Part shown: in pieces, positions 1 to 47,421 of the stretch | Layout of the letters: each line of letters opens with the position of its first letter | How positions within the stretch are numbered: position 1 is the stretch's first letter | DNA from: Myxococcales bacterium | GTDB taxonomy: Bacteria > Myxococcota_A > UBA9042 | Reading direction: 5' to 3' | Length of the DNA stretch: 47,421 nucleotides | Assembly: GCA_009692425.1 (NCBI GenBank) | Contig: SHZF01000035.1 | Location: 1 to 47,421 of the forward strand | Notes under the pieces: model-generated | The model's database searches: none | Told to the model about the DNA's origin: nothing | The model's input: the letters and a program-made list of their open reading frames with translations, nothing else | Translations under genes and position numbers: made by a program

Positions 1-103
1 GGTGATGAACAGCACCTCGGCGAGGATGTGTTCGCGCCCGCGCCGGCTGCGAGGATCGCGGACGGTGGAGAAAAGCTCGAAGAGTCGCTGATATCCGCTC
101 ATG
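1..103 (-). mobile_element. 5'-truncated start of an ISAs1-family (DDE_Tnp_1-associated N-terminal domain) transposase gene; only the first ~34 codons are inside the window
   Basis: Reverse complement of 1-103 reads [34 protein letters not shown]..., matching the conserved N-terminus of ISAs1-type transposases (F..L.DPR...R..H.L.(E/D)(V/I)L). ATG at 103-101. The gene runs off the window edge. Confidence 0.5.
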
Positions 104-334
104 ACCCGGCACCTTCTCGTCGCCGGATCACGCCCCGGCGGGATGTACCAGATCGCACAAATCATTATCTGTCAACCATTTGGTGGGTTTGCGGTTCTTG
201 CGATCGCCCTGTCCACGCCCGCTGCCGATCTTCCCGCCGTCGCCGGTTCGCCCTACAATCTTGGGCCTCCCGCGCGGCCCGCACTCCCGCCGCCGCGCCC
301 CAACTTCCGCCGCCCCCTTGCCCCGCGAGGCCCC

Positions 335-3076
335 ATGTCACTGGACTCGTTCCGCACCCGCCGCACCTTGCAACTGCCCAATGGCCGCGCGGTCACTTAT
401 TGGTCACTGCCGGCCCTCGCCGCGAACGGCTTTGCCAACCTGGATCGCCTGCCGTACAGCACGCGCGTGCTGCTCGAGAACCTGTTGCGCCACGAAGACG
501 AGACGTCCGTCTCGCGTGCCGACATCGAGGCCGTCGCCAGTTGGAACCCCGCGCAACATCCCGAACTCGAGATCGCCTTTCGCGTCGCCCGCGTCATCCT
601 GCAGGACTTCACGGGTGTGCCCGCCGTCGTTGATCTGGCGGCGATGCGCGACGCAATGGTCAAGATGGGCGGCGATCCCTCGAAGATCAATCCGCTGCAG
701 CCTGTCGACCTCGTCATCGATCACTCCGTGATGGTGGACCACTACGGTACGCCCGAGGCATTCGCCCAGAACGCCGCACTCGAATTCGACCGCAACCGGG
801 AGCGCTACCAACTGCTGCGCTGGGGGCAGAGCGCATTCCGCGATTTTCGCGTGGTGCCGCCCGACACGGGCATCGTCCACCAGGTCAACCTGGAGTTCTT
901 GGCGTCGACCGTCTTCACGCGCACGGACCCGACGACCGGCGAGACGCTGGCCTACCCTGACACGTGCGTCGGCACCGACTCGCACACGCCGATGGTCAAC
1001 GGGCTCGGCGTCGTCGGCTGGGGCGTCGGCGGCATCGAGGCCGAAGCGGCGATGCTCGGCCAGCCGATCACGATGCTGCTCCCCGAAGTAGTCGGCGTGC
1101 GCGTCAGCGGGCGGCTGACAGAAGGGGTGACGGCCACCGACCTCGTGCTGACGGCCACCCAATTGCTGCGCAAGCGCGGCGTCGTCGGCAAGTTCGTCGA
1201 GTACTTCGGCCCCGGCTTGGGGTCGTTGAGCCTGCCCGACCGCGCGACGCTGGCGAACATGGTGCCAGAGTATGGCGCCACGATCGGGTTCTTTCCCGTG
1301 GACGCGCGCACCCTCGAATTCCTGCGCTTCTCGGGGAGGCCTGACGCGCTCGTGGAGTTGGTCGAGGCGTACACCAAAGCCCAAGGCCTGTTCCGCACCG
1401 ATGCGTCGCCCGACCCGGCGTACTCCGACGTGCTCGAACTCGACCTCGCCACCATCGTGCCGAGCCTCGCTGGCCCGAAGCGTCCCCAAGACCGCGTGCC
1501 GCTGACCGACATGGCGGCCTCGTTTCGCAGGGAACTGCCGGGCCTGCTCAAACCGGGTGCCGCGATCGACGCCCACGCCAGCGTGACGCTGTCGGGCGAC
1601 GTGCCCGCCGGGGCCGGTACCCAGGTGGACCTGCACCACGGCTCCGTCGTCATCGCCGCCATCACCTCGTGCACGAACACGTCGAATCCTTCGGTGCTGA
1701 TGGCGGCCGGCCTGCTGGCGCGCAACGCCGTGGCCCGCGGCCTGCGCGTCAAGCCGTGGGTCAAGACGAGCCTGGCGCCCGGGTCAAAGGTCGTGACGCA
1801 ATATCTGCGCGCGGCGGGGCTGCTCGATGCGCTCGAAGCGTTGAATTTCCATGTGGTGGGCTACGGCTGCACGACGTGCATCGGCAACTCGGGGCCGTTG
1901 CCCGAGGCGGTCGCGGCCGCCATCGAGCAGGGCAAGCTGGTGGCGGCGTCTGTGCTGTCGGGCAACCGCAATTTCGAAGGCCGGGTGCATCCCTTGGTGC
2001 GTGCGAACTACCTGGCGTCGCCGCCGCTCGTCGTCGCCTATGCGCTGGCGGGCGATGCGAACCACGACATGCAGACGCAACCGCTCGGCCATGACACGGC
2101 GGGCGCCCCGGTGTACCTGAAGGAACTGTGGCCGACGCAGGCCCAGATCGACAACGCCATCGAGCGGTCGCTGTCGGCCGAGATGTTTCGCAGCGAGTAT
2201 GGCGACGCGTTTCTGGGCGATCGGGCGTGGCAGGAGTTGCCGGTGCCGGTCGGCGCGACCTTTGCGTGGATGCCGGATTCGACCTACGTCAAGCACCCGC
2301 CGTTTTTCGACAACCTCGCGTCCGAGCCCACCACGCCGGGTGACCTCGTCGGCGCGCGCGTCCTCGCCGTGCTGGGCGATTCAGTGACGACGGACCACAT
2401 TTCGCCCGCCGGCAACATCGCGAAGGACAGCCCGGCAGGGGCATACCTGCTGGCCAACGGCGTCGCGGCCGCCGATTTCAACAGCTACGGCGCCCGGCGC
2501 GGCAACCACGAGGTGATGATGCGCGGCACGTTCGCCAACGTGCGGCTGCGCAACGCGCTGGTGCCCGGCCGGGAGGGCTGGTGGACCGCCCACCAACCGT
2601 CAGGCGAGGTCATGGCCATCTTTGACGCATCGCTGCGCTACCAGAAGGACGCCGTGCCGCTCGTGATCCTGGCCGGCCAGGAGTACGGGTCGGGGTCGTC
2701 CCGCGACTGGGCGGCGAAAGGGCCGATGCTGTTGGGCGTCAAGGCGGTGGTTGCCCAGAGCTATGAGCGCATCCACCGCTCGAATCTGGTCGGCATGGGC
2801 ATCCTGCCGCTGCAGTTCGGGCCGGGTGTCAGTGCCCAGTCGCTTGGCCTCGACGGTACGGAAGTCTTCGACGTGACGGGCATCGCGGCCGGCGTGCGGC
2901 CGGGCATGACGCTGACGGTGCGGGCGACCGCGCAGCAGACGGCGGGTGGGGCGACATCGGGCAAGGTGACCCTGTTCGACGTGACGTGCCGGATCGACAC
3001 GCCCGTCGAGGTCGAGTACCACCGCCATGGCGGGATCTTGCAGTATGTGTTGCGTGGGTTGGCGCGGGACGTGTAG
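335..3076 (+). CDS. acnA: Aconitate hydratase A (AcnA/IRP family), ~913 aa
   Basis: ORF 101..3076 trimmed to the internal ATG at 335 ([28 protein letters not shown]...). Conserved aconitase motifs run through the protein ([69 protein letters not shown]). Length is typical of AcnA. Confidence 0.9.
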
Positions 3077-3262
3077 CAGCAGACGGCGGGTGGGGCGACG
3101 CCGGCTCAGCCGTCGTCTACGCCGCTCAGGGCGTCGTCGGCCGTCCAGGGGCAGGTGCGCGGAAAATCCTGACGCAGACGGCCCGTCTCGATGACCGCAA
3201 ACCGCACGGCGTCGGCGTAGTCCTCTTCCAGGCCGAGGCCCAGTTCGCGGTGCAGGCTGGGA

Positions 3263-3326
3263 CTGTCCTTGAGCAGATTCAGCAAGCTGTTGCACTGTCC
3301 TTGAGCAGATTCAGCAAGCTGTTGCG
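3263..3326. repeat. Perfect tandem duplication of a 32-bp unit (ctgtccttgagcagattcagcaagctgttgc) in the acnA/putA convergent intergenic region
   Basis: Unit at 3263-3294 repeated at 3295-3326 with a single terminal mismatch (a/g). Directly visible in the sequence. Confidence 0.85.
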
Positions 3327-3394
3327 CTGCACATCGATGGTCGCCTGCCACGAGCGGCCGCGCAGGTCTGGCTGCTCGCGCCACTTCAGCAGGT

Positions 3395-3450
3395 GCATCA
3401 GCATCCACCAGCCAACCTTTCCCGAACGCCGAATTCGGATGCAGTTCTCT
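3395..3450 (-). repeat. Partial, inverted copy of the 3' portion of the ~140-bp intergenic repeat family (see 18748, 22126, 38234)
   Basis: cccgaacgccgaattcggatgcagttct (3421-3448) is the reverse complement of agaactgcatcc(c/g)aattcggcgttcggg in copy B (22215-22243). The flanking aaaggtt(g/t)gctg also matches. Contains the CCGAATTCGG palindrome. Confidence 0.6.
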
Positions 3451-3509
3451 GCGTTCAGGAGGTTGGCGGTCAACGCCTGGGCGCGTCCGCACCAGTGGCT
3501 CCTCGACGT

Positions 3510-6500
3510 CTAGCCATTGCCGCCCAAAGGCGCCCCATGCCGCATCGTGTTCACCGCGACCGTGCGCGCGTGCAGGTGTGCCTTCAGGATGCCGTCCCAA
3601 TCCGGCACGCCCGGCAACGAACCGTCGGCGTGCACGGCCCGCAGGTGGCGGCAACCGGGCGGCTGCGCGACGCACCAGGGCAGGGCGATGCTCCATACGT
3701 CGGCAGGGCCGTCGAGCACCACCGTTGCGAGCGCCGGGTCGAGCAGCAGGGCGCGCAGTGGCCCTGCGGCCGCCACGTCGACCACCTGCCACGGTGGCGT
3801 GTCGAGGTCGGCCCACGCGGCGTCGAATGCCCGCCATGCCTCGCCGGCAACCGGTGCCAACGCCACGATGCGCACGGGACAGCCCGCCGCCGCTGCGCCC
3901 AACGCATGGGCCAGGGCCTGTGGAGTCACGAAGCTGCGGCCAGCCAGGACGACAGTGAGCCCGCGCGGCAGGTTCCACAGCGTGTATGTGCGCTGGCCCG
4001 GGATCGGGTGCGTCGGTTCGCCGGCGGCGCGCAATCCGTCGATGTGGCGCGCGCAGTGGCGTACCATCGTGTCCGCAACGGCACGCAAGTCGAGGTCGAT
4101 CGCGCAAACGGGCAGGGTGGCCAGGGCGCGCTGCAGGGCGCGGGCGTGGGGCAGGGAAGCGACGGGCGCCGGGTACGCGGACTCGGCCACCTCGCGAGGT
4201 TCGGGCGGCCCGGGCAATTCGGCCAGCACGGAGAGCGCGGCAGCAGCGAGGGGCCGAGCCGCGGGCACGGTCGCAGAACGGCAGAATGCGTCGAGGTAGT
4301 CGGGGCCACCGGCCTTGGGGCCCGTGCCCGACATCCCGTAGCCACCGAACGGCTCGACGGCCACGCGCGCGCCGGTCAAGGGGCGGTTGACATAACAATT
4401 GCCCGCCGGCAGTGCGGCCACGACGGCGGCGACCTCGTCGTCAGACTGGGCAAAGACGCCGCCCGTCAGCGAGTACGCACCGGCGCGGACCAAGGCGAGG
4501 GCCTCCTCGATGCCGACGACTGGAATCACGTGGACGATGGGGCCGAAAAGCTCTGTTTCGGCAAGGCTGCCGGGGCGCAGCGCTTCGGCGACGGAGACGA
4601 CCGCAACGACGGGGCCGACTTGCCATCCCAGGGCGCCGCTGCCTCGCGCGTCAACGACCGCCCGATCGACGACGACCCGGCCACCGCACGCCGCCGCTTC
4701 GTCGGATACCCGCCGCGCCGCGGTCCGCAGGCGGTCGCGGTCGTCGGAGGTAATGACCGGGTTGACGCGTACGCCGGGTCGTTCTGCTGGGCCGACGCGC
4801 AAGTCGGCAGCGGCGCGCGCAAACCGTGCCACGAAGGGTTCCGCCACGCGAACGTCGACGAGGACGCGGGACAGTGCTGAACACTTCTGGCCCGCGTGAC
4901 CGAAGGCCGAACGCAAACACGCGCTGACTGCCTCGTCGAGATCGGCCGTCGCCGTGACGAGCGCAGCGTTCTTGCCGCCCATCTCCGTCACCGCGCGCCG
5001 CAGCCACGGGCCGTGCGGGCGCGCACCGATCGCCGCGTGGATGCGACGACCTACCGCCATCGATCCGGTGAACACGGCGCCACCGATGCCGGGATGGGCC
5101 ACGAGCGCTGCGCCGACCGACGGCCCATCGCCGGGCGCGTGCTGGATGGCGTCGTCCGGCATTCCCGCAGCGCGCAGCAACGCCACCAGGCACTCGGCGA
5201 CCAGCGGCGTCTGTTCTGCCGACTTCAGCACGACCGCGTTGCCGGTGACGAGCGCGCCCGCCACCATGCCGGTCGGGATCGCGAGCGGAAAGTTCCACGG
5301 CGCGATCACGGCCACCACACCGACGGGAGCCACGCCGGTGGCCGAGAGGGCGACCGGCCCTGCCGCACGATCGATCGCCACGCGGGCGTAGAACTGCAGG
5401 AAGTCGATCGCCTCGTCGACGTCGCCGAGCGCCTCGCCGCGCGCCTTGCCCGCCTCGCGCAGCACGAGCGCCGCCCACGCATGGCGGTCGGCACGCATCC
5501 GCTCGGCCGCCGTCACCAGCACCGCTGCCCGCGCCGGGGCGGCCACGGCGCTCCACACAGGCGCTGCAGCCTGGGCGCGCGCTATCAACAGATCGACATC
5601 GCCTGCCGTGCACGTGCGCAGCCGGCCGAGCGTGCGCTCAGGCTGCGAAGGCGATTGGATGTCGAGCGCGGGCCCGCTGCGCCCCGGCCGTGGCGGCGGC
5701 ACCGCTTGCAGGCTGACGAGCAAGGCGTCGGCGACCAACGCAGCTTCGAACGCGGCCCGGTGCTCCGCCAGGTGGAGGCGCACGGGCGCGACGTTGAAGA
5801 ACCCCGGCGTGTCAGCGCGGTGCGACGCCCCGCCCAGGAACTTGACCTGGCAGAGACCGTCGCGCGCCGGCTCCTGCTCCAAGGTGAGTGCCAGCGCGGG
5901 CGACACACGACCCGCCACTACGTCGGTGCCGTGGCGCGCCTGGGTCAGCACTCCCGCCTGAGAGCTGTTCTCGAGAATGCGGCGCACGAGGTACGCCATT
6001 CCGACCAGTAGCGAGCCGACGGGGACGTAGGAGCGCACGGCCCAACCCTGCCGGTGCATCGCCGTCGCCAGCGCCTCGTAGGTGGCGTGCAACACCTGGT
6101 GCTCGATGGGTGGCGCCGCAGGATGCAGTTCGGCGCGCGCTGCCTCGGCGAATGCATGGTCGCGCAAGTTGTGGCTCGCAACACACAGGTGGATCGCGTC
6201 GCCGGCCTCGAGGAGTCGCACGGTGAGTGCCTGGAACAACGCGTCGGTCTCCGCTTTGGCGAGAAACTGCGGGGCCGGGTGGTCGTGGGCGGTCGCTTCG
6301 GTCGTTTCGGCATCCCAGTAGGCGCCTTTGACGAGCCGCACGGGCAGGCGCACGGCACGGGTCCGCGCAAACGCCACCACGGCATCGACATGGGCGGGCG
6401 CGTCGCGCAGGTAGGCCTGCACCACGATGCCGACGCCGCCCCAACCGCCCAGATCCGGCGTGGCCAGCGCCCGACGCAACATCGCGACGCTCAGGTCGCG

Positions 6501-7823
6501 CGCCGGGTAGTGTTCGGCGTCGAGCGTCATCCCGACGCCGTGCTGGCGGGCGTGGCGCAACACACGCAGCAGGCGCGGGCCGACCCGGGCCCAGACGCCG
6601 TCCGGGTCGTCGGGGTCGAAGTCGCTGCACAGGGCACTGACCTTGATGGACACATGCGCCCGCTCGAGACCGGCGGCGTTGCGCGAGGCGGGCCGGCTCG
6701 CGCCATGGGCGTCGCTCCCGCCGTGGCGGGCACCCAGGCCATCGACGAGGGCCAGCACCCGCTCGGTGTACCGATCAGCTTCGTCTTCGCTGACCACGAG
6801 TTCGCCCAGCGGGTCGAGCGTCGCATCGCGCCCCGTCGCCCACAGCCCCTGCAACGCCGCGCCCGCCTCCGCCATCGTCTCGCCCGCTAGGAACTGGCGC
6901 GCCAACCTGCGAACTGCGGCGCGCGTCAGGCCGGCAACCCACGCCAGGGGAAGGAGTCGGGACCCGCTGTCGGCAAGCCGTGCTGCGAATTCGAGGGCAT
7001 TCGGCAGCGCCCCCCACTCGCCAGTCACGCGATCGCGCCGTGCCACGGCGGAGTCAGCCAGCATCCGGCGCAGCGTTTCGCGCAGCAGCAGCACGACTTC
7101 GCCGCCGTGTCGGTCGTGGTCGAGTGCCGGGAGCGCCGCCACGAACCGCAGCGCGTGGACGCGCAGTACCGCATGACGGCCCTGCAATTCCAGGCCCCAT
7201 TGCGCCACGCGCTCCGCGAGGCGATGCCGGTGACGCGCAAGGCCGAGCGCCAGGGCACTTGCGATGCGCGCACTGGTCGCGAGAACGCGGGCGTGGTCCG
7301 GTTCGGTCGGGTCCAACACGGCGAAGAGGCCGTGCCTGGCGACCACCGTCGCAATCTCGCGCGGCGCGCTACCGAGCGCGGCTTGCTGCCAGGCCGCCAC
7401 CAAGCCAGCTAGGGCTCCCGCGTCTGGCCCCAAGGCGCCGAGCACCATGGACTCGCTGGCAAAACGTGGCGTCCCGACGGACAGCACCAGCGCGCCTTCA
7501 TCCACCGCCACGCTGCCAATCCAGCCCTCGACATCGACCCACGTGCGCCACGGCGAGCGGACGTCGGGACCGCCGACGCAGGCAAGCCGATCCGCCAGCG
7601 CAGCGAGCGCAACCGTCCGCAGGGTTCCGGCGCGCACGTCGAACCAAACGTCGGCATGGGCGCACCACACGCGCAGGTTCCAAACACGACCGCCCAGGTT
7701 GAGCCGCGCGGCCTCGACATCGACACGGATATTCGGGAGGGACGCGGTAAGGATCGTGTGCTGAAGTTGCATGACCCGCTCCCGACGCCGCGCGGAGGAT
7801 CGCGCTCCGGGCTGCGGAGTCAA
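3510..7823 (-). CDS. putA: Bifunctional proline dehydrogenase / L-glutamate-gamma-semialdehyde (P5C) dehydrogenase PutA, with a long N-terminal arm and a C-terminal ALDH-like extension
   Basis: PRODH barrel region (MTLDAEHYPARDLSVAM..., VASHNLRDHAFAEAARA, GMAYLVRRILENSSQ) is followed by an ALDH domain (VIAPWNFPLAIPTGMVAGALVTGNAVVLKSAEQTP, EMGGKNAALVTATADLD, GQKCSALSRVLV, EPFGGYGMSGTGPKAGGPDYL). The true start may be the internal ATG at 7772 (MQLQHT...) rather than 7823. Confidence 0.85.
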   Translation of the reverse strand: MTPQPGARSSARRRERVMQLQHTILTASLPNIRVDVEAARLNLGGRVWNLRVWCAHADVWFDVRAGTLRTVALAALADRLACVGGPDVRSPWRTWVDVEGWIGSVAVDEGALVLSVGTPRFASESMVLGALGPDAGALAGLVAAWQQAALGSAPREIATVVARHGLFAVLDPTEPDHARVLATSARIASALALGLARHRHRLAERVAQWGLELQGRHAVLRVHALRFVAALPALDHDRHGGEVVLLLRETLRRMLADSAVARRDRVTGEWGALPNALEFAARLADSGSRLLPLAWVAGLTRAAVRRLARQFLAGETMAEAGAALQGLWATGRDATLDPLGELVVSEDEADRYTERVLALVDGLGARHGGSDAHGASRPASRNAAGLERAHVSIKVSALCSDFDPDDPDGVWARVGPRLLRVLRHARQHGVGMTLDAEHYPARDLSVAMLRRALATPDLGGWGGVGIVVQAYLRDAPAHVDAVVAFARTRAVRLPVRLVKGAYWDAETTEATAHDHPAPQFLAKAETDALFQALTVRLLEAGDAIHLCVASHNLRDHAFAEAARAELHPAAPPIEHQVLHATYEALATAMHRQGWAVRSYVPVGSLLVGMAYLVRRILENSSQAGVLTQARHGTDVVAGRVSPALALTLEQEPARDGLCQVKFLGGASHRADTPGFFNVAPVRLHLAEHRAAFEAALVADALLVSLQAVPPPRPGRSGPALDIQSPSQPERTLGRLRTCTAGDVDLLIARAQAAAPVWSAVAAPARAAVLVTAAERMRADRHAWAALVLREAGKARGEALGDVDEAIDFLQFYARVAIDRAAGPVALSATGVAPVGVVAVIAPWNFPLAIPTGMVAGALVTGNAVVLKSAEQTPLVAECLVALLRAAGMPDDAIQHAPGDGPSVGAALVAHPGIGGAVFTGSMAVGRRIHAAIGARPHGPWLRRAVTEMGGKNAALVTATADLDEAVSACLRSAFGHAGQKCSALSRVLVDVRVAEPFVARFARAAADLRVGPAERPGVRVNPVITSDDRDRLRTAARRVSDEAAACGGRVVVDRAVVDARGSGALGWQVGPVVAVVSVAEALRPGSLAETELFGPIVHVIPVVGIEEALALVRAGAYSLTGGVFAQSDDEVAAVVAALPAGNCYVNRPLTGARVAVEPFGGYGMSGTGPKAGGPDYLDAFCRSATVPAARPLAAAALSVLAELPGPPEPREVAESAYPAPVASLPHARALQRALATLPVCAIDLDLRAVADTMVRHCARHIDGLRAAGEPTHPIPGQRTYTLWNLPRGLTVVLAGRSFVTPQALAHALGAAAAGCPVRIVALAPVAGEAWRAFDAAWADLDTPPWQVVDVAAAGPLRALLLDPALATVVLDGPADVWSIALPWCVAQPPGCRHLRAVHADGSLPGVPDWDGILKAHLHARTVAVNTMRHGAPLGGNG

Positions 7824-7835
7824 GGGGTCGTAGTT

Positions 7836-7849
7836 TGTAAAAGTTTACA
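7836..7849. promoter_or_regulatory. Inverted repeat TGTAAA-N2-TTTACA inside an AT-rich island of the putA/nadE divergent intergenic region; candidate regulator operator and promoter region
   Basis: 7824-7954 is the only strongly AT-rich stretch nearby (tcgtagtttgtaaaagtttacataatactcattatcagacgttgaatg). It has perfect 6-bp palindromic arms. A sigma70-like TTGTAA(7835-7840)-N17-ATTATC reading toward nadE is possible. Confidence 0.4.
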
Positions 7850-7954
7850 TAATACTCATTATCAGACGTTGAATGTGCACTCCGCGCCGGTTTGACCGGT
7901 TTGCGTTGCTGCCCGGGCTGGACACATCAAGAGCGATCCGAAAGCATCCCCGTC

Positions 7955-9634
7955 ATGCGGGTGCGGCTTTGCCAGATCAATACCACCGTCGTCGATTTCG
8001 ACGGCAACCTCGCCGCTATCGAGCGGGCGTGTGAGCGGGCTCGCGTAGACGGGGATCAAGTCGTCGTGGTGCCGGAACTCGCGTTGACCGGCTACCCGCC
8101 TCTGGACTTGTTGGAGCGCGACGACGTGTTGGCCGAGGCGGTGCGGCGCATCCCGGCGTTGGCGCACGCGTCGCGCAACGGGCTCACGGTGGTTGCCGGT
8201 GCGGCGTTGCCGGTGGAACTGCCTGGTGGCCGGCGGCCGGCATGGAACGCCGCGATCGTGTGCCATGACGGCCGCCACGTCGGGACCGTGTACAAGCGAC
8301 TGCTGCCGACCTACGACGTCTTTGACGAGGACCGCTGGTTCGAGCCCGGTGGCGCCGACACCGTGCGCACGTTCGACCTGCATGGGCGACGGATCGGAAT
8401 CACGATCTGCGAAGACCTGTGGAGCCACGTCGACGATGGCCCGGCGCGCTACGATGCCGACCCCTGCGGCGACCTGGCTGCGGCGGGCGCAGACTGCATC
8501 CTGAACCTGTCCGCTTCGCCGTTCGACCTCGGCAAGGCCGAGCGCAGGCTGCGTCTGCTGCGGGGCCTGACGGCGCGCACCGGCCTGCCGATCGCATACT
8601 GCAACCTCGTCGGCGGCAACGACTCGCTGCTGTTTGACGGCCGGTCGTTCGCGATCGACGGCACGGGACGGGTGCTTGGGGCTGCGGCGGCGTTCGTGGA
8701 GGCAGACCTGCGCGTGGTGTTGCCAGGCGCCGTCCGGCCGGGTGTTGCGATCGCACAAGGGGTGCCGCCCGGGTTCGCGCAAGAGCCGGCCGTCGAGGCG
8801 CGCGCGGCGCTGGTGCTCGGGATCCGCGACTACCTGCGCAAGTGCGGATTCCAGAAAGCGATCATTGGCTTGTCCGGCGGGATCGATTCGGCGCTGACGG
8901 CTGCGTTGGCGGTCGAGGCGTTGGGGCCCGCCCACGTGGTGGGCATTGCGATGCCGGGGCCCGTCAGCAGCCCGGGCAGCGTGACGGATGCGCTCGCCTT
9001 GGCGGATCGGCTCGGCATCGCGTGTCCGGTGGTGCGGATCGACGCCACGTTCGACGCGGTCCGGCAGGCCGTGGCTCCGTTGTCGTGCGATACGCCGCGC
9101 ACGCCGTGGGACGTCACCGACCAGAACCTGCAGGCGCGCATCCGCGGCACCATCCTGATGGCAATGTCGAATGCGACGGGTGCCATCTTGTTGACCACAG
9201 GCAACAAGAGCGAACTCGCCGTCGGCTACTGCACGCTCTACGGCGACATGAACGGTGGCCTGGCCGTGATCGGCGACCTGCCGAAAGGGCTCGTGTACGA
9301 CGTGGCCCGCAGTTACAACACAAACGGCCGCGAGGTCATCCCGGTCGCGACCTTGACGAAGCCGCCGAGCGCGGAATTGGCTCCGGACCAAAAGGACGCC
9401 GACAGCCTGCCGCCCTACCCGGTCCTCGACGCCATCCTGGAGCGCCACGTCGTCGAATTGCAGGCGCCTGCCGCGATCATCGCCGCCGGCTTCGATGCCG
9501 CGACGGTGCACCGGGTGGTGCGCCTCGTCGAGCGGGCCGAATACAAACGCCGCCAGGCCGCCCCCGTGCTGCGCGTCACCCGCAAGGCGTTTGGCGGCGG
9601 GCGCCGCGTGCCGATGGCGCGGAGGATGCCGTGA
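7955..9634 (+). CDS. nadE: Glutamine-dependent NAD+ synthetase (N-terminal CN-hydrolase domain + C-terminal NAD synthetase domain)
   Basis: Starts MRVRLCQINTTVVDFDGNLAAIERA (ATG 7955). Nitrilase-type domain (VVVPELALTGYPPLDLLERDDV, ITICEDLW). C-terminal PP-loop ATPase motif GLSGGIDSALTAALAVEALG. Confidence 0.9.
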   Translation: MRVRLCQINTTVVDFDGNLAAIERACERARVDGDQVVVVPELALTGYPPLDLLERDDVLAEAVRRIPALAHASRNGLTVVAGAALPVELPGGRRPAWNAAIVCHDGRHVGTVYKRLLPTYDVFDEDRWFEPGGADTVRTFDLHGRRIGITICEDLWSHVDDGPARYDADPCGDLAAAGADCILNLSASPFDLGKAERRLRLLRGLTARTGLPIAYCNLVGGNDSLLFDGRSFAIDGTGRVLGAAAAFVEADLRVVLPGAVRPGVAIAQGVPPGFAQEPAVEARAALVLGIRDYLRKCGFQKAIIGLSGGIDSALTAALAVEALGPAHVVGIAMPGPVSSPGSVTDALALADRLGIACPVVRIDATFDAVRQAVAPLSCDTPRTPWDVTDQNLQARIRGTILMAMSNATGAILLTTGNKSELAVGYCTLYGDMNGGLAVIGDLPKGLVYDVARSYNTNGREVIPVATLTKPPSAELAPDQKDADSLPPYPVLDAILERHVVELQAPAAIIAAGFDAATVHRVVRLVERAEYKRRQAAPVLRVTRKAFGGGRRVPMARRMP

Positions 9635-11151
9635 CCCTTACGCCGTCGTCGACACGGGTGCGCCAGGCGGAACTGTTTCCGCGCGCCGCCGGGGTGCTGC
9701 TGCATCCGACCAGCCTGCCCGGGCCGGGGCCGAGCGGCGACTTCGGACGGTCGGCCTATGCCTTCGTCGATTGGCTCCACGCGGCGGGCTGTCGGCTGTG
9801 GCAGGTGCTGCCGATGGTGCCGCCCGCGGGATCGGGTTCGCCGTACCTGTCGGCGTCTGCCCTGTGCGGGAGTCCGTGGCTCATCGACCTCGAAGGTCTC
9901 GCGTCCGAAGGGTTGCTGGACCGCGCCGACTGCGTGCCGCCCCCGCACGACGCGAACCGCGCCGACGGTAGTGCGACCTGCGTCTGGAAAGGCCCACTGC
10001 TGGCACGCGCCGCCGACCGCCTGTTGGCGAGCCCGCACCACCCGATGTTCGACGACCTGCAGCGGGCACTGGTCCACGCCACTTGGGCCGTCGATGCGGG
10101 CTTGTTTGCCGTGCTCAAGCGCCGGTCCGGCGACGCGTGCTGGTGGACCTGGCCCCGCGAACTGCGCGACCGGGACCCGGCGGCGGTCGCCCACTCACGC
10201 CAGACACTGCACGCAGAGGTCGCGCGCGAGGTCGCCATCCAGGTCTTCTTCTCGCACCAATGGGCACGCCTGCGGGCGTACGCCGCCGAGCGGGGCGTCC
10301 GGGTGATCGGCGACGTGCCGATCTACGTCGACGTCGATAGTGTCGATGTGTGGTGCGCACCGCACCTGTTCCAACTCGACGACCAGCGGCGTCCTACCGC
10401 CGTCGCCGGCGTGCCGCCCGACTACTTCAGTGCCACGGGGCAACTCTGGGGCAATCCGCTCTACGACTGGAATGCCATGCAGCGCGACGGTTTTCGCTGG
10501 TGGACGCTGCGGCTGAAGCGGGCGCTGGCCCACGCCGACCTGGTGCGACTCGACCATTTTCGCGGGTTTTCTGCCTACTGGTCGGTGCCTGCCGGGTCCG
10601 CGGATGCGCGGGGCGGGCAGTGGCAGCCCGGACCGGGCGCGGCATTGTTCGCAGCCCTGCGCCGCTCGTTCGGCGCCCTGCCCCTCATCGCCGAAGACCT
10701 GGGCGACATCGATGCGGCCGTCGTTGCCCTGCGCGAGGGCCAGGGGCTGCCGGGCATGAAGGTGCTGCAGTTTGCGTTCGGTGGCGCGCGCGACCACCCG
10801 TTCCTGCCGCATCACCACGGTCGCGACTTCGCCGTCTACACGGGCACGCACGACAACGACACCGCGCGCGGCTGGTGGCTCGCGACGCCGGCGGCCCACG
10901 ACCACCTGCGCAAGTATCTCGGCGTGCCCGGCACCGACGTCGCCTGGGACCTGATCCGCGCTGCCTTGGCGTCGTGCGCACACACCGCAATCGTGCCGGC
11001 CCAGGACGTGCTGGACCTTGGCTCCGAGGCACGGCTCAACGTACCCGGGGTGACGGCGGGCAACTGGTCGTGGCGGTTGCGCGACGGGCAACTCACCGAG
11101 CAGCACGCGGCCCGTTTCCGCAGCCTGGCCGAGGTCTACGGTCGCGTCTGA
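9631..11151 (+). CDS. malQ: 4-alpha-glucanotransferase (amylomaltase, GH77)
   Basis: GTG at 9631 overlaps the nadE TGA (GTGA). RAAGVLLHPTSLPGPGPSGDFG, WQVLPMVPP, FRGFSAYWSVPAG, PLIAEDLGDID, VYTGTHDNDTARGWW are classic MalQ motifs. The upstream part of ORF 8842..11151 is an out-of-frame artefact over nadE. Confidence 0.85.
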   Translation: MTLTPSSTRVRQAELFPRAAGVLLHPTSLPGPGPSGDFGRSAYAFVDWLHAAGCRLWQVLPMVPPAGSGSPYLSASALCGSPWLIDLEGLASEGLLDRADCVPPPHDANRADGSATCVWKGPLLARAADRLLASPHHPMFDDLQRALVHATWAVDAGLFAVLKRRSGDACWWTWPRELRDRDPAAVAHSRQTLHAEVAREVAIQVFFSHQWARLRAYAAERGVRVIGDVPIYVDVDSVDVWCAPHLFQLDDQRRPTAVAGVPPDYFSATGQLWGNPLYDWNAMQRDGFRWWTLRLKRALAHADLVRLDHFRGFSAYWSVPAGSADARGGQWQPGPGAALFAALRRSFGALPLIAEDLGDIDAAVVALREGQGLPGMKVLQFAFGGARDHPFLPHHHGRDFAVYTGTHDNDTARGWWLATPAAHDHLRKYLGVPGTDVAWDLIRAALASCAHTAIVPAQDVLDLGSEARLNVPGVTAGNWSWRLRDGQLTEQHAARFRSLAEVYGRV

Positions 11152-11169
11152 AGACGACTCCGTAGCGGA

Positions 11170-12276
11170 TCAATCGACGATCAAACCGGTCAATCCCGCC
11201 ACTTCCAAGTCGCCACGAGACAGCCGGGCTTGCAGATCCGCTGCAATGCCGGTGCGCAAGCCAGCCATCGACACGGTCCAGGCGCCCAGGCCGAGGCCGC
11301 GCGTCAGGCCCTCGAAAATCAGGGCGCCACCCAGCAGGATGTCTGCGCGGCTTGGGTCCATACCAGGCACGCGCAGGCGCTCTTCCTGGGTCGGGGCGGC
11401 TGCGAGGAGGCCCGTCACGTGGTCAAGCGCGGCGGCGTCGAGGCGGAGGCCGTGCACGTCGTCGCGCGTCGTTCCCGCAGCGGTCAGCGCAATGCGGGCA
11501 AGTCGCTGGGCCGTGCCCGACGTCGCCACCCCGCGCAAATGAGCTTCGGCACGAAAGGGCACCAGCATGGGAGCAAGGGACAGCGAGATGTGCGCGCGCG
11601 CGCGCTCGATGGCGTCAGCCTGAACCGGGTCGCTGCCCAGCCAGTCGCGCGTGATGCCAACCGCGCCAAGCGCGACGCTGGCCGTGGCGCGCACGGTGCC
11701 GGAGTGGGACAAGACGAGTTCGGTTGAGCCCCCGCCCACATCGGCGCACATGACTTCGCCGTCGAGGCGCCCGAGCCCGCGCAACACTCCGAGGTGGGCC
11801 AAACGCGCTTCCAGGTCCCCGTCGACGACATCGACGTCGATGCCCGCCTCGTCCCGGAAGCGTGCGACGATCGCGGTGCGGTTCGACGCGTCTCGCAGCG
11901 ACGCCGTGGCGACGGCGCGATAGGGCACCGCATACCGATCGATGAGCAATCGGAAGCGCTGCAACGCCGCCACGGCGCGATCGACGCCTGCAACGGCCAG
12001 GACGCCGTCGGCCCCGAGATGCTCGCGCAATCTTGCGACATCCTTGTCTTTCTGGATCGTGTGAAAGCCCCCGTCGGCCAGCGGCAGCAGGACGAGCAGG
12101 CAGATCGAGTTGGAGCCGATGTCGATGACGGCGAGGGGTTGCAGTGACAACGGGGGCTGGGTTGGGTCCACGCGCGACGCAGGGTACGGTCGCACGCGTC
12201 CAACGTAAAGCCTGGCCAAGCCTGCTGGCCCAACCCTGCGATCACCAGGGTGCGAGCCTCGGTCGGCGTGCGTCAC
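11170..12276 (-). CDS. ppx: Exopolyphosphatase / guanosine pentaphosphate phosphohydrolase family (Ppx/GppA)
   Basis: LAVIDIGSNSICLLV..., ...AVATASLRDASNRTAIVARFRDEAGIDVDVVDGDLEARLAHLGVL are Ppx/GppA N-terminal ASKHA-fold motifs. Start placed at the GTG (12276) overlapping the ltaE stop (GTGA). TTG/CTG near 12150 is an alternative. Start confidence is low, call confidence good. Confidence 0.7.
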   Translation of the reverse strand: MTHADRGSHPGDRRVGPAGLARLYVGRVRPYPASRVDPTQPPLSLQPLAVIDIGSNSICLLVLLPLADGGFHTIQKDKDVARLREHLGADGVLAVAGVDRAVAALQRFRLLIDRYAVPYRAVATASLRDASNRTAIVARFRDEAGIDVDVVDGDLEARLAHLGVLRGLGRLDGEVMCADVGGGSTELVLSHSGTVRATASVALGAVGITRDWLGSDPVQADAIERARAHISLSLAPMLVPFRAEAHLRGVATSGTAQRLARIALTAAGTTRDDVHGLRLDAAALDHVTGLLAAAPTQEERLRVPGMDPSRADILLGGALIFEGLTRGLGLGAWTVSMAGLRTGIAADLQARLSRGDLEVAGLTGLIVD

Positions 12277-13340
12277 CCGACCGCGTCGCGAAGCGCTGCC
12301 AGGGCCCGTTCGAGCCCGCCGTCGTCGACGTCCAGGTGAAAAACCGCACGCAGGCGCGCGGCCGTGCCCGCGATCCACACTCCGCGCTCCCGCAAGCGGG
12401 CGGCCAAGACGACCCGCATCGCACCGACATCAGCGCTCCAGCGCCGGACGGCAGGAGACGCAGGATCGACGTCGAAATACACAAGGTTGGTCTGCACTTG
12501 CCCAACATCGACACGGAGCCCGTCGATGGTCGCGATCGATGCGGCAAACCGCCGTGCCCGAGCATGATCGTCCGCGAGTCGTTCGACATGATGGTCGAGG
12601 GCGTAGGTCCCGGCAGCTGCGAGGATTCCGGCCTGACGCATTCCACCACCCATGGCCTTGCGCCAGCGCCGGGCGTGCGCGATGCGCCCGCGGTCGCCTG
12701 CCAACAAGCTGCCCACCGGTGCCCCGAGGCCCTTCGAGAGGCACAGGCTGACGGTATCGAAGGGCGCGGCAAGCGCTGCGATCGACGTGCCGCTGGCGAT
12801 GGCGGCGTTGTACAGCCGCGCGCCGTCGAGGTGCAGGCCCAGCCCGTGACGGCGGGCGAGGGCGCACACGGCGTCGACGTCCACGGGGTCGAGCACGACA
12901 CCGCCGCAGCCGTTGTGGGTATTTTCGTAGGCGATCAGACGCGTCGGGGCAAGGTGTGGGTCGTCGCCGAGGTGCAACGCGGCCGCGACGGCCGCCGCGC
13001 CCAGGCTGCCGTCCATGCTGTCGATCGGCCGCAGCGTGACCCCGGACAGGGCGGCTGCCGCGCCACCCTCGTAGTTGAACACGTGGCTGCGCGCGTGCAG
13101 CACGGCCTCGTCGCCTGGGCGGCAGTGCGCGCGCACCGCGAGTTGGTTCGCCATCGTGCCGGAGGGAACGAACAAGGCGGACTCCTTGCCTAGGAGTTCA
13201 GCAACTTTGTCCTGCAAGAAGTGAACCGATGGATCGTCATCGAAAACGTCGTCGCCCACCGGTGCCGCCGCCATAACGGCGCGCATGGCCGCGGTAGGGC
13301 GGGTCACGGTATCGGAGCGCAGATCGACGATGTGGGGCAT
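12273..13340 (-). CDS. ltaE: Low-specificity L-threonine aldolase (PLP-dependent, beta-eliminating lyase family), 355 aa
   Basis: Trimmed from ORF 12273..13961 to the internal ATG at 13340 (MPHIVDLRSDTVTRPTAAMRAVMAAAPVGDDVFDDDPSV...). Also SGTMANQLAVRAH, LIAYENTHNGCGG, SLCLSKGLGAPVGS (PLP-Lys). Confidence 0.85.
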   Translation of the reverse strand: MPHIVDLRSDTVTRPTAAMRAVMAAAPVGDDVFDDDPSVHFLQDKVAELLGKESALFVPSGTMANQLAVRAHCRPGDEAVLHARSHVFNYEGGAAAALSGVTLRPIDSMDGSLGAAAVAAALHLGDDPHLAPTRLIAYENTHNGCGGVVLDPVDVDAVCALARRHGLGLHLDGARLYNAAIASGTSIAALAAPFDTVSLCLSKGLGAPVGSLLAGDRGRIAHARRWRKAMGGGMRQAGILAAAGTYALDHHVERLADDHARARRFAASIATIDGLRVDVGQVQTNLVYFDVDPASPAVRRWSADVGAMRVVLAARLRERGVWIAGTAARLRAVFHLDVDDGGLERALAALRDAVG

Positions 13341-13539
13341 GGCAGGCGTCCTGGCGGCCGGGCGCACGGCCGGCGTCCACGGCGAGACGCTACGGCACAC
13401 CCGCGCCGATCTCAACGGACCCGCGCCACCTCGACGCGAAATCGCAGGGCTTGGCATCCGCTCCGCAAGCGTGCACACTCCACGCCCCCCCCAACGGCTT
13501 CGGCCGACCCGTCGAACCCGCCTCGAGGCCAAGCCCAAG

Positions 13540-13788
13540 ATGTCGAAGCAGTCCGTCATCCGCGTCAGCAACTCGTTTACTCGCGAAGAGATTCGCATCC
13601 TCAAGGACATCATCGACACGGCGACCACGCAGGAATTCCGCGGGCGCAACCATCTGATGAAGTTCATCGAACGTTCAGCGTTCCACCAACTGTACCGCAA
13701 GCTCGTCAGCATGCAGGACAAAGCGGACAGCCTGCACTCGGCGGCGCGCACTGGTGCCGTCCTCCCCGAAAAGCCCGAGCCGAAGTAG
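13540..13788 (+). CDS. Small hypothetical protein (82 aa, MSKQSVIRVSNSFTREEIRILKDIIDTATTQEFRGRNHLMKFIERSAFHQLYRKLVSMQDKADSLHSAARTGAVLPEKPEPK)
   Basis: Clean ORF with ATG, balanced (non-Arg/Ala-biased) composition and locally lower GC than its surroundings. Sits 12 nt upstream of the metallophosphoesterase gene. Family not recognised. Confidence 0.45.
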   Translation: MSKQSVIRVSNSFTREEIRILKDIIDTATTQEFRGRNHLMKFIERSAFHQLYRKLVSMQDKADSLHSAARTGAVLPEKPEPK

Positions 13789-13800
13789 CGCGCGCCGGCG

Positions 13801-14928
13801 ATGGAACCGGCTCGGACTGCGCCCCTTTCCGCATCCATGCCGCGGCACGCTGCCGCAACGCACGGCGGTGGTCGCCCCTTATTAGGCTTGTCCGCCGTGT
13901 GGGTGGTTGTTGCCTGCGCCGCGTGCGCCCGGCCACCCGCACCCCACGCCGACGACGGCAATCCGGTGCACAGCGCGACCGGTCACGCCGAGCGCGTCAC
14001 CGCTGCGGCCATCCATGCCGCAGCGGCGCTACCCGGACAGCCATCGCCAACCGCTGCGCCCAGTTCAGCCACCCTGCGCGCAGACCGCGGCCAGCCGGGA
14101 GCGCCCCTGCTCACCGATGCTGACGTCCCGCAGGCGATCGTTCGTGCCCGCGCGGTCGTTTGGGGTGATTCTGGCACTGGCAGCGCCGATCAATACGCGA
14201 TCGCCGCGGTGGTTGCCGCCCAGTGCCGCGCGTTGGGGTGCGATTTCGGGCTGCACACCGGCGACATCATCTACCCGGCCGGCATCGCGACGCCCGACGA
14301 TCCGCTGCTCCGGACCCACCTGGAGGAGCCTTACGCTGCCCTGCCCTTCCCGATCTGGCTTGCGCTCGGCAACCACGATCACTACGGCAACGAAGACGCC
14401 TGGGTGACCTATGCCGCGCGGCGTTCCGACGGGCGCTTCCGGATGCCCGCGAAGTACTACACGTTCCTCGCAGGCGGGGTGCGCTTCGTGGCGCTCGACA
14501 CCGAGGTGCCCGACGCGGCGCAAGAGGCGTGGGCGCTCCAGGTCCTGGCCGCCAGCCAAGCCGCGCGAGAGCCCTGGGTCATCGCGTTCGGCCACCACCC
14601 GCGCTGGTCGGCAGGCCAGCACGGAGATGCAGACGCTTCGCTCGCGGCATGGCTCGACCGGGTGTTGTGCGGCCACGTCGATTTGTACCTTGCCGGCCAC
14701 GATCACGATCGGCAGGTGCTGCGGCCCGCGTGCGGCGTGGTGTACGCCGTGTCCGGGGCGGGCGCGCAGGTGCGGCCGATGAGCGCCGGCGCCCGATCGC
14801 TGTTTGCCGCCGACACGATGGGGTTCGCGCACCTCGACATCGCGGGCCCCCGGTTGCGGCTGCGAATGTTCGACGAGCGGGGCACGGTGGACTTCGGTGT
14901 GACCGTCGTGCGTGCGCGAGATCCGTGA
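13801..14928 (+). CDS. Secreted calcineurin-like metallophosphoesterase (purple-acid-phosphatase-like)
   Basis: GDSGTG...LHTGDIIYP...LALGNHDHYGNEDAW...VIAFGHHPRWSAGQHGDAD...YLAGHDHDRQVL: the D-x-H / GD / GNH(D/E) / H / GH-x-H metallophosphatase motif set. N-terminal hydrophobic segment LSAVWVVVACAAC (signal/lipobox-like). Confidence 0.7.
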   Translation: MEPARTAPLSASMPRHAAATHGGGRPLLGLSAVWVVVACAACARPPAPHADDGNPVHSATGHAERVTAAAIHAAAALPGQPSPTAAPSSATLRADRGQPGAPLLTDADVPQAIVRARAVVWGDSGTGSADQYAIAAVVAAQCRALGCDFGLHTGDIIYPAGIATPDDPLLRTHLEEPYAALPFPIWLALGNHDHYGNEDAWVTYAARRSDGRFRMPAKYYTFLAGGVRFVALDTEVPDAAQEAWALQVLAASQAAREPWVIAFGHHPRWSAGQHGDADASLAAWLDRVLCGHVDLYLAGHDHDRQVLRPACGVVYAVSGAGAQVRPMSAGARSLFAADTMGFAHLDIAGPRLRLRMFDERGTVDFGVTVVRARDP

Positions 14929-14949
14929 TGGAGTGCCGAGGTGGCAACG

Positions 14950-17402
<2,453 letters not shown>

Positions 17403-17406
<4 letters not shown>

Positions 17407-18713
17407 GACCGGCGGGGCCTCCGGGGCCGCGTGTGCGGGTTGCTTCGTGGGGCCGCGCGAGGAGTTCGTTGGCCCGCGTCCTGCAGGCGATCGACGGGGC
17501 CCACCGCGAGGATCGATTCGTCGATGCGGACCACGGGCGTGCCGGGCACCCGCACGCCTTCGCCGCGCCAGGCATTCGCGACGGCCGCGGCGACGGGATC
17601 GACCGCCGCCCCGCGCATTTCTGCGGTCGTCCTTCCTACGGGCCCACACAGGTAGCGCCGCGCCACCTCTCCGTCGCGCATGAGGCCGCCGATCACCCGA
17701 TAGGACAGCGCCGCGGTTGCAGAAAGCGCCGCGGGCTCCGCCAGCGCCGTGGTCGCCGGGAGCGGGGCGGCCCCTGGCGCCACGATGAGGTGCGAAGATT
17801 TCAGCGTGCGGCGCGCGTGGCCGATCGCGCGGTCGAGCGCCACGACCTGGGGCGGCCGCTGCCACGGCGCCTCGGCGTGGCACCAGTCGCGCATCGAGGG
17901 TTGGTGCAGCGGGCACAGACCCTGCGTGAAGCAAGGGCTCGTCGCGCGACCGACCGCACCCGCCAGCAGGTGGGCGCGCACGTCGAGCAGGGTGTGCGAG
18001 GCTCGGCGCGTCGCCGGCTCCACCAACACGAGGCGGCCGTCGGGACAGAGGTGGTGGCGCACCAGCGTCTCGGCCCACGCACCGACGCTCACGGCCTTGC
18101 GGCCGCCTTGATCCCACTCGTTCAGCGTGTTCAGGCAGACGATGACGTCGAACGCGCCCAGATCGCGCAGCAGGCGACCGTCGCGCAGGTTGCCGACGAG
18201 CGTCCGGACCTGGGCTTGGGGCCGCAGGGTCCGCAGCAGTGCGACGCCGTCGTCGAGTGCCGCGCGACAGCCATCGACGGCCACGATGTCGAGGGCGTGG
18301 GCCTGCGGGAGTGCGAGGGCCAGCGCCAGCGACGCCGTCAAGGGCCCGGCACCGAGATCGAGCACCCGCAGGCGCAACTGGCTGTGCAGGCGAGCCAACT
18401 CTCCGGCGCGCTCCAGGACCGACAGCAAGGTCGCAACGCCTGTCGGCACGAAATACAGCAGGTACGCAGCCCGCCAGCGCGGCTGCGACAGGTAGCCGGG
18501 CGGCAGACCCGAGCGCACCGAGGTGAACGCTTCGGACAAGTCGGCCACCGCGCCTGCATGCACGGATTCGATGGAGTGGCCGCGCCGCGCGGGCGGGGTC
18601 AATGTCGCCCGCACCAGCCGCTCGATGGTGTCCGGCAAGCCGCCGAGGTCTGCCGTAGCGTGCGCCACCTCCACCGCTCCCCTTGCCGCCAAGCTGCGTC
18701 CCTGAGTGCCCAT
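17403..18713 (-). CDS. Class I SAM-dependent methyltransferase, Rsm22-like
   Basis: [22 protein letters not shown]...[22 protein letters not shown] (motif I hh(D/E)hGxGxG)...[13 protein letters not shown]. 436 aa. Family assignment from overall architecture only. Confidence 0.45.
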
Positions 18714-18747
18714 CTTGGGCAGGCGCGCCCAGCCTGGTCAACCCCGA

Positions 18748-18890
18748 TCCGCCACCTTCGGCACAGCTCTTCGTTGTCGCTGCGGAATCGGCGTTCGAAG
18801 TACCGGGTGTACGTCTTCAGGCCGATTCCTTGCTCGGGCTTGATCTGCATCCGAATTCGGCGGCCGGCGATGGGAGTCGGTGGTGGATCC
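18748..18890 (+). repeat. Copy A of a ~140-bp intergenic repeat family (rsm22-like / cNMP-binding divergent intergenic region)
   Basis: gatccgccaccttcggcacagctcttcgttgtcgctgcgg...taccgggtgtacgtcttca...ctgcatccgaattcggcggcc...tggatcctgg aligns with copies at 22126 and 38234 (shared 5' core ccttcggc(a/g)ca..t.ttcgt(c/t)gtt, shared 3' part with the CCGAATTCGG palindrome). Confidence 0.7.
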
Positions 18891-18955
18891 TGGCCAACTG
18901 TGCCTTGCGCCGGGCAGATGCCTCGCGCTACCTTGCGGGCCGTACCGCCCGCGAG

Positions 18956-19537
18956 ATGAAGCCGATGGCCGACGCGCGTGTCCTTCCGGTGTTGCACCTG
19001 ATCAAGCCGTTGGGTTCGCTGCCCGAGGCCGACCTGCAGGTTCTCGCCGACCTGTTGCAACCGAAGTTCCTGCGTGCGGGCGAGGTCCTGTATCGGCAGG
19101 GCGACAGGGGCACCTCGATGGCGATCCTGGCGGACGGCATCCTCCGCCTGCAGTGGCAGGACCCGCGGGGCGAAGTGGCGCCACTCGGCAGCCTGAAGCG
19201 CGGGGACTTCGCGGGCGAGATGGCCCTGCTCGATCCAGCACCGCGCTCGGCGACCGTGCTCGCCGCTTCGGAGTGCCTGTGCTTCGAGCTGACGGACACC
19301 GATCTGGTGTTGTTGATGTGCCGCAGCCCGGCCGCCACTTCGCGCCTGGTATCGGCCATCACGCACGCGCTGACGAAGCGGATTCGCGCAGCGAACGAGC
19401 AACTTGAGAGCATCGTGCGAGCCAGTGCCCAGGGCGGGCGCGCCCCGTCGCAGCCCATCCGGCTGCCTGACGATGCGATCGGCGCGCGTCCCGACAGCGT
19501 GATGTCGCGGCTGTGGGCGAAGATCACCGGGGGGTAA
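18956..19537 (+). CDS. Standalone cyclic-nucleotide-binding (cNMP/CAP-effector) domain protein, no DNA-binding HTH evident
   Basis: FLRAGEVLYRQGDRGTSMAILADGILRL...LGSLKRGDFAGEMALLDPAPRSATVLAASECLCFEL is the G(E/D)xAL...R(S/T)A cNMP-binding signature. Start moved to ATG 18956 because the upstream part of the track ORF is the repeat element. Confidence 0.75.
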   Translation: MKPMADARVLPVLHLIKPLGSLPEADLQVLADLLQPKFLRAGEVLYRQGDRGTSMAILADGILRLQWQDPRGEVAPLGSLKRGDFAGEMALLDPAPRSATVLAASECLCFELTDTDLVLLMCRSPAATSRLVSAITHALTKRIRAANEQLESIVRASAQGGRAPSQPIRLPDDAIGARPDSVMSRLWAKITGG

Positions 19538-19540
19538 GGC

Positions 19541-20233
19541 ATGGCAAGTTCCGGACTCCACCTGTTGCCTGCCCGCCATGGCTTCGCGCCGGACGATCTG
19601 GAGTTGCTCACGACCGTCGGGCCAACCCGGCAGTTTGCCGTCGGCACGTACCTTTGCGAGCAGGGCAAGCCCGCGTACTGCGCGTTCCTGCTGCTGGCGG
19701 GCGAGGTCGAGGTGCTGCGTGAGGTCGAAGGGCGCACGATGTCGCTGGCCAAGATGGGGCCCGGCGAAATCGTGGGCCAACTGGCGCTCGTCGATGGCGC
19801 GCCGCGTGGCGCCTCGGTGCTCGTGCGGCGCGATGTCGAAGCCCTGCTGCTCATGCGCGACATGTTCGAAAAGCTGCTGGCGTCGCAGAGTCCACTCGCG
19901 CTGCGCTTCCAGCGCCAGGTTGCGGTCGCGGGCATTCGCCAACTGCGGCGCACGACGGAACGCTTGGCCCACGTGATGCTGGCATTGGAGCGCGAAACAC
20001 CGCGCACCGAGGAGGAGAGGGCGAGCCTCGTGCGACGGCGTCGGGACAGTGCGATAACAGCCCTGGCTGCTCTCGAAGAGCCGGGCCTCGACATGGAACT
20101 GGACCAGGAAGTGTGCGACGTCACCGACAGAACCCTCGCCATCCTCCCCCGCGGGTTCATGCCGGAGCCGCCGATCGACCAGGTGATGGCCCCTACCGCC
20201 ATCGCGACGCTTCGGAGCGGTCCTGGCAAATAG
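19541..20233 (+). CDS. Second standalone cyclic-nucleotide-binding domain protein
   Basis: YLCEQGKPAYCAFLLLAGEVEVLREVEGRTMSLAKMGPGEIVGQLALVDGAPRGASVLVRRDVEALLL is the cNMP-binding beta-barrel signature. 4 nt downstream of the first one. Its stop codon lies inside a 33-bp tandem repeat. Confidence 0.75.
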   Translation: MASSGLHLLPARHGFAPDDLELLTTVGPTRQFAVGTYLCEQGKPAYCAFLLLAGEVEVLREVEGRTMSLAKMGPGEIVGQLALVDGAPRGASVLVRRDVEALLLMRDMFEKLLASQSPLALRFQRQVAVAGIRQLRRTTERLAHVMLALERETPRTEEERASLVRRRRDSAITALAALEEPGLDMELDQEVCDVTDRTLAILPRGFMPEPPIDQVMAPTAIATLRSGPGK

Positions 20234-20300
20234 ATGGCGACGCTTCGGAGCGGTCCTGGCAAATAGTATGGCGACGCTTCGGAGCGGTCCTGGCAAGCAG
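20201..20300 (+). repeat. 33-bp tandem repeat x3 (at(c/g)gcgacgcttcggagcggtcctggcaa(a/g)(t/c)ag)
   Basis: Units at 20201-20233, 20234-20266 and 20268-20300 (1-bp spacer). Units 1 and 2 each end in TAG. Each unit encodes (I/M)ATLRSGPGK, i.e. the C-terminal decapeptide of the preceding cNMP-binding protein is re-encoded twice after its own stop. Confidence 0.85.
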
Positions 20301-20308
20301 GGGCAGCG

Positions 20309-22042
20309 CTACGGTTGCTGCCCTGCCGCGGCAGGCCCACTGGCTGCCCCAGCCGGGTCGACCTCCGCCGCCACCGGGTCGGTGGTGGTGACGGGGTCGT
20401 CGGCGTCGTCATTCCACACGAATTGGCGCCGGTGCACGTCCCACCAGCGCGCCCAGGCCCGGTGCTTGCGCAGGGCGGTCGCGTCGAGGGCGTCCGGCCC
20501 ACGCCCGAGAAGGTGGCGCAGCATCGCCTCGGCGTTGGCCGCCAGCCACGGTTGTCGTGCGGTCAACTGGGCCACCAGCCGCGGCACTGCCTGCTCCGGT
20601 CGGTCGAGGGCGTGCAGCCCGCGCAGCGCAAAGCCGCGCACCATCCACTGCCAGCGCCCGCGACCCCCATCGCGTGCCAGCCAGGACCGGGCGGCGTCGG
20701 CATCGGCGAACCCGCGATTGGCCAGGTGTTCCAAGGTCTGCAGCGCCGCGCGTCGGGCCGGCGGGCTCGCGTCGTCGAGCACATCGACGAGCGACTCCGC
20801 ACTTTCTTCGAGCAGCCACGGTCGCACCGCGCGTGCCGCCGCCGTGCGCAATTCCGAACGCGCGTCCGCGTCGAGCGAGGTGCCCAGTTCCCCGACGTCT
20901 GGACCCAACAGGGCGAGCACCTCGGCCGCGTGCTCCGGGCGCGCGACCTGCAGCGCCGTCACCGTCAGATCGCGCACGACCTGCGCTTCGGGCGCCGCAC
21001 GCGCCTGGTCCATCAGCAACGGCCACGCCATCGGAGAGGCCATGAATGCCAGCGCGTCACGCGCACGGGAACGCAGCCCCGGCTCGTCGCGCGCGGCGGT
21101 CCACGCCAGCGCCTCGACGGCGGCCCGGCTCTCTCCCTGAAACCACTTCAGCTTCTCCACCGCGGCGCCACGTCGCTCGACGGAGGGCTCGCCCAACTGC
21201 GCGACTGTACGCTGGACCTCGGCCCGCACCTCATGGTCCCACCCCTGCACCCACGGCCAGCGCGGGTCATCGTCGCTGCATCCGGCGAGGCGATCGGCGC
21301 GGCTGCAGTAGATGCGAAGGTGCAGGTGGTCATCGTGGCGGCCGGCGTGACCGGGTTCGTGCAGGACCATGCGGGCGCGCTGGACGATCCACTCCGGTTC
21401 ACCGATGGCGCGGGCCCGCGACAGCAACTGCTGCCGCAACGGCTCCGCCAGGTACATGTGTTGCACCTGCACGTGCGAGTCGGTGAGCAGGGCGCGCACG
21501 AGGTCCCAACTGCGCGCGACATCGAACACGACCGGCGTTCGCTTCCAGCGACCGCGGCCCGACGAGTCTACGGATACGAATTCATCGGGAGATAGTGGCT
21601 TTCCATTCAGATCCGTCAGGTACAACAAGATGTCTGCATCGCGGCCGGATCGATGAGAATGGCTCCACCTCATCTCGCCGCCCTCCTGCAGCGAGAGATT
21701 GCCGATGCGCACCGCCGTGCCCGCGTGGTCTGGGTTGCGTTGCAGTCCCGCCGACAACCGCACAAGCAGTTCGACCAGATCGCGCGTGGCCCACCCGGTG
21801 CCCCGCTGCGACACGACAGACAACCGCCACAGCCCCGGAGCGCGCCGTGGCAGGTCGACGCCGCTGACCAAGGCGCCGTGCTCCGAATCGCCCAGAGACA
21901 GGGAGGGGCGGTCGGTCGCGTCGAATGCGGGGCCCGCAACAACCTGGGCCACCACCGGGCGCCCGCAGAATAGCCAGCCCAGCACACACGCCCACGGCGC
22001 GACGAACCTGACGACGGTGTGACGCGTGAAGGGCCGGGCCAT
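20309..22042 (-). CDS. Penicillin-insensitive murein endopeptidase (MepA / peptidase M74)-like periplasmic protein with a long alpha-helical repeat C-terminal extension
   Basis: Signal peptide (MARPFTRHTVVRFVAPWACVLGWLFCG). RIGNLSLQEGGEMRWSHSHRSGRDADILLY matches the MepA HxSHxxGxDxD metal-binding motif. ~300 aa of C-terminal Leu/Ala/Arg-rich helical repeats. Start trimmed to ATG 22042. Confidence 0.5.
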   Translation of the reverse strand: MARPFTRHTVVRFVAPWACVLGWLFCGRPVVAQVVAGPAFDATDRPSLSLGDSEHGALVSGVDLPRRAPGLWRLSVVSQRGTGWATRDLVELLVRLSAGLQRNPDHAGTAVRIGNLSLQEGGEMRWSHSHRSGRDADILLYLTDLNGKPLSPDEFVSVDSSGRGRWKRTPVVFDVARSWDLVRALLTDSHVQVQHMYLAEPLRQQLLSRARAIGEPEWIVQRARMVLHEPGHAGRHDDHLHLRIYCSRADRLAGCSDDDPRWPWVQGWDHEVRAEVQRTVAQLGEPSVERRGAAVEKLKWFQGESRAAVEALAWTAARDEPGLRSRARDALAFMASPMAWPLLMDQARAAPEAQVVRDLTVTALQVARPEHAAEVLALLGPDVGELGTSLDADARSELRTAAARAVRPWLLEESAESLVDVLDDASPPARRAALQTLEHLANRGFADADAARSWLARDGGRGRWQWMVRGFALRGLHALDRPEQAVPRLVAQLTARQPWLAANAEAMLRHLLGRGPDALDATALRKHRAWARWWDVHRRQFVWNDDADDPVTTTDPVAAEVDPAGAASGPAAAGQQP

Positions 22043-22125
22043 GAGCGTGCGTAGCCTCCCGCGTGTCGTGCCACCGGGCAGCGCCAACCTTGCCCGCCCG
22101 CGCCCTTGAACGCAACGGGAACCCC

Positions 22126-22270
22126 CGATCTGCTGCCTTCGGCGCATTTCGTCGTTGCCGTCGTCGGTTGGCGGCTCGGCGTACCCGGTGTACGGCTTCA
22201 CCGTCGACCTCCTAGGCGCCTAGAACTGCATCCCAATTCGGCGTTCGGGAAAGGTTTGCTGATGGACCCT
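22126..22270 (+). repeat. Copy B of the ~140-bp intergenic repeat family
   Basis: gatctgctgccttcggcgcatttcgtcgttgccgtcgtcgg...tacccggtgtacggcttca...agaactgcatcccaattcggcgttcgggaaaggtttgctgatggaccctggg. Its end overlaps the first ATG of the downstream hypothetical ORF. Confidence 0.7.
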
Positions 22271-23188
22271 GGGAAACCCAGTGCCTTGCACCGGCTGTGC
22301 GCGGCGGCTACCGTGATCGGGGAGGCTGTCGTGGCCGCGTCGAACCGATTGCAGACCCTCGCCCGCGTCGCCCGCCGGCCCGCCAGCCTGTCGGTCGTGC
22401 TTGCAACTACCGTGAGTGCCGGAGCCGCCGTGGTGGTGGGCACCGGCGACTTGTGGGAGCGCGCCGAGGCGCCAGAGCCGGGCCTCGCGGTCGAGGTCCC
22501 CGTGCGCCCAGTCCCCGGCGCCCAACGCGACGACGCGAGTAGTGTCACCGTGACCGTGCGCTGGGGACACAATGGCGGCGCGCCGCATCTGCCGGGCCCG
22601 ACTCGGTGGGACGGGTGGGTGTCGCTCGACTGCGGCGAATTCGACACGGTGGCCCCCTTGGCTTTCGAGCCACCGCCGGGCGGGTTGGTGGTGGACGACC
22701 CGATGACGGCGGGGGACGAACTGGGTCCCGTCGTGCGCGGGGCCGGCGGCGACCATCGCATCTACTTTCGCTCGAGAGTCGGCGGCGACTGGGACGGGCT
22801 GAAGATCGTGCTGACGAGTTGCAGTGCCCCGGACCCGGCTGCGACGGCAGGCCAACAGGCGGCCAGCACACTGCGGATCGCCACGCCGTTTCGCAGCTAC
22901 GTGGCGCGCCTCGACTGGAGCGTCGACGACTTCGTGAGCTTGGGTGCCGGACCGGGTGGCAGTACCCTGGACGTCCACATCGCCGCCAACCGCGACGCGC
23001 GCAACATCCGGGGAGCCCGCGTGACCCGGGCGCAACCCCCAAGCGCGGGGACGGAGGGCGTGTCTCTCGAAGCGATGGCGGAGCCGGCGGTCGACGAGGA
23101 CCCGGTGTCACCTCTTGAGGCACCCGGCCTGCACGGCACGCCGTCCGGCCTGGTTCGCGAACGACCGAGCGCACTGCTGGTCCGCTGA
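22262..23188 (+). CDS. Hypothetical protein (~308 aa), Trp/Asp-rich, no recognised domain
   Basis: Protein-like composition (e.g. TVRWGHNGGAPHLPGPTRWDGWVSLDCGEFDTVAPLAFEPPPGGLVVDDPMT) versus Arg-rich antisense frames. The start is uncertain because the ATG sits inside repeat B. The stop abuts the flotillin stop (convergent, 0 nt). Confidence 0.35.
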   Translation: MDPGKPSALHRLCAAATVIGEAVVAASNRLQTLARVARRPASLSVVLATTVSAGAAVVVGTGDLWERAEAPEPGLAVEVPVRPVPGAQRDDASSVTVTVRWGHNGGAPHLPGPTRWDGWVSLDCGEFDTVAPLAFEPPPGGLVVDDPMTAGDELGPVVRGAGGDHRIYFRSRVGGDWDGLKIVLTSCSAPDPAATAGQQAASTLRIATPFRSYVARLDWSVDDFVSLGAGPGGSTLDVHIAANRDARNIRGARVTRAQPPSAGTEGVSLEAMAEPAVDEDPVSPLEAPGLHGTPSGLVRERPSALLVR

Positions 23189-24769
23189 TCAGCCCCGGGT
23201 GTTCTTTGGCGGCGACGGCCTGGCGGGCGGCGTCGGCTCGTCGTTCCGCTTAGGCCCGCCGTCGTCGGCCCGGATGCGGCCCAATGCTTCGGGCAGGTCG
23301 ATGCCGCCGATGTCCTTGACCATGTGCATGACGGGCGGCAGCGCACCGGCGAGGCTGCGTAGGAATTCCGAGGTCGAGCCCTTGCCGTCGCCGCGACCGC
23401 CCTCCCACACCACGATCTTGTCGAACTTGATGTTCTGAATGGCGCTCGATGCTGTATCTGCCAGATGATCCACGTGTTCGAGCATCATCAACTGGAAAGC
23501 CTTGTCGGCTCCACCTGCGGCTTCGACGAGCGACCTGAGCGCCTCCGCCTTGCGCTGGAGGATCTCCGCCTCGCCGCGTGCCTGCGCACTCAGCCGCGCA
23601 TAGGTAGCGCCCGCCTGGGCCTCGGCATCGATGCGCACCCGTTCGGCGGCCGCCTCGGCATCGACGACCGTCTTCGCTTTCTCCGCCTTGGCTGTCGCTT
23701 CGACGTCGGCCCGCTGCTCGGCCTCGCGCTTCTTCATGAACTCGAGGGCCGCCAGCGTCTCCGCGGCGTACTGAGCCTGCAAGACGGCGGCTTCGGCCTC
23801 GCGCCTTTTCGTTTCCGCCCGCTGGCGCGCCTCCGCTTCCTTCACCTGCAGGTCGGCATTCGTGGCGACGACGCGCGCCCGCGCCTGGTTCTCGCCTTCG
23901 ACCGCATGGGCATCGGCATTGGCGACGCGTACACGCTTTTCGCGTTCGGCTTCCTTGACTGACGACTCGCGCTCGTTGGCGGCCTTCTGTTCGCCGACCA
24001 CCCGGTCGCGCTCCAGGTTGGCGACTTCGATGGCCTGCTCCTGTTGGGCCTTCGTCACGCCGATCTGGCGGTCGCGCTCGGCCATCGACACGCTCACGGC
24101 GCGCTCGCGCTCGGCCTCGGCGACACCGATCGCGCCGCGCTTCTGCTGCTCGGCCACGTCGATGACGGCCTGCTGCACGGCTTCGGACGCCGCCTTGCGC
24201 CCGATGGCCTCAATGTAGCCGGATTCATCCGTGATATCCGTAATGTTCACGTTGATCAGCACGAGGCCGATCTTGCGCAACTCCGGCTCGAGGCCCTCCT
24301 TGATGCTCTCGCGAAAGGTGTCGCGGTCCTTGTTGATGTTCTCGATCTTGAGCCCGGCGATGACCTGGCGCAGTTGGCCGAAGATGATGTCGCGGGCTTG
24401 CTCGACAATCTGCTGGCGGTTGAGCCCCAAAAGACGCACGGCGGCGGCGTTCATCAGTTCGGGCTCGACCCCGATGGCGACCGTGAAGTTCGACGGCACG
24501 TTGACGCGGATGTTCTCGGCCGACAGCGCGCCGGACAGCGGAATCTCGATCTGCACCGGCTCCAGCGACAGATACGCGTAGTTCTGGATGAGCGGCCAGA
24601 TGAAGGCGCCGCCGCCGTGCAGACACTTCGACGACTGGCCGCCGCCGACCTTGCCGTACACGACGAGAATCTGGTTCGACGGGCAGCGCCGGTAGCGCGT
24701 CGTCACCAGCAGCAGGAACGAAAAACCGAGCAGAGTCGCGAAGATGACGAGCAAGACGATGGCATTCAT
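23189..24769 (-). CDS. Flotillin-like SPFH/band-7 protein (YqiK/FloA-type), 526 aa
   Basis: N-terminal TM segment (MNAIVLLVIFATLLGFSFLLLV), SPFH core, then the long Glu/Ala/Arg/Lys-rich coiled-coil region (...AEREKRVRVANADAHAVEGENQARARVVATNADLQVKEAEARQRAETKRREAEAAVLQAQ...) typical of flotillins. Confidence 0.85.
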   Translation of the reverse strand: MNAIVLLVIFATLLGFSFLLLVTTRYRRCPSNQILVVYGKVGGGQSSKCLHGGGAFIWPLIQNYAYLSLEPVQIEIPLSGALSAENIRVNVPSNFTVAIGVEPELMNAAAVRLLGLNRQQIVEQARDIIFGQLRQVIAGLKIENINKDRDTFRESIKEGLEPELRKIGLVLINVNITDITDESGYIEAIGRKAASEAVQQAVIDVAEQQKRGAIGVAEAERERAVSVSMAERDRQIGVTKAQQEQAIEVANLERDRVVGEQKAANERESSVKEAEREKRVRVANADAHAVEGENQARARVVATNADLQVKEAEARQRAETKRREAEAAVLQAQYAAETLAALEFMKKREAEQRADVEATAKAEKAKTVVDAEAAAERVRIDAEAQAGATYARLSAQARGEAEILQRKAEALRSLVEAAGGADKAFQLMMLEHVDHLADTASSAIQNIKFDKIVVWEGGRGDGKGSTSEFLRSLAGALPPVMHMVKDIGGIDLPEALGRIRADDGGPKRNDEPTPPARPSPPKNTRG

Positions 24770-24802
24770 GGTGGGGCAGCCTCGCGATCGAAAAATGTCA
24801 GG

Positions 24803-25366
24803 TCAAGGATTGCGTTCGACTTCAAAAGTCTGTGCATCAATACGTTTTCTGACGTGCACACGCGCCCCAGTCGGTATCTCGGGACCGGATGTCATGGCGA
24901 GCAGTTCCGCCTCGCGTCCCTCGATGCTGACCGTGATCTTGCCGGTGCCCGCCATCGCCCCGGGCACGCGCAGGTAGACCGTCGCCGGCAGGCCGACCGC
25001 GCGGCCCACGTCGAGGGTACCGGAGACCTGGAGCCTGGCAATGCCGCGCATCATCACGACGACGGCGGCCATCGCGGCCACCCCGCACAGGGTCGCCAAC
25101 ACGGCGCGCAGGGCGTCCGACGCGATGTTGGCCTCTTCCGCCGCCAGTCCGCCCAACCCGAAGAACGCGCAGAACGCCGTCAAGGACTTCAGCGACAGGA
25201 TCGACGCAAAGGCCGTGGACGAGTCTCCCGCGTGGTCGCCGACGTGGAGTTCGGCCCCGCCGTCGTGGGGCAGGTCGGCGTGGCCGGAGCCGATCAACTG
25301 GAGCACGATCTGCACGACCAGCAGGGTGCAGCCGAGCGCGGCGGTGACGAGGAAGACGAGGTGCAT
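24803..25366 (-). CDS. NfeD-like membrane protein (YqiJ-type partner of flotillin)
   Basis: Multi-pass hydrophobic N-terminal region plus a soluble C-terminal beta-rich (OB-like) tail. Positioned immediately upstream of the flotillin gene (33-nt gap), the canonical nfeD-flotillin operon arrangement. Confidence 0.55.
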   Translation of the reverse strand: MHLVFLVTAALGCTLLVVQIVLQLIGSGHADLPHDGGAELHVGDHAGDSSTAFASILSLKSLTAFCAFFGLGGLAAEEANIASDALRAVLATLCGVAAMAAVVVMMRGIARLQVSGTLDVGRAVGLPATVYLRVPGAMAGTGKITVSIEGREAELLAMTSGPEIPTGARVHVRKRIDAQTFEVERNP

Positions 25367-25633
25367 CGCGCGGGAGGATAGGCGCAGGGGCTGGCGCTTG
25401 ACAACCTAGGGTCTGCTCCGCGGCAGGCCGCTCGCAAAAACGCCAACCTCCAGGGCCATCGCCAGTGTGCGCATCGCTGACAAACTGATCCGGTCATCGC
25501 TCTGAAACTGACCCACCCGTGCCCACTGCCGGGCGTTGCGGCAGCACGCCGCCGGCTCCAGCGGCCCGCTCTTGGCAGTCGTTGGCGTCGTGCGGGTGGT
25601 AGTGCAGCGTCGAACCGCAGCACGCCCGACACC

Positions 25634-28600
25634 CTACGGATTCATCGGGTTCCCATACTCCATCACCGCCGTCATCTCGCCGACCGCCTTGATCAACTGC
25701 AGATAACTCTTCAATGCCGGCGCCGCGCCTGGGTCCACCTTGCCGCCCTTGCCGCAGTCGTCCGCCGTCGTCGTCGTCTGGCCCGGCAGGTCCACCGTCG
25801 CGCCCGGGTCGCACTGCGCCGAACGCGAGCGCAACAGGTTGGCTTGGGCGACCATCGCTTCCCCGCTGCCCACCCGCCCGGCAATGTCGAGCGCGCCATA
25901 GCGCAGCCCCGTCCACGGGTCAGTGAACGTGACCAGCTTGTCTGGCGCTACGGCAGGTGCCTTGCCGCTGCCGATCACGAACACCTGCGCCTCGTCGACG
26001 TACTGGCGGTCAAACGTGGTTTGGAAGCGCGCCAGCCCCAACAGCGTGAAGTACAACTGAATCGTGAAGTCCGCCGCCGGGTTCACTGCGTTTGCGTGCA
26101 CCTCGGTCAAGGGCCCAGCGTAGTTCGGGAACGCCAACTGCTTCGTCTTCGGATCGAGGTACGGCCCCACCCGGCTCCAGTCGCCGGCCGCGATCGCCGC
26201 ACCGATGCGCCGGATGCTGTCGCTGAACGTCGAGTAGTACCCCACTTGCCAGTCGCGCACGTCGATCGGGTTGGCGCGCGCCACGTAGTGCGTCTCGGCG
26301 TCGCTCATCGCCTCCATCGCCATCACCTTGTCGACGTAGAAGCCGATGCGCTGCAGGCACTCCCAGAAAAAGAACCCGCATTCGATGGCGCCACCCGCAC
26401 CGGCCCCGCTCCAGTTCGTCGAGTAGTAGCGCGCATTCGCCACGGTCAGCTTGAAGTCCCCGAACCCGAATGGGCTCTCCTGGTACAGCTTGCTGCCGTC
26501 GGGCCGGTCCGTCTGCGTGTACAGGCCCGAGAAACCGATGTCGGGCATCAGCAGCGTCTGCACCAGGTAGTTGAACGCATTCTGGATCGCCCACGTCTTG
26601 CCACCCCAGCCGCCAGTCGTGTCGAGCAGGAAGTCGTGCAGGTCGGCGGCATCAAAAAACCGCGGCAGCAGTTGGTTGTACAGGCCATAGATGTCGTTCC
26701 ACTGCTTGATGCGGTGGTACAGCCGTGAATACCAGCGGCTTGCATACTGCTGGTTCGACGCGCCGATCTGACCGCGCGGAAAGGCGCGCGTGACGTACCA
26801 GGTGTCCCACTCCTGCAGAAAGTGCTCCATCCGCTCCTGGCTGTCGGCCCCGTAGTCGCGCGTCAGGCAGTGGTCCGACAGGTCCGAGCGGCCATGCGAA
26901 CAGTAGATGTAGGGCACCCGCGTCGCCCGCTTGCAGTCCTTGGCGCTGGGGTTCTCCTTGCACGCGTCGGAGAGGAAAGCCGTCATCTGGTCGAGCTTGC
27001 CGGTCTTGGGATTGACGAGTTTGCTCGCGTCGATCAGTTCGCGGTTGCCGGCGTCGTAGAGCTTCTCCTTCATCTTGGTCCACAGCGCCGTGTAGTGGGT
27101 AGCCGTCGGGCCCGTGATCAGCAGGTCGAGGATTTCGCCGTTTGTGTTGAACCACTTGCGCCATACGCCCGCGTCGCTGCCCGCGTCCTTCCACACCTCG
27201 ACCTTGTCGGCGTAGCCCCACAGCATGGCCGCGCGGTCGTACTTGCCCACGCCGGCGCCGTCGATGGTGTAGCGGCCGGCGTAGTCCATCACGCTCGAGT
27301 ACGCGTAGTTGTAGATTTTCTGGTCCAATTCGCGCGGCGTGATCGGGTCCGTGAGGCGCGGCCCGACCTTGCCACCGTCGCCGTTCTCGGGCGCCGCGCG
27401 AATCTTCCAGTAGTCGTCGAAGTAGTTCACTGCGTCGTCTGAGCCGCCGAAGTTGTGCATCAGCCCGAGCGAGTGACCGACCTCGTGGGCGAGAACCGCG
27501 CTGTAGATGGCATCGCGGATGGTTTTGTAGACGTCTTTGGTGTCCTTGCCCGCCAGTTCCTTGGCCACGCCGGCCAGCGCATCGTCAGCCATCTCGGGCA
27601 AGAACTTGCAGTCGTCGCCGCTGGCCAACTGCTCGCGCATCCGCTGGCGATCCTTGAGGTTCGCCTTCCACGCCGGCTGGGCTGGTGAGCCCGCGGCGAT
27701 GGCTTTCTTGTCCACGGGCGCGTCGGGCCGCAGCCCCGCCATCAGCTTGTGTTCGGGCGACAGCAGCAGCTTCTCGAGCGCCGTGCCCGCAATCTTCGCC
27801 AGCCGGGCATCGCCGCGCACGGCCGGCGCCCGCCCGATGCCGGCCTGCCACATCTCCTCCCAGTGCGGCTGCAGCCACTGGTCGAGCCCGACTTCGGCGA
27901 TGGCAGCCTGATCCTGTGGCGTCATCTTGTGCTGGCGACCCTGCCAGGCCTGAGCGGCGTCTGAATTCGCAATCGCTTCAACCATGTGCGTCGCGCCATC
28001 GAGCCCCAGCTTCTGAAAGCGCCCCTGCCCTGTCGCGACTTGCTGGCGCCAGTCGGTCAGGTCGACGCCGTCGATGAAATCGGTCGATTTTCTCGTACCA
28101 TTGAGCAGTTCGACCAACTCTTGCGTACGAAACGCCGCCGTGTTGTTGTGGTGGTAGACATACGCCATGCCCGACAGAATTTCGCCCGTGTCCGGGTCCT
28201 TGTTGCTGGGCCCGAGTCCCAACAGGCCATACGTCATGTACTGCGGCACGTACGCCATGAAACTGTAGCGGATATCGCCGATGCGCGGTGCGTTGCCCTC
28301 CGTGCCGCACGGCTTGGGGTCGCCCTTCTTCACGGGGTTGTTCTCGCACAGCACGAACATGTCGCCCGCGAATGGATTGCCGGTCGCCGCCACCACCTCC
28401 TTGAACACCTTGTTCCACTGCCCCGCCACCGCCTTGGCCACCGGCTTGAGGTCCTGGGGAAAGTCGCCGTTGACGTGGTACACGATCGGCCGCGGGGTCC
28501 GTTTGGCTTCCGGGATCGCCTTGCCGTCCTTGTCCTTCCAGTCGAGCCACAGGTTGTGGCGCGCCATCCAGCGCTCCTTGTACTGCTGCTTGACGCCGTC

Positions 28601-29428
28601 CTGCTTGTCGTAGGCGAGGCGATCGGCCCAGAAGAAGCCGAACAGCTCCGTCTCCGCGCCCTTGTACGGGCGGCCGACGTACTGGCGCTTGGCGTCGAGC
28701 TTCCAGAAGCTGTGGCGGATGGCGTACTCGCCGGGGCCGCACTCGGTCAGTTCGTCCAACAAGCACAGTGCGACCTCGCCGTAGCCTTCCAGCTGCGTGG
28801 TGCCCGAGCGCGCGTGGATGCGGCTGGTGATGTCGAAGTAGCTGCCGTCGGGCTCGAACTTCGGCGCGTCGGGGTGGCGGCGGCCGTGGGCGTCGAACTC
28901 TTGGACGTAGTACGGCACCGATTCGATCGACTGCTTCTCGAAGTCGAGGTCATTGTTGTGCACCAGATTGTTGGACCAATCGATGCGGACGTGGGTGCGC
29001 TTGTACCACGGGCGGTCGAAGGAATTCTCTTCGAGCACATTGAGTTCCTCACCCGTCGTTGGATTGTAGGAGCGGCGGATGTCGAAGTGCGACTGGATGC
29101 GGAAGGCGCCCACCACCTCGCCCTGGTACGCGCCGTTCGCCCCGCCCTTGGTGTCGGCCGCCTTGATGAGTTCCGTGGCGCGCCGCACGTAGAGCATCGA
29201 CTCCTGCAGGTCGAAGACGACCTTGTCGACGGTCGACGAATTGCCGACGAAGGTGAAGCCGGTGGACGCCGGCATGTCCGTAACGGTGCGGCCGTAGTAC
29301 CAGGTGCCGTTGAAGCGCGACTTTTCGATGGCGTTGGGCTGCACCCGCTGGATCGGCTCGCGCTCCTCGGCGCACGCGGCCAGCGCCACACCCAGCAACA
29401 CGGACACGAAACGGGGCGTGGGCATCAT
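25634..29428 (-). CDS. Very large (1264 aa) secreted lipoprotein zinc metalloprotease (zincin, HEXXH) of unrecognised/rare family
   Basis: Lipoprotein signal MMPTPRFVSVLLGVALAAC. Single catalytic motif VLAHEVGHSLGLMHNFGGSDD (HExxHxxGxxHNF). No other domain recognised by eye. Resembles the Zn-dependent metalloprotease families annotated as DUF4953/DUF5117-type, but this is unverified. Confidence 0.6.
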   Translation of the reverse strand: MMPTPRFVSVLLGVALAACAEEREPIQRVQPNAIEKSRFNGTWYYGRTVTDMPASTGFTFVGNSSTVDKVVFDLQESMLYVRRATELIKAADTKGGANGAYQGEVVGAFRIQSHFDIRRSYNPTTGEELNVLEENSFDRPWYKRTHVRIDWSNNLVHNNDLDFEKQSIESVPYYVQEFDAHGRRHPDAPKFEPDGSYFDITSRIHARSGTTQLEGYGEVALCLLDELTECGPGEYAIRHSFWKLDAKRQYVGRPYKGAETELFGFFWADRLAYDKQDGVKQQYKERWMARHNLWLDWKDKDGKAIPEAKRTPRPIVYHVNGDFPQDLKPVAKAVAGQWNKVFKEVVAATGNPFAGDMFVLCENNPVKKGDPKPCGTEGNAPRIGDIRYSFMAYVPQYMTYGLLGLGPSNKDPDTGEILSGMAYVYHHNNTAAFRTQELVELLNGTRKSTDFIDGVDLTDWRQQVATGQGRFQKLGLDGATHMVEAIANSDAAQAWQGRQHKMTPQDQAAIAEVGLDQWLQPHWEEMWQAGIGRAPAVRGDARLAKIAGTALEKLLLSPEHKLMAGLRPDAPVDKKAIAAGSPAQPAWKANLKDRQRMREQLASGDDCKFLPEMADDALAGVAKELAGKDTKDVYKTIRDAIYSAVLAHEVGHSLGLMHNFGGSDDAVNYFDDYWKIRAAPENGDGGKVGPRLTDPITPRELDQKIYNYAYSSVMDYAGRYTIDGAGVGKYDRAAMLWGYADKVEVWKDAGSDAGVWRKWFNTNGEILDLLITGPTATHYTALWTKMKEKLYDAGNRELIDASKLVNPKTGKLDQMTAFLSDACKENPSAKDCKRATRVPYIYCSHGRSDLSDHCLTRDYGADSQERMEHFLQEWDTWYVTRAFPRGQIGASNQQYASRWYSRLYHRIKQWNDIYGLYNQLLPRFFDAADLHDFLLDTTGGWGGKTWAIQNAFNYLVQTLLMPDIGFSGLYTQTDRPDGSKLYQESPFGFGDFKLTVANARYYSTNWSGAGAGGAIECGFFFWECLQRIGFYVDKVMAMEAMSDAETHYVARANPIDVRDWQVGYYSTFSDSIRRIGAAIAAGDWSRVGPYLDPKTKQLAFPNYAGPLTEVHANAVNPAADFTIQLYFTLLGLARFQTTFDRQYVDEAQVFVIGSGKAPAVAPDKLVTFTDPWTGLRYGALDIAGRVGSGEAMVAQANLLRSRSAQCDPGATVDLPGQTTTTADDCGKGGKVDPGAAPALKSYLQLIKAVGEMTAVMEYGNPMNP

Positions 29429-29450
29429 GGCGATTCCTGTTGCGTGGCGA

Positions 29451-30443
29451 TCAGCGCCACAGTTTGTCTGGGCGCACGCTCATTTCGAGGTAGAGCGCCG
29501 TGTAGCGATTGAAGAAGGGAGCCTGCGGAGTCGAATCGGGGCGCAGCGCGTTCGAGGCGGTCTCGGCACCGAGGCTGACGGTCAGCGCCGGCGCGGCCGT
29601 CCACGCAAGCGCTACGGTGTACAGGGCCGTCACGCGGAGGTTCGGGTCGGAAGGGTCGGGCGGCACCACGTCGCCCGCGTCCGTGTGTGCGGTGGCGAGC
29701 GGCGGCAGCACGTCGTGGACCGCGCCGGCGGACGCGGACAGTGCGAGCGAATCAACCGGTGCCCACCCCAGGCTCAGGGCGTTCTGGAAGCGCCACACTG
29801 GGTTGCGCACGCCCGTGTGGCTGTAGCGGCCGCAGCCTGGGAGGTCGACGGCGCATGCGCTCACCCACGGAGTCGCGGTGCTGGCGGTGGTGTAGCGGTA
29901 CAAGGGGGCCACCGCCCGCGCCGCGACGCCGACCTCGAACGGGCCATGTTCCCACGCCACCTGCAGCCCCAGCGACGGCGCGAACCGCAGCGTGCGGGCG
30001 ATCGAGGCCTTGCTGGTCGGCAGGGCGAATTGGCCATCGAGCCGCACATCGACCCCCAGCGCCTCGCTGTGCCACGGCCGGCCGCCGAACGCGATGGTGG
30101 TGTCGGTCAGCGTCCATTCGCCGCGCGCGGTGGTCCAGTCGGCGTCGGTGATCTCGCGGGCCACGCCGCCACCGGCACGCCCGAACCAGTGCGGGCCCAG
30201 CGCATAGTGCAAGGTGGCGGCGACGGCGCCCACCCAGGTCGGATTCCAGGTCGGTTCGGCGTCCTTGGCAAAGGTGACGGCCGACGCGGAATGGCGCAGG
30301 GCGACGGAAGTGCCGGCGAACGGGCCGGCCGGGACTTCGGCGTGCGCGGTGGCGGGGCACGCGGCGATGGCTGCCAAGCAGAGGCAGCGGGCGGCGCGGA
30401 GGGTGTGAGCGGCGCGGAGGATGTGGGCGGCGGTGCGCAGCAT
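29451..30443 (-). CDS. Hypothetical secreted protein, probable outer-membrane beta-barrel, 23 nt upstream of the metalloprotease gene
   Basis: Signal peptide MLRTAAHILRAAHTLRAARCLCLAAIAACPATAHA. The remainder is Ala/Thr/Gly/Trp-rich with alternating hydrophobic pattern (TWNPTWVGAVAATLHYALG, LGLQVAWEHGPFEVGVAARAV). Start trimmed to ATG 30443. Confidence 0.4.
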   Translation of the reverse strand: MLRTAAHILRAAHTLRAARCLCLAAIAACPATAHAEVPAGPFAGTSVALRHSASAVTFAKDAEPTWNPTWVGAVAATLHYALGPHWFGRAGGGVAREITDADWTTARGEWTLTDTTIAFGGRPWHSEALGVDVRLDGQFALPTSKASIARTLRFAPSLGLQVAWEHGPFEVGVAARAVAPLYRYTTASTATPWVSACAVDLPGCGRYSHTGVRNPVWRFQNALSLGWAPVDSLALSASAGAVHDVLPPLATAHTDAGDVVPPDPSDPNLRVTALYTVALAWTAAPALTVSLGAETASNALRPDSTPQAPFFNRYTALYLEMSVRPDKLWR

Positions 30444-30821
30444 GGGGCGGCGAGAATAGGCCGCAGGCGGCGGGGTGTACAGCGGGGCGGTGCGCCCCTG
30501 ATCCGGCGACAAGGGCGCATCTGCGCTGACATCAAGGCGAAACCGGCGCTTGCAGTACCACGTGTACAGCGTCGCGCCGATGTCTCAGGGGGAACTGGTC
30601 GACCCATTGTACTACCGCAACGGAATCGTCCACGCCGATGTAATCCGCGCTGGCGTCGAGGTCGCGCACGGCCTGGTCGGTCCAGACCAGTTCCAGCGGT
30701 TGCCTTGGTTCAGCGTGCTTCAGGCTGCTCCCTGCCCAAAGCGGTGGATCCGGGCCGCTTGAGCGCAACCGTGCCGTCGTGCACACTCCGGCCCTGCTTG
30801 CCGGAGGCGCCGATGGCCCGA

Positions 30822-32189
30822 ACCCTTGCGATGATCATGGCCGGCGGCAAGGGCACGCGCTTGACGCCCTTGACCTCCTACCGTGCCAAGCCCGCGGTAC
30901 CGTTCGGGGGCCGCTACCGCATCATCGACTTCGTGCTGTCGAATTTCATCAACTCGGGCTACCACCGCATCAAGGTGCTGACCCAGTACATGTCGTCGTC
31001 GCTGATCACGCACCTGAACCGCAATTGGCACCTCGGCGGCGGGCTCGACCAGTACATCGACCCGGTGCCGGCGCAGATGCGGCGCGGCGAGCACTGGTAC
31101 GTCGGCACGGCGGACAGCGTCTACCAGAACCTGAACCTCATCCAGGACGACCACGCCGAGCACGTAGCCGTCTTCGGCGGCGACCACATCTACAAGATCG
31201 CCGTCGACCAGATGGAGGCCTGCCATGCGGAACTCGACGCCGACCTGACCATCGCGGCCTACCCCGCCACGAAGGAAGAAGCGTCGGCGTTTGGCGTCAT
31301 CGAGGTCGACACGACGGGCCGCATCACCGGCTTCCAGGAAAAGCCGAGCCCCGCTGAGGCGCGCACCATCCCCGGCCGGCCCGACACCTGCCTGGTTTCG
31401 ATGGGCAACTACTTTTTCAAGCGCAAGGTTCTCGAAGAACTGCTGATCCGCGACAGCGAAGACCCGACGTCGACCCACGACTTCGGCAAGGACATCATCC
31501 CCCGGATGGTGCGCGAGGGCTTCAAGGTCTTCATCTACGATTTCAGCACGAACCGCGTGCCCGGCGAGTCGGTCGACGCCGAACCGTACTGGCGCGACGT
31601 GGGCACCATCGATTCCTTCTTCGACGCGAATATGGACCTGCGCGCGGTGCTGCCGGCGTTCAACCTCTACAACCGCAAGTGGCCGATCCGCACGGCGATG
31701 TACAACCTGCCGCCGGCGAAGTTCGTGCTCGCCGGCAAGCAGCGCGAGTACGGCCAGGTCATCGACTCCCTGGTGTGCGAAGGGACCATCGTCTCGGGCG
31801 CGGTGCTGCTCAACGTCGTGGCCGGGACAGATTGTTACTTCCATCGTTTCGCGAGCATCGAGAACAGCGTGATGCTCGGGCAGATTCGCGTGGGCCGCTC
31901 GTGCTGGCTGCGCAATGTGCTGGCCGACCACAACGTCAGCATCGCGGACGGCACGACGATCGGCTACCACCCGGACCAGGACCGCCAGCGCTTCCCGTTC
32001 GTGTCGCCACGCGGCATGATCGTGCTGCCGAAGGGGACGCACGTGCCCGCCGAAGGGCCGATCGAGGTGCCCGAAGACATGGTGTTCATGCTCCAGCAGG
32101 ACCCGGCGGTGTCGGACATCTTGAAGGCGCGGCCGGAGTCATTCGTCAGCGTGCAGCGCCACAGCAACGACGCGGTGCGGGCGGTCTAG
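30822..32189 (+). CDS. glgC: Glucose-1-phosphate adenylyltransferase
   Basis: MARTLAMIMAGGKGTRLTPLTSYRAKPAVPFGGRYRIIDFVLSNFINSGYHRIKVLTQY is the canonical GlgC N-terminus. The upstream part of ORF 29304..32189 is antisense to the beta-barrel gene and rejected. Confidence 0.9.
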   Translation, partial: TLAMIMAGGKGTRLTPLTSYRAKPAVPFGGRYRIIDFVLSNFINSGYHRIKVLTQYMSSSLITHLNRNWHLGGGLDQYIDPVPAQMRRGEHWYVGTADSVYQNLNLIQDDHAEHVAVFGGDHIYKIAVDQMEACHAELDADLTIAAYPATKEEASAFGVIEVDTTGRITGFQEKPSPAEARTIPGRPDTCLVSMGNYFFKRKVLEELLIRDSEDPTSTHDFGKDIIPRMVREGFKVFIYDFSTNRVPGESVDAEPYWRDVGTIDSFFDANMDLRAVLPAFNLYNRKWPIRTAMYNLPPAKFVLAGKQREYGQVIDSLVCEGTIVSGAVLLNVVAGTDCYFHRFASIENSVMLGQIRVGRSCWLRNVLADHNVSIADGTTIGYHPDQDRQRFPFVSPRGMIVLPKGTHVPAEGPIEVPEDMVFMLQQDPAVSDILKARPESFVSVQRHSNDAVRAV

Positions 32190-32208
32190 CTGGCGTTCGA
32201 CGGGAGTC

Positions 32209-33702
32209 ATGATGGCAGAACGGCTACGGGTCGCGTTCGCGGCGAGCGAGGTGTCGCCATGGGCCTCTACGGGAGGCCTCGGCGAGGTCGCGGCCGCCCT
32301 GCCCGGTGCCTTGGCGGCCGCCGGCTGCGATATCGCCACGTTCCTGCCGTGCTACCGCTCGCTGCGCGCCAAGGTCTACGAACGCGGGGCCCGTCTGGTC
32401 GATACCGGCATCGGCACCCGCGTTCCAGTCGGCCCCCACTGGTTGGAAGGCCGATTGCTGCGCATCGACGGCGCTCCAGGACCGGCCAGCGCACCGCCCG
32501 TGTATGCCGTTGATTTTCCGCACCTGTTCGACCGCGAAGGCATCTACGGTCATTCCGATGACCCAGCGCGCTTTGCGACGTTCTGCCGCGGCGTGCTCGA
32601 TTGTGCCCCGCGCGCGCTGGGCGGTGCGCTCGACGTGATCCACGCCCACGACTGGCACGCCGCGCTGCTGCCGGTCTACCTGAGCGGTCCCTACGCACAC
32701 CTGCAACCGCACACTGCGAGCGTGCTCACGATCCACAACCTCGGCTACCCCGGGGCGTTTGCTGCCAGCGAACTGCACGTCGCCGGCCTTGGGCCGGAGT
32801 GGCTTCACTTCGAGCGGATGGAGTTCCACGGCTACGTGTCGTTCCTCAAGGGCGGCATCGTCTGCGCTGACGTGGTCACGACGGTGAGCCCACGCTACGC
32901 CGCCGAAATCCAGACGTCGGAGTTCGGCGAACACCTCGACGGTCTGCTGCGGGCCAACTCAGACAAGCTGATCGGCATTCTGAACGGCGTCGACGGCAGC
33001 GTCTGGAATCCCAAGACCGACCCGCTCATCGCCGGGCGCTACGACGCCACCGACCTGACGGGCCGTGCCGAATGCCGCCGCCAGATGCTGGAATTCGCCC
33101 GCATGGACCCGGCCGACCCGCGCCCGGTGTTCGGCATCGTGAGCCGCATCGTGCACCAGAAGGGCCTCGACCTCGTCGCCGAACTGGTGCCGTGGCTCGC
33201 TGCCCGCGGGGTGCGCGTCCTGCTGCTCGGCACGGGCGAAAAGGCGTTGCAGGAGTGGTTCCAGGAGCGCGAGCGCCAGTTCCCCCACCACGTGCGGGTG
33301 CAACTGGAGCACAGCCCACGGCTGGCCCACATCCTCAACGCCGGCGCCGACGCGGTCTTGGTGCCGAGCCGCTACGAGCCGTGTGGGCTGGCCCAGATGT
33401 ATGCGATGCGCTACGGCGCGGTGCCGATCGTGCGTGATGTCGGGGGTTTGCACGACACCGTCGTCCACGCTACGAACGAAACGCTGGCCGCGGGCACGGC
33501 GACCGGCTTCAGCTTTCGCCACGCCGACGCCGGCGGGCTGGCGTGGGCGTGCAACGAAGCGCTCAAGATGTTCTGCACACGGCCGGCGGACTGGGCTCGC
33601 CTCCAGCACAACGGCATGACCCGCGACTTCTCGTGGGACACATCTGCGGCGCGCTACCTTGCGACCTATCGCCACGCCGTGGCCCGCCGGCGCCGCCCGT
33701 GA
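32209..33702 (+). CDS. glgA: Glycogen synthase (ADP-glucose type, GT5)
   Basis: MMAERLRVAFAASEVSPWASTGGLGEVAAALPGALAAAGCDIATFLP...VIHAHDWHAALLPVYL...PSRYEPCGLAQMYAMRYGAVPIVRDVGGLHDTV: GlgA KxGGL-type and E-x7-E motifs. RBS GGGAG upstream. Confidence 0.9.
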   Translation: MMAERLRVAFAASEVSPWASTGGLGEVAAALPGALAAAGCDIATFLPCYRSLRAKVYERGARLVDTGIGTRVPVGPHWLEGRLLRIDGAPGPASAPPVYAVDFPHLFDREGIYGHSDDPARFATFCRGVLDCAPRALGGALDVIHAHDWHAALLPVYLSGPYAHLQPHTASVLTIHNLGYPGAFAASELHVAGLGPEWLHFERMEFHGYVSFLKGGIVCADVVTTVSPRYAAEIQTSEFGEHLDGLLRANSDKLIGILNGVDGSVWNPKTDPLIAGRYDATDLTGRAECRRQMLEFARMDPADPRPVFGIVSRIVHQKGLDLVAELVPWLAARGVRVLLLGTGEKALQEWFQERERQFPHHVRVQLEHSPRLAHILNAGADAVLVPSRYEPCGLAQMYAMRYGAVPIVRDVGGLHDTVVHATNETLAAGTATGFSFRHADAGGLAWACNEALKMFCTRPADWARLQHNGMTRDFSWDTSAARYLATYRHAVARRRRP

Positions 33703-33736
33703 GCGCGTCCTGGGAATCTGAGGTAGGAGGAACGCC

Positions 33737-34804
33737 GTGAACCTGCCCTGCCCGTCGTCGTGGTTGCGCTGGGGCGCTGCCGTCGCGTTGGCCTGCATTC
33801 TGGCGGCGTGCCCGACCGAGACGCCGAGTCCGAAATCGTGGGCGATGACATTCGAGGAGTTGCCCGGCGCCCTTTTCTCCGTGTGGGGCACGTCCGCGGC
33901 CGACGTCTGGTTGGTGGGAGAGACATGGAAAAAGGACGCAGCCGGCAAGGTCGACCCGACCGGCGAGCCGACGGTGCTGCACTACGACGGCAAAGGCTGG
34001 CAGCGGCTGCACCCGGGCGGCTCGGGCACCTTGTGGTGGGTGACCGGCCTGGGCGACGACGTGTGGATGGCGGGGTCGAAGGGACTCATCCTGCGCTACC
34101 GGCGCAGCACCGGCGCATTCGAGAAGCCGGCAACGCCGAGTGGGGACCAGTTGTTCGGCATCTTCCCGCTGGCACCTGACGACGTGTGGGCGGTCGGGGG
34201 CGTGGCGGGCTGCAGCGGCGAGAGCGGCGCCTTGCTGTGGCACTGGGACGGCAAGGCGTGGTCGGTCGAGTCGCGGGTCGACGCCGGCGCCCAGGACAAG
34301 GTCGCGTGCTGGTTCAAAGTGTGGGCGCGCAGCAAGACCGACGCGTTCGTGGTCGGCAACAGCGGCCACGCGGTGCGCTGGGACGGCAAGACGTGGAAGG
34401 CGCTCTCCACCGGCGTCGAGCGCACCCTTTTCACGGTCCACGGCAACGCCACGCTGGCGGTCGCGGTCGGCGGCTTCGGCACGGGCGCGCTGGTGGAGTC
34501 GAGCGGCGCGGCGGCGTTTGTGCCGATCCCCAAGAAGCCCGCACTGCCGCAGCTCAACGGCGTGTGGGTGCCGGCCACGGGCGACGCGTTTGCGGCGGGC
34601 ATCGGCGGTGCCATCTGGCGGCGGCAGGCCGGCACGTGGAAGGAGGTCTCCGAGGCGCCACTCGCCGCGCGCGAATACCACAGCGTCTACGTGGACCCGG
34701 ACGGCGGCGTGTGGGCAGTCGGCGGGCAGATTTCGGCACCTCCCTTCGTCGGCGGGCAGTTGGGCCACTATGGACCGACGCTGCCGACGAAGATCGCGGA
34801 GTAG
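33737..34804 (+). CDS. Lipoprotein with beta-propeller-like repeats (Ycf48/BNR-like), function unknown
   Basis: GTG start with strong AGGAGG RBS. Lipobox AAVALACILAACP. Recurring DVW(L/A)VG / VWAVGG / AFVVGNSG / AFAAGIGGAIW blade-like motifs. Confidence 0.5.
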   Translation: MNLPCPSSWLRWGAAVALACILAACPTETPSPKSWAMTFEELPGALFSVWGTSAADVWLVGETWKKDAAGKVDPTGEPTVLHYDGKGWQRLHPGGSGTLWWVTGLGDDVWMAGSKGLILRYRRSTGAFEKPATPSGDQLFGIFPLAPDDVWAVGGVAGCSGESGALLWHWDGKAWSVESRVDAGAQDKVACWFKVWARSKTDAFVVGNSGHAVRWDGKTWKALSTGVERTLFTVHGNATLAVAVGGFGTGALVESSGAAAFVPIPKKPALPQLNGVWVPATGDAFAAGIGGAIWRRQAGTWKEVSEAPLAAREYHSVYVDPDGGVWAVGGQISAPPFVGGQLGHYGPTLPTKIAE

Positions 34805-34807
34805 CCA

Positions 34808-35302
34808 ATGACGACGGAGCGCCGACCGGCGTGTTCACTGCCAGACTGTCGGTCCATTGCCGGGTTTGCCGTACGCGCGCTCGTCGTGACGGGGTCGGTT
34901 GGCGGGCTGGTCGGCGGATGCGACGCAGCGCCAGCCTTGGCGCCCGCCGCCCTGTTCCCCGTGGCCGCGGCGACTGACTGGCAAGAAGTGCGCAGTTGCC
35001 GCTTTTCGGTCGAGCACGACGGCGTCCACATCCGCGTGGTGGCAGACGCCGTCGCGGCCACGCCATACCTCGCGGCACAGTATCCGCTGCCGGTTGGCAG
35101 CCGGGTGGTCAAGGTCGAGTACGACGACGCGAAGTGCTCCCACCGGGTCGGCTTCACCGCCATGCGCAAAAGCTCGGCAGGCCTGTGGGAGTGGCAGCGC
35201 ACGGATGCCAACGCGGGGGTCCAGGCCATGGATCCCGCGCGCTGCGTTGGCTGCCACAAGGCCGCATGCGTGGCGACCGACTTCGTGTGCACGCATCCCT
35301 AG
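34808..35302 (+). CDS. Small secreted heme-c protein, cytochrome P460 / c'-beta family-like (C-terminal CxxCH)
   Basis: 164 aa with an N-terminal signal/lipobox-like segment (LVVTGSVGGLVGGC) and a single CVGCH heme-binding motif 17 residues from the C-terminus. Size and motif placement are as in cytochrome P460. Family assignment is tentative. Confidence 0.35.
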   Translation: MTTERRPACSLPDCRSIAGFAVRALVVTGSVGGLVGGCDAAPALAPAALFPVAAATDWQEVRSCRFSVEHDGVHIRVVADAVAATPYLAAQYPLPVGSRVVKVEYDDAKCSHRVGFTAMRKSSAGLWEWQRTDANAGVQAMDPARCVGCHKAACVATDFVCTHP

Positions 35303-35338
35303 CCTGGGTTTCCACGCCAAACCTGCACCGGAGCCAAC

Positions 35339-36160
35339 GTGACGCAGCCCGTGTACGCCGAACTCGACAGCCGCCTACCGATTGCCTTGCGCGCTGCCCA
35401 GGTTGCGGGCGCCGTGCTGATGCGCCACTTCGGCCGCGCGGTCGCCATTGAGCTGAAGTCTCCGGTCGAACTCGTCACCATCGCCGATCGCGAGAGTGAG
35501 GCGGTGGTGGTGGCCGAACTGCAAGGCGCGTTCCCGACCGACCGCGTGCTGGCCGAAGAGGCGGACGGCCCCGCAGGTGCCCAGCGCTTGGGTGCCGAGG
35601 TCCACAGCCTGCCGTGGTGCTGGGTGGTCGATCCGCTCGATGGCACGACGAACTTCGCCCACGGCCAGCTCGCGTTCGCGGTCAGCATCGGCCTGTTGCA
35701 TTTCGGCCAGCCGGTGCTCGGCGTCGTCCACGCGCCGGCGCGTCGCGAGGTGTTCGTGGGCGGTGTGGGCATCCCGCCAACGTGCAACGGCAGGCCGATC
35801 CGCGTGTCTGACGTGGCGGACTTGGGGAACGCACTGATTGCCACTGGCTTTCCGTACGACCGGCGCCAACGGCTCGATGAACTCACGCTGTGGTTTCGGC
35901 GGGTGCTGGAGCGCGCCCGCGATTTGCGGCGGGCCGGCGCGGCGAGCATCGACCTGTGCGAGGTCGCGGCGGGGCGCCTCGACGCGTTCTATGAGGTGGG
36001 GCTGCAACCGTGGGACACCGCGGCGGGCCAGGCGATTGTCGAGGCGGCGGGCGGGCGGTTGACGGGGTTTGATGGGGGGCCACACGACGTGTTTGGGCAG
36101 CGCACGCTGGCGTCGAATGGGCGGTTGCATGGGGCGGTGGTGGAGTTGGTGGCGGGGTAG
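35339..36160 (+). CDS. Inositol monophosphatase family protein (SuhB/IMPase-like)
   Basis: TIADRESEAVVVAEL...WVVDPLDGTTNFAHG...: the IMPase metal-binding motifs (D-P-(I/L)-D-(G/S)-(T/S) and WxxDPLDGT). Confidence 0.85.
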   Translation: MTQPVYAELDSRLPIALRAAQVAGAVLMRHFGRAVAIELKSPVELVTIADRESEAVVVAELQGAFPTDRVLAEEADGPAGAQRLGAEVHSLPWCWVVDPLDGTTNFAHGQLAFAVSIGLLHFGQPVLGVVHAPARREVFVGGVGIPPTCNGRPIRVSDVADLGNALIATGFPYDRRQRLDELTLWFRRVLERARDLRRAGAASIDLCEVAAGRLDAFYEVGLQPWDTAAGQAIVEAAGGRLTGFDGGPHDVFGQRTLASNGRLHGAVVELVAG

Positions 36161-36210
36161 GTCATTCGGCGGCGTCCAGCCCTGCTTCCGGGGCATTGCT
36201 GTGGACGCAG

Positions 36211-36231
36211 GCCCGCAGTTCGAACAACTGC
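36211..36231 (+). terminator. Candidate intrinsic terminator hairpin downstream of the IMPase gene
   Basis: ccgcagtt-cgaac-aactgcgg: perfect 8-bp stem with 5-nt loop, 50 nt after the stop, followed by cttgcttc (only a weak U-tract). Confidence 0.35.
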
Positions 36232-36543
36232 GGCTTGCTTCAGTCGCCCGCGGTGACCCGCTCACGCACGGTGCCGGGCAGCGCCACTTGCAGCAGCAAG
36301 CCTGCACCTTTGGCCACATCGGCGCCGGCGATGGTCCGGGTGGCGGCGCGACGGGCAGGTTTGCCGTCGGTTGCATCGACAGCGTGGTATTGGACCTCTG
36401 CCCACGGTTCGGTAGAGCCAACTGGGCCCAGCGCCAGGTCGACCGCAACGGCGTCGGTCGGACACCGGGCCGCCTGGATACGGCATCCGATGAATACTTT
36501 CCACCAGAATGACTTGCGCGTCGCGCGCACCAATGCCACGGAC

Positions 36544-36789
36544 CTAGCCGATGCCGAACACGACGCCGCCTCCGATGTGCCACGGCACATCAGCACCGCC
36601 GATGTCGAGCAAGTGCCCAAGGTTCATCAGGTATTCGACGTCGCCGAACCCGCCGCCGTGGAATCTGTAGCCGTACGTGTTGACGCCCCCTTGGCTGGCA
36701 CCTTTCGGCGCCACGTACAGCTTGCCCGTCAGCGCCGCACCGTAGCCGAACTCAACTCCGACGCCGATGCGCCGATTGCCCGCGCCCAT
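36544..36789 (-). CDS. Possible small glycine-rich protein (82 aa), glycine-zipper-like
   Basis: MGAGNRRIGVGVEFGYGAALTGKLYVAPKGASQGGVNTYGYRFHGGGFGDVEYLMNLGHLLDIGGADVPWHIGGGVVFGIG. ATG lies 2 nt after the aminotransferase stop. No signal peptide. Coding status uncertain. Confidence 0.2.
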   Translation of the reverse strand: MGAGNRRIGVGVEFGYGAALTGKLYVAPKGASQGGVNTYGYRFHGGGFGDVEYLMNLGHLLDIGGADVPWHIGGGVVFGIG

Positions 36790-36791
36790 GT

Positions 36792-38141
36792 TCAGCCCTC
36801 GAACGCCGCGTCCGTGATGTCCAGCCCGCGGTCGATGATCGCGAACCCCTCTAACAGTTGCTCGTCCGTGATGCACAGCGGCGGGTTGCACGTGAACGAC
36901 GACCAGCGCACGAACGTGAACAGGCCCTCGTCCTTGAAGAACTTCGCAAGCTTGCCCATTGCCGGATGGCTCCCGTTGTAGGGAGCGATCGGGTCGCCCT
37001 TGGCGTTGCGCCGCACGTCCATCATGCCGAACAGGCCAATGCAGCGACCCTCGGCAACCGACGGGTGGCGCGCCTGCAGGCGGTCCATCTCCGAACGCAT
37101 CAACCCTTGCAAGCGCGCGGCATTTTCGATCATACCTTCGTCGATCATCACGCGAATCACCGCCTCAGCGGTCGCCATGCCCACCGGGTGCGAGTTGTAG
37201 GTCAGCCCGCCCCAGAACACATTGGTCTGAAAGAAGTCGTGGAGTTCCTTGCGCATTCCCACCGCGCCGAGCGGAAAATACGACGACGTCAGCCCCTTGG
37301 CCATCGTCACGAGGTCGGGCGTGATGCCGAAGTGCTCGTAGGCCATCATCTTGCCCGTGCGGCCCATGCCCGCCATCACTTCGTCGCAGATGAGCAGGAT
37401 GCCGTGCTTGTCGAGCAGCGCGCGCAGCTTCGGGAACCAGCCCGCGGGCGGCACCAGCACGCCGTTTGTGCCGGTCACGGTCTCGACGATCATCGCGGCG
37501 ATGGCCTTCGGGTTTTCGTACTCGATCACCTCCTCAAGATAGCGCAAGTGGTTGTCGCAGCGCTCGGCGTCGGTGGTTCCGAACGAGAACTGGTAGGGCG
37601 TCGGGTCCATCACCCGCACGACGCCCGGTGCGCCCGGCTCTGACGACCAGCGGCGCGGGTCGCCCGTCAGTTGCATGGTCAGGTTCGTGCCGCCGTGGTA
37701 GCTGCGGTAGCGGCTGATGATCTTGTGGCGGCCCGTGTACTGGCGCGCAAGTTTGATGGCGTTCTCGTTGGCCTCAGCGCCGCCCAACGTGAAGAAGAAC
37801 GATTGCATACCCGGCACGACCTCCGCCAACAGGCGGGCCAGGCGGGCGCGCGGCAAGGTCGCCGTCTGGGGGTAGACGAAGATCAGTTCATCGAGCTGCT
37901 TCTTCATCGCCGCGATGACCTTGGGGTGCTGGTGGCCGATCAGCACAGACATCAGCTGGGCGTTGAAGTCGAGGATGCGCTTGCCCTCAGGAGTGTAGAT
38001 GTAGACACCGCCGGCCCGCGCGATCGGCAGAGGATCGACCGCGTTGCCGGCGGACCAGGTGTAGAGCGTGTGCTCCTTGCACAGGCGGATCATCTCGGCG
38101 GTGGACATCTCAGCGGCGGCAGGGGCGGCGGCGTCGGGCAT
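36792..38141 (-). CDS. Class-III (omega-amino acid:pyruvate type) PLP-dependent aminotransferase, 449 aa
   Basis: FFFTLGGAEANENAIKLAR..., IVETVTGTNGVLVPPAGWFPKLRALLDKHGILLICDEVMAGMGRTGKMMAYEH, VTMAKGLTSSYFPLG (PLP-Lys). Start trimmed from the track ORF to the ATG at 38141 (MPDAAAPAAAEMSTAEMIRL), which has GAGG ~10 nt upstream. Confidence 0.85.
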   Translation of the reverse strand: MPDAAAPAAAEMSTAEMIRLCKEHTLYTWSAGNAVDPLPIARAGGVYIYTPEGKRILDFNAQLMSVLIGHQHPKVIAAMKKQLDELIFVYPQTATLPRARLARLLAEVVPGMQSFFFTLGGAEANENAIKLARQYTGRHKIISRYRSYHGGTNLTMQLTGDPRRWSSEPGAPGVVRVMDPTPYQFSFGTTDAERCDNHLRYLEEVIEYENPKAIAAMIVETVTGTNGVLVPPAGWFPKLRALLDKHGILLICDEVMAGMGRTGKMMAYEHFGITPDLVTMAKGLTSSYFPLGAVGMRKELHDFFQTNVFWGGLTYNSHPVGMATAEAVIRVMIDEGMIENAARLQGLMRSEMDRLQARHPSVAEGRCIGLFGMMDVRRNAKGDPIAPYNGSHPAMGKLAKFFKDEGLFTFVRWSSFTCNPPLCITDEQLLEGFAIIDRGLDITDAAFEG

Positions 38142-38233
38142 GGGAGACCTCGGTGCGTAGGGCGGGCGCCGGGTGCAACGACCCGTGCACAGAGCGGGTG
38201 GATAGCACAAGCGGCGGGGCGTCGCGAGGGGAG

Positions 38234-38376
38234 TGCGACACCCCGACTCGCCGCCTTCGGCACATTTCGTCGTTGCCGTCGTCGGTGTGCGGTTCGACCT
38301 AGCCGATGTGCGGATTGATCGACAACACCTCAGAACGGCACCGGAATTCTGCGAACCGGGCAGGTTTGCCGGTGGA
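38234..38376 (+). repeat. Copy C of the ~140-bp intergenic repeat family (upstream of the aminotransferase gene)
   Basis: gactcgccgccttcggcacatttcgtcgttgccgtcgtcggtgtgcgg...cagaacggcaccggaattctgcgaaccgggcaggtttgccggtggaccccggg. The 5' 45 bp are nearly identical to copy B. The 3' part is more diverged. Confidence 0.65.
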
Positions 38377-38439
38377 CCCCGGGATTGCCGAGGTCCAACA
38401 CAGACGGCCTCTGCGACCGCTGTGTGTCGCGATGGCGGT

Positions 38440-39514
38440 CTCATACCAAATCCCTTGAATTCGGCTCGGTGCTCGCTCGCCCGCGACGGCTGCGGATGCG
38501 TTGTTCAGGCTCGAAATCCTCCTGCTATTCTATCGCCTTCGCGCCTTGCCTCGCTCGCCGCGTTTGTCGGGAGCCCTCGATCCGATTCGGCGGGCTTTGG
38601 TATCACCCGGGGAAGCTGCCGAGACGGAGACTGAGCCTGAAACGGGGGGTGAGGCGGCTGGGACGCAAGATGTCTGGCGTATTTTCAGTGCGTTGTGATC
38701 TGGCACGGATGTTGCATGAGGATTCTGTGCCGCGCGGACCGATGCGCGGTGACTGCCAGCGGACGCGCGCTCCGGAGGTGGTCGGGTTGCTGCCAGTCGC
38801 GGGGGTCGAGAGGCTCCCGTGGCGAAGGAAGGGCGGGACCGGCGCAAGCCGGCTGGACCCGCGAAGGTGGTGATCTACCTGTTTCTTACAGGAGATCGGC
38901 GGGGAGGGCCATTTTGACGGGGCAGGAGGGCCCCGTCGGGGCCGGGAAACAGATCCAATCCAAACCCAGCAGCATCGGATTGCGGGATTGTGACGAACAC
39001 GACGATCGCGGCAAACCGTGAAGGCAGAGGAATGGCGCGCGGCACGTGGTGCGATGGCCTCGCGACCCGCTAGCACGGAGCCCCGGATCGAGCCCACTTA
39101 ACCCACCACTCGCCACCGCTCGCCATCGCCCATTTCTCCCACACTCTGCCGCCGCCGCGCGACGCCGGCACCGGGCTGCACCCGATGACGATCGGCGGTC
39201 TGTTCTACTGGGTCCTCGACAACCACACCGGTTTGATCGACGACTGGGACCGCTCCCGCCACCGGCGCTGGGGCCATTGTCGCCGCGCGCCCTGCCCCTA
39301 CGACGACCCGGCCCTGGCCAGGCCCGCCATCGACCGGCCATTCGTCTGCGACCGTCCTTGCTGTGCCGAACACAAGCGCAAGGTGCAGTGGCCGTCCTTG
39401 CTGCGCGCGGGCTGGCGCCGGTCCGGGCTGCCGGCCGCCGGGACTTCGTTGCCCGCACGCGACACGTCGTGTAAGGTTCTCGACCTGCGACGACGCACGC
39501 ACGCGGAACTCTCC
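38440..39514. other. ~1.1-kb apparently non-coding region (no convincing ORF on either strand) upstream of the Cys-rich lipoprotein gene; candidate long 5' leader or ncRNA
   Basis: All six-frame ORFs here are short, Arg/Pro-rich and overlap one another. GC is somewhat lower than the flanks. No known riboswitch signature recognised. Confidence 0.4.
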
Positions 39515-41851
39515 ATGCAACCTGGGGTACCCACACTGGCCCGCGCTCTCGGCTCGCTGCTGGCCACTGGGCTGGTCGGGTGCTTGCAGAATCCCCCCGC
39601 CAGTCAGGGTGCGCCGGTTGCGCCGCAGGCTGACGTGGATGCCACGGCAAAAGCCAAGGACACCGCGGCCCCGGCGACCCCCACCGACGCCACCGACACC
39701 GCCACCAGCGAGGGTGATGTCGGCGACGTCGCGGCCGACGCCGAATCTGACCTCGATACCGCAGCGGGCCCTGAGGATGCCTACACCGGACCGGCGTGCA
39801 CCACCTCGTCGGCCTGCAAGAACATGATTGGGCTACTTTATTGCGCCGTTCCGCTCAAGCAGTGCGTGGAGTGCCTGTTCGACTTCCAATGCGCCGCCAC
39901 CGGTCATTGCGGTCAGAACAAGTGCACCGTCTTCTCGTGCGTCCCCGGCGCCACCTGGTGCGACGGACCGTTCCTGGCTACCTGCAGCCCGGACGGCAAA
40001 TCGACGACCAGCCAGGAGTGCTTGGCCGCGACCCCGGTCTGCAACGAGGGAAAATGCAAGGCGTGCGAACCCAACGCCACGTTCTGCGCACCGCCGGCAG
40101 ACGGCGGGGCCTCGCTGGCAGTGCGGAAGTGCGATGCGACGGGGGACGCGTCCTCGCTGGTCAAGACCTGCGAGGGCGAGGCCACCTGCAAGGGCAAGCA
40201 ATGCCTGGTGTGCGTGCCGGGCACCAAGGTGTGCGTGGGCGGCGTCGCGAAATCGTGCGCGGCCGACGGTGGCGGCTTCGACGCCGGCCTCGACTGCGGG
40301 GCCAATGGCTTGACCTGCGTGGGCGGCCAATGCACCCAGGCCTGCGGCGAGGACATCAAGAACAACTCCAACGTCGGCTGCGACTACTGGGCCGTCGATC
40401 TCGACAATGCCTTCGAGGCATCCGGCGGCAAGGTCTACGACGCCCAGAATGCCCAGTTCGCGGTCATCGTGTCGAACACTTCGCAGACCCCGGCGCTGGT
40501 GACCGTGTCGCTGGGTGCCGCCGCCGCGGCCGCGACTTCCAAGACCTGGTCGGTGCCGCCCAAAGGCCTGCAGGTCATCAATCTGCCCGACCCGGCTTGG
40601 GGCGTCCCCAACCAGAGTCAAGAGGGGAGCGACGTGAACAGCCGCGTGTTCCGCATTCACGCCACCCAGCCCATCGTCGCCTACCAGTTCAACCCGCTGC
40701 AGAACGTCGGCGTCTTCAGCAACGACGCAAGCTTGTTGTTGCCGACGGGCGCACTCGGCGAGGAATACTGGGTGGCCAGCCACGCCCAGTTGGGCAACCA
40801 CCGCAGCTACTTCACGGTCGTGGCGGCGACGCCGGGCACGACCACGGTCCAGGTGATTGCGGCGGCGCCGACGCTGGCGGGCCCAGGCGTGCCGGCGCTG
40901 ACCGTGGGCGCCAAGCAGACCTTCAGCCTGCAGCAAGGACAGGTCCTGAACATCGAATCCAACAAGGATAAGGCCGACCTAACGGGTTCCTGGGTCAAGG
41001 CGAACAAGCCGGTCGCGGTGTTCGGCGGCTCGGAAGCGTCGATTTCGCCCGAGATCGGCAACTGCATCAACAACCCGCTGGGCACGCCGCCCAAGGTCTG
41101 CGCGGTCACCAGCGGCACCATTCCCTGCACCAAGGACTCCGACTGTCCGCCCAGTTGCTGCGCCGACCACCTGGAAGAACAGCTGTTTCCGGTCAAGGCC
41201 TGGGGCAAGACCTATGTCGGCGCCCGCCTGTCGCCGCGCGGCAAGGAGCAGGACGCCTGGCGCATCGTCGCGGCCGAGAACGGCACCCAAGTCAAGCTGA
41301 CGCCCGACATCGGCATCACCCTACCGACACTGAACCAAGGCGCGTTTTTCCAATTCCAGACCACCAAGGACTTCCTGCTCGAGGCCGACAAGCCGGTCAT
41401 GCTCGCGCAGTATATGGCGAGTTCGTTCTCGACCATGACATCTGCGAACGCCACCTGTACCAACAGCGCGATGTGCAAGAGCCAATACGGCTTCCTCGCC
41501 ACCTGCGAGGGCACCGGCGCCACCAAGTCGTGCGGGCCCATCGGCGACCCGTCGCTCATCCTGAACATCGCCACCAGCCAGTACCTCGACGAGTACCTCT
41601 TCCTCGTGCCCGACAAGTATGCGCTCAACTACATCACGGTCATTGCGCCGCAAGCCACGGCGGTCAAGCTCGACGGGTCGTCTTTGGGCGCCGCTGCGTT
41701 CGTGCCCGTGCCCGACACGATGTGGCAGGTCGCGCGTCTGCCGATCGGAGCCGGCACCCACACGCTCGTGGGCAGCAAGAAAGTCGCCCTGTTCGTGTAC
41801 GGGTACGACGACGACGTGAGCTACGGCTATCCGGGCGGCGCGGGGTTGTAG
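39515..41851 (+). CDS. Large secreted lipoprotein (778 aa) with N-terminal Cys-rich repeat modules and a beta-rich C-terminal domain
   Basis: Lipobox LLATGLVGCLQNP. Acidic linker. At least seven C-x(n)-C modules (CKNMIGLLYCAVPLKQCVECLFDFQCAATGHCGQNKCTVFSCVPGATWC..., KCKACEPNATFC, CKGKQCLVCVPGTKVCVGG, CGANGLTCVGGQCTQAC). Then a ~500-aa Cys-poor domain ending ...VALFVYGYDDDVSYGYPGGAGL. Start trimmed to ATG 39515. Confidence 0.55.
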   Translation: MQPGVPTLARALGSLLATGLVGCLQNPPASQGAPVAPQADVDATAKAKDTAAPATPTDATDTATSEGDVGDVAADAESDLDTAAGPEDAYTGPACTTSSACKNMIGLLYCAVPLKQCVECLFDFQCAATGHCGQNKCTVFSCVPGATWCDGPFLATCSPDGKSTTSQECLAATPVCNEGKCKACEPNATFCAPPADGGASLAVRKCDATGDASSLVKTCEGEATCKGKQCLVCVPGTKVCVGGVAKSCAADGGGFDAGLDCGANGLTCVGGQCTQACGEDIKNNSNVGCDYWAVDLDNAFEASGGKVYDAQNAQFAVIVSNTSQTPALVTVSLGAAAAAATSKTWSVPPKGLQVINLPDPAWGVPNQSQEGSDVNSRVFRIHATQPIVAYQFNPLQNVGVFSNDASLLLPTGALGEEYWVASHAQLGNHRSYFTVVAATPGTTTVQVIAAAPTLAGPGVPALTVGAKQTFSLQQGQVLNIESNKDKADLTGSWVKANKPVAVFGGSEASISPEIGNCINNPLGTPPKVCAVTSGTIPCTKDSDCPPSCCADHLEEQLFPVKAWGKTYVGARLSPRGKEQDAWRIVAAENGTQVKLTPDIGITLPTLNQGAFFQFQTTKDFLLEADKPVMLAQYMASSFSTMTSANATCTNSAMCKSQYGFLATCEGTGATKSCGPIGDPSLILNIATSQYLDEYLFLVPDKYALNYITVIAPQATAVKLDGSSLGAAAFVPVPDTMWQVARLPIGAGTHTLVGSKKVALFVYGYDDDVSYGYPGGAGL

Positions 41852-41856
41852 CGCAC

Positions 41857-41890
41857 GGCCGGCACGTTGCACTGGCCGTTGTCGTTCAGC
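41857..41890 (+). terminator. Weak candidate terminator after the Cys-rich lipoprotein gene
   Basis: cggcc-(13 nt)-ggccg hairpin followed by ttgtcgttc. Low stem quality. Confidence 0.2.
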
Positions 41891-41987
41891 CCCCAGCACA
41901 GCGCCTTGCCCGCCGCGGTGGCGGCGCAGGTGAAGTCGCCCGCGAGGTCATCGCCGCAGTCCACGACAAGGCGCATATCGAACGCCG

Positions 41988-42327
41988 CTTGCCTCACCTC
42001 GGGCTGTGGCCCGACGCCCACGACATCGTGGCGATTCGCGGACCGCCCGACGACTTCGCCGCGCCAGACAACGAACCCGGCGCGCAATGGGACGGGATCG
42101 ACGAACTGGAGTCGCTGTCGTGGGCGGCGTGAGGCCCGCCTGACCGAATCCGCCGGTGATGTTCGGGCGCAGTGGCTCGGCTGGGCGGCCGCGATCCGCT
42201 CGACAAGACGCAAACGTGTGTTGACGAGGGCTTTTGGCGGCCGCAGACTCGACCTCGGGCGGCTCACGGGCGGCTCCGGAGCCGCAGCCAGGCGGTGGGA
42301 CGGCAGGGCGATGGGGCATTGCGTGTC
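41988..42327 (+). repeat. Direct repeat copy 1 (part I 41988-42130, 158-bp unique insert, part II 42288-42327) flanking the SLOG gene
   Basis: tcacctcgggctgtggcccgacgcccacgacatcgtggcgattcgcggaccgcccgacgacttcgccgcgccagacaacgaacccggcgcgcaatgggacgggatcgacgaactggagtcgctgtcgtgggcggcg, then later aggcggtgggacggcagggcgatggggcattgcgtgtct. ~90% identical to 42825-43029. Confidence 0.8.
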
Positions 42328-42441
42328 TTGCGTTCTCTGTCGCGGAGCAGCCACGTTGCCGTCACCACACCCTGGGCCCCTGCTCGCAGTAGAAGCAGCC
42401 ATGTGCGGGACGTGTTGCTCCGGTCGCCATTGGAATGCGTC

Positions 42442-42813
42442 ATGAAGCTCGCCGTCGTCGGGTCGCGCACGTTCTGCAACCGCGCCCTCCTCTTCGAGCG
42501 CCTCGCGGCGTACTTGGAGGCGCACCCCGTCACGTCGATCGTCTCAGGTGGCGCGGCGGGCGCCGACGCGCTGGCAGAGGAGGTGGCGCGCGAGTTCGGG
42601 CTGCCGTGCACGGTGGTGCGTGCCGAGTGGGACCAATTCGGCCGGGCTGCCGGCCCGCTTCGCAACGCCCGCATTGCAGGAATGGCCGACGCCGTGCTGG
42701 CGTTCATCGACAAGCCGCTGGCCGAGTCGGCGGGCACCCGGGACACCGTGCGGCGGTTCCTCAAGGTGGGCAAGCCGGTCGAGGTCGTCGCGGCAGTCCA
42801 AGACAAGGCGTAA
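42442..42813 (+). CDS. SLOG-superfamily protein (DprA-like Rossmann fold; YspA/DUF2493-like), 123 aa
   Basis: MKLAVVGSRTFCNRALLFERLAAYLEAHPVTSIVSGGAAGADALAEEVAREFGLPCTVVRAEWDQFGRAAGPLRNARIAGMADAVLAF: (V/I)VGSR...(I/V)VSGGAxGAD...AGP.RN... is the SLOG/DprA-type signature. Typical size of DUF2493 proteins. Confidence 0.5.
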   Translation: MKLAVVGSRTFCNRALLFERLAAYLEAHPVTSIVSGGAAGADALAEEVAREFGLPCTVVRAEWDQFGRAAGPLRNARIAGMADAVLAFIDKPLAESAGTRDTVRRFLKVGKPVEVVAAVQDKA

Positions 42814-42824
42814 ATCGAGCGATT

Positions 42825-43029
42825 CTTGCGTCACCTCTGGCTGTGGCCCGACGCCGACGACATCGTGGCGATTCGCGGACCGCCCGACGCCTTCGACCCG
42901 CCAGACAACGAACCTGGCGCGCAATGGGACGGGACCGACGAGTTGGAGTCGCTGTCGTGGGCGGCTCTGGAGGGTCCGGCGCCAAAGCTAGGCGGAGGGA
43001 CGGCAGGGCGATGGGGCATTGCGTGTCTA
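42825..43029 (+). repeat. Direct repeat copy 2 flanking the SLOG gene; its 3' end overlaps the TTG start of the next ORF
   Basis: tcacctctggctgtggcccgacgccgacgacatcgtggcgattcgcggaccgcccgacgccttcgacccgccagacaacgaacctggcgcgcaatgggacgggaccgacgagttggagtcgctgtcgtgggcggc...aggcggagggacggcagggcgatggggcattgcgtgtct. Confidence 0.8.
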
Positions 43030-43657
43030 CGTTCCTTGGAGGACAGCGTGGGCGGTGACCCTGGCGCTGACCGCGGGCGCGGCGCCGGACGGCAAGTACG
43101 GCCTCGTGTTTTCGCTGTACCCGAACCAGATGTCCTCCGAGTCGCTCTGGCAGGAAGCCATGGTCGGCATCAACGTCGCCGGCGGCATGTTCAGCACGCA
43201 ATTGGGCACCAACGCCAAGAATCCGCTGACGGTGCCGCTGTTTGCCGACAACGCTGAGCTCTGGCAGGGCGTCAGCATCGATGGCGATCCAGAGTTGTCC
43301 CGGGTGCGTTTGTGGTCGGTGCCCTACGCGCTGTCCGCCGAGTACGCCAAGAAGCTGCAGTGCACCGGCTGTGTGACAGGCAAGATGCTGGCCGACAAGG
43401 CCGTCACCGCCGCCCAACTCGCCAAGGACGCGGTCATCACCGTCCACCGCCAGGACAAAGCCATCACCGCGCCCAAGATCGGCAGTTTCGCCTTCCCGAT
43501 CACCGCCGGCCCCGCGTTCCCCTGCGACGCCGCCCACCTCGGCTGGGCGTTCATCGACAAGAAGGACACGGTGCTCTACGTCTGCAACGGCAAGGATCTG
43601 CGCGCGCTTTCGGCACTGGTCCAGGTCGGCACGGTCAGCAGCCCCGGTGCCAATTGA
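43019..43657 (+). CDS. N-terminal portion of a secreted fibrinogen-like-domain protein (terminated by an in-frame TGA; possible pseudogene or readthrough)
   Basis: TTG start. Signal-peptide-like MRVYVPWRTAWAVTLALTAGAAPDG. Repetitive A(V/I)T.AQLAKDAVITVH segment. Ends ...VQVGTVSSPGAN-TGA. The downstream ORF is in the same frame. Confidence 0.4.
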   Translation: MRVYVPWRTAWAVTLALTAGAAPDGKYGLVFSLYPNQMSSESLWQEAMVGINVAGGMFSTQLGTNAKNPLTVPLFADNAELWQGVSIDGDPELSRVRLWSVPYALSAEYAKKLQCTGCVTGKMLADKAVTAAQLAKDAVITVHRQDKAITAPKIGSFAFPITAGPAFPCDAAHLGWAFIDKKDTVLYVCNGKDLRALSALVQVGTVSSPGAN

Positions 43658-43666
43658 GCGGACATC

Positions 43667-44203
43667 TTGAAGAAATCGACCGGCACCAAGAGCGGCGCGT
43701 ACTGGATCGACCCCGACGGTCCGGGCGGCATCAAGGCGTTCGAGGTCTACTGCGACATGGTCACCGACGGCGGCGGCTGGACGCTGGTGGGCCTGAACGA
43801 TGCGTCGAAGAAGCTGGCGTGGCGCATGGACGAGACATTCACTAGCCTGCACACGGTGTTCACCAGCGGCGCGACGAAACAGACCACCGTGCTGCTGGTC
43901 GGCAACTTCAAGTCGCTCGACTGGCGGCCCGGTTGCGGTACCGGCAACGGCCCAGATGGTACGGGGCCCCAGTTCTACGGCTTCAACATCCGGTCGGACG
44001 CTGACGTAACCAATCCGGGTCTTTTCAACGGATTCAAGTCGGGATGGTGCTCGGCGCTGGCAGGCTGGGGCCGCAACAACGGCAACGTCGACTACACCGC
44101 AGGCCGCATGACCTGGACCCCCAGTTTGCACCTCGCATTCAAGGCTGGGGCAATGCGTATCTACGTTCCAAAAAACGTTGTCAGACTTTTCAGCACGCGC
44201 TAA
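43667..44203 (+). CDS. Fibrinogen C-terminal-like (FReD/FBG) domain ORF, in frame with and 3 codons after the preceding ORF
   Basis: ADILKKSTGTKSGAYWIDPDGPGGIKAFEVYCDMVTDGGGWTLVGLND matches the FBG N-terminal consensus (C)xx(I/L)...G...SG.Y.I.P.......V.CDM.TDGGGWT(V/L). Its own 'start' is TTG with no RBS. The TGA at 43655-43657 occupies the position of the first conserved Cys. Confidence 0.55.
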   Translation: MKKSTGTKSGAYWIDPDGPGGIKAFEVYCDMVTDGGGWTLVGLNDASKKLAWRMDETFTSLHTVFTSGATKQTTVLLVGNFKSLDWRPGCGTGNGPDGTGPQFYGFNIRSDADVTNPGLFNGFKSGWCSALAGWGRNNGNVDYTAGRMTWTPSLHLAFKAGAMRIYVPKNVVRLFSTR

Positions 44204-44308
44204 ACTCGCGAGGCCCTGCCGACCTTCGGCATTGGGTCCTCAACGCGGAAAGGGAATCTCCACAACAGCTGAGCAAATTCGCTGCTGCAGCCGTACCGAA
44301 GTCAGCCC

Positions 44309-45400
44309 ATGTCGACCGAACATTTAACCATTTTGGTCGTCGATGACTCGCCGGACAACATCGCCATCTTGGCGGATGCGCTGGCGGATCGCTACCGCGT
44401 GCGCGCAGCGACTTCTGGCCAACACGCGTTGCGCATCTGCCGCAGCGACAATCCGCCCGCGTTGGTCTTGCTTGACATCATGATGGACGAAATGGACGGC
44501 TTTGAAGTCTGCCGTCACCTCAAAGCCGACGCGCAAACTTCAGACATTCCTGTCATTTTTGTGTCAGCTCTGTCTGACCCCGTCGACGAGGAGCGCGGCT
44601 TTGCCCTCGGCGCCGCCGACTTTATCAGCACGCCCGTCAGTGTGCCCAAGGTCCGCCATCGGGTTCAGGTTCACCTCGATTTGCGCCAGTCGCGGCGCAA
44701 GCTGTTTGAGTTGAACTCAAAGTATTTAAATTATTTGTCCCCGCAGTTGTCTAAAGCACTGCAGACGGGCATTATGAACGCGACCGTGCAAAATCGCCGC
44801 AGGCTCCTAACGGTGTTTTTTTCCGACATTGTCGGCTTTACGAGCCGTGTCGAAAAACTGGCGCCGGAAGCGTTGACCGACCTGCTCAACGGATATTTCA
44901 GCGCGATGGCCGAAATCGTGGCCAAGCACGGCGGAACGCTAGACAAGTACATTGGCGATGCCATCATGGTATTCTTCGGCGACCCCGACAGCAGAGGCGC
45001 GAGCGCCGATGCCCGCGCGTGCATCGCGATGGCCGTGGAGATGCAAGACGTCATCGAACTCATGTCCGCGGCGTGGCATGGCCACGGCATTGCTGAACCG
45101 TTCCAAGTGCGCATGGGCATTGTGACCGGTGATTGCACCGTTGGCAGCTTTGGCAGCCCGCACAAGTTGGAATATACGGCCGTTGGCAGTTCGGTGAACT
45201 TGGCGGCGCGGCTACAGGCCAACGCGTTGCCGGGCCGCATCCTGGTGTCCGCCAGCACCCATGCGGTAGTCCATGACGTGCCGCTTGGAACGGTTCAGTT
45301 CATCGCGGTCAAAGGCTTTGCTGAGCCCGTGCAAGCCTATGAAGTGTTGCGCACCGCTGGTGTCCGCCAAATTTCCAAGCCAGATTCTGGCGTCCGCTAA
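44309..45400 (+). CDS. Response-regulator receiver domain fused to a class-III adenylate/guanylate cyclase catalytic domain
   Basis: REC: [18 protein letters not shown]...[24 protein letters not shown]...IPVIFVSA (phospho-acceptor Asp in LLDIMMD). CHD: [18 protein letters not shown]...[20 protein letters not shown]...[16 protein letters not shown]...[14 protein letters not shown]. Confidence 0.85.
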
Positions 45401-45491
45401 ATTCACTCCATGCAATCCAACGCGCCCGGTCGAAAAGGCCAGAACTGGAGCACCGACCGAACGTAGGCAACGCCAGAAAGGAGCCGTACAC

Positions 45492-47421
45492 ATGAAAGTT
45501 ACTTATAAAACCGTCGCTTGGTCCTTGGCTGCCATCGCGCTCGTGGCGTCGATCGTGGTGCCTACACTTTGGGGGTTTGCCCGCATCGACGACGCGGCTT
45601 CATCGCGCAAGCACGTCTTCGGCATCATCACGCGCGTCGACGGGCTGTTGTCGTCGCTGAAAGACATGGAGACCGGCACGCGCGGTTTTGTGATCACACG
45701 CGACGAGCTATTTCTTGAGCCGTACAACAATGTGCGCGATCTGGTCCCAGGCGAGGTGGCTGAACTGCAAAAGTTGACGCAACTCCCCGACGCAAAAAAG
45801 CATATGGCGAACATCGAAGCGCTGGTGGCGGCCAAACTCGCTCAAATGGCGCAGGTCATTGAATTGGTGCGCAAGCACGACAACGCTACGGTGGTGTCGA
45901 AGATCAGCAGCGGCGAAGGCAAGCGCATTATGGATGACATTCGCGCTGAAATCGTGGCTTTCCGCAAGGTGGAAGTGGCGGCCCGCGAAGTATACGAGAC
46001 GACGTTTGAGTCCAGTTTGCGTAACGTGTTTGTGCTAGATGTGACGGCTTGCATGCTGACACTTGTGTTTGCGGGCGCATTTGCCATGCTGATCCGCCGC
46101 CAGACCCAGCAGAACCTGAAGGACCGTGAACATCAACAGACCCAGCAGATGCTCGCCACACAGCAACTGGCCAATGCGCAACTGGCCATGGCCAATGTCA
46201 CGTTGCAGCAGAGTGAGGAAAGGCTTGCGCTGACCTTGAAGGAGCAATATGCGGCGCAGGAAGCGTTGCGCGACCAGCAGTTCTACACGCGGTCGCTGAT
46301 TGAATCCAATATCGACGCCTTGATGACGACCGACGTCGCGGGTGTCATGACCGATGTCAACACGCAAATGCAGGCGCTGACCGGCTGCGACCGCCAGGCG
46401 CTCATCGGTCAGCCGTTCAAGATTTACTTCACGGAGCCCGAACGCGCGCAAGCGGGTATTGCCCTAGTGCTGGAGACAAAACGGCTTATCAACTACGAAT
46501 TGACGGCCATTGCCAAAGACGGCACGCAGACCGACGTGTCGTACAATGCCTCGACGTTTTATAATAACCAAGGCGAGTTGCAGGGCGTGTTTGCGGCTGC
46601 GCGCGACATCACGGAGCGCAAACGACTCGACGTGATTTTGGAGCAGAGCCGTGTGGCTTGTACAGCAGCCATGTTGAGCGCCGAGCACGCGAGTTTGGCC
46701 AAGTCGGAGTTCTTGTCGAGCATGAGCCATGAGATTCGCACGCCGATGAACGCCATTATTGGCATGTCGTACTTGGCGCTAAAAACCGAGTTGACACCGC
46801 GACAGCGCCATTACCTAAAGAAAATCAAAGATTCTAGCCAGCACCTGCTGGGCATCATCAATGATATTTTGGATTTTTCCAAAATTGAAGCCGGCAAGCT
46901 GACAATGGAACATGCTGAGTTTGAAATGGAAAACGTGATGAGCAATGTCGCCAATCTAATTGCCGACAAGACTGCGGCCAAAGGGCTGGAACTGGTGTTC
47001 AATCTGGACGAAAACGTGCCGCTCCAACTGATTGGCGACCCGCTGCGTTTGGGGCAAATTCTCATTAACTACAGCAACAACGCGGTTAAATTTACGGAAC
47101 ACGGTGAAGTCAACATTGCCGTTCGCGTGCACGAAGAAACGGACAAAGAAGTTGTGCTGTATTGCGCGGTACGTGACACGGGCATCGGCCTTTCACCCGA
47201 ACAGGCGGGGCGGCTGTTCCAGAGCTTTGCGCAGGCGGATGCTTCGATTACGCGCAAGTTTGGCGGCACGGGCCTAGGGCTCGCCATTTCCAAAAAGTTG
47301 GCGGAATTGATGGGCGGCGATGTCGGTGTGACCAGCGAATTGGGCAAAGGCAGCACGTTCTGGTTCACGGCGCGCTTTGGCAAGGGCGTGATGCAACAGC
47401 GCAAACGGGTGCTTTCGGTCG
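45492..47421 (+). CDS. Sensor histidine kinase (CHASE3-type periplasmic sensor, TM, coiled coil, PAS, HisKA, HATPase_c); 3'-truncated by the window end
   Basis: ATG with strong AAAGGAG RBS. N-terminal TM. CHASE3-like [25 protein letters not shown] ([21 protein letters not shown]...ITERKR). H-box [20 protein letters not shown] boxes ([30 protein letters not shown]). Lower GC than the rest of the window. Confidence 0.8.

Follow-up and report, generated by a model that had tools for sequence, protein, structure and literature searches.

A hairpin-forming miniature repeat family in a Lake Baikal Myxococcales bacterium is probably a mobile DNA element of MITE or REPIN type

Bacterial MITEs derive from DDE insertion sequences and include Correia/NEMIS of Neisseria and RUP of Streptococcus. 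The ERIC (IRU) sequences of enterobacteria are intergenic imperfect palindromes of about 127 bp, and Rickettsia palindromic elements (RPE) are palindromic repeats of about 100 to 150 nt that can sit in frame within a gene. REPINs are described as doublets of REP sequences whose two inverted ends are highly conserved and whose spacer, more variable, is kept as a hairpin by compensatory changes; an unpaired tail is complementary to the other end, and there are tandem clusters (Bertels & Rainey 2011, PMC3116915). The host genomes named in that part of the paper are Pseudomonas, E. coli, Salmonella, Thioalkalivibrio, and Nostoc (PMC3116915).

We analyzed a 47-kb window that is a whole contig (47,421 nt) from the MAG of an uncultured Lake Baikal Myxococcales bacterium. 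We consider it likely that its four related repeats are copies of a non-autonomous, hairpin-forming (foldback) miniature mobile DNA element, MITE- or REPIN-like. Like MITEs, the element is small, apparently without coding capacity, dispersed, and present or absent between relatives, with subfamilies common to several genomes. It also lies near promoters and occasionally in genes, and it has short flanking direct repeats and inverted termini. However, the whole element, and not the termini only, is self-complementary and covarying, its terminal inverted repeats are weak (9 to 10 of 12 positions at best), and we know of no parent insertion sequence with matching ends. With ERIC sequences it shares a unit-wide imperfect palindrome, a similar length, an intergenic location, truncated variants, and a patchy occurrence among relatives, but its sequence and phylum are different and there is no sign of transcription here. 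One copy outside the window (E) lies in frame in a lipoprotein signal peptide, as an RPE might, whereas most copies are outside genes and there is no codon-level conservation. As in the published account of REPINs, the unit is non-autonomous, about 100 to 150 nt long, and mostly extragenic, with conserved inverted ends, a compensatory spacer hairpin, a complementary unpaired tail, occasional tandem clusters, and decaying half-copies (the "singlets" of REPINs; compare copy D) (PMC3116915). Unlike REPINs, it has target-duplication-like direct repeats and short, variable arm palindromes, and no RAYT was found in the DNA that we fetched. It also belongs to a Myxococcota lineage and has no sequence similarity to the REPINs in that account.

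The window contains three full copies (A, B, and C) and one 3' half-copy (D), at essentially the positions proposed in the initial annotation (Table 1), and their similarity is far above chance in blastn and nhmmer. Within-window blastn gave pairwise E values among copies of 1e-12 to 4e-20 (B-C, 4e-20, 73% over 152 nt; B-D, 7e-17, 84% over 70 nt; A-B, 1.5e-12, 71% over 178 nt), and the flanks of the copies are unrelated. The copies were also retrieved by a repeat search of the window, as family D2 and inverted pair I1 (75 nt, 83%). An nhmmer profile built from them had exactly four matches in the 47 kb (E values of 7e-47 to 1e-19), and the best match beyond these reached only 0.8. The partial inverted copy originally placed at 3395 to 3450 is D, which retains the 3' half only. 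The resemblance between A and B extends past the element into GTGCCTTGCRCCGG, which also occurs at element-free sites of a relative (see below) and is therefore ancestral flank rather than element.

Table 1. Features of the repeat family and its surroundings in the window
Feature	Position	Strand	Remarks
Copy A	18741-18897	+	Full length; hairpin ~18742-18870, tail ~18871-18893
Copy A central stem-loop	18784-18829	+	Perfect 9-bp stem, GGAATCGGC (18784-18792) / GCCGATTCC (18821-18829)
Left flanking direct repeat of A	18733-18742		CCTGGTCAAC; partner CCTGGCCAAC at 18889-18898, 9/10, p ~ 0.008 (5000 random placements; word length picked after looking)
Promoter-like motif after A	18905-18934	+	TTGCGC-N18-TACCTT; begins 11 nt past the CCTGG end of A (18893); not element
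Copy B	22122-22276	+	Full length; hairpin ~22122-22250, tail ~22251-22272; CM 165 bits
Copy B central stem-loop	22166-22209	+	GGTTGGCGG (22166-22174) / CCGTCGACC (22201-22209), 9 pairs including two G-T
Left flanking direct repeat of B	22117-22125		GGGAACCCC; partner GGGAAACCC at 22271-22279, 8/9, p ~ 0.02
Promoter-like motif after B	22286-22314	+	TTGCAC-N17-TACCGT; begins 13 nt past the CCTGG end of B (22272); not element
Copy C	38240-38386	+	Full length with 8-nt internal deletion; CM 111 bits
Left flanking direct repeat of C	38230-38237		GGGAGTGC; partner GGGATTGC at 38381-38388, 7/8, p ~ 0.09
Copy D	3399-3478	-	Partial, hairpin right arm and tail only; nhmmer E = 1e-19
DUF29 pseudogene	3106-3447	-	5'-truncated at the copy D junction; frameshifted

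Copy A is flanked by a divergent rsm22-like gene on the minus strand (start 18713) and a cNMP-binding gene on the plus strand (ATG 18956). Copy B lies between a divergent M74 peptidase gene on the minus strand (mepA-like; ATG 22042) and a plus-strand ORF without annotation. Copy C is 100 nt upstream of a class III aminotransferase gene on the minus strand (ATG 38141), and the roughly 700 nt that come after C carry no coding signal. All copies had been described as intergenic or promoter associated, but D is not simply intergenic. Its 3' end is immediately next to the first codon that remains of a truncated DUF29 gene, and the DUF29 profile match begins at position 52, exactly where the similarity to copy D stops. 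An exact 32-nt tandem duplication (3262 to 3325) has also frameshifted this gene. Because the D junction lies within a gene, it suits insertion and not a regulatory module.

Other assemblies contain further members, in ENA and NCBI contigs that are unrelated. One of them, copy E (ENA contigs L059 and L060; nhmmer E value of 2e-35), is 84% identical to B, a closer match than either A or C gives. A is the most divergent copy, with 60 to 66% identity to the others (CM 140 bits, E = 1e-26). An A-like copy on a third ENA contig is known only as protein P0045 and lies between two co-directional genes, and contig L061 (NCBI GCA_964580805.1) carries a distant tandem array of 2.7 units of 129 nt (CM 44 bits, E = 3e-7). 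No family member turned up when GTDB genomes and JGI metagenomes were scanned with sequence patterns. We judge that the ends of the repeat are conserved and that local segmental duplication does not account for the family.

The conserved 5' and 3' blocks noted in the initial annotation are real, but they are the mutually complementary arms of a hairpin that had been overlooked. The unit of about 150 nt consists of this hairpin (about 128 nt) and then a tail of about 22 nt. The left arm, CCCCGATC.GCC.CCTTCGGC.CATTTCG..., pairs with the right arm, ...GAACTGCATCCGAATTCGGCG..CGGGG, over about 25 bp, and the arms enclose a spacer made of a 9-bp stem and an apical GTAC-N5-GTAC mini-hairpin. The tail (..GGTGGAYCCYGG) is likewise complementary to the extreme left end. 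In copy A, the central stem encloses a conserved box, TCGAAGTACCGGGTGTACG, that contains GTAC-N5-GTAC. The central stem of B occupies the same position with another sequence and is therefore compensatory, and that of E is perfect (GGTTGGCGG/CCGCCAACC). The palindrome CCGAATTCGG, thought to be a conserved core, belongs to one of the hairpin arms, and only A and D have it in perfect form; its position is occupied by CCCAATTCGG in B, CGGAATTCTG in C, and CTCGAAATCGAC in E. Other short arm palindromes are CGCCG-CTTT-CGGCG and TCGA-AA-TCGA, both in E.

We analyzed covariation at 47 pairs in five family members, which are all of the DNA copies at hand. In a CM alignment, 82.9% of cells were paired and both sides had changed in 20 of the 47 pairs; a structure-blind MAFFT alignment gave 77.9% and 14 pairs. 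Slid controls had 32 to 40% paired and 2 to 8 pairs changed on both sides. None of 500 shuffles reached the observed percentage paired, the number of pairs or cells changed on both sides, or the covariation score with either alignment. Compensatory changes maintain the hairpin across the five family members.

Individual copies differ in folding. Folding gave -75.3 kcal/mol for the minus strand of E (shuffles, -56.1 ± 4.2; z = -4.5) and a z of -2.5 for the L061 unit. The B hairpin is partly decayed (z of about +0.5 on both strands) and C has the most broken pairs (24 of 47 Watson-Crick); their z-scores are at least 0, no better than shuffles. For copy A the plus strand gives the better fold, and for E the minus strand is better by 17 kcal/mol. 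In the two best-preserved members, all non-Watson-Crick pairs are G-U when read from the minus strand (E, 6:0; L061, 3:0), an asymmetry that is partly circular for E because the structure was defined from its fold. Copies A, B, and C do not show this asymmetry (G-U:A-C = 9:10).

The nearest available relative, contig L006, is syntenic, with an Rsm22 that is 76% identical, and lacks copies A and B. Its flanks align with those in the window at 76 to 77% on both sides of the sites, with 11 nt in L006 versus 152 nt in the window at site A and 26 nt versus 186 nt at site B. This could in principle reflect two independent deletions. The window has just two TTGCRC-N17/18-TACCKT motifs, those 11 to 13 nt downstream of A and B, and both are also conserved in L006 without the element.

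The full copies have short flanking direct repeats, as a target-site duplication would leave, but these are imperfect and ambiguous in length (4 to 10 bp). They exceed random placements, with the word length for all of them picked after looking (A, B, and C, Table 1); the repeat flanking E matches at 7 of 8 positions (p ~ 0.09). At site A, the duplication may partly predate the element because L006 already has two weak CAAC-containing repeats there. Only the best-preserved copies have clear terminal inverted repeats (A, 10/12 with p ~ 0.006; E, 9/12 with p ~ 0.04); those of B and C are not significant.

A Pfam search of the element in every frame found no match, and substitutions among copies showed no third-position excess and no codon-position bias. 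Judged by these sequence criteria, the element is non-coding. We infer its mobility from presence/absence and distribution because the window and the related loci that we fetched yielded no transposase. The initial suggestion of a MITE/REP-like element is borne out by dispersed copies, unrelated flanks, the absence of A and B from a relative, members elsewhere, and the predicted lack of coding. The family is genuine, and as a bacterial selfish repeat it would be of a rather common kind. A transposase from another part of the genome would recognize the paired or inverted ends in trans, and the unit would be moved or copied to new sites, mostly intergenic and occasionally within genes, where insertion would leave the short direct repeats. 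Lineages that still propagate would retain the hairpin through compensatory changes, and copies no longer mobilized would decay, as B and C may have, or become truncated, as D might have been.

Because of the flanking duplications, we lean slightly toward a DDE transposase, as for a classical MITE, rather than an HUH/RAYT-type single-strand transposase. A true REPIN, with arms that are inverted REP-like sequences and single-stranded DNA moved by a single-copy RAYT (an IS200-like HUH tyrosine transposase), is a sub-case of the mobile element that we regard as possible but doubtful. Its arms and covarying spacer hairpin fit the architecture in the published description (PMC3116915). The tail complementary to the left end, the tandem array in L061, and a short palindrome in each arm are also in its favor. 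Against it are flanking direct repeats above chance, since to our knowledge target duplication is not expected of IS200/IS605-type transposases, the ancestors of RAYTs. The arm palindromes are also short and poorly conserved, no conserved tetranucleotide was visible beside the ends, and no Y1 transposase was found in the fetched DNA. The strong covariation would also suit a structured RNA that serves the host (an mRNA-stabilizing or RNase-processing hairpin or a cis-regulatory leader), spread by duplication, with its hairpin under selection in transcripts. The minus-strand G-U bias in E and L061, the better minus-strand fold of E, the location of A, B, and C 29 to 100 nt upstream of minus-strand genes, and the co-directional neighbors of the P0045 copy point the same way. 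However, we think this unlikely: the element is absent from orthologous sites in L006, the folds of B and C do not surpass those of shuffles, A favors the plus strand, and the asymmetry is missing from A, B, and C and partly circular for E. Furthermore, orientation to neighboring genes is inconsistent, D and E lie within genes, and the element had no promoter or terminator consensus and no Rfam match, which leaves the originally proposed small regulatory RNA without such support.

Two other readings are far less probable. The near-equal spacing of A and B from the promoter-like motifs and the perfect 10-bp dyad in A and D might suggest an operator or promoter module of a regulon, in which a transcription factor binds the CCGAATTCGG dyad upstream of co-regulated genes. 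This proposal of the initial annotation is very unlikely, since the relative has the same promoter-like motifs at orthologous sites without the element and B, C, and E lack an intact dyad. Also, 150 nt of similarity far exceeds what an operator needs, the neighboring genes are functionally unrelated, and D is in a pseudogene. We give just as little credence to a translated, RPE-like in-frame insert that adds about 50 residues to proteins. One frame is open across all five copies, but an open 50-codon frame is expected about one-third of the time at 68% GC. The absence of codon-position bias and of a Pfam match also weighs against translation, as does the location of A and B outside genes, upstream of promoter-like motifs. 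This reading would account for the L061 unit, whose 129 nt equal 43 codons that are open across the array, and for an ORF in L059 that starts at an ATG 20 nt upstream of copy E and continues through it into the lipoprotein signal peptide (…WWILAAIPLLCLAAC). Minus copy E, that ORF would read MSRHGPAIPLLCLAAC. The preferred reading, a mobile element, does not require a host role; A and B, 11 to 13 nt upstream of promoter-like motifs, could affect these.

The initial annotation had reported a ~140-bp intergenic repeat in four copies, and this family is real. A repeat search of the window recovered three direct copies (A, B, and C) and one inverted partial copy (D). Within-window blastn connected the same copies (E values of 4e-20 for B-C, 7e-17 for B-D, 1.5e-12 for A-B, and 2e-5 for A-C), and an nhmmer profile gave exactly four matches (E values of 7e-47 to 1e-19), with no other below E = 0.8. 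The full copies are 147 to 157 nt long, i.e., under ~500 bp. B is 74% identical to C and 82% identical to D, and A is 59 to 66% identical to the rest. The flanks of the copies are unrelated. Therefore, local segmental duplication, the competing explanation named in the initial annotation, does not account for them.

The window has a G+C content of 68% and is an ordinary chromosomal region by gene content. A Pfam scan of its ORFs matched two cNMP-binding proteins, as well as NAD synthase, Ppx/GppA phosphatase, GlgC-like nucleotidyl transferase, starch synthase, inositol monophosphatase, class-III aminotransferase, M74 peptidase, IgGFc-binding protein, response-regulator cyclase, and histidine kinase. 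An Rsm22-like protein gene is at 17406-18713. The names acnA and putA were given in the initial annotation to long ORFs outside the Pfam scan.

Repeat copies and the adjoining pseudogene in the window
Feature	Position	Strand	Remark
Copy A	18741-18897	+	blastn, nhmmer
Copy B	22122-22276	+	blastn, nhmmer
Copy C	38240-38386	+	8-nt internal deletion
Copy D	3399-3478	minus	3' half only
DUF29 pseudogene	3106-3447	minus	between convergent acnA and putA; about the first 51 profile positions missing

Copies also exist beyond these four loci. When a profile of the translated copies was searched against 1.84 billion representative proteins, it found three whose ORFs read through related repeats (P0043, P0044, and P0045). 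A further candidate, P0046, was a low-complexity false match. P0043 is on two ENA contigs, L059 and L060 (assemblies ERZ27265268/9), and revealed a fifth copy, E (L059 5545-5698; nhmmer, 2e-35), which is 84% identical to B and thus closer to B than either A or C is. P0045, from another ENA contig (assembly ERZ1305449), represents an A-like copy and is known from the protein alone. P0044 is from NCBI assembly GCA_964580805.1 (CAZOMS010000054.1, here L061), in which a 129-nt unit is repeated 2.7 times head to tail (97% identity between units) at positions 5091-5438, just downstream of a methionine aminopeptidase gene. A-like and B-like subfamilies common to different assemblies are the expected product of a propagating family.

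Copy E is in frame within the 5'-terminal part of a gene for a cysteine-rich lipoprotein (L059 5526-5740, equivalent to L060 2397-2611). Its ORF encodes MSRHGPA, then ~51 element-encoded residues, and then AIPLLCLAAC, from a lipoprotein signal peptide. P0043 minus the element would have a compact lipoprotein signal peptide with the expected N terminus MSRHGPAIPLLCLAAC. Cluster look-ups of P0043, P0044, and P0045 returned singletons only, with no element-free variant.

Other searches found no further members. Six-frame translated-repeat queries, as a single sequence or a four-row block alignment, matched nothing in a 5.8-billion-protein index; because even P0043 was missed, this negative carries little weight. 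Exact look-ups of the window proteins in other assemblies yielded at most one 1-kb Logan contig, from run SRR8561390, which a Lake Baikal metagenome paper cites. We scanned GTDB genomes, a collection that evidently does not include this metagenome-assembled genome (MAG), with the 5'-block pattern CCTTCGGCRCANNTCNTCGTTG; the four matches, in unrelated phyla, are due to chance, with likeness confined to the 22-mer. A two-block pattern had no matches in JGI metagenomes. A 3'-half pattern had 52 (L007-L058), also attributable to chance, with no family similarity outside the pattern region. Nearly all are one conserved coding motif, ..YGPFREAA.SAPQFGDRRSYQMD.., of a gene that we take to be porphobilinogen synthase (hemB), and the few others are unrelated. 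Even a 26-position degenerate pattern can be swamped by a single conserved gene. Copy E had no blastn match in plasmid and phage records, and we found nothing relevant in the literature on MITEs or RAYTs in myxobacteria. With only chance matches in the genome and metagenome scans and none in plasmid, phage, Rfam, or literature searches, the family therefore appears to be restricted to a narrow freshwater lineage that is poorly sampled, with at least one distant relative.

The conserved 5' and 3' blocks described in the initial annotation are present, but they are the complementary arms of one hairpin, which it had missed. This is plainest in copy E, in which the minus strand folds into a near-continuous rod of 47 pairs at -75.3 kcal/mol (shuffled sequences, -56.1±4.2 kcal/mol; z = -4.5; 0 of 200 as good), and the plus strand folds to only -58.6 kcal/mol. 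The rod has four helices: a basal helix of 25 pairs (CCCCGATC.GCC.CCTTCGGC.CATTTCG with GAACTGCATCCGAATTCGGCG..CGGGG), a short helix of 4 pairs, one of 11 pairs with a 9-bp core stem, and an apical hairpin built on GTAC-N5-GTAC. Because the two blocks are mutually complementary, the proposed palindromic core CCGAATTCGG is no more than one part of the right arm. A and D alone have it as a perfect dyad; the sequences in B, C, and E are CCCAATTCGG, CGGAATTCTG, and CTCGAAATCGAC, respectively. On the 3' side of the rod is a tail of ~22 nt (..GGTTTGCTGGTGGAYCCYGG), kept in all copies and complementary to the extreme left end. The best terminal 12-mers pair at 10/12 positions in A (P ≈ 0.006) and 9/12 in E (P ≈ 0.04); those of B (7/12) and C (6/12) are not significant. 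A much longer inverted repeat joins the left end to the internal right arm. The arm palindromes within the ends are short (10 to 14 nt) and unconserved between copies.

Folding of other copies gave a mixed picture. The L061 unit keeps a long hairpin (z = -2.5), but B (z about +0.5) and C (z of +0.1 to +0.7) fold no better than shuffled sequences, and only 24 of the 47 pairs in C are Watson-Crick. Copies E, B, A, and C were used to derive a covariance model whose structure is the rod of E. It recovered all copies, as well as the distant L061 relative over its full length (44 bits, E = 3e-7). In the model-fitted alignment of five members, 82.9% of cells were standard pairs, compared with 32 to 40% when the pairing partners were slid by 1 to 3 columns, and 20 of the 47 pairs had changed on both sides (3 to 6 when slid); none of 500 column shuffles reached any observed measure. 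This alignment is biased toward the structure. Therefore, the count was redone on a structure-blind MAFFT alignment, in which 77.9% of cells were paired and 14/47 pairs were double changed (2 to 8 when slid). Again, none of 500 shuffles reached the percentage paired, the double-change counts, or the covariation score; a weaker measure was the count of further pair types (reached by 17 of 500). The plainest case of compensatory change in the family is the inner stem, which is perfect in E (GGTTGGCGG/CCGCCAACC) and also in A (GGAATCGGC/GCCGATTCC), although the sequence differs. It is GGTTGGCGG/CCGTCGACC in B and ACAGCCG/CGGCTGT in L061, and all four stems enclose the conserved box TCGA.GTACC....GTACG. 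Thus, the hairpin is a feature of the family, conserved through compensatory change across subfamilies, and some copies lack the fold.

The closest relative that we reached is represented by L006, a syntenic ENA contig with an Rsm22 that is 76% identical. It has rsm22, the two cNMP-binding genes, mepA, and the next gene in the same arrangement, but copies A and B are absent. The left flank of site A (up to 18742) is 77% identical to L006 and the right flank (beginning at 18895) is 76% identical; 11 nt lie between them in L006, but 152 nt in the window. For site B, where the flanks align at 76 to 77%, the corresponding gaps are 26 nt and 186 nt. A family profile search of the whole L006 contig found no copy.

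Two promoter-like motifs of the form TTGCRC-N17/18-TACCKT, at 18905-18934 and 22286-22314, are the only ones in 47 kb (0.05 expected). Each begins 11 to 13 nt downstream of a copy (A or B), and both are kept in element-free L006. Therefore, the two insertions landed at almost equal distances upstream of similar putative -35 boxes. A motif like these, CCTTGCGC, is 55 nt upstream of copy E.

Copy D ends exactly where the match to DUF29 starts, at profile position 52 of 138; thus, an element end is joined to a gene interior. Upstream of the junction, the missing N-terminal third of DUF29 was not matched in any frame. We considered whether the repeat is itself the missing N-terminal part of DUF29, but no copy frame matches the profile and the match begins sharply at 52. 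In addition, the pseudogene contains a 32-nt exact tandem duplication (3262-3293/3294-3325), which puts it out of frame.

Target-site duplication was also checked, with a divided outcome: flanking direct repeats exceed chance but are imperfect and of ambiguous length (4 to 10 bp). They are CCTGGTCAAC/CCTGGCCAAC for A (9/10, P ≈ 0.008), GGGAACCCC/GGGAAACCC for B (8/9, P ≈ 0.02), GGGAGTGC/GGGATTGC for C (7/8, P ≈ 0.09), and CCAGCCCC/CCATCCCC for E (7/8, P ≈ 0.09), from 5000 random window placements and with word length picked after inspection. Because the element opens with a C-run and closes in GG, no definite length can be assigned to them. Also, site A in L006 already has two weak CAAC-containing repeats, so the duplication at A may partly predate insertion. 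As a sign of movement, these repeats are suggestive only.

One reading frame is open through every copy, and in E it is continuous with the gene. This explains the peptides that recur in the six-frame track, which the initial annotation rightly judged spurious. An open frame of 50 codons is expected about one-third of the time at 68% G+C, and a Pfam search of the element frames tested found no family. Substitutions are spread evenly over codon positions (6/10/10 for B-E, 14/15/14 for E-C, and 19/20/23 for E-L061), with a mild, nonsignificant third-position excess only in comparisons with A. The window has no Rfam match at gathering thresholds, and permissive searches around B and E gave far-subthreshold chance matches. 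Scans for consensus promoters and terminators around A, B, and C found nothing. Therefore, the element is noncoding and is no known RNA. By eye, we also rejected attC (no GTTRRRY/RYYYAAC cores), a retron (no reverse transcriptase gene), and a sigma-54 promoter (wrong GG-GC spacing).

The repeat is a ~150-nt self-complementary unit plus a tail, present or absent between relatives, joined in one case to a gene interior, and dispersed across assemblies. It is probably a non-autonomous mobile foldback element. The MITE/REP-like nature proposed in the initial annotation fits the dispersed copies, the empty sites in L006, and the covarying hairpin. A transposase encoded elsewhere would recognize the inverted or paired ends and insert the unit. 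Lineages that still propagate would have to keep the fold, which would explain the covariation, and inserted copies would then decay (B and C) or be truncated near the hairpin apex (D). No transposase domains were found in the scanned window ORFs, nor did the window, L006, L059, L060, or L061 yield a Y1 transposase. Like MITEs, the copies are short, lack coding capacity, are dispersed with unrelated flanks, and have empty orthologous sites in L006. Direct repeats together with inverted termini favor a DDE-type MITE. IS200/IS605-type transposition is not known to duplicate its target; the above-chance direct repeats argue against such insertion, but they are imperfect. REPINs, as described by Bertels and Rainey (PMC3116915), combine two conserved inverted ends and a spacer that compensates with an unpaired tail complementary to the opposite end. 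They occur in tandem clusters and as decaying half-copies, and RAYT transposases are proposed to move them. Compared with that description, the overall design of our element is strikingly alike, with conserved inverted ends and a spacer hairpin with compensatory changes. In a REPIN, each end is itself a REP, an imperfect palindrome; the palindromes seen in the ends here are short and unconserved. The element works like a MITE or a REPIN, with a slight edge for the MITE mechanism, but it is an incomplete member of either class: no cognate transposase, which would be the defining partner, was seen in the sequences scanned, and target duplication and terminal repeats gave mixed evidence.

A structured RNA that serves the host is improbable. 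The non-Watson-Crick pairs of E and L061 are all G-U on the minus strand (9:0), but this bias is partly circular for E and is not shared by A, B, and C (9:10), and for A it is the plus strand that gives the better fold. The small regulatory RNAs suggested in the initial annotation are not borne out, with no Rfam match and no promoter or terminator at the copies. The other suggestion made there, an operator or regulon module, is unlikely: at both orthologous sites, L006 has the promoter-like motifs but not the element, and the dyad is unconserved. Only copy E, from its position within a lipoprotein signal peptide, hints at a translated, Rickettsia-type in-frame insert, and the flat codon-position test gives no support. 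There is also a small chance that the family is more than decaying selfish DNA: a Myxococcota counterpart of REPIN-RAYT systems or a hairpin module that the host uses at the single-strand or RNA level. The hairpin would then be selected on one strand, as the minus-strand G-U pairs of E and L061, the two best-preserved members, suggest, and insertion by promoters (A and B) or in frame into a signal peptide (E) would rewire expression.

As a probable mobile foldback element, the repeat adds a documented miniature family of this kind to the Myxococcota, for which we found no description in Rfam, plasmid and phage records, or the literature on MITEs in myxobacteria. It accounts for spurious ORFs and N-terminal extensions in the annotation of high-GC MAGs, such as the 60 N-terminal residues of P0043, which are artifactual or inserted. 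It also marks recent genome change, in the disruption of the DUF29 gene and the insertions beside promoter-like motifs. The covariance model can be used in complete genomes to count copies and to search for the transposase responsible. If that is RAYT-like, then the REPIN-RAYT association reaches another phylum; otherwise, this is ordinary bacterial selfish DNA.

Other features of the window were noted. The stretch at 38390-39070, ~700 nt after copy C, has no codon-position G+C signal and no Rfam match, and it contains a terminator-like hairpin at 38865-38880. At 20201-20300, a 33-nt unit occurs three times in tandem (97% and 91% identity), and its first occurrence is the last 11 codons and stop of the second cNMP-binding gene. 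The two convergent genes at this site are 36 nt apart in L006 versus 75 nt in the window, and the units look like a recent tandem duplication of the gene's 3' end. Finally, 41943-42128 recurs at 42780-42965 (186 nt, 90% identical, offset 837 nt) and 42246-42328 recurs at 42946-43028 (83 nt, 78% identical, offset 700 nt), which appears to be a diverged tandem duplication around a YspA/SLOG-domain ORF (42172-42810).

Follow-up and report, generated by a model that had tools for sequence, protein, structure and literature searches.

A short tandem repeat that starts inside a gene and runs on past its stop codon raises the question of whether the repeat acts on the gene product or is an ordinary duplication that happens to include a stop. 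Such a repeat is found in a stretch of 47,421 nucleotides from a Myxococcales bacterium (GCA_009692425.1 SHZF01000035.1:1-47421; G+C 68%); this whole stretch is referred to as the window, and positions are counted from its first letter. Two adjacent genes for cNMP-binding (CNB) proteins, here called g1 and g2, are followed there by a tandem array whose first unit is the end of g2 itself. A previous reading made from the DNA alone (the sequence-only reading) had proposed that slippage in the array gives g2 a phase-variable C-terminal tail or creates a reinitiation peptide, and that the pair takes part in a local cAMP circuit. The features on which the question turns are the following.

17403 to 18713, minus strand: Rsm22-like methyltransferase gene, divergent and upstream of the pair, syntenic in the related contigs L001 and L003.
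18956 to 19537, plus strand: g1, a 193-aa stand-alone cNMP-binding protein (PF00027, E 8e-19, 67.9 bits, no other domain).
19541 to 20233, plus strand: g2, a 230-aa stand-alone cNMP-binding protein (PF00027, E 5e-17, 62.0 bits).
20201 to 20233, plus strand: repeat unit 1, the last 10 sense codons of g2 and its TAG (ATC..AAATAG; IATLRSGPGK*).
20234 to 20266, plus strand: repeat unit 2, intergenic (ATG..AAATAG; MATLRSGPGK*).
20267, plus strand: a single extra T between units 2 and 3.
20268 to 20300, plus strand: repeat unit 3, intergenic and with no stop (ATG..AAGCAG; MATLRSGPGKQ...).
20297 to 20326, no strand assigned: GC-rich hairpin with arms GCAGGGGCAGC / GCTGCCCTGC that spans the stop of the convergent peptidase gene (dG -21.4 kcal/mol, z -1.75).
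20309 to 22201, minus strand: convergent gene for a Peptidase_M74 (MepA-like murein endopeptidase) with HEAT repeats, present also in L001.
44309 to 45400, plus strand: gene for a REC domain and a class III nucleotidyl cyclase (PF00072, E 1e-21; PF00211, E 4e-27).

The three units lie head to tail, and the repeat finder scores units 2 and 3 as 97% and 91% identical to unit 1. Tandem Repeats Finder (TRF) reports one array here (20204-20296, 98% matches) whose score of 179 is the best in the window. A 26-nt core, GCGACGCTTCGGAGCGGTCCTGGCAA, is exact in 3/3 units, with the differences confined to the unit ends; the window holds no other copy of the core at up to 3 mismatches, and 0 of 100 shuffles reached three matches. 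The sequence-only reading had described a 33-bp repeat in three copies, and the three near-perfect units are borne out, although the uniform period is not: the spacing is 33 and then 34 nt because of the extra T at 20267, which shifts unit 3 by +1 relative to units 1 and 2. Its other statements on the anatomy hold. The g2 stop TAG (20231-20233) closes unit 1, the repeat re-encodes the C-terminal decapeptide (with Met for the first Ile in unit 2), unit 2 is a 10-codon mini-ORF that starts on the next base after the g2 stop, and unit 3 lacks a stop, having CAG where units 1 and 2 have TAG. Unit 3 thereby opens a 290-codon ORF (20268-21140) that runs antisense to the convergent gene for the peptidase, with GC by codon position of 0.57/0.81/0.84, a non-coding pattern when set against the 0.74-0.76/0.47-0.54/0.81-0.83 of the real genes. 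Unit 2 is a chimaera that joins the ATG head of unit 3 to the AAATAG tail of unit 1. The C-to-G change that gives ATG in units 2 and 3, right after the stop, has no explanation beyond chance. Units 2 and 3 make up almost the whole of the 75-bp spacer that separates the g2 stop from the peptidase stop.

The history of the array is read from the orthologous sites. The closest orthologue of g2, protein P0002 (84% protein identity), is encoded on contigs L001 and L002, from two samples of one close relative. L001 has the gene order of the window, that is Rsm22-like methyltransferase, g1, g2 and convergent Peptidase_M74, and the spacer between the two stops is 36 bp in L001/L002 versus 75 bp in the window. 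A second copy of the gene end in the L001 spacer has no statistical support, since 1266 of 5000 shuffles equalled it in a local-alignment shuffle test; an ancient duplication shared with L001, which by eye would amount to about 1.5 copies (ATCAAGTAG...ATCAAGCAG), is rejected on this count. The only spacer element common to the window and L001 is the 5' hairpin arm CAAGCAGGG(G)CAGC (21 of 5000 shuffles equal). The unit 3 tail AAGCAG does resemble ATCAAGCAG in the L001 spacer, and given this resemblance an older partial duplication may have existed. In L003/L004, at 61% identity, there is no repeat at the g2 end. With no supported copy in either L001/L002 or L003/L004, the expansion is therefore specific to the lineage of the window, and the perfect cores indicate that it is recent. 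The tail that the unit encodes is poorly conserved: IATLRSGPGK in the window corresponds to VVTLRGGAIK in P0002 and in P0003 to a tail that is longer and looks unrelated. That stop-spanning repeats recur across the g2 family is rejected, since TRF on 53 related loci places none at a g2 stop; the nearest array to a g2 stop among these loci is a 15-bp repeat of 3.7 copies about 60 nt downstream, in L021. Downstream of g2 in L003 (~6750-6942) there is also an AT-richer stretch bounded by the inverted repeat CCCGGATTATTCACGA ... TCGTGAATGATGCGGG, which may be a small mobile element.

A tandem duplication or VNTR is defined by near-identical units that lie head to tail and are missing from the orthologous site, and the array, with no supported second copy in L001/L002, fits this definition. 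The explanation that we regard as likely, taken as a whole, is a young, lineage-specific and neutral tandem duplication that includes the stop codon, next to a g1-g2 cassette that would function as a two-CNB sensor. On this explanation the last 33 nt of g2, stop included, would have been duplicated in tandem as a small VNTR in this lineage, most likely by replication slippage or unequal exchange, for which a chimaeric unit 2 is expected. The extra copies sit in the convergent spacer, where they would be tolerated; that they are neutral is suggested by the absence of signals of function. The mini-ORF and the look of a stop followed by a restart are there because the C-terminal coding segment was copied together with its stop. 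The array resembles other short tandem duplications and VNTR minisatellites of bacteria in its near-perfect head-to-tail copies of tens of bp, its absence from the site in a relative and its chimaeric middle unit; it differs in that it spans a stop codon, so that the coding sequence is unaltered and the copies mimic a mini-ORF.

It is unlikely that the array is instead a functional non-coding element, whether by terminating transcription or insulating the convergent genes from each other or by offering sites for protein binding. Its place is suggestive, in that it fills the spacer between these genes, a small quasi-palindrome, CGCTTCGGAGCG, recurs in every unit, and a conserved hairpin follows unit 3. 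However, folding is no better than that of shuffles for the array (z -0.95) or for a single unit (z +0.10), there is no terminator-like or promoter-like site in 18500-20600 (terminators scanned on both strands), and the whole window gives 0 Rfam matches at gathering thresholds; a structured RNA or terminator is rejected on the folding and on the empty terminator scan. Within the sequences searched the unit is moreover found nowhere else: its core has no match in 185,579 species-representative genomes of GTDB (exact 24-mer), from which the source MAG is absent, or in JGI metagenome contigs (exact 22-mer), and a dispersed element of the REP or MITE kind is rejected because no copies beyond the three units occur in the window, the species-representative genomes or the JGI metagenomes. 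L001, for its part, has its 36-bp spacer without a supported second copy. In the hairpin itself the spacer arm, into which the tail of unit 3 runs, base-pairs with the final codons and the stop codon of the Peptidase_M74 gene. The hairpin has no T-run and so departs from the GC-rich hairpin plus U-run of an intrinsic terminator; it may be a U-less bidirectional terminator.

That a metagenome assembler created or miscounted the extra units is very unlikely. The window is a complete contig of an uncultured Myxococcales MAG, a second exact duplication, of 32 bp, breaks a gene on the same contig, and the number of middle units is not fixed by a k=31 graph. Against this stands an assembly made independently from run SRR8561390 at k=31 (contig L005), which has the same gene and whose contig breaks off precisely at ...GGCAAATAG. 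The stretch common to units 1 and 2 is 30 nt long (GCGACG...AAATAG), with C before it in one unit and G in the other and with A or T after it; units 1 and 3 alone share just 26 nt, and a two-unit structure would leave a k=31 contig unbroken. The break at the predicted de Bruijn branch requires the 30-nt share, the C- and G-prefixed units and the two continuations, and the reads therefore hold at least both of the junction types seen in the window. The repeat is thus present in the reads. The units also differ at their ends and by a 1-nt indel, unlike a pasted overlap.

The second duplication is an exact one of two 32-bp copies, 3262-3293 being repeated at 3294-3325, and it frameshifts a DUF29 gene (minus-strand ORF 3106-3473). 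Removal of one copy in silico gives a 111-aa ORF that matches DUF29 (PF01724) across the junction (E 2.8e-21); the duplication could mark a pseudogene, or be a variant within the population or a fault of assembly. TRF on 337 kb of related loci gives at least 8 near-perfect arrays (≥95% matches) with a period of at least 15, about one per 40 kb. Taken with the second 32-bp duplication, this density means that such duplications are ordinary in the clade, or in these assemblies. L021, from a related Myxococcales MAG, has an array of the same size class, 4.0 copies of 32 bp at 5287-5414 with 98% matches. Elsewhere in the window an 18-bp tandem repeat (30390-30452; 2.3-3.2 copies, 78-91% matches) lies in the minus-strand ORF 29451-30584 and probably encodes a short peptide repeat, its length being a multiple of three.

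The proposed phase-variable C-terminal tail, in which the array would be a contingency locus whose units recombine or slip and so switch the C-terminus of g2, meets the difficulty that the stop lies in unit 1. Three near-identical units are able to recombine, and a unit 1 x unit 3 deletion (67 bp) does alter the protein: in silico it is the only one that loses the stop, and it extends g2 to 510 aa, of which the last 280 are antisense to the peptidase gene. Deletions between units 1 and 2 (33 bp) or units 2 and 3 (34 bp) still give a protein of 230 aa ending ...ATLRSGPGK*, and expansions of the array leave the protein unaltered because unit 1 stays intact and keeps its stop. In a contingency locus a change in copy number alters frame or expression; here single-unit deletions are silent, as is every copy-number change other than the unit 1 x unit 3 deletion, and the sole variant product is a read-through in a frame with a non-coding codon pattern. 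The likeness to the phase-variable loci built on coding simple sequence repeats is that the repeat touches a coding sequence and that one recombination product alters the protein. The differences are that there are only 3 units, each as long as 33 nt, that the stop lies in unit 1 and most changes are silent, and that conservation is lacking and the alternative product is implausible. Units so long and so few are unlike known contingency tracts. The repeat is in addition absent from L001 and L003, and the g2 tail is poorly conserved and predicted to be disordered. A regulated C-terminal switch is unlikely because of the silent single-unit changes, the non-coding frame of the read-through and the variable, predicted disordered tail, and the contingency locus as a whole is judged very improbable.

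Least probable of all is termination-reinitiation, by which ribosomes that end g2 would restart at the adjacent ATG and release MATLRSGPGK as a free functional peptide: the ATG at 20234 does abut the TAG, and after the second stop a T and then the ATG at 20268 follow, but the only Shine-Dalgarno-like motif, GGAG, is poorly placed, at 16 nt ahead of each ATG, the closest relative (L001/L002) does not keep the mini-ORF, the peptide would copy a variable tail that is predicted to be disordered, and the third ATG opens the 290-codon antisense ORF with its non-coding pattern. Either form of the idea, a recombination switch in which a unit 1 x unit 3 exchange fuses g2 to an antisense extension or translation of the downstream units by reinitiation, would give a cyclic-nucleotide sensor a heritable on/off state or an alternative form, and the two together are thought highly improbable.

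The neighbouring genes bear on the proposed cAMP circuit. The convergent gene encodes a 630-aa protein in which Peptidase_M74 is joined to HEAT repeats, an architecture that is the same in L001. A REC-adenylate cyclase gene had been placed 24 kb downstream of the pair, and a gene for REC plus cyclase is indeed found there. A local circuit does not follow from it: the cyclase is ~24 kb off, with many unrelated genes between, and in the related loci L001, L003, L006 and L007 the genes called up to 5-6 kb from the pair include no cyclase.

Of more interest than the repeat are the two proteins. Each of them has one PF00027 domain, scoring well above the curated cut-off of 27.5 bits, and searches of Pfam and NCBIfam show no HTH or kinase domain in either, the NCBIfam matches being sub-threshold ones through the CNB domain. 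The description of the pair as two adjacent single-domain proteins with no output domain thus stands, and the domain search that the sequence-only reading had named among its checks, now run, gives no C-terminal HTH. The two proteins are only 26% identical. The g1 phosphate-binding cassette is canonical (GEMALLDPAPRSAT), and g1 is 32-81% identical to its orthologues in L001, L003, L006 and L007; its true start may instead lie at 18965 (ATG), which would match the orthologue in L001. In the window (19490-19537, ..SRLWAKITGG) and in L001, L003, L006 and L007 the g1-type C-terminus is conserved as (S/G)R(L/I)W(A/V/S)(K/R)(I/L)(T/S)xx, with a hydrophobic moment of 0.52-0.76. This motif resembles the amphipathic membrane-targeting helix of the MinD type, and by that analogy it may be a membrane anchor of the sensor pair.

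The g2 gene starts 3 nt past the g1 stop. In the AlphaFold model of its product the CNB domain (~17-115; pLDDT 84-96) is followed by long helices at 118-150 and 157-179 and by a low-confidence tail at 180-230 (pLDDT 40-56). Its cassette, GQLALVDGAPRGAS (residues 79-92, window 19775-19816), has Gln for the usual Glu and keeps the Arg, so that the PF00027 pattern G-E-x-A-L ... R-[STA]-A is rated as present in g1 and, with this Glu-to-Gln change, in g2. Q80 is nearly invariant among 19 g2-type sequences, and the Gln-type cassette may alter ligand specificity. Epac1 has the same Gln in its cassette, yet binds cAMP. The likeness of g2 to CRP/FNR transcription factors lies in the CNB domain and the long C-helix after it, and its best Foldseek matches are CRP-family structures; the difference is that g2 is without the C-terminal winged-helix domain, the model having two helices and then a disordered tail. 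Matches of g2 to CRP-family chains in PDB sequences stop at residue 146-152, that is after the CNB domain and the next helix, and low-rmsd Foldseek alignments (3-4.5 A) span only ~105-139 columns, whereas the longer ones to CRP structures have an rmsd of 9-13 A. A hidden HTH in g2 is ruled out by Pfam, NCBIfam, the PDB matches, the AlphaFold model and Foldseek together, and with no HTH g1 and g2 are therefore not ordinary CRP/FNR regulators. Nor are they the unusual effectors that they had been taken for, since the PDB already contains CNB proteins that stand alone (3gyd, 5d1i) and the pair is common in Myxococcales MAGs.

This frequency was established on 46 loci from species-representative genomes, almost all labelled as Myxococcales or Deltaproteobacteria MAGs. 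The g1 type lies directly upstream of the g2 type on the same strand in 36 of the 46, and at 7 of the 46 loci (L041, L044, L045, L048, L049, L050 and L051) the two types are found in one ORF; two PF00027 stretches are present in all four of the long, fused forms that were checked. The types are separate orthologue groups, with identities of 30-81% among g1-type proteins, 36-86% among g2-type proteins and 17-28% between the two types. The pair also recurs beside different neighbours, namely pxpA/pxpBC-like genes in L006 and Dus in L007. Conserved adjacency together with fusion is standard evidence for two proteins acting together. The pair is a conserved two-gene cassette that is sometimes fused, and the Rosetta-stone fusions in seven relatives suggest that in the window, too, the split pair functions as a single unit. 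The contigs L020, L022, L041, L048, L049 and L050 carry a CNB pair of Myxococcales type under the titles of Klebsiella pneumoniae, Enterobacteriaceae or Enterobacterales MAGs, labels that are probably wrong in the public records.

Such a unit points to a split two-CNB sensor resembling a PKA regulatory subunit (PKA-R). Most likely the long C-helices would hold the two proteins together as a heteromeric sensor of cyclic nucleotides with two CNB domains, both the heterodimer and its ligand binding being inferred. Since the CNB domains of g1 and g2 have no enzymatic or DNA-binding output, output would go through protein partners, and the sensor would act, like a split PKA regulatory subunit, on a partner by protein-protein contact. 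A precedent is CbpB of M. xanthus, a PKA regulatory-subunit homologue that, by the title of a 2009 paper listed in the references of PMC11139211, interacts with the Ser/Thr kinase SpkA; the literature recovered on stand-alone CNB proteins in Myxococcus held nothing else directly relevant. As far as that description goes, the cassette is like the CbpB-type PKA-R-like proteins of myxobacteria in having two CNB domains that lack an enzymatic or DNA-binding output and in the existence of fused g1-g2 relatives. It differs from them, on the same description, in that the window has two separate adjacent genes with a stop and a 3-nt gap between them, rather than two CNB domains in one polypeptide, and no adjacent kinase gene. 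A reading of g1-g2 as a split two-CNB receptor that is widespread in Myxococcota and so far uncharacterised, with a canonical and a Gln-type cassette and a putative membrane-targeting helix on g1, is more plausible than the reading of the array as a switch.

The repeat itself matters little, being most likely an ordinary short duplication rather than a switch, and it carries a caution for genome scans: a tandem duplication that includes a stop codon automatically mimics a stop/restart mini-ORF while the protein is untouched. The pair is the more interesting result. It suggests a heteromeric cyclic-nucleotide receptor across uncultured Myxococcales, which would be unsurprising given the known PKA-R-like proteins of myxobacteria, and which is of modest interest and worth biochemical study.

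What the first reader, a model, noticed from the sequence alone, without database searches (positions are those of the whole stretch)
24803..30443. Co-oriented cluster: signal-peptide beta-barrel-like protein, 1264-aa HEXXH lipoprotein metalloprotease, NfeD-like protein and flotillin
A 1264-aa lipoprotein carries a single HEVGHSLGLMHNF zincin motif in the middle of an otherwise unrecognisable sequence. Immediately upstream (23-nt gap, same strand) is a gene for a signal-peptide protein with beta-barrel-like composition. 268 bp downstream on the same strand are the NfeD-like and flotillin genes. A giant surface-anchored protease co-oriented with a putative outer-membrane partner and a membrane-microdomain scaffold could be a dedicated secretion/anchoring or envelope-remodelling module. 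The protease family is not one of the textbook bacterial metalloprotease families.
Basis: partly seen in the sequence, partly recalled or inferred. Interest (0 to 1): 0.55.

Follow-up and report, generated by a model that had tools for sequence, protein, structure and literature searches.

The report
Outer-membrane barrel plus giant lipoprotein protease
A large lipid-anchored zinc protease of an unstudied family is encoded just after a small 12-stranded outer-membrane barrel protein, and this pairing is kept across many myxobacteria-like and Bdellovibrio-like genomes, whereas the neighbouring NfeD-like and flotillin genes are unrelated bystanders.

Summary
All four genes exist on the minus strand almost exactly where stated. 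The 1264-aa protein is a lipoprotein (lipobox LAAC19) with one HEVGHSLGLMHNF motif and a Met-turn (SVMDY), so it is a metzincin. Only about 150-180 residues resemble known protease folds. The other ~1000 residues match nothing solved. Pfam sees only a 23-residue DUF4953 match.

The barrel gene lies directly upstream on the same strand in 39 of 49 related loci with enough flank. Gaps are short or overlapping. The pairing persists with proteases only 23-28% identical, including Bdellovibrionia. No other neighbour is conserved.

NfeD/flotillin lie within 10 kb in 1 of 44 loci, so the four-gene module is not supported.

My best reading is a two-gene outer-membrane protease module. I infer that the barrel docks, exports or anchors the protease. 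A peptide-uptake porin role is the main rival. Neither was tested.

Two cultured Bradymonadia lack the adjacency. I rate this a new variant of a known kind, of moderate interest.

The parts
30444..30812 (.). Divergent intergenic region between the barrel gene (minus strand) and a glgC-like gene (plus strand, 30813-32189). It is the presumed promoter region of the barrel-protease operon.
   Evidence: Read from the sequence. The glgC-like identity comes from Pfam NTP_transferase plus Hexapep_GlmU matches. No promoter was mapped.
29451..30443 (-). Gene for a 330-aa outer-membrane protein whose mature 295 residues are modelled as a 12-stranded beta-barrel. It belongs to a family with no Pfam or NCBIfam model.
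30339..30443 (-). Sec (type I) signal peptide of the barrel protein: MLRTAAHILRAAHTLRAARCLCLAAIAACPATAHA, with inferred cleavage before EVPAG.
   Evidence: Homologues have classic AxA-type signal peptides and no conserved lipobox Cys. No signal-peptide predictor was run.
29429..29450 (-). 22-nt spacer containing an AGGA ribosome-binding site 7 nt before the protease ATG. A 6-bp inverted repeat (GTGGCG-CTGAT-CGCCAC, 29444-29460) spans the barrel stop codon.
   Evidence: In related loci the same junction is short or overlapping, with gaps of -4 or -1 nt in several.
25634..29428 (-). Gene for a 1264-aa lipoprotein metzincin. Family members are full length at about 1220-1330 aa.
   Evidence: Translation. 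More than 120 full-length homologues at 44-63% identity. About 190 columns are invariant across 28 sequences. Model of residues 21-1220: pLDDT 82.6, pTM 0.83.
29372..29383 (-). Lipobox L-A-A-C (residues 16-19). Cys19 is the lipidated residue and +2 is Ala.
   Evidence: Cys19 is invariant in the family alignment. A lipobox Cys is retained even in relatives at 23-32% identity.
27449..27487 (-). Zinc-binding motif HEVGHSLGLMHNF (residues 648-660), of the form HEXXHXXGXXH.
   Evidence: It is the only HEXXH in the protein. H648, E649, G651, H652, G655, H658, N659 and F660 are invariant. DUF4953 match at E 5.7e-8.
27281..27295 (-). Met-turn SVMDY (residues 712-716).
   Evidence: M714, D715 and Y716 are invariant. 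The family profile aligns this stretch with the YSSIMHY Met-turn of astacin-family hatching enzymes.
24803..25366 (-). NfeD-like membrane protein (187 aa). It is a neighbour and not part of the module.
   Evidence: Architecture only. No HMM or PDB sequence hit. Found near the protease only in L006.
23189..24769 (-). Flotillin-type SPFH protein (526 aa). It is a neighbour and not part of the module.
   Evidence: Band_7 at E 3.7e-28. The FloT equivalog scores 144 bits against a cut-off of 700. Found near the protease only in L006.

Best explanation
The functional unit is a two-gene operon. The first gene encodes a Sec-exported 12-stranded outer-membrane beta-barrel. The second encodes a ~135-kDa N-terminally lipid-anchored metzincin zinc protease.

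Shown here:
- Both proteins are extracytoplasmic.
- The protease keeps every catalytic metzincin residue.
- The two genes stay adjacent and co-oriented across Myxococcota, uncultured Bradymonadales and Bdellovibrionota. They are often translationally coupled.
- No other gene is kept with them.

Inferred:
- The two proteins form a physical pair in the outer membrane.
- The barrel is the protease's dedicated membrane partner. It docks the protease, and possibly helps it reach or stay on the outer face, through its unusually conserved long loops.
- The protease acts on a specific, conserved envelope or surface substrate rather than digesting protein in bulk. I infer this because it is constrained over its whole 1250-residue length.

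The NfeD-like/flotillin pair downstream is an independent operon that happens to lie next to the module in this lineage.
For: Adjacency:
- The barrel homologue lies directly upstream on the same strand in 39 of 49 loci with at least 1.1 kb of upstream flank.
- It is also upstream in L068, L069, L070 and L072, which were found starting from the barrel or from complete genomes.
- The median gap is about 26 nt, and stop and start overlap in several loci.
- It is the only neighbour cluster found in more than 9 loci.

Depth of the pairing:
- Proteases at 28% identity (L069, L070) have a divergent barrel upstream.
- Bdellovibrionia-type relatives at 23-36% identity have upstream ORFs of 285-307 aa. 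These match the barrel profile by hhalign with probability 90% and E 1.5e-6.

Barrel:
- Several homologues end in a terminal aromatic residue.
- Conservation is concentrated in the long loops L1-L4 and L6, not in the strands or short turns. This is unusual for a plain porin.

Protease:
- Lipobox Cys, HEXXHXXGXXH and the Met-turn are all invariant.
- Five closely spaced invariant or near-invariant Cys pairs fit an oxidising extracytoplasmic location.
- +2 is Ala, not the Lys linked to inner-membrane retention in M. xanthus (PMC3222651).

Precedents for a barrel that holds a surface protein:
- PorP/SprF with type B CTD cargo (PMC9143113).
- The Glt outer-membrane barrels with lipoprotein CglB in Myxococcus (PMC9946355).
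Against: - No interaction was tested.
- Adjacency is absent in 10 of 49 loci and in the two cultured Bradymonadia looked up, Bradymonas sediminis and Persicimonas caeni. Other genes lie upstream there, and a GATase gene recurs upstream in a Bradymonadia-like set of loci. I could not check whether those genomes carry an unlinked barrel.
- The side of the outer membrane on which the protease sits is unknown.
- The protease has almost no linker after the lipidated Cys. This argues against threading through a barrel lumen in the manner of RcsF.
- The barrel's loops are the least confident parts of the model.
- The barrel topology (N-terminus periplasmic, long loops outside) is assumed from the general rule for outer-membrane proteins, not shown.
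Confidence: 0.5

Rival explanations
1. Nutrient-acquisition pair. The lipoprotein protease cleaves external (for example prey) proteins at the cell surface, and the 12-stranded barrel is a peptide-specific uptake channel. The logic would be that of small substrate-specific porins encoded beside degradative enzymes. There is no stable complex.
For: The top structural matches include the substrate-specific 12-stranded porins KdgM, a Vibrio oligogalacturonate porin, NanC and Tsx. Going by the record titles, the family occurs in lineages known for predation or protein degradation: Myxococcota, Bradymonadales and Bdellovibrionota. Conserved polar loop residues could line a specific pore.
Confidence: 0.22
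2. Barrel, protease, NfeD-like protein and flotillin act together as a secretion, anchoring or envelope-remodelling unit organised by a membrane microdomain.
For: All four genes are co-oriented in this window, and the nfeD-flotillin pair follows the protease after 267 nt. The same four genes occur on one contig in L006.
Against: NfeD/flotillin are found within 10 kb downstream in 1 of 44 related loci, and there they are 5.4 kb from the protease. A promoter-like site lies just before the nfeD ATG, although one such site is what chance predicts for the region. From general knowledge, flotillin and NfeD are inner-membrane proteins, whereas the other two are predicted at the outer membrane.
Confidence: 0.03
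3. The barrel is a target or regulator of the protease rather than a carrier. For example, the protease processes the barrel's conserved loops, or the barrel masks or inhibits the protease until a signal arrives.
For: Conserved, poorly modelled loops on the barrel, including a conserved Cys pair in loop 4. Tight genetic coupling. The precedent of regulated exposure of CglB by outer-membrane barrels in Myxococcus (PMC9946355).
Against: There is no direct evidence. No recognisable inhibitor-like or pro-domain element was identified. This reading explains co-conservation no better than the docking model.
Confidence: 0.1

Closest known systems
DUF4953 / EcxA-like met-zincins (Pfam PF16313; EcxA A subunit of an E. 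coli AB5 toxin, PDB 4l6t)
   Different: Only 23 of the 316 model positions align in this protein. It is about five times larger than EcxA and is a lipoprotein, not a toxin subunit. No DUF5117 or DUF5118 domains were detected. The TIGR03952 lipoprotein metzincin equivalog scores 19.7 bits against a cut-off of 208.
PorP/SprF-like outer-membrane barrels paired with type B CTD cargo (Bacteroidota T9SS)
   Same: A ~300-aa outer-membrane barrel binds its own large surface protein and is proposed to anchor it there (PMC9143113). From general knowledge, such barrel genes lie next to the genes for their cargo.
   Different: Different phylum. No PorP/SprF HMM match. The cargo here is a lipoprotein with no T9SS C-terminal domain. 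No T9SS context is seen in the window.
Slam / type 11 secretion (DUF560 barrel plus surface lipoprotein cargo)
   Same: An outer-membrane barrel encoded beside a lipoprotein that it delivers to the cell surface (bioRxiv 10.1101/2024.09.26.615229).
   Different: T11SS outer-membrane proteins have a median length of about 480 aa and carry DUF560, and their cargo carries a C-terminal 8-stranded barrel. Here the barrel is 295 aa and 12-stranded with no DUF560 hit. The modelled part of the protease (to residue 1220) ends in mixed helices and short strands.
Small 12-stranded outer-membrane barrels: KdgM/NanC porins, FapF, autotransporter and intimin beta-domains
   Different: Sequence identity is 7-14%. 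No family HMM matches. The long loops are highly conserved. The barrel is encoded as a separate protein upstream of a lipoprotein rather than fused to a passenger.
Glt outer-membrane platform and lipoprotein CglB in Myxococcus xanthus
   Same: In the same phylum, integral outer-membrane barrels control the surface accessibility and retention of an outer-membrane lipoprotein (PMC9946355).
   Different: The proteins are unrelated. The Glt system is multi-component and serves motility, and the CglB cargo is an adhesin rather than a protease. The Glt barrels are not needed for CglB secretion.
Giant lipoprotein zinc metalloproteases of Proteobacteria (SslE/YghJ, StcE); cited from general knowledge, not tested here
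   Same: Very large, lipidated, single-HEXXH enzymes that act at or beyond the cell surface.
   Different: They belong to different protease families. M66 scores below its cut-off here. From general knowledge, they are exported by type II secretion, not paired with a small barrel.

Membership tests
Metzincin clan of zinc endopeptidases | Extended zinc-binding motif HEXXHXXGXXH/D | tested here: met
   HEVGHSLGLMH at residues 648-658. H648, E649, H652, G655 and H658 are invariant in 28 and in 75 family sequences.
Metzincin clan of zinc endopeptidases | Conserved Met-turn downstream of the third zinc ligand | tested here: met
   SVMDY at 712-716, with M714, D715 and Y716 invariant. The profile aligns it to the astacin-family SIMHY turn, but the alignment is weak (E 0.1).
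Metzincin clan of zinc endopeptidases | Catalytic-domain fold | tested here: met
Pfam DUF4953 (PF16313, Met-zincin) | Score above the gathering threshold, with a match over the domain model | tested here: inconclusive
   The score is 32.8 bits against a cut-off of 24.2, but only profile positions 13-35 of 316 align. All 28 family members hit. Distant relatives align over positions 6-159.
NCBIfam TIGR03952 (metzin_BF0631 lipoprotein metalloproteinase) | Equivalog score cut-off | tested here: not met
   19.7 bits against a cut-off of 208.1.
Astacin (M12A) | Pfam gathering score, and Glu after the third His (HEXXHXXGFXHE) | tested here: not met
   17.2 bits against 22.5. The residue after H658 is an invariant Asn.
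Matrixin/serralysin (M10), M66 (StcE), reprolysin (M12B) | Pfam gathering scores | tested here: not met
   15.4 against 24, 14.5 against 20.6 and 13.7-15.1 against 22-27. All matches are confined to the HEXXH helix.
Bacterial lipoprotein | Signal peptide ending in a lipobox with an invariant Cys | tested here: met
   VALAAC19. C19 is invariant. A lipobox Cys is present in relatives down to 23% identity. Lipidation itself was not tested.
Integral outer-membrane beta-barrel protein | Sec signal peptide, an even number of antiparallel amphipathic strands closing a barrel, and short turns alternating with long loops | tested here: met
KdgM/NanC porin family; autotransporter beta-domain; OMPLA | Match to the family HMM | tested here: not met
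   No Pfam or NCBIfam family at E up to 10. There is fold resemblance only.
Slam / T11SS | DUF560 barrel of about 480 aa, and cargo with a C-terminal 8-stranded barrel | tested here: not met
   No DUF560 hit, and the mature barrel is 295 aa with 12 strands. The modelled part of the protease (to residue 1220) does not end in a barrel, and the last 44 residues were not modelled.
PorP/SprF (T9SS) | Family HMM match and T9SS type B CTD cargo | tested here: not met
   No HMM hit. No CTD domain hit on the protease.
SPFH/flotillin (downstream gene) | Band_7 domain; FloT equivalog score | tested here: met
   Band_7 at 99.2 bits against a cut-off of 23.6. The FloT equivalog cut-off is not reached, at 144 against 700, so the protein is flotillin-type and not shown to be FloT itself.
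NfeD (downstream gene) | NfeD C-terminal OB-fold domain HMM | tested here: not met
   No Pfam, NCBIfam or PDB sequence hit. Only the architecture and the adjacency to the SPFH gene fit.

The most novel reading that the evidence does not exclude
The pair could be a previously unrecognised minimal system for displaying a lipoprotein on the cell surface in Myxococcota and Bdellovibrionota. In it, a bare 12-stranded barrel, with no POTRA, TPR or DUF560 parts, would translocate and/or hold a 135-kDa lipidated metzincin on the outer face. This would in effect be a lipoprotein-specific secretion or anchoring device, encoded separately from its cargo, in phyla where surface lipoprotein export is unexplained.
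Probability: 0.2. Interest if true: 0.75.

Novelty: new variant of a known kind. Interest (0 to 1): 0.5.

Why it matters
How outer-membrane lipoproteins reach and stay on the cell surface outside the well-studied Proteobacteria and Bacteroidota is poorly understood.

A two-gene cassette of one barrel and one very large lipoprotein enzyme, conserved across two phyla, is a compact and genetically tractable system for that question.

The protease also defines a large, strongly conserved metzincin family. About 1000 of its residues have no structural precedent and its substrate is unknown.

The barrel defines a sizeable outer-membrane protein family (1668 cluster representatives) that has no Pfam or NCBIfam model.

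If the pair turns out to be only a protease plus a peptide porin, it is still a useful annotation rule for many genomes assembled from metagenomes.

Tried and rejected
- Four-gene module with flotillin: rejected on co-conservation, 1 of 44 loci.
- Terminator between the protease and nfeD: the 267-nt spacer folds no better than shuffled sequence (z = +1.3) and has no T-tract hairpin on the minus strand. This is uninformative for a 70% GC genome.
- Promoter before nfeD: one site with 9 of 12 matches, against 0.9 expected by chance in the region. This is suggestive at most.
- Sequence search of the protease against PDB: nothing with the single sequence. With the family profile, only weak astacin and MMP hits at the zinc site.
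- Foldseek of the whole protease model against PDB: only noise, all with E above 0.1. The afdb50 library was unavailable.
- Literature: no paper in the library mentions DUF4953, DUF5117, DUF5118 or PF16313.
- A lipobox-like IAAC in the barrel's signal peptide: rejected as a lipoprotein signal, because homologues have ordinary AxA signal peptides and no conserved Cys.
- Conserved C-terminal tail YGNPxxP-COOH of the protease as a universal docking signal: rejected, because it is absent from the distant barrel-linked relatives.
- Rfam and tRNA scans of the window: nothing found.
- Loci lacking the barrel: their upstream ORFs were checked and are not barrel homologues even at E 10. L016, L053 and L055 have a GATase gene upstream.


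Full report
**Observation**

The window is about 70% GC. It is identical to a contig from a genome assembled from a metagenome (MAG), labelled 'Myxococcales bacterium' at NCBI (locus tags EXR79_10990 and EXR79_10995).

- a 330-aa protein at 29451-30443
- a 1264-aa protein at 25634-29428
- a 187-aa membrane protein at 24803-25366
- a 526-aa SPFH protein at 23189-24769

The gaps between them are 22, 267 and 33 nt. Upstream of the first gene lies a divergent glgC-glgA pair, so a transcription unit must start in 30444-30812. The rest of the window holds housekeeping genes such as aconitase, PutA, NadE and Ppx.

**The protease**

It begins with a lipoprotein signal (VALAAC19). It contains exactly one HEXXH, which is HEVGHSLGLMHNF at 648-660.

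More than 120 full-length homologues of 1222-1331 aa share 44-63% identity. In a 28-sequence alignment about 190 columns are invariant. These include C19, H648, E649, H652, G655, H658, N659 and M714-D715-Y716.

A family profile aligns the stretch from the zinc motif to YSSVMDY with the HEXXHXXGXXH...SIMHY region of astacin-type hatching enzymes, although only at E 0.1. So the protein is a metzincin with a Tyr-bearing Met-turn.

It belongs to no named family:
- Pfam gives only a 23-residue DUF4953 match (32.8 bits against a cut-off of 24.2).
- Astacin, M10, M66 and reprolysin all fall below their cut-offs.
- The NCBIfam lipoprotein-metzincin equivalog scores 19.7 bits against 208.

Closely spaced invariant or near-invariant Cys pairs (222/230, 361/374, 843/854, 1017/1024, 1206/1225) fit an extracytoplasmic protein. 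Position +2 is Ala, not the Lys associated with inner-membrane retention in M. xanthus (PMC3222651). Applying that rule here is an extrapolation across lineages.

Bdellovibrionia-type relatives match DUF4953 over half of its model (positions 6-159 of 316). The family is therefore best seen as a remote, much enlarged branch of the DUF4953/EcxA-like met-zincins.

**The upstream protein**

It has a Sec signal peptide ending AHA|EV, and its homologues have ordinary AxA signals. No Pfam or NCBIfam model matches it, even at E 10.

A profile search of 1.84 billion cluster representatives finds 1668 members at E up to 1e-3 and 426 at E up to 1e-30. This is a large unnamed family.

Conservation is highest in the long loops:
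- TYNP in L1
- RELTxSDxTT in L2
- LPTSKxSQARTL in L3
- HRYTTG...C...C...GVRN in L4
- QLAPDSxYRxPFFNRxT in L6

It is lower in the strands and the short turns. Under the usual outer-membrane protein topology those loops face outward or fold into the lumen. They are also the least confident parts of the model.

**Gene neighbourhood**

A genome-collection scan returned 65 loci encoding relatives of the protease.

- A barrel homologue lies directly upstream on the same strand in 39 of the 49 loci that have at least 1.1 kb of upstream flank (tblastn plus profile search).
- Gaps are short, with a median near 26 nt. Stop and start overlap (-4 or -1 nt) in about eight loci.
- Clustering all flanking ORFs shows the barrel is the only widely conserved neighbour. 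It occurs in 39 loci, against 9 or fewer for any other cluster.
- Starting instead from divergent barrels leads back to the protease. L068 has the protease split by frameshifts, and L069 and L070 carry proteases only 28% identical.
- Three still more remote relatives (Bdellovibrionia, Halobacteriovoraceae and a 'Deltaproteobacteria' MAG; 23-36% identity around the zinc site) each have a 285-307-aa ORF immediately upstream. Together these match the barrel profile with hhalign probability 90% and E 1.5e-6 over 207 columns.
- All relatives keep a lipobox Cys.

There are exceptions. Ten loci lack the adjacency, as do the two cultured Bradymonadia looked up, Bradymonas sediminis and Persicimonas caeni. 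A GATase gene recurs upstream in several of these loci. I could not determine whether those genomes carry an unlinked barrel.

**NfeD and flotillin**

The SPFH protein is clear (Band_7 E 3.7e-28). The 'NfeD-like' label rests only on architecture.

Among 44 related loci with at least 2.5 kb of downstream flank, the pair appears once, in L006, 5.4 kb from the protease. There it is followed by the same M74-HEAT peptidase gene as in this window. This is lineage-specific synteny, not a module.

A TTGTCA-18-TATCCT site sits just before the nfeD ATG. One such site is what chance predicts for the region. The spacer shows no special fold.

**Mechanism**

Shown here:
- There is a conserved, often translationally coupled two-gene unit.
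- It encodes an outer-membrane barrel and a lipidated metzincin that looks catalytically intact.

Inferred:
- The two proteins act as a physical pair at the outer membrane.
- The barrel is a dedicated docking, export or anchoring partner, and its conserved loops are the interface.
- The protease has a specific conserved substrate. I infer this because its whole 1250-residue length is under strong constraint, with no domain shuffling, unlike typical digestive exoenzymes.

Two precedents support this logic. PorP/SprF barrels bind their type B CTD cargo (PMC9143113). The Glt outer-membrane barrels control exposure of lipoprotein CglB in Myxococcus (PMC9946355).

The main rival is a surface protease plus peptide porin arrangement, in the manner of KdgM and NanC. 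The fold cannot separate the two readings, because secreting barrels such as FapF and autotransporter domains score equally well.

Threading of the protease N-terminus through the barrel lumen, as in RcsF, is unlikely. Folded, conserved sequence starts within a few residues of Cys19.

**Comparison and novelty**

The pair is not a Slam/T11SS system. It has no DUF560, the barrel is 12-stranded and 295 aa, and the modelled part of the cargo does not end in a barrel. It is not PorP/SprF, and it is not a member of any named porin or autotransporter family by HMM.

The papers library holds nothing on DUF4953 or its sister DUFs. Databases call the protease 'zinc-dependent metalloprotease' or 'EcxA zinc-binding domain-containing protein', and the barrel 'hypothetical protein'.

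I rate it a new variant of a known kind: an outer-membrane barrel with a dedicated lipoprotein or surface-protein partner, here with a new barrel family and a new, very large metzincin family. Interest is moderate (0.5). The pairing is robust and spans phyla, but its function is untested.

Noticed in passing
window 30375-30443 (minus strand): The database protein for the barrel gene (EXR79_10995, 308 aa) starts at an internal TTG. That start leaves only 'MAAIAACPATAHA' as leader, which is too short for a signal peptide. The ATG at 30443 gives a full 35-aa Sec signal, as in the 81%-identical homologue P0122.
   Followed up: yes
window 29444-29460: A perfect 6-bp inverted repeat (GTGGCG-CTGAT-CGCCAC) spans the barrel gene's stop codon, 8 nt before the protease ribosome-binding site. 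No T-tract follows it on the coding strand. It might modulate coupling between the two genes.
   Followed up: no
window 20312-22201 (minus strand); L006 20316-21797: A 630-aa protein combines a penicillin-insensitive murein endopeptidase domain (Peptidase_M74, MepA-like) with HEAT repeats. It lies directly downstream of the flotillin gene. The same nfeD-flotillin-M74 order recurs in L006.
   Followed up: partly
window 25634-25660 (protease C-terminus): Close family members (at least 44% identity) end in a nearly invariant tail, YGNPxxP-COOH, preceded by a conserved Cys-Cys loop and a helix. The distant barrel-linked relatives lack the tail. Its function is unknown, and it was not included in the structure model.
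   Followed up: partly
L016, L053, L055, L071 (upstream of the protease gene): In a set of loci that includes Persicimonas caeni, a class-I glutamine amidotransferase gene lies upstream of the protease in place of the barrel gene. Bradymonas sediminis (L066) has a divergent glutamate dehydrogenase gene there.
   Followed up: partly
L003, L014, L048 (record titles): Three MAG records titled 'uncultured Enterobacteriaceae bacterium' carry this cassette with proteases 56-57% identical to the window's. The taxonomic labels are almost certainly wrong.
   Followed up: no
L068 8127-12027: The protease gene is called as three pieces (104, 564 and 602 aa) in a long-read assembly. tblastn shows one continuous homologue with a frame change near 10217. 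This is probably an assembly frameshift rather than a pseudogene.
   Followed up: partly
window 39185-41851 (plus strand): An 888-aa protein has a strong IgGFc_binding domain match (E 3e-65) over its C-terminal 360 residues. This is an unusual domain for a bacterial genome.
   Followed up: no
window 44001-46000: GC content drops to 0.58 from about 0.68-0.70. The region includes a gene for a response-regulator receiver fused to an adenylate/guanylate cyclase domain (44309-45400).
   Followed up: no
window 33737-35302 (plus strand): Two ORFs with very high third-position GC (355 aa and 164 aa) lie between glgA and an inositol monophosphatase gene. Neither has a Pfam match.
   Followed up: no

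Follow-up and report, generated by a model that had tools for sequence, protein, structure and literature searches.

Direct repeats around a SLOG gene in a freshwater Myxococcales genome are probable remnants of an IS91/ISCR-family insertion sequence

Why should a small SLOG-superfamily gene lie between two direct repeats in a myxobacterial genome? We examined this in a window of 47,421 nucleotides (positions 1 to 47,421 of contig SHZF01000035.1, GenBank assembly GCA_009692425.1, from a Myxococcales bacterium), for which a preliminary description had offered two answers: a gene cassette inserted with target duplication, or an RCC1-repeat protein gene disrupted by a mobile SLOG module. From homology and colinearity with full-length relatives, we conclude that the repeats, here termed c1 and c2, are most probably left-truncated (5' in the sense of tnpA) remnants of a rolling-circle insertion sequence of the IS91/ISCR family. 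The locus is a transposon-scarred stretch of myxobacterial chromosome carrying IS91-family debris; it is neither a new SLOG cassette nor a split RCC1 gene. Housekeeping genes at 23-38 kb indicate that it belongs to a chromosome, not to a phage. From left to right, the features are:

41830..41940, minus strand: remnant of an RCC1-repeat gene, ~37 C-terminal codons (...DFTCAATAAGKALCWGLNDNGQCNVP...), from PF13540 and GC3
41943..42331, plus strand: repeat c1, a 3'-terminal fragment of an IS91/ISCR-family element, from tblastn with the L004 transposase and colinearity with L011; it consists of the last ~62 tnpA codons (41944-42129), the stop (42130-42132) and a 199-nt non-coding tail ending ...GGGGCATTGCGTGTCTTGC
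42332..42335, plus strand: GTTC tetranucleotide abutting the right end of c1, read from the sequence
42442..42813, plus strand: SLOG (YAcAr/DUF2493) gene, 123 aa, from PF10686
42780..43030, plus strand: repeat c2, an IS91-family 3' fragment with an internal deletion, from tblastn with L004 and alignment to c1 and L011
43031..43034, plus strand: GTTC tetranucleotide abutting the right end of c2, followed by CTTG
43064..44110, plus strand: decayed fragment of a fibrinogen-related (FReD/COLFI-like) gene, from Pfam Fibrinogen_C and COLFI and from tblastn
44146..44168, plus strand: third copy of the right end, 23 nt, with GTTC (TGGGGCAATGCGTATCTAC|GTTC), from a BLAST match
44169..47421, plus strand: lower-GC segment (GC 0.567 vs 0.686)
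44309-45400, plus strand: response-regulator/class III cyclase gene
45492 to the contig end, plus strand: partial sensor-kinase-like ORF that runs off the contig, its domains read from the translation only

Read on the plus strand, both repeats encode the C-terminal ~62 residues of a HUH-Y2 transposase of the IS91/ISCR family. In tblastn searches with the transposase of a full-length relative, L004, residues 442-504 match c1 at 41941-42129 (56%, 7e-17) and residues 444-504 match c2 at 42784-42966 (59%, 1.6e-18); the same query finds nothing beyond c1 and c2 in the window, and no other part of a transposase is present there. Since each copy retains the last ~62 tnpA codons only, c1 and c2 are remnants rather than elements. 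The plus-strand translation of the repeat also matches, at 57-71%, the C-termini of four homologs, P0004 (with PF04986, Y2_Tnp), P0016, P0054 and P0057, and these match NF052416 (ISCR clade Ia transposase) at positions 429-488 of its 509. The L004 transposase (2319-3830) matches NF052416 at 7e-77 and NF033538 (IS91 family transposase) at 2.6e-23, scores that lie far under the cut-offs of both models for this sub-lineage, which is ~40-60% identical to the typed models. In the second full-length relative, L011, protein P0193 bears PF14319 (Zn_Tnp_IS91) together with PF04986; L004 and L011 both encode a HUH-Y2 transposase with this domain pair. Four of the relatives were retrieved from a scan of genome contigs and one from a scan of metagenome contigs. 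The final 186 nt of L011 tnpA (78% at the nucleotide level) and the entire 3' tail of L011 align with c1. One more degenerate IS91 tnpA with this tail is represented by the protein P0305 (MSP93421.1), which very probably comes from the same MAG as the window. Scanned alone against Pfam and NCBIfam, the repeat peptides (62 and 51 aa) gave no match; the identification came through their homologs. The codon-position GC pattern inside the repeats fits the plus-strand frame. A left end (terIS) with its subterminal palindrome is absent, the left part of the element being missing from the window.

The preliminary description was right about the existence of two direct repeats and their identity of ~90%, but not about their extent, for they start 45 nt further left, at 41943 and 42780. 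From these starts, 186 nt align at 90%; the second conserved part comprises 40 nt at 39/40 identity, inside a 70-72 nt stretch at 86%. The left break point is common to both copies to within about 3 nt. What had been described as a 158-bp insert in c1 proves to be ancestral, as c1 and the L011 3' tail are colinear; it is c2 that carries an internal deletion, of ~138 nt, and the tnpA stop was lost with it. Because c2 starts at 42780, it overlaps the 3' end of the SLOG ORF, and an in-frame TAA in c2, at 42811-42813, is the stop of that ORF. Synonymous differences between the copies do occur (7 of 18 in the coding frame), but with an omega of 0.45 and a probability of 0.11 of at least seven synonymous changes under neutrality they reveal no significant constraint between c1 and c2. 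Either copy compared with L011 gives an omega of 0.19-0.20, which is the apparent signature of constraint from a time when tnpA was still functional. Outside the repeats, the flanks of c1 and c2 share no homology, being no more similar than shuffled sequence; no inverted repeats bounding either copy were found, and no ter-like motif was recognized at the shared left break point.

The right ends of these fragments are equally uniform. A terminal motif, ...ATTGC(G/A)TGT(C)CTAC, follows the stop by 199 nt in c1, 210 nt in L011 and 212 nt in L004; homology between copies ends at this motif, and the flanks diverge immediately beyond it. All three ends in the window (c1, c2 and the third copy) form the same junction with GTTC, a word whose frequency is 0.0046 per position. 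The third end differs from that of c2 by 2 mismatches, with 0.01 such matches expected by chance; its length is 23 nt only. Elements of the IS91 family possess oriIS and terIS ends, undergo one-ended transposition, make no target-site duplication and have CTTG/GTTC beside oriIS (PMC13181058). The right terminus of c1 and c2 is a putative oriIS-side end. The relatives carry other tetranucleotides after the terminus (CCGT in L006 and L007, GCAC in L004 and ACTC in L011), so GTTC is either lineage-specific or part of the end; it may be part of the end of this sub-lineage rather than a target site. c1 contains a palindrome, GGCTCCGGAGCC, and the L011 tail a predicted hairpin, CTTCCGGAGG...CCGGAGG, at a similar position near the end, with folding energies no better than those of shuffled sequence (z -0.2 to -1.6). 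A scan for promoters and terminators detected no promoter-like site leading out of c1 or c2 toward downstream genes; its sole promoter-like site, at 44178-44206, lies just past the third end. No Rfam RNA family was found at 41-45 kb, and no tRNA gene in the window.

The gene between the repeats is indeed a SLOG gene, as had been proposed from its translation: its product matches PF10686 (YAcAr) at 1.1e-13 over model positions 1-65 of 66 (51.2 bits against a cutoff of 28.2) and PF02481 (DprA) at 9.7e-8, is annotated by NCBI as a DUF2493 protein (MSP92323.1), is matched by phrog_289 over residues 1-122, and shares the SGGAxGAD, GPLRN and GTxDT motifs of its close homologs. Nearly all of the 75 homologs found carry PF10686. 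Relative to the L008 ortholog, dN/dS is 0.22, suggesting that the gene stayed under purifying selection. In its full-model match and shared motifs it resembles other YAcAr/DUF2493 proteins with the DprA-like Rossmann fold, but it differs from them in being small and solitary, with no conserved partner domains or genes adjacent, and in that its last 7 residues are transposase-derived. Homology to L008 and L012 breaks off at ...GAGGTCGTCG, about 42793, and from 42780 onward the last 11 codons and the TAA stop are c2 sequence; the homologs have a native C-terminus reading ...PVEVVEVARP or ...PVEVVEDIGADAALGGSRRGRGAP. The gene would thus have been cut short by ~5-18 native codons, at a GAGGTCGTCG microhomology, and would now end in 11 transposase-derived codons and a TAA. 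Motif and BLAST scans of the loci of close homologs in L001, L002 and L008 revealed no IS fragment beside the gene and so gave no support to the suggestion that SLOG is itself a mobile module, and we infer that it is a bystander or passenger outside the transposition machinery. A 10-nt match (GGGGCATTGC) between L008 DNA downstream of SLOG and the IS end does not extend, and we take it as chance. Membership of a ShosTA or PsyrTA system was considered and rejected: the padloc matches to ShosA (4e-7) and PsyrA (2e-6) cover residues 3-54 only, not the full length, and the neighbors are IS fragments and a pseudogene, with no adjacent toxin gene. A 44-aa Cys-rich ORF at 42311-42445, overlapping the start of SLOG, starts within the IS end and shows no GC signal by codon position; it is probably no gene.

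On either side of the repeats lie further broken genes. To the left, the minus-strand RCC1-like motif of the preliminary description is genuine: PF13540 (RCC1_2) matches residues 197-218 of the minus-strand ORF 41827-42525, that is, 41872-41937, at 1.4e-5 (25.2 bits against a cutoff of 22), and GC3 in this frame is 0.97-1.00. The 5' part of this gene was lost at the left edge of c1, and in a Pfam scan this was the only RCC1_2 signal, outside the direct repeats, with none inside them. To the right of c2, the fibrinogen-like fragment lacks its first ~35 and last ~43 codons, has a TGA (43655-43657) in place of a conserved Cys and, by alignment, an internal deletion of 44-56 codons, its homologs P0076-P0080 being 602-651 aa long. 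We also considered whether the ...AMRIYVP(K) tail might be a native FReD C-terminus, which would derive the second conserved part of the repeats from such a gene, and rejected this, as the homologs end ...FFGHAFFVR. The third IS end marks the junction between this pseudogene and the lower-GC DNA.

How might such a series of fragments have arisen? In IS91-type elements, strand transfer would start at oriIS, run leftward, end imprecisely and insert beside GTTC/CTTG. Repeated insertion, or one-ended transposition, beside existing oriIS|GTTC junctions, and subsequent recombination between the copies, would have strung unrelated pieces head to tail (the RCC1 remnant, SLOG, the fibrinogen-like pseudogene and the lower-GC signaling genes), each starting at GTTC with an IS end on its left. 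Transposition at this locus is history, not observation: the window contains no transposase, no terIS and no full element, so that any mobility would need a transposase in trans. That c1 and c2 break off at the same point on the left is not accounted for by simple independent insertions.

The best-placed of the other readings, though still a minority one, is that a single truncated IS fragment did not itself transpose but was copied by homologous recombination or ordinary segmental duplication, through unequal crossing-over, for instance, or the integration of a circle. This would explain both the common left break point and the A-B-A layout, and a variant of the locus suggests that homologous recombination did act inside SLOG. 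L012, an independent 990-bp contig from another assembly, contains c1 and SLOG but a different tail, without c2. For 778 nt, c1 included, its identity with the window is 100%; 8 mismatches then cluster within ~120 nt at the end of SLOG, before unrelated sequence sets in. However, had SLOG and a repeat been duplicated in tandem, SLOG sequence should lie to the left of c1, where there is none, and the IS end and GTTC at 44146-44168 are left unexplained.

It is rather unlikely, in our judgment, that the ~390-nt fragment is a non-autonomous mini-IS91 that arose when termination came too early, at a preferred internal site, and that was mobilized in trans. On this reading c1, c2 and the copies elsewhere would have inserted separately, and the gene pieces on their left would be fragments transduced in Helitron-like fashion. 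A left break point shared to about 3 nt and right ends that both abut GTTC speak for this origin, and the 10% difference between c1 and c2 is what members of a family might show. Furthermore, P0016 carries the same module, from ...RELIAAVQ onward, after unrelated sequence, and the sample it comes from (ERZ1305449) also holds P0313, which is near-identical to P0305 of the MAG. Against it, DNA-level copies number two only, and no ter-like motif is recognizable at the break point. Plain insertion is also insufficient, since at c2 and at the third copy the flanking sequences to the left and right cannot be contiguous with each other; the c2 break point, moreover, falls on a GAGGTCGTCG microhomology with SLOG, and this would account for it with no need of a defined end.

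The divergent continuation of L012 also means that the join between SLOG and c2 could be recombinant or chimeric. An assembly chimera, in which c1-SLOG and SLOG-c2 from two paralogous loci or strains were joined within the shared SLOG, has a small chance of being correct: it would fit the L012 pattern of identity, clustered mismatches and unrelated tail, neither the 123-aa SLOG product nor the response-regulator/cyclase product is on record in any other assembly, and the contig changes GC abruptly at 44169. Yet SLOG copies ~7% apart rarely share an exact stretch that would mislead an assembler, unless real recombination had preceded, and even then both repeats would still be IS91 remnants adjacent to SLOG genes.

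The two answers with which we began, a SLOG cassette with target duplication or a mobile SLOG module that split an RCC1-repeat gene and left its coding sequence as the repeats, are highly improbable, although a genuine RCC1_2 remnant does lie directly left of c1 and the repeat unit measures about 50-60 codons. The agreement of a ~50-codon unit with the size of one RCC1 repeat is coincidence: the repeats match the transposase C-terminus on the plus strand (1e-17 to 1e-18), a frame that their codon-position GC also fits, and are not the halves of an RCC1 gene whose Pfam signal lies only outside them. Nor are they a target-site duplication, being 250-390 nt long and homologous to an IS91-family 3' end, with c2 overlapping the SLOG ORF and missing from L012. 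No such repeats accompany the close SLOG homologs scanned elsewhere (L001, L002 and L008), and the repeats essentially belong to a wider family unrelated to this gene; what holds of the original proposal is that mobile DNA shaped the locus. Least credible of all is a functional small protein or C-terminal extension that partners SLOG as toxin-antitoxin or sensor-effector, as might be read from the open c1 frame between the transposase-derived codons and the stop and from the partial ShosA and PsyrA antitoxin matches (4e-7, 2e-6), because the peptide is a transposase tail, c1/c2 differences are indistinguishable from neutral, c2 has an in-frame TAA and lost its own stop by deletion, and the padloc matches reflect generic DprA-like Rossmann similarity with no toxin gene adjacent.

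As IS91/ISCR-family remnants, the repeats agree with known members (IS91, IS801, IS1294 and the ISCR elements) in several ways: they encode the transposase C-terminal region (CxCGG...VIAAVQD...IERFLRHLGLWP...IRGPP in relatives), the transposases of their relatives bear PF14319 and PF04986 and match NF033538/NF052416, the conserved right terminus lies ~200 nt past the stop with GTTC abutting, and there are neither target-site duplications nor terminal inverted repeats. As with ISCR1 beside the variable regions of complex class 1 integrons, truncated copies adjoin unrelated DNA. Unlike these elements, the present copies are 3' fragments only, with no intact transposase or terIS and a right end whose oriIS function is putative; their host is a freshwater Myxococcales MAG, and their cargo is a SLOG gene and gene fragments rather than resistance genes. 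The arrangement also resembles that of eukaryotic Helitrons, in which unrelated gene fragments stand head to tail, each bounded by a constant rolling-circle 3' end, although Helitrons are another element family from another domain of life, and capture would be read here from three junctions only. There is a slim chance that the 5'-truncated tnpA-3'/oriIS module acts as a trans-mobilized mini-IS91 that stacks transduced gene fragments at oriIS|GTTC junctions. If so, this would be the bacterial equivalent of the gene-fragment capture seen with Helitrons, the stack would include the junction to the foreign lower-GC signaling genes, and the same process would have built the chimeric ORF of SLOG and transposase tail.

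What had looked like a SLOG cassette on flanking repeats is thus transposon debris and not a new conflict-system architecture, which removes a false lead. The three IS ends mark seams between unrelated gene fragments, and the contig of this MAG may be mosaic or chimeric at such seams, which matters for inferences drawn from gene context. At the same time, the locus provides an example of a gene that owes its C-terminus and stop codon to a transposase remnant, and it adds to the record an IS91/ISCR sub-lineage of freshwater Myxococcota that has been poorly sampled and whose right end can be defined.

The two direct repeats that flank the small SLOG gene (c1, 41943-42331; c2, 42780-43030) read, in the plus-strand frame that fits their codon-position GC pattern, as EV(I/V)AAV(H/Q)DKAxIER.L.HL.LWPDA.DIVAIRGPPD...ESLSWAA. 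A database search with the SLOG protein and this peptide recovered proteins whose C-termini are 57-71% like the repeat peptide, one of them carrying PF04986 (Y2_Tnp), and these relatives match positions 429-488 of the ISCR clade Ia transposase model, which has 509. In another Myxococcales MAG, a full-length relative (L004, 2319-3830; NF052416, 7e-77; NF033538, IS91 family transposase, 2.6e-23) matches both repeats with its last 61-63 residues (56%, 7e-17 and 59%, 1.6e-18), and its remainder has no match anywhere in the window. A closer full-length relative with PF14319 and PF04986, P0193 on L011, is colinear with the whole of c1: the last 186 nt of the transposase gene tnpA (78%), the stop, and the non-coding tail in full. 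The terminal motif shared by c1 and L011, ...ATTGC(G/A)TGT(C)CTAC, lies 199 nt (c1), 210 nt (L011) or 212 nt (L004) past the stop, and homology stops there in every comparison; hairpins predicted in the tail were not significant. The repeats are very likely 3'-end remnants of IS91/ISCR-family elements, an identity that leaves the SLOG cassette with target duplication, proposed in the preliminary description, without support.

Features of the locus:
Left of c1, minus strand: RCC1_2 remnant of ~37 codons (RCC1_2, 1.4e-5, on 41872-41937)
42332-42335: GTTC directly abutting the right end of c1
42442-42813, plus strand: SLOG ORF (PF10686 YAcAr, 1.1e-13, above threshold; DprA PF02481, 9.7e-8; phrog_289, 1.6e-22)
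43031-43034: GTTC directly abutting the right end of c2
44146-44168: third IS end, 23 nt (TGGGGCAATGCGTATCTAC followed by GTTC; 2 mismatches to the c2 end, 0.01 chance matches expected)
44169-47421: lower-GC segment with a response-regulator/class III cyclase gene and a partial sensor-kinase-like ORF

The copies align in two blocks, 41943-42128 with 42780-42965 (186 nt, 90%) and a second with right limits at 42328 and 43028 (40 nt at 39/40, within 70-72 nt at 86%); beyond them, the flanks are no more similar to each other than shuffled sequence. The repeats reported earlier are real, but they begin earlier than was given, so that the start of c2 lies within the SLOG ORF, at its 3' end. What had been taken for a 158-bp insert in c1 is ancestral, because c1 is colinear with the L011 tnpA 3' end and whole tail; c2 has a deletion of ~138 nt, with which the tnpA stop was lost. 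The copies differ by 7 synonymous and 11 non-synonymous changes (omega 0.45; probability of at least 7 synonymous changes under neutrality, 0.11), and the omega of 0.19-0.20 for each copy against L011 reflects constraint predating truncation.

From c1 to c2, a 106-nt spacer is followed by the SLOG gene, whose assignment from sequence was upheld by the profile search and whose product, MSP92323.1, carries the annotation DUF2493 protein. The DNA is homologous to that of the L008 ortholog (78% aa) from the ATG to ...GAGGTCGTCG, about 42793, and c1 homology begins at 42780, inside the ORF's 3' end, placing the SLOG/IS join within ~13 nt of microhomology. Homologs end in ...PVEVVEVARP or ...PVEVVEDIGADAALGGSRRGRGAP and the window protein in ...PVEVVAAVQDKA, relatives having a Q, E or H codon at the position of its TAA stop. 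L012, an independent contig of 990 bp from the Logan assembly of SRR8561390, matches the window at 100% identity over 41896-42673 (778 nt: RCC1 remnant, c1, spacer and SLOG up to two thirds of its length), which confirms that c1 and SLOG are neighbours. Beyond this stretch L012 has 8 or 9 mismatches, mostly synonymous, within ~120 nt in the last third of SLOG, and after ...GAGGTCGTCG an unrelated tail without c2. The SLOG-c2 join is thus polymorphic and mosaic, and the clustering of the differences, with the different tail, indicates that at least two SLOG alleles or paralogs recombine in the population; an assembly chimera at the mosaic point is also possible. A dN/dS of 0.22 against the L008 ortholog indicates a gene family under purifying selection. 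Motif and BLAST scans of the loci of the close homologs on L001, L002 and L008 showed no IS91 fragment, and defence-system models gave only partial matches, of generic DprA-like similarity, with no partner toxin. SLOG looks like a bystander or passenger. A 44-aa Cys-rich ORF (42311-42445; MGHCVSCVLCRG...CGTCCSGRHWNAS) has its start within the terminal motif of c1 and a stop that overlaps the start of SLOG (ATGA); lacking a codon-position GC signal, it is probably not a gene.

The minus-strand RCC1-like motif proved genuine, with GC3 ~1.0 in its frame, but the RCC1_2 match falls wholly outside the repeats, so an RCC1 gene split by insertion finds no support. To its left, 39185-41851 encodes an 888-aa Cys-rich protein with an IgGFc_binding domain (3e-65), whose 3' end overlaps the remnant's stop region by ~25 nt; a long open stretch precedes the listed ATG, and a lipoprotein-like signal further downstream probably marks the true start.

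GTTC follows all three IS ends, which at a word frequency of 0.0046 per position is not chance. In the IS91 family, strand transfer begins at oriIS, which lies downstream of tnpA and adjoins a CTTG or GTTC tetranucleotide; target duplication is absent, and failed termination at the left end, terIS, co-mobilises DNA to the left in one-ended transposition (PMC13181058). Past the terminus, other sub-lineages have CCGT (L006, L007), GCAC (L004) or ACTC (L011), so the tetranucleotide is either lineage-specific or part of the end.

The third end falls within the non-native tail of a clearly decayed fibrinogen-related gene right of c2. Homologs (602-651 aa) have a signal peptide and the C-terminus ...FFGHAFFVR; the window copy aligns only over residues ~36 to ~576, lacks 44-56 codons after GGGWTLVG, and has an in-frame TGA (43655-43657) exactly at a conserved Cys (PAxSC.(D/E)I(I/L)KK), which, given the other lesions, looks like a nonsense mutation in a pseudogene. 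Exactly past the third end and its GTTC, there is an abrupt fall in GC (0.686 to 0.567) and in GC3 (~0.88 to ~0.71); the segment beyond may have been acquired from foreign DNA at the IS seam, or the contig may be chimeric at this end. Across 41.8-44.4 kb a single sigma-70-like promoter was matched (TTGTCA-17-TAAACT, 44178-44206), just past the third IS end and ~100 nt upstream of the response-regulator gene (44309-45400), whose cyclase domain matches Pycsar PycC models (best 8.9e-27), most likely through generic class III cyclase similarity.

We infer that the array arose from elements that initiated at oriIS, terminated imprecisely to the left and inserted beside GTTC, with an existing oriIS-GTTC junction serving as target for further insertion. 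These IS91-family rules, with recombination between copies added, would account for right junctions that are all clean and left junctions that all join a truncated end to an unrelated fragment beginning with GTTC. This route leaves unexplained that c1 and c2 break off at the same left position; possible causes are a mini-element in which termination favours one internal site, the copying of a single truncated fragment, or a coincidence with the microhomology to SLOG. Tentatively, a trans-mobilised mini-IS91 might have captured and stacked gene fragments.

P0305 (MSP93421.1, locus tag EXR79_16780), a degenerate, frameshifted IS91-type tnpA whose neighbouring accession number suggests the same MAG, includes the c1 terminal motif in its read-through tail (..RRWGIACLRT); the P0305/P0313 translation (ENA ERZ1305449 contig, 5,676 bp) passes into what appear to be an inverted copy of the c1/c2 3' fragment and then a forward terminal motif. 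In the metagenomic ORFs P0016 and P0004 (L009), the C-terminal region of the transposase is partly duplicated in tandem, suggesting that elements often nest head to tail; the second copy in P0016 begins at ...RELIAAVQ, near the c1/c2 break point.

The window, 47,421 bp, makes up an entire contig of a Myxococcales MAG. Housekeeping genes occupy 23-38 kb (Band 7, glgC-like nucleotidyl transferase, starch/glycogen synthase, inositol monophosphatase, aminotransferase), and neither a tRNA gene nor an Rfam family was found near the SLOG/repeat locus; the setting is chromosomal, not phage. Within a host group that is under-sampled, the locus provides a new, degraded example of a mobile element of known kind.

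Follow-up and report, generated by a model that had tools for sequence, protein, structure and literature searches.

A probable recent pseudogene of a secreted lectin-like protein, with several lesions including a stop codon at a conserved cysteine, in a metagenomic Myxococcales contig

The stretch of DNA analysed here (the window, 47,421 nt) is a complete contig, SHZF01000035.1, from a metagenome-assembled genome (MAG) of a Myxococcales bacterium whose genes carry EXR79_* locus tags; outside the region described below it holds ordinary chromosomal genes, for example those for aconitase, PutA, NadE and GlgA/GlgC. On its forward strand two ORFs lie in a single reading frame, at 43019-43657 (TTG start, TGA stop) and at 43667-44203 (TTG start, TAA stop). 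Both start coordinates equal 2 modulo 3, and the codons TGA-GCG-GAC-ATC account for the entire gap between the two ORFs. NCBI annotates each half as a hypothetical protein, the upstream one as MSP92324.1 (200 aa, from a GTG at 43055) and the downstream one as MSP92325.1 (179 aa, apparently from an ATC at 43664). The upstream half (43019-43654) encodes what, from its sequence only, is a likely signal peptide (MRVYVPWRTAWAVTLALTAGAA), then a beta-sandwich region, about three repeats of the AVTxxKLA type and a small Cys-containing neck (C...CNG), and in a single frame it is homologous to residues ~36-250 of intact homologues of 600-650 aa. Beyond the TGA (43655-43657), positions 43658-44104, which form part of MSP92325.1, encode the remnant of a C-terminal X-type-lectin-like domain (fibrinogen-like, of the YCDxxxxGGGW kind), recognized by the NCBI model NF040941 at 72 bits and, through its N-terminal motif, by the Pfam models COLFI and Fibrinogen_C.

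A protein search with the conceptual readthrough product recovered 115 relatives, the best of which are metagenomic, Myxococcota-type proteins of 600-650 aa scoring 360-404 bits. When intact homologues were compared with the window by tblastn, a single continuous match in one frame ran across the TGA, from ~43064-43076 to 44104 (to 44131 for P0003); this agrees with the ORF coordinates and with a sequence-only reading of the locus, in which two same-frame ORFs had been described as split by the four codons given above. That reading had also placed the TGA at the first disulfide Cys of the domain and had reasoned that one base change would suffice to convert a Cys codon into the stop. Both points are borne out by the alignments. 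The TGA column holds Cys in 10/10 aligned homologues, within a motif SC-x-DI-x-K, and among 264 relatives the upstream Cys accompanies 439 of the 441 instances of the YCDM...GGGW domain; its modal distance from the YCDM Cys is 32 residues, and in the window copy the TGA lies at exactly this distance from Cys245. The conserved Cys of the first disulfide, expected ~32 residues before the YCDM Cys, is absent from the window copy, and its codon is TGA. The model NF040941 spans the stop as well: with Cys substituted at that position in the query, it aligned to residues 212-257 through model positions 1-46, with the TGA at model position 2, and scored 72.2 bits against a curated cutoff of 30. Finally, the same MAG contains an intact paralogue (P0015, EXR79_05465) with SCADILKK at the place of N*ADILKK in the window copy, as the logic of a single-base change from TGC to TGA would have it. 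The split is thus most likely derived, from an ancestral Cys codon that was most likely TGC because GC3 in this gene lies above 0.8. This ancestral state is reconstructed from relatives ~50-65% identical in the domain, since neither a close orthologue (over 65% identity) nor a second assembly of the locus was found in the collections searched: the best match among GTDB representative genomes had 47% identity, a search of 5.8 billion proteins gave ~41-63% local identity at best, exact-protein look-ups returned singletons only, and two scans of JGI metagenome DNA yielded 0 matches. The genomic context of one homologue, P0002, showed no synteny with the window.

The label of a fibrinogen-related domain, given in the sequence-only reading, holds for the N-terminal motif, which matches PF00147 at 31.7 bits (gathering score 22), but does not extend to the domain as a whole. 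Only model positions 4-46 of 221 are covered, as are only positions 24-70 of 233 in PF01410, and the intact family appears nearer to X-type lectins. Searched against the PDB with a profile of 32 homologues, it found as best matches XEEL (1.8e-18), lamprey serum lectin (8e-17) and intelectin-1 (~1.5e-16 to 2.7e-16), and with a single intact homologue as query the X-type lectins were again the best; these alignments to X-type lectins continue through one of the blocks that the window copy has lost. In Foldseek searches with an AF2 model of the intact homologue P0010, intelectin-1 and XEEL were the top matches over ~315 columns (E ~4e-7, target-normalised TM ~0.5), whereas fibrinogen and ficolin domains aligned with this model over only ~125-150 columns. 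By profile and by predicted fold, the X-type lectins (intelectin, XEEL) therefore appear to be the nearest kin of the intact family, whose members may well bind glycans. The bacterial family called fibrinogen-like is intelectin-like over the whole of its head domain, a likeness that bears on the origin of the X-type lectin class; its terminal ...FFVR/...IYVR strand also appears to resemble the intelectin C-terminus, ...LLFYR.

The sequence-only reading had called domains of this kind uncommon in bacteria, which does not hold. When the downstream ORF was searched exhaustively with HMMER against 1.84 billion representative proteins, relatives turned up in 3824 representative clusters at E<=1e-3, and the dedicated NCBI model NF040941 is matched by intact homologues (P0002 and P0133) as well as by the window copy; the family is common in Myxococcota and in other bacteria. 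A literature search brought up nothing specific on intelectin- or fibrinogen-like proteins of bacteria.

The stop codon is accompanied by further lesions. Directly after GGGWTLV, 55 residues are missing from the window copy (alignment columns 514-569, equivalent to residues 224-278 of P0010). The junction of this in-frame deletion of ~55 codons falls at 43787-43792 (TLV|GLND), and between these residues the homologues carry GK...FTDFMLM. The missing block is present in all compared homologues, including the distant P0010 and P0013, and in animal intelectins, and its mean column identity is 0.68, as against 0.70 for the retained sequence. Its counterpart in the P0010 model comprises part of a strand (220-226), two helices (244-247 and 266-269) and a further strand (272-279), predicted with pLDDT of 79-97. 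At the other end of the domain, the C-terminal block (...GLGAxCxGxxHQMGRHYWGYGDGC...HAFFVR*) is gone; with ~46 residues, two conserved Cys among them, it shows the highest conservation in the family (0.77). In its place, as alignment, tblastn and conservation all indicate, positions 44105-44203 encode 33 unrelated residues (RMTWTPSLHLAFKAGAMRIYVPKNVVRLFSTR*). After the signal peptide and ahead of the DGKY motif, a further ~20 residues have probably been lost. No remnant of either missing block was found in any frame when homologues were searched against the window by tblastn. A frameshifted C-terminus, considered on account of an alternative-frame WGNAYLRS vaguely like GHAFFVR, was rejected on the same result. 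With the core block and the C-terminal block both absent, the window copy does not contain a complete X-type lectin domain.

The short architecture that results is unique to this contig, since the window's own ORF (P0117) is the only one among the 1.84 billion representative proteins to match in one stretch. All other relatives that have the C-terminal part need a pair of matches, one to residues 1-45 and one to residues 41-151, and the tail (residues 152-181 of the downstream ORF) is matched by none of these proteins. An AF2 model of the short form, that is of the downstream ORF, reached a mean pLDDT of 46.9 and a pTM of 0.34, with the last 64 residues below 50; for the intact homologue P0010 the mean pLDDT was 78.6, with most of the lectin domain at 80-97. 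The prediction for the short form is consistent with a domain unable to fold, and the comparison is the weaker evidence because the alignment behind the short form was shallower (17 vs 32 sequences).

These properties of the downstream ORF bear on an explanation in which the two ORFs are separate functional genes, or in which low-level UGA readthrough (UGA being near-cognate to Trp and Cys) allows a shortened lectin-like protein to be made. Such an arrangement would accord with the annotation of two CDSs by NCBI, with a frame that is kept through all the lesions, with codon bias that remains intact (GC3 0.82-0.88) and with the plausible signal peptide kept in the N-terminal ORF. The downstream ORF, however, has no signal peptide of its own and could start only at TTG or ATC. 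The first disulfide Cys, the 55-residue core block and the C-terminal block are all absent from it, most of it is unfolded by prediction (at the pLDDT given above), and its architecture is seen in no other protein among the 1.84 billion representatives. Readthrough of the UGA would yield only a domain without two conserved blocks, and we consider a functional product of either sort to be quite improbable.

Sec/Cys pairs are usually recognized by a stop codon in a conserved Cys column, and the position of the TGA, exactly at that column, speaks for selenocysteine in place of the disulfide cysteine, an option raised in the sequence-only reading. The remaining evidence does not sustain it. No stable structure was found 3' of the UGA (fold z = 0.10 vs 200 shuffles, positions 43640-43730); nor was there any SECIS-like hairpin, the best local hairpins within ~25 nt of the UGA reaching ~-8 to -9 kcal/mol in a context of 65% GC, or any Rfam match downstream of the TGA, and the window contains no tRNA genes (including tRNA-Sec) and no sel genes. 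Comparison with related loci showed no recurrence of the TGA: a stop occupies the Cys column in 0/72 domain copies at 63 loci in other genomes, and the only in-frame TGAs among these copies lie at another position, in two loci from Gracilibacteria, organisms that use genetic code 25. Reassignment of the code was rejected for the Myxococcales contig because TGA terminates 7 of the 17 confident genes in the window. With no hairpin, no recurrent TGA and TGA in ordinary use as a stop, selenocysteine and code reassignment are both unsupported, and the additional lesions (core deletion and lost C-terminal block) render the recoding options moot. Moreover, we take the first Cys of this secreted domain to serve structurally, as one half of a disulfide, and not as part of a redox-active site. 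In a gene that is defective in other ways too, a selenocysteine codon is scarcely credible.

The disrupted gene lies in a repeat-rich neighbourhood. A 186-nt repeat, at 41943-42128 and 42780-42965, is 90% identical between its copies and carries no coding signature, the ratio of synonymous to non-synonymous differences being equal in all six frames. An 83-nt repeat has its first copy at 42246-42328 and its second directly upstream of the gene, the second copies of both repeats together occupying 42780-43028. At 43012-43035 a copy of a 24-nt direct repeat (TGGGGCATTGCGTGTCTACGTTCC), for which 0 chance matches are expected, overlaps the TTG start; the repeat search found another copy, with 2 mismatches, at 44146-44169, within the non-homologous tail and at a break in composition. 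The 24-mer (TGGGGCAWTGCGTRTCTACGTTCC) at 43012 and 44146 thus brackets the disrupted gene, and a diverged third copy occurs at 42312, ahead of a DUF2493 gene. An orphan RCC1-repeat fragment is found on the minus strand at ~41872-41937. As to composition, GC3 is 0.88 and 0.82 in the two halves of the split gene and breaks at its 3' end, from 0.82-0.90 on the left to 0.70-0.72 on the right, where genes for a response-regulator cyclase and a CHASE3-PAS histidine kinase are located. The lectin homology stops (44104-44131) just at this change. Loss of the 3' end therefore falls together with a rearrangement, with acquired DNA or, possibly, with a join made during assembly.

Two kinds of mobile or diversifying system were considered and set aside. 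A diversity-generating retroelement, suggested by AAC-rich codons near the 3' end, would need a reverse transcriptase, of which the window has none; the repeats, moreover, share only 24 nt and are not a pair of the TR/VR type. Neither does the 24-mer qualify as an integron attC or as the att site of an integrative element, there being no palindromic attC structure and no integrase; were the copies att sites, the "element" between them would be the pseudogene itself. A more elaborate proposal would have the 24-nt repeats mark site-specific or homology-driven shuffling of cassettes, with the fragment as a stored or exchanged module and more than simple debris; another would have UGA readthrough produce a deliberately shortened lectin-like protein. 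We give these proposals very little credence.

A further question is whether the lesions exist in the organism. In one account the true codon is TGC, and the MAG shows TGA through a mistake in consensus or assembly or because it carries a minority allele; the deletions are perhaps a mis-assembly of paralogous or strain-variant sequence. The whole window is indeed one MAG contig from a genome that has paralogues such as P0015, and the retained parts of the gene show no substitution decay. In addition, an independent Logan contig (run SRR8561390) equals the window up to 42674 and diverges beyond, ~900 nt upstream, so that the DUF2493/SLOG gene at 42442-42813 has a different 3' end there. On the other hand, the copies of each repeat near the gene agree only in part (90%, 78-86% and 22/24) and, not being exact k-mers, are unlikely to cause mis-joins, and the junction of the 55-codon deletion shares only a few bases with the would-be flanks in homologues. 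A sequencing error at the TGA would also leave most of the damage in place: with the stop alone corrected, the domain would still be without two conserved blocks and the gene would not be rescued. We regard an artefact of this sort as unlikely and infer that the lesions are biological.

Overall, we interpret the locus as a recently inactivated pseudogene of a secreted lectin-like protein that has suffered multiple lesions, a reading to which we assign a probability of about 0.8. The premature stop falls inside a region collinear with uninterrupted homologues, and the core deletion and the replaced C-terminus are additional, independent disabling lesions. A point against this reading is that the lesions other than the TGA are all in frame, with no frameshift, which is mildly atypical of decay. 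Across the retained blocks the window copy keeps 57 of 62 columns that do not vary among the other sequences, and all 5 misses lie in the divergent tail; because invariant residues are kept right up to that tail and GC3 stands at 0.82-0.88, point-mutational decay appears to have barely begun and the inactivation to be recent. Of the options listed in the sequence-only reading, a very recent nonsense mutation is consequently the one that gains good support, extended here to a pseudogene with several lesions.

The ancestor of this pseudogene would have possessed a signal peptide, an N-terminal beta-sandwich, a stalk of AVTxxKLA repeats, a small Cys neck and a C-terminal head of the X-type-lectin or fibrinogen-like YCDxxxxGGGW kind. 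A change of TGC to TGA may have removed the first disulfide Cys, with translation stopping after residue 212. Independently, ~55 codons of the conserved lectin core would have been deleted in frame, and the last ~46 codons, which specify two conserved Cys and the terminal strand, would have given way to unrelated sequence at a boundary set by a rearrangement or a shift in composition; the direction of these mutations, like their order, is presented as a plausible reconstruction. At most a truncated, secreted N-terminal fragment of 212 residues would be made, and no functional lectin head.

The biological weight of the locus is small. In the genome of an uncultured Myxococcales bacterium, one member of an abundant family of secreted lectin-like proteins has decayed, which is an ordinary feature of an already known kind. 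It carries implications for annotation, in that MSP92324.1 and MSP92325.1 should be treated as one pseudogene instead of two hypothetical proteins. As a corollary, a stop at a conserved Cys should prompt a selenocysteine call only where a SECIS element is present and the pattern recurs among homologues.

In relation to known systems, the window copy has the YCDM...GGGW motif, with the same spacing, in common with the family defined by NF040941 ("fibrinogen-like YCDxxxxGGGW domain-containing protein", GGGWT_bact), and departs from it in having a stop at the first conserved Cys, with the remainder of the domain partly deleted and truncated. The X-type lectins compared were human intelectin-1 (4wmq/6usc), Xenopus XEEL (4wmo/5zc0) and lamprey serum lectin (7e1e); unlike these, the bacterial family has several domains, among them a beta-sandwich at the N-terminus and a stalk of repeats, and identity between the two groups is only ~14-16%, while the window copy is further set apart by the absence of the block that aligns to XEEL residues ~60-140 and of the C-terminal third. 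With the canonical FReDs (PF00147: ficolins, angiopoietins, fibrinogen beta/gamma) and the fibrillar collagen C-propeptide (PF01410) the likeness lies in the N-terminal subdomain, Cys...YCDM...GGGW, and its disulfide, whereas the whole PF00147 domain of ~220 residues is not matched by the conceptual readthrough. The closest parallel in kind is with ordinary bacterial pseudogenes, which the window copy resembles in its in-frame stop and further lesions, in the intact paralogue (P0015) within the same genome and in its rearranged, repeat-rich setting, and from which it differs in being free of frameshifts and in retaining undecayed conserved residues and codon bias.

The disrupted secreted lectin-like gene (43019-44203, plus strand), hereafter the pseudogene, is bracketed by the two good copies of a 24-mer direct repeat, which occurs at 42312-42335, 43012-43035 and 44146-44169 with one of the three copies diverged; the chance expectation for matches of this length is none. 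Longer direct repeats are also present, one of 186 nt (41943-42128 and 42780-42965, copies 90% identical), which lacks a coding signature in every frame, and one of 83 nt (42246-42328 and 42946-43028, copies 78-86% identical). Repeats of all three sizes form a single nested set.

A DUF2493/YspA-type SLOG gene (42442-42813, plus strand; MSP92323.1, 123 aa) reaches its TAA stop where the 186-nt repeat begins for the second time. When an independent Logan contig from run SRR8561390 (L064, positions 1-990) was compared with the window, identity extended to 42674, followed by scattered SNPs and by total divergence from 42793, and the corresponding protein is 135 aa long with a C-terminus unlike that of MSP92323.1. 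Since the two sequences differ at the 3' end of this gene, the junction is present in the sample in two versions, whether through strain variation, paralogy or misassembly.

Directly 5' of the mosaic region lies a gene whose large, secreted product is rich in Cys and contains the IgGFc_binding domain at full length (39074-41851, plus strand; PF17517, E = 1.7e-65). Immediately downstream of it, a long antisense ORF houses an orphan RCC1_2 repeat (approximately 41872-41937, minus strand; Pfam E = 1.4e-5, scoring over the gathering cutoff), which has the appearance of a gene fragment.

At its 3' end, the pseudogene coincides with a break in composition: GC is about 0.66-0.70 before it and 0.54-0.59 after it, and GC3 drops from 0.82-0.90 to about 0.70-0.72. 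The stretch of lower GC (approximately 44100-47421) carries genes for a response-regulator adenylate/guanylate cyclase (44309-45400) and for a CHASE3-PAS-HisKA-HATPase kinase, the latter incomplete at the contig end. This stretch may have been acquired, or it may reflect a chimeric join in the contig.

Two loci of Candidatus Gracilibacteria MAG-60 (L044 and L049) each carry an in-frame TGA inside the YCDxxxxGGGW domain, about 8 residues upstream of the YCDM Cys (...NPE*NNAFEVYCDM...) and away from the Cys column occupied by the TGA of the pseudogene. These codons are expected, because in genetic code 25 UGA encodes Gly.

A literature search found no paper on a likeness of bacterial YCDxxxxGGGW proteins to X-type lectins. 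The fibrinogen-like members of this family nearest the locus (P0001-P0013, P0132 and P0133) resemble intelectin-1, XEEL and the lamprey serum lectin, and the likeness to these animal proteins spans about 300 residues both in profile comparisons (E down to 1.8e-18) and in predicted fold, exceeding the short FReD motif covered by Pfam and NCBIfam models. The fold predicted for the intact homologue P0010 in its AlphaFold model likewise matches X-type lectins.
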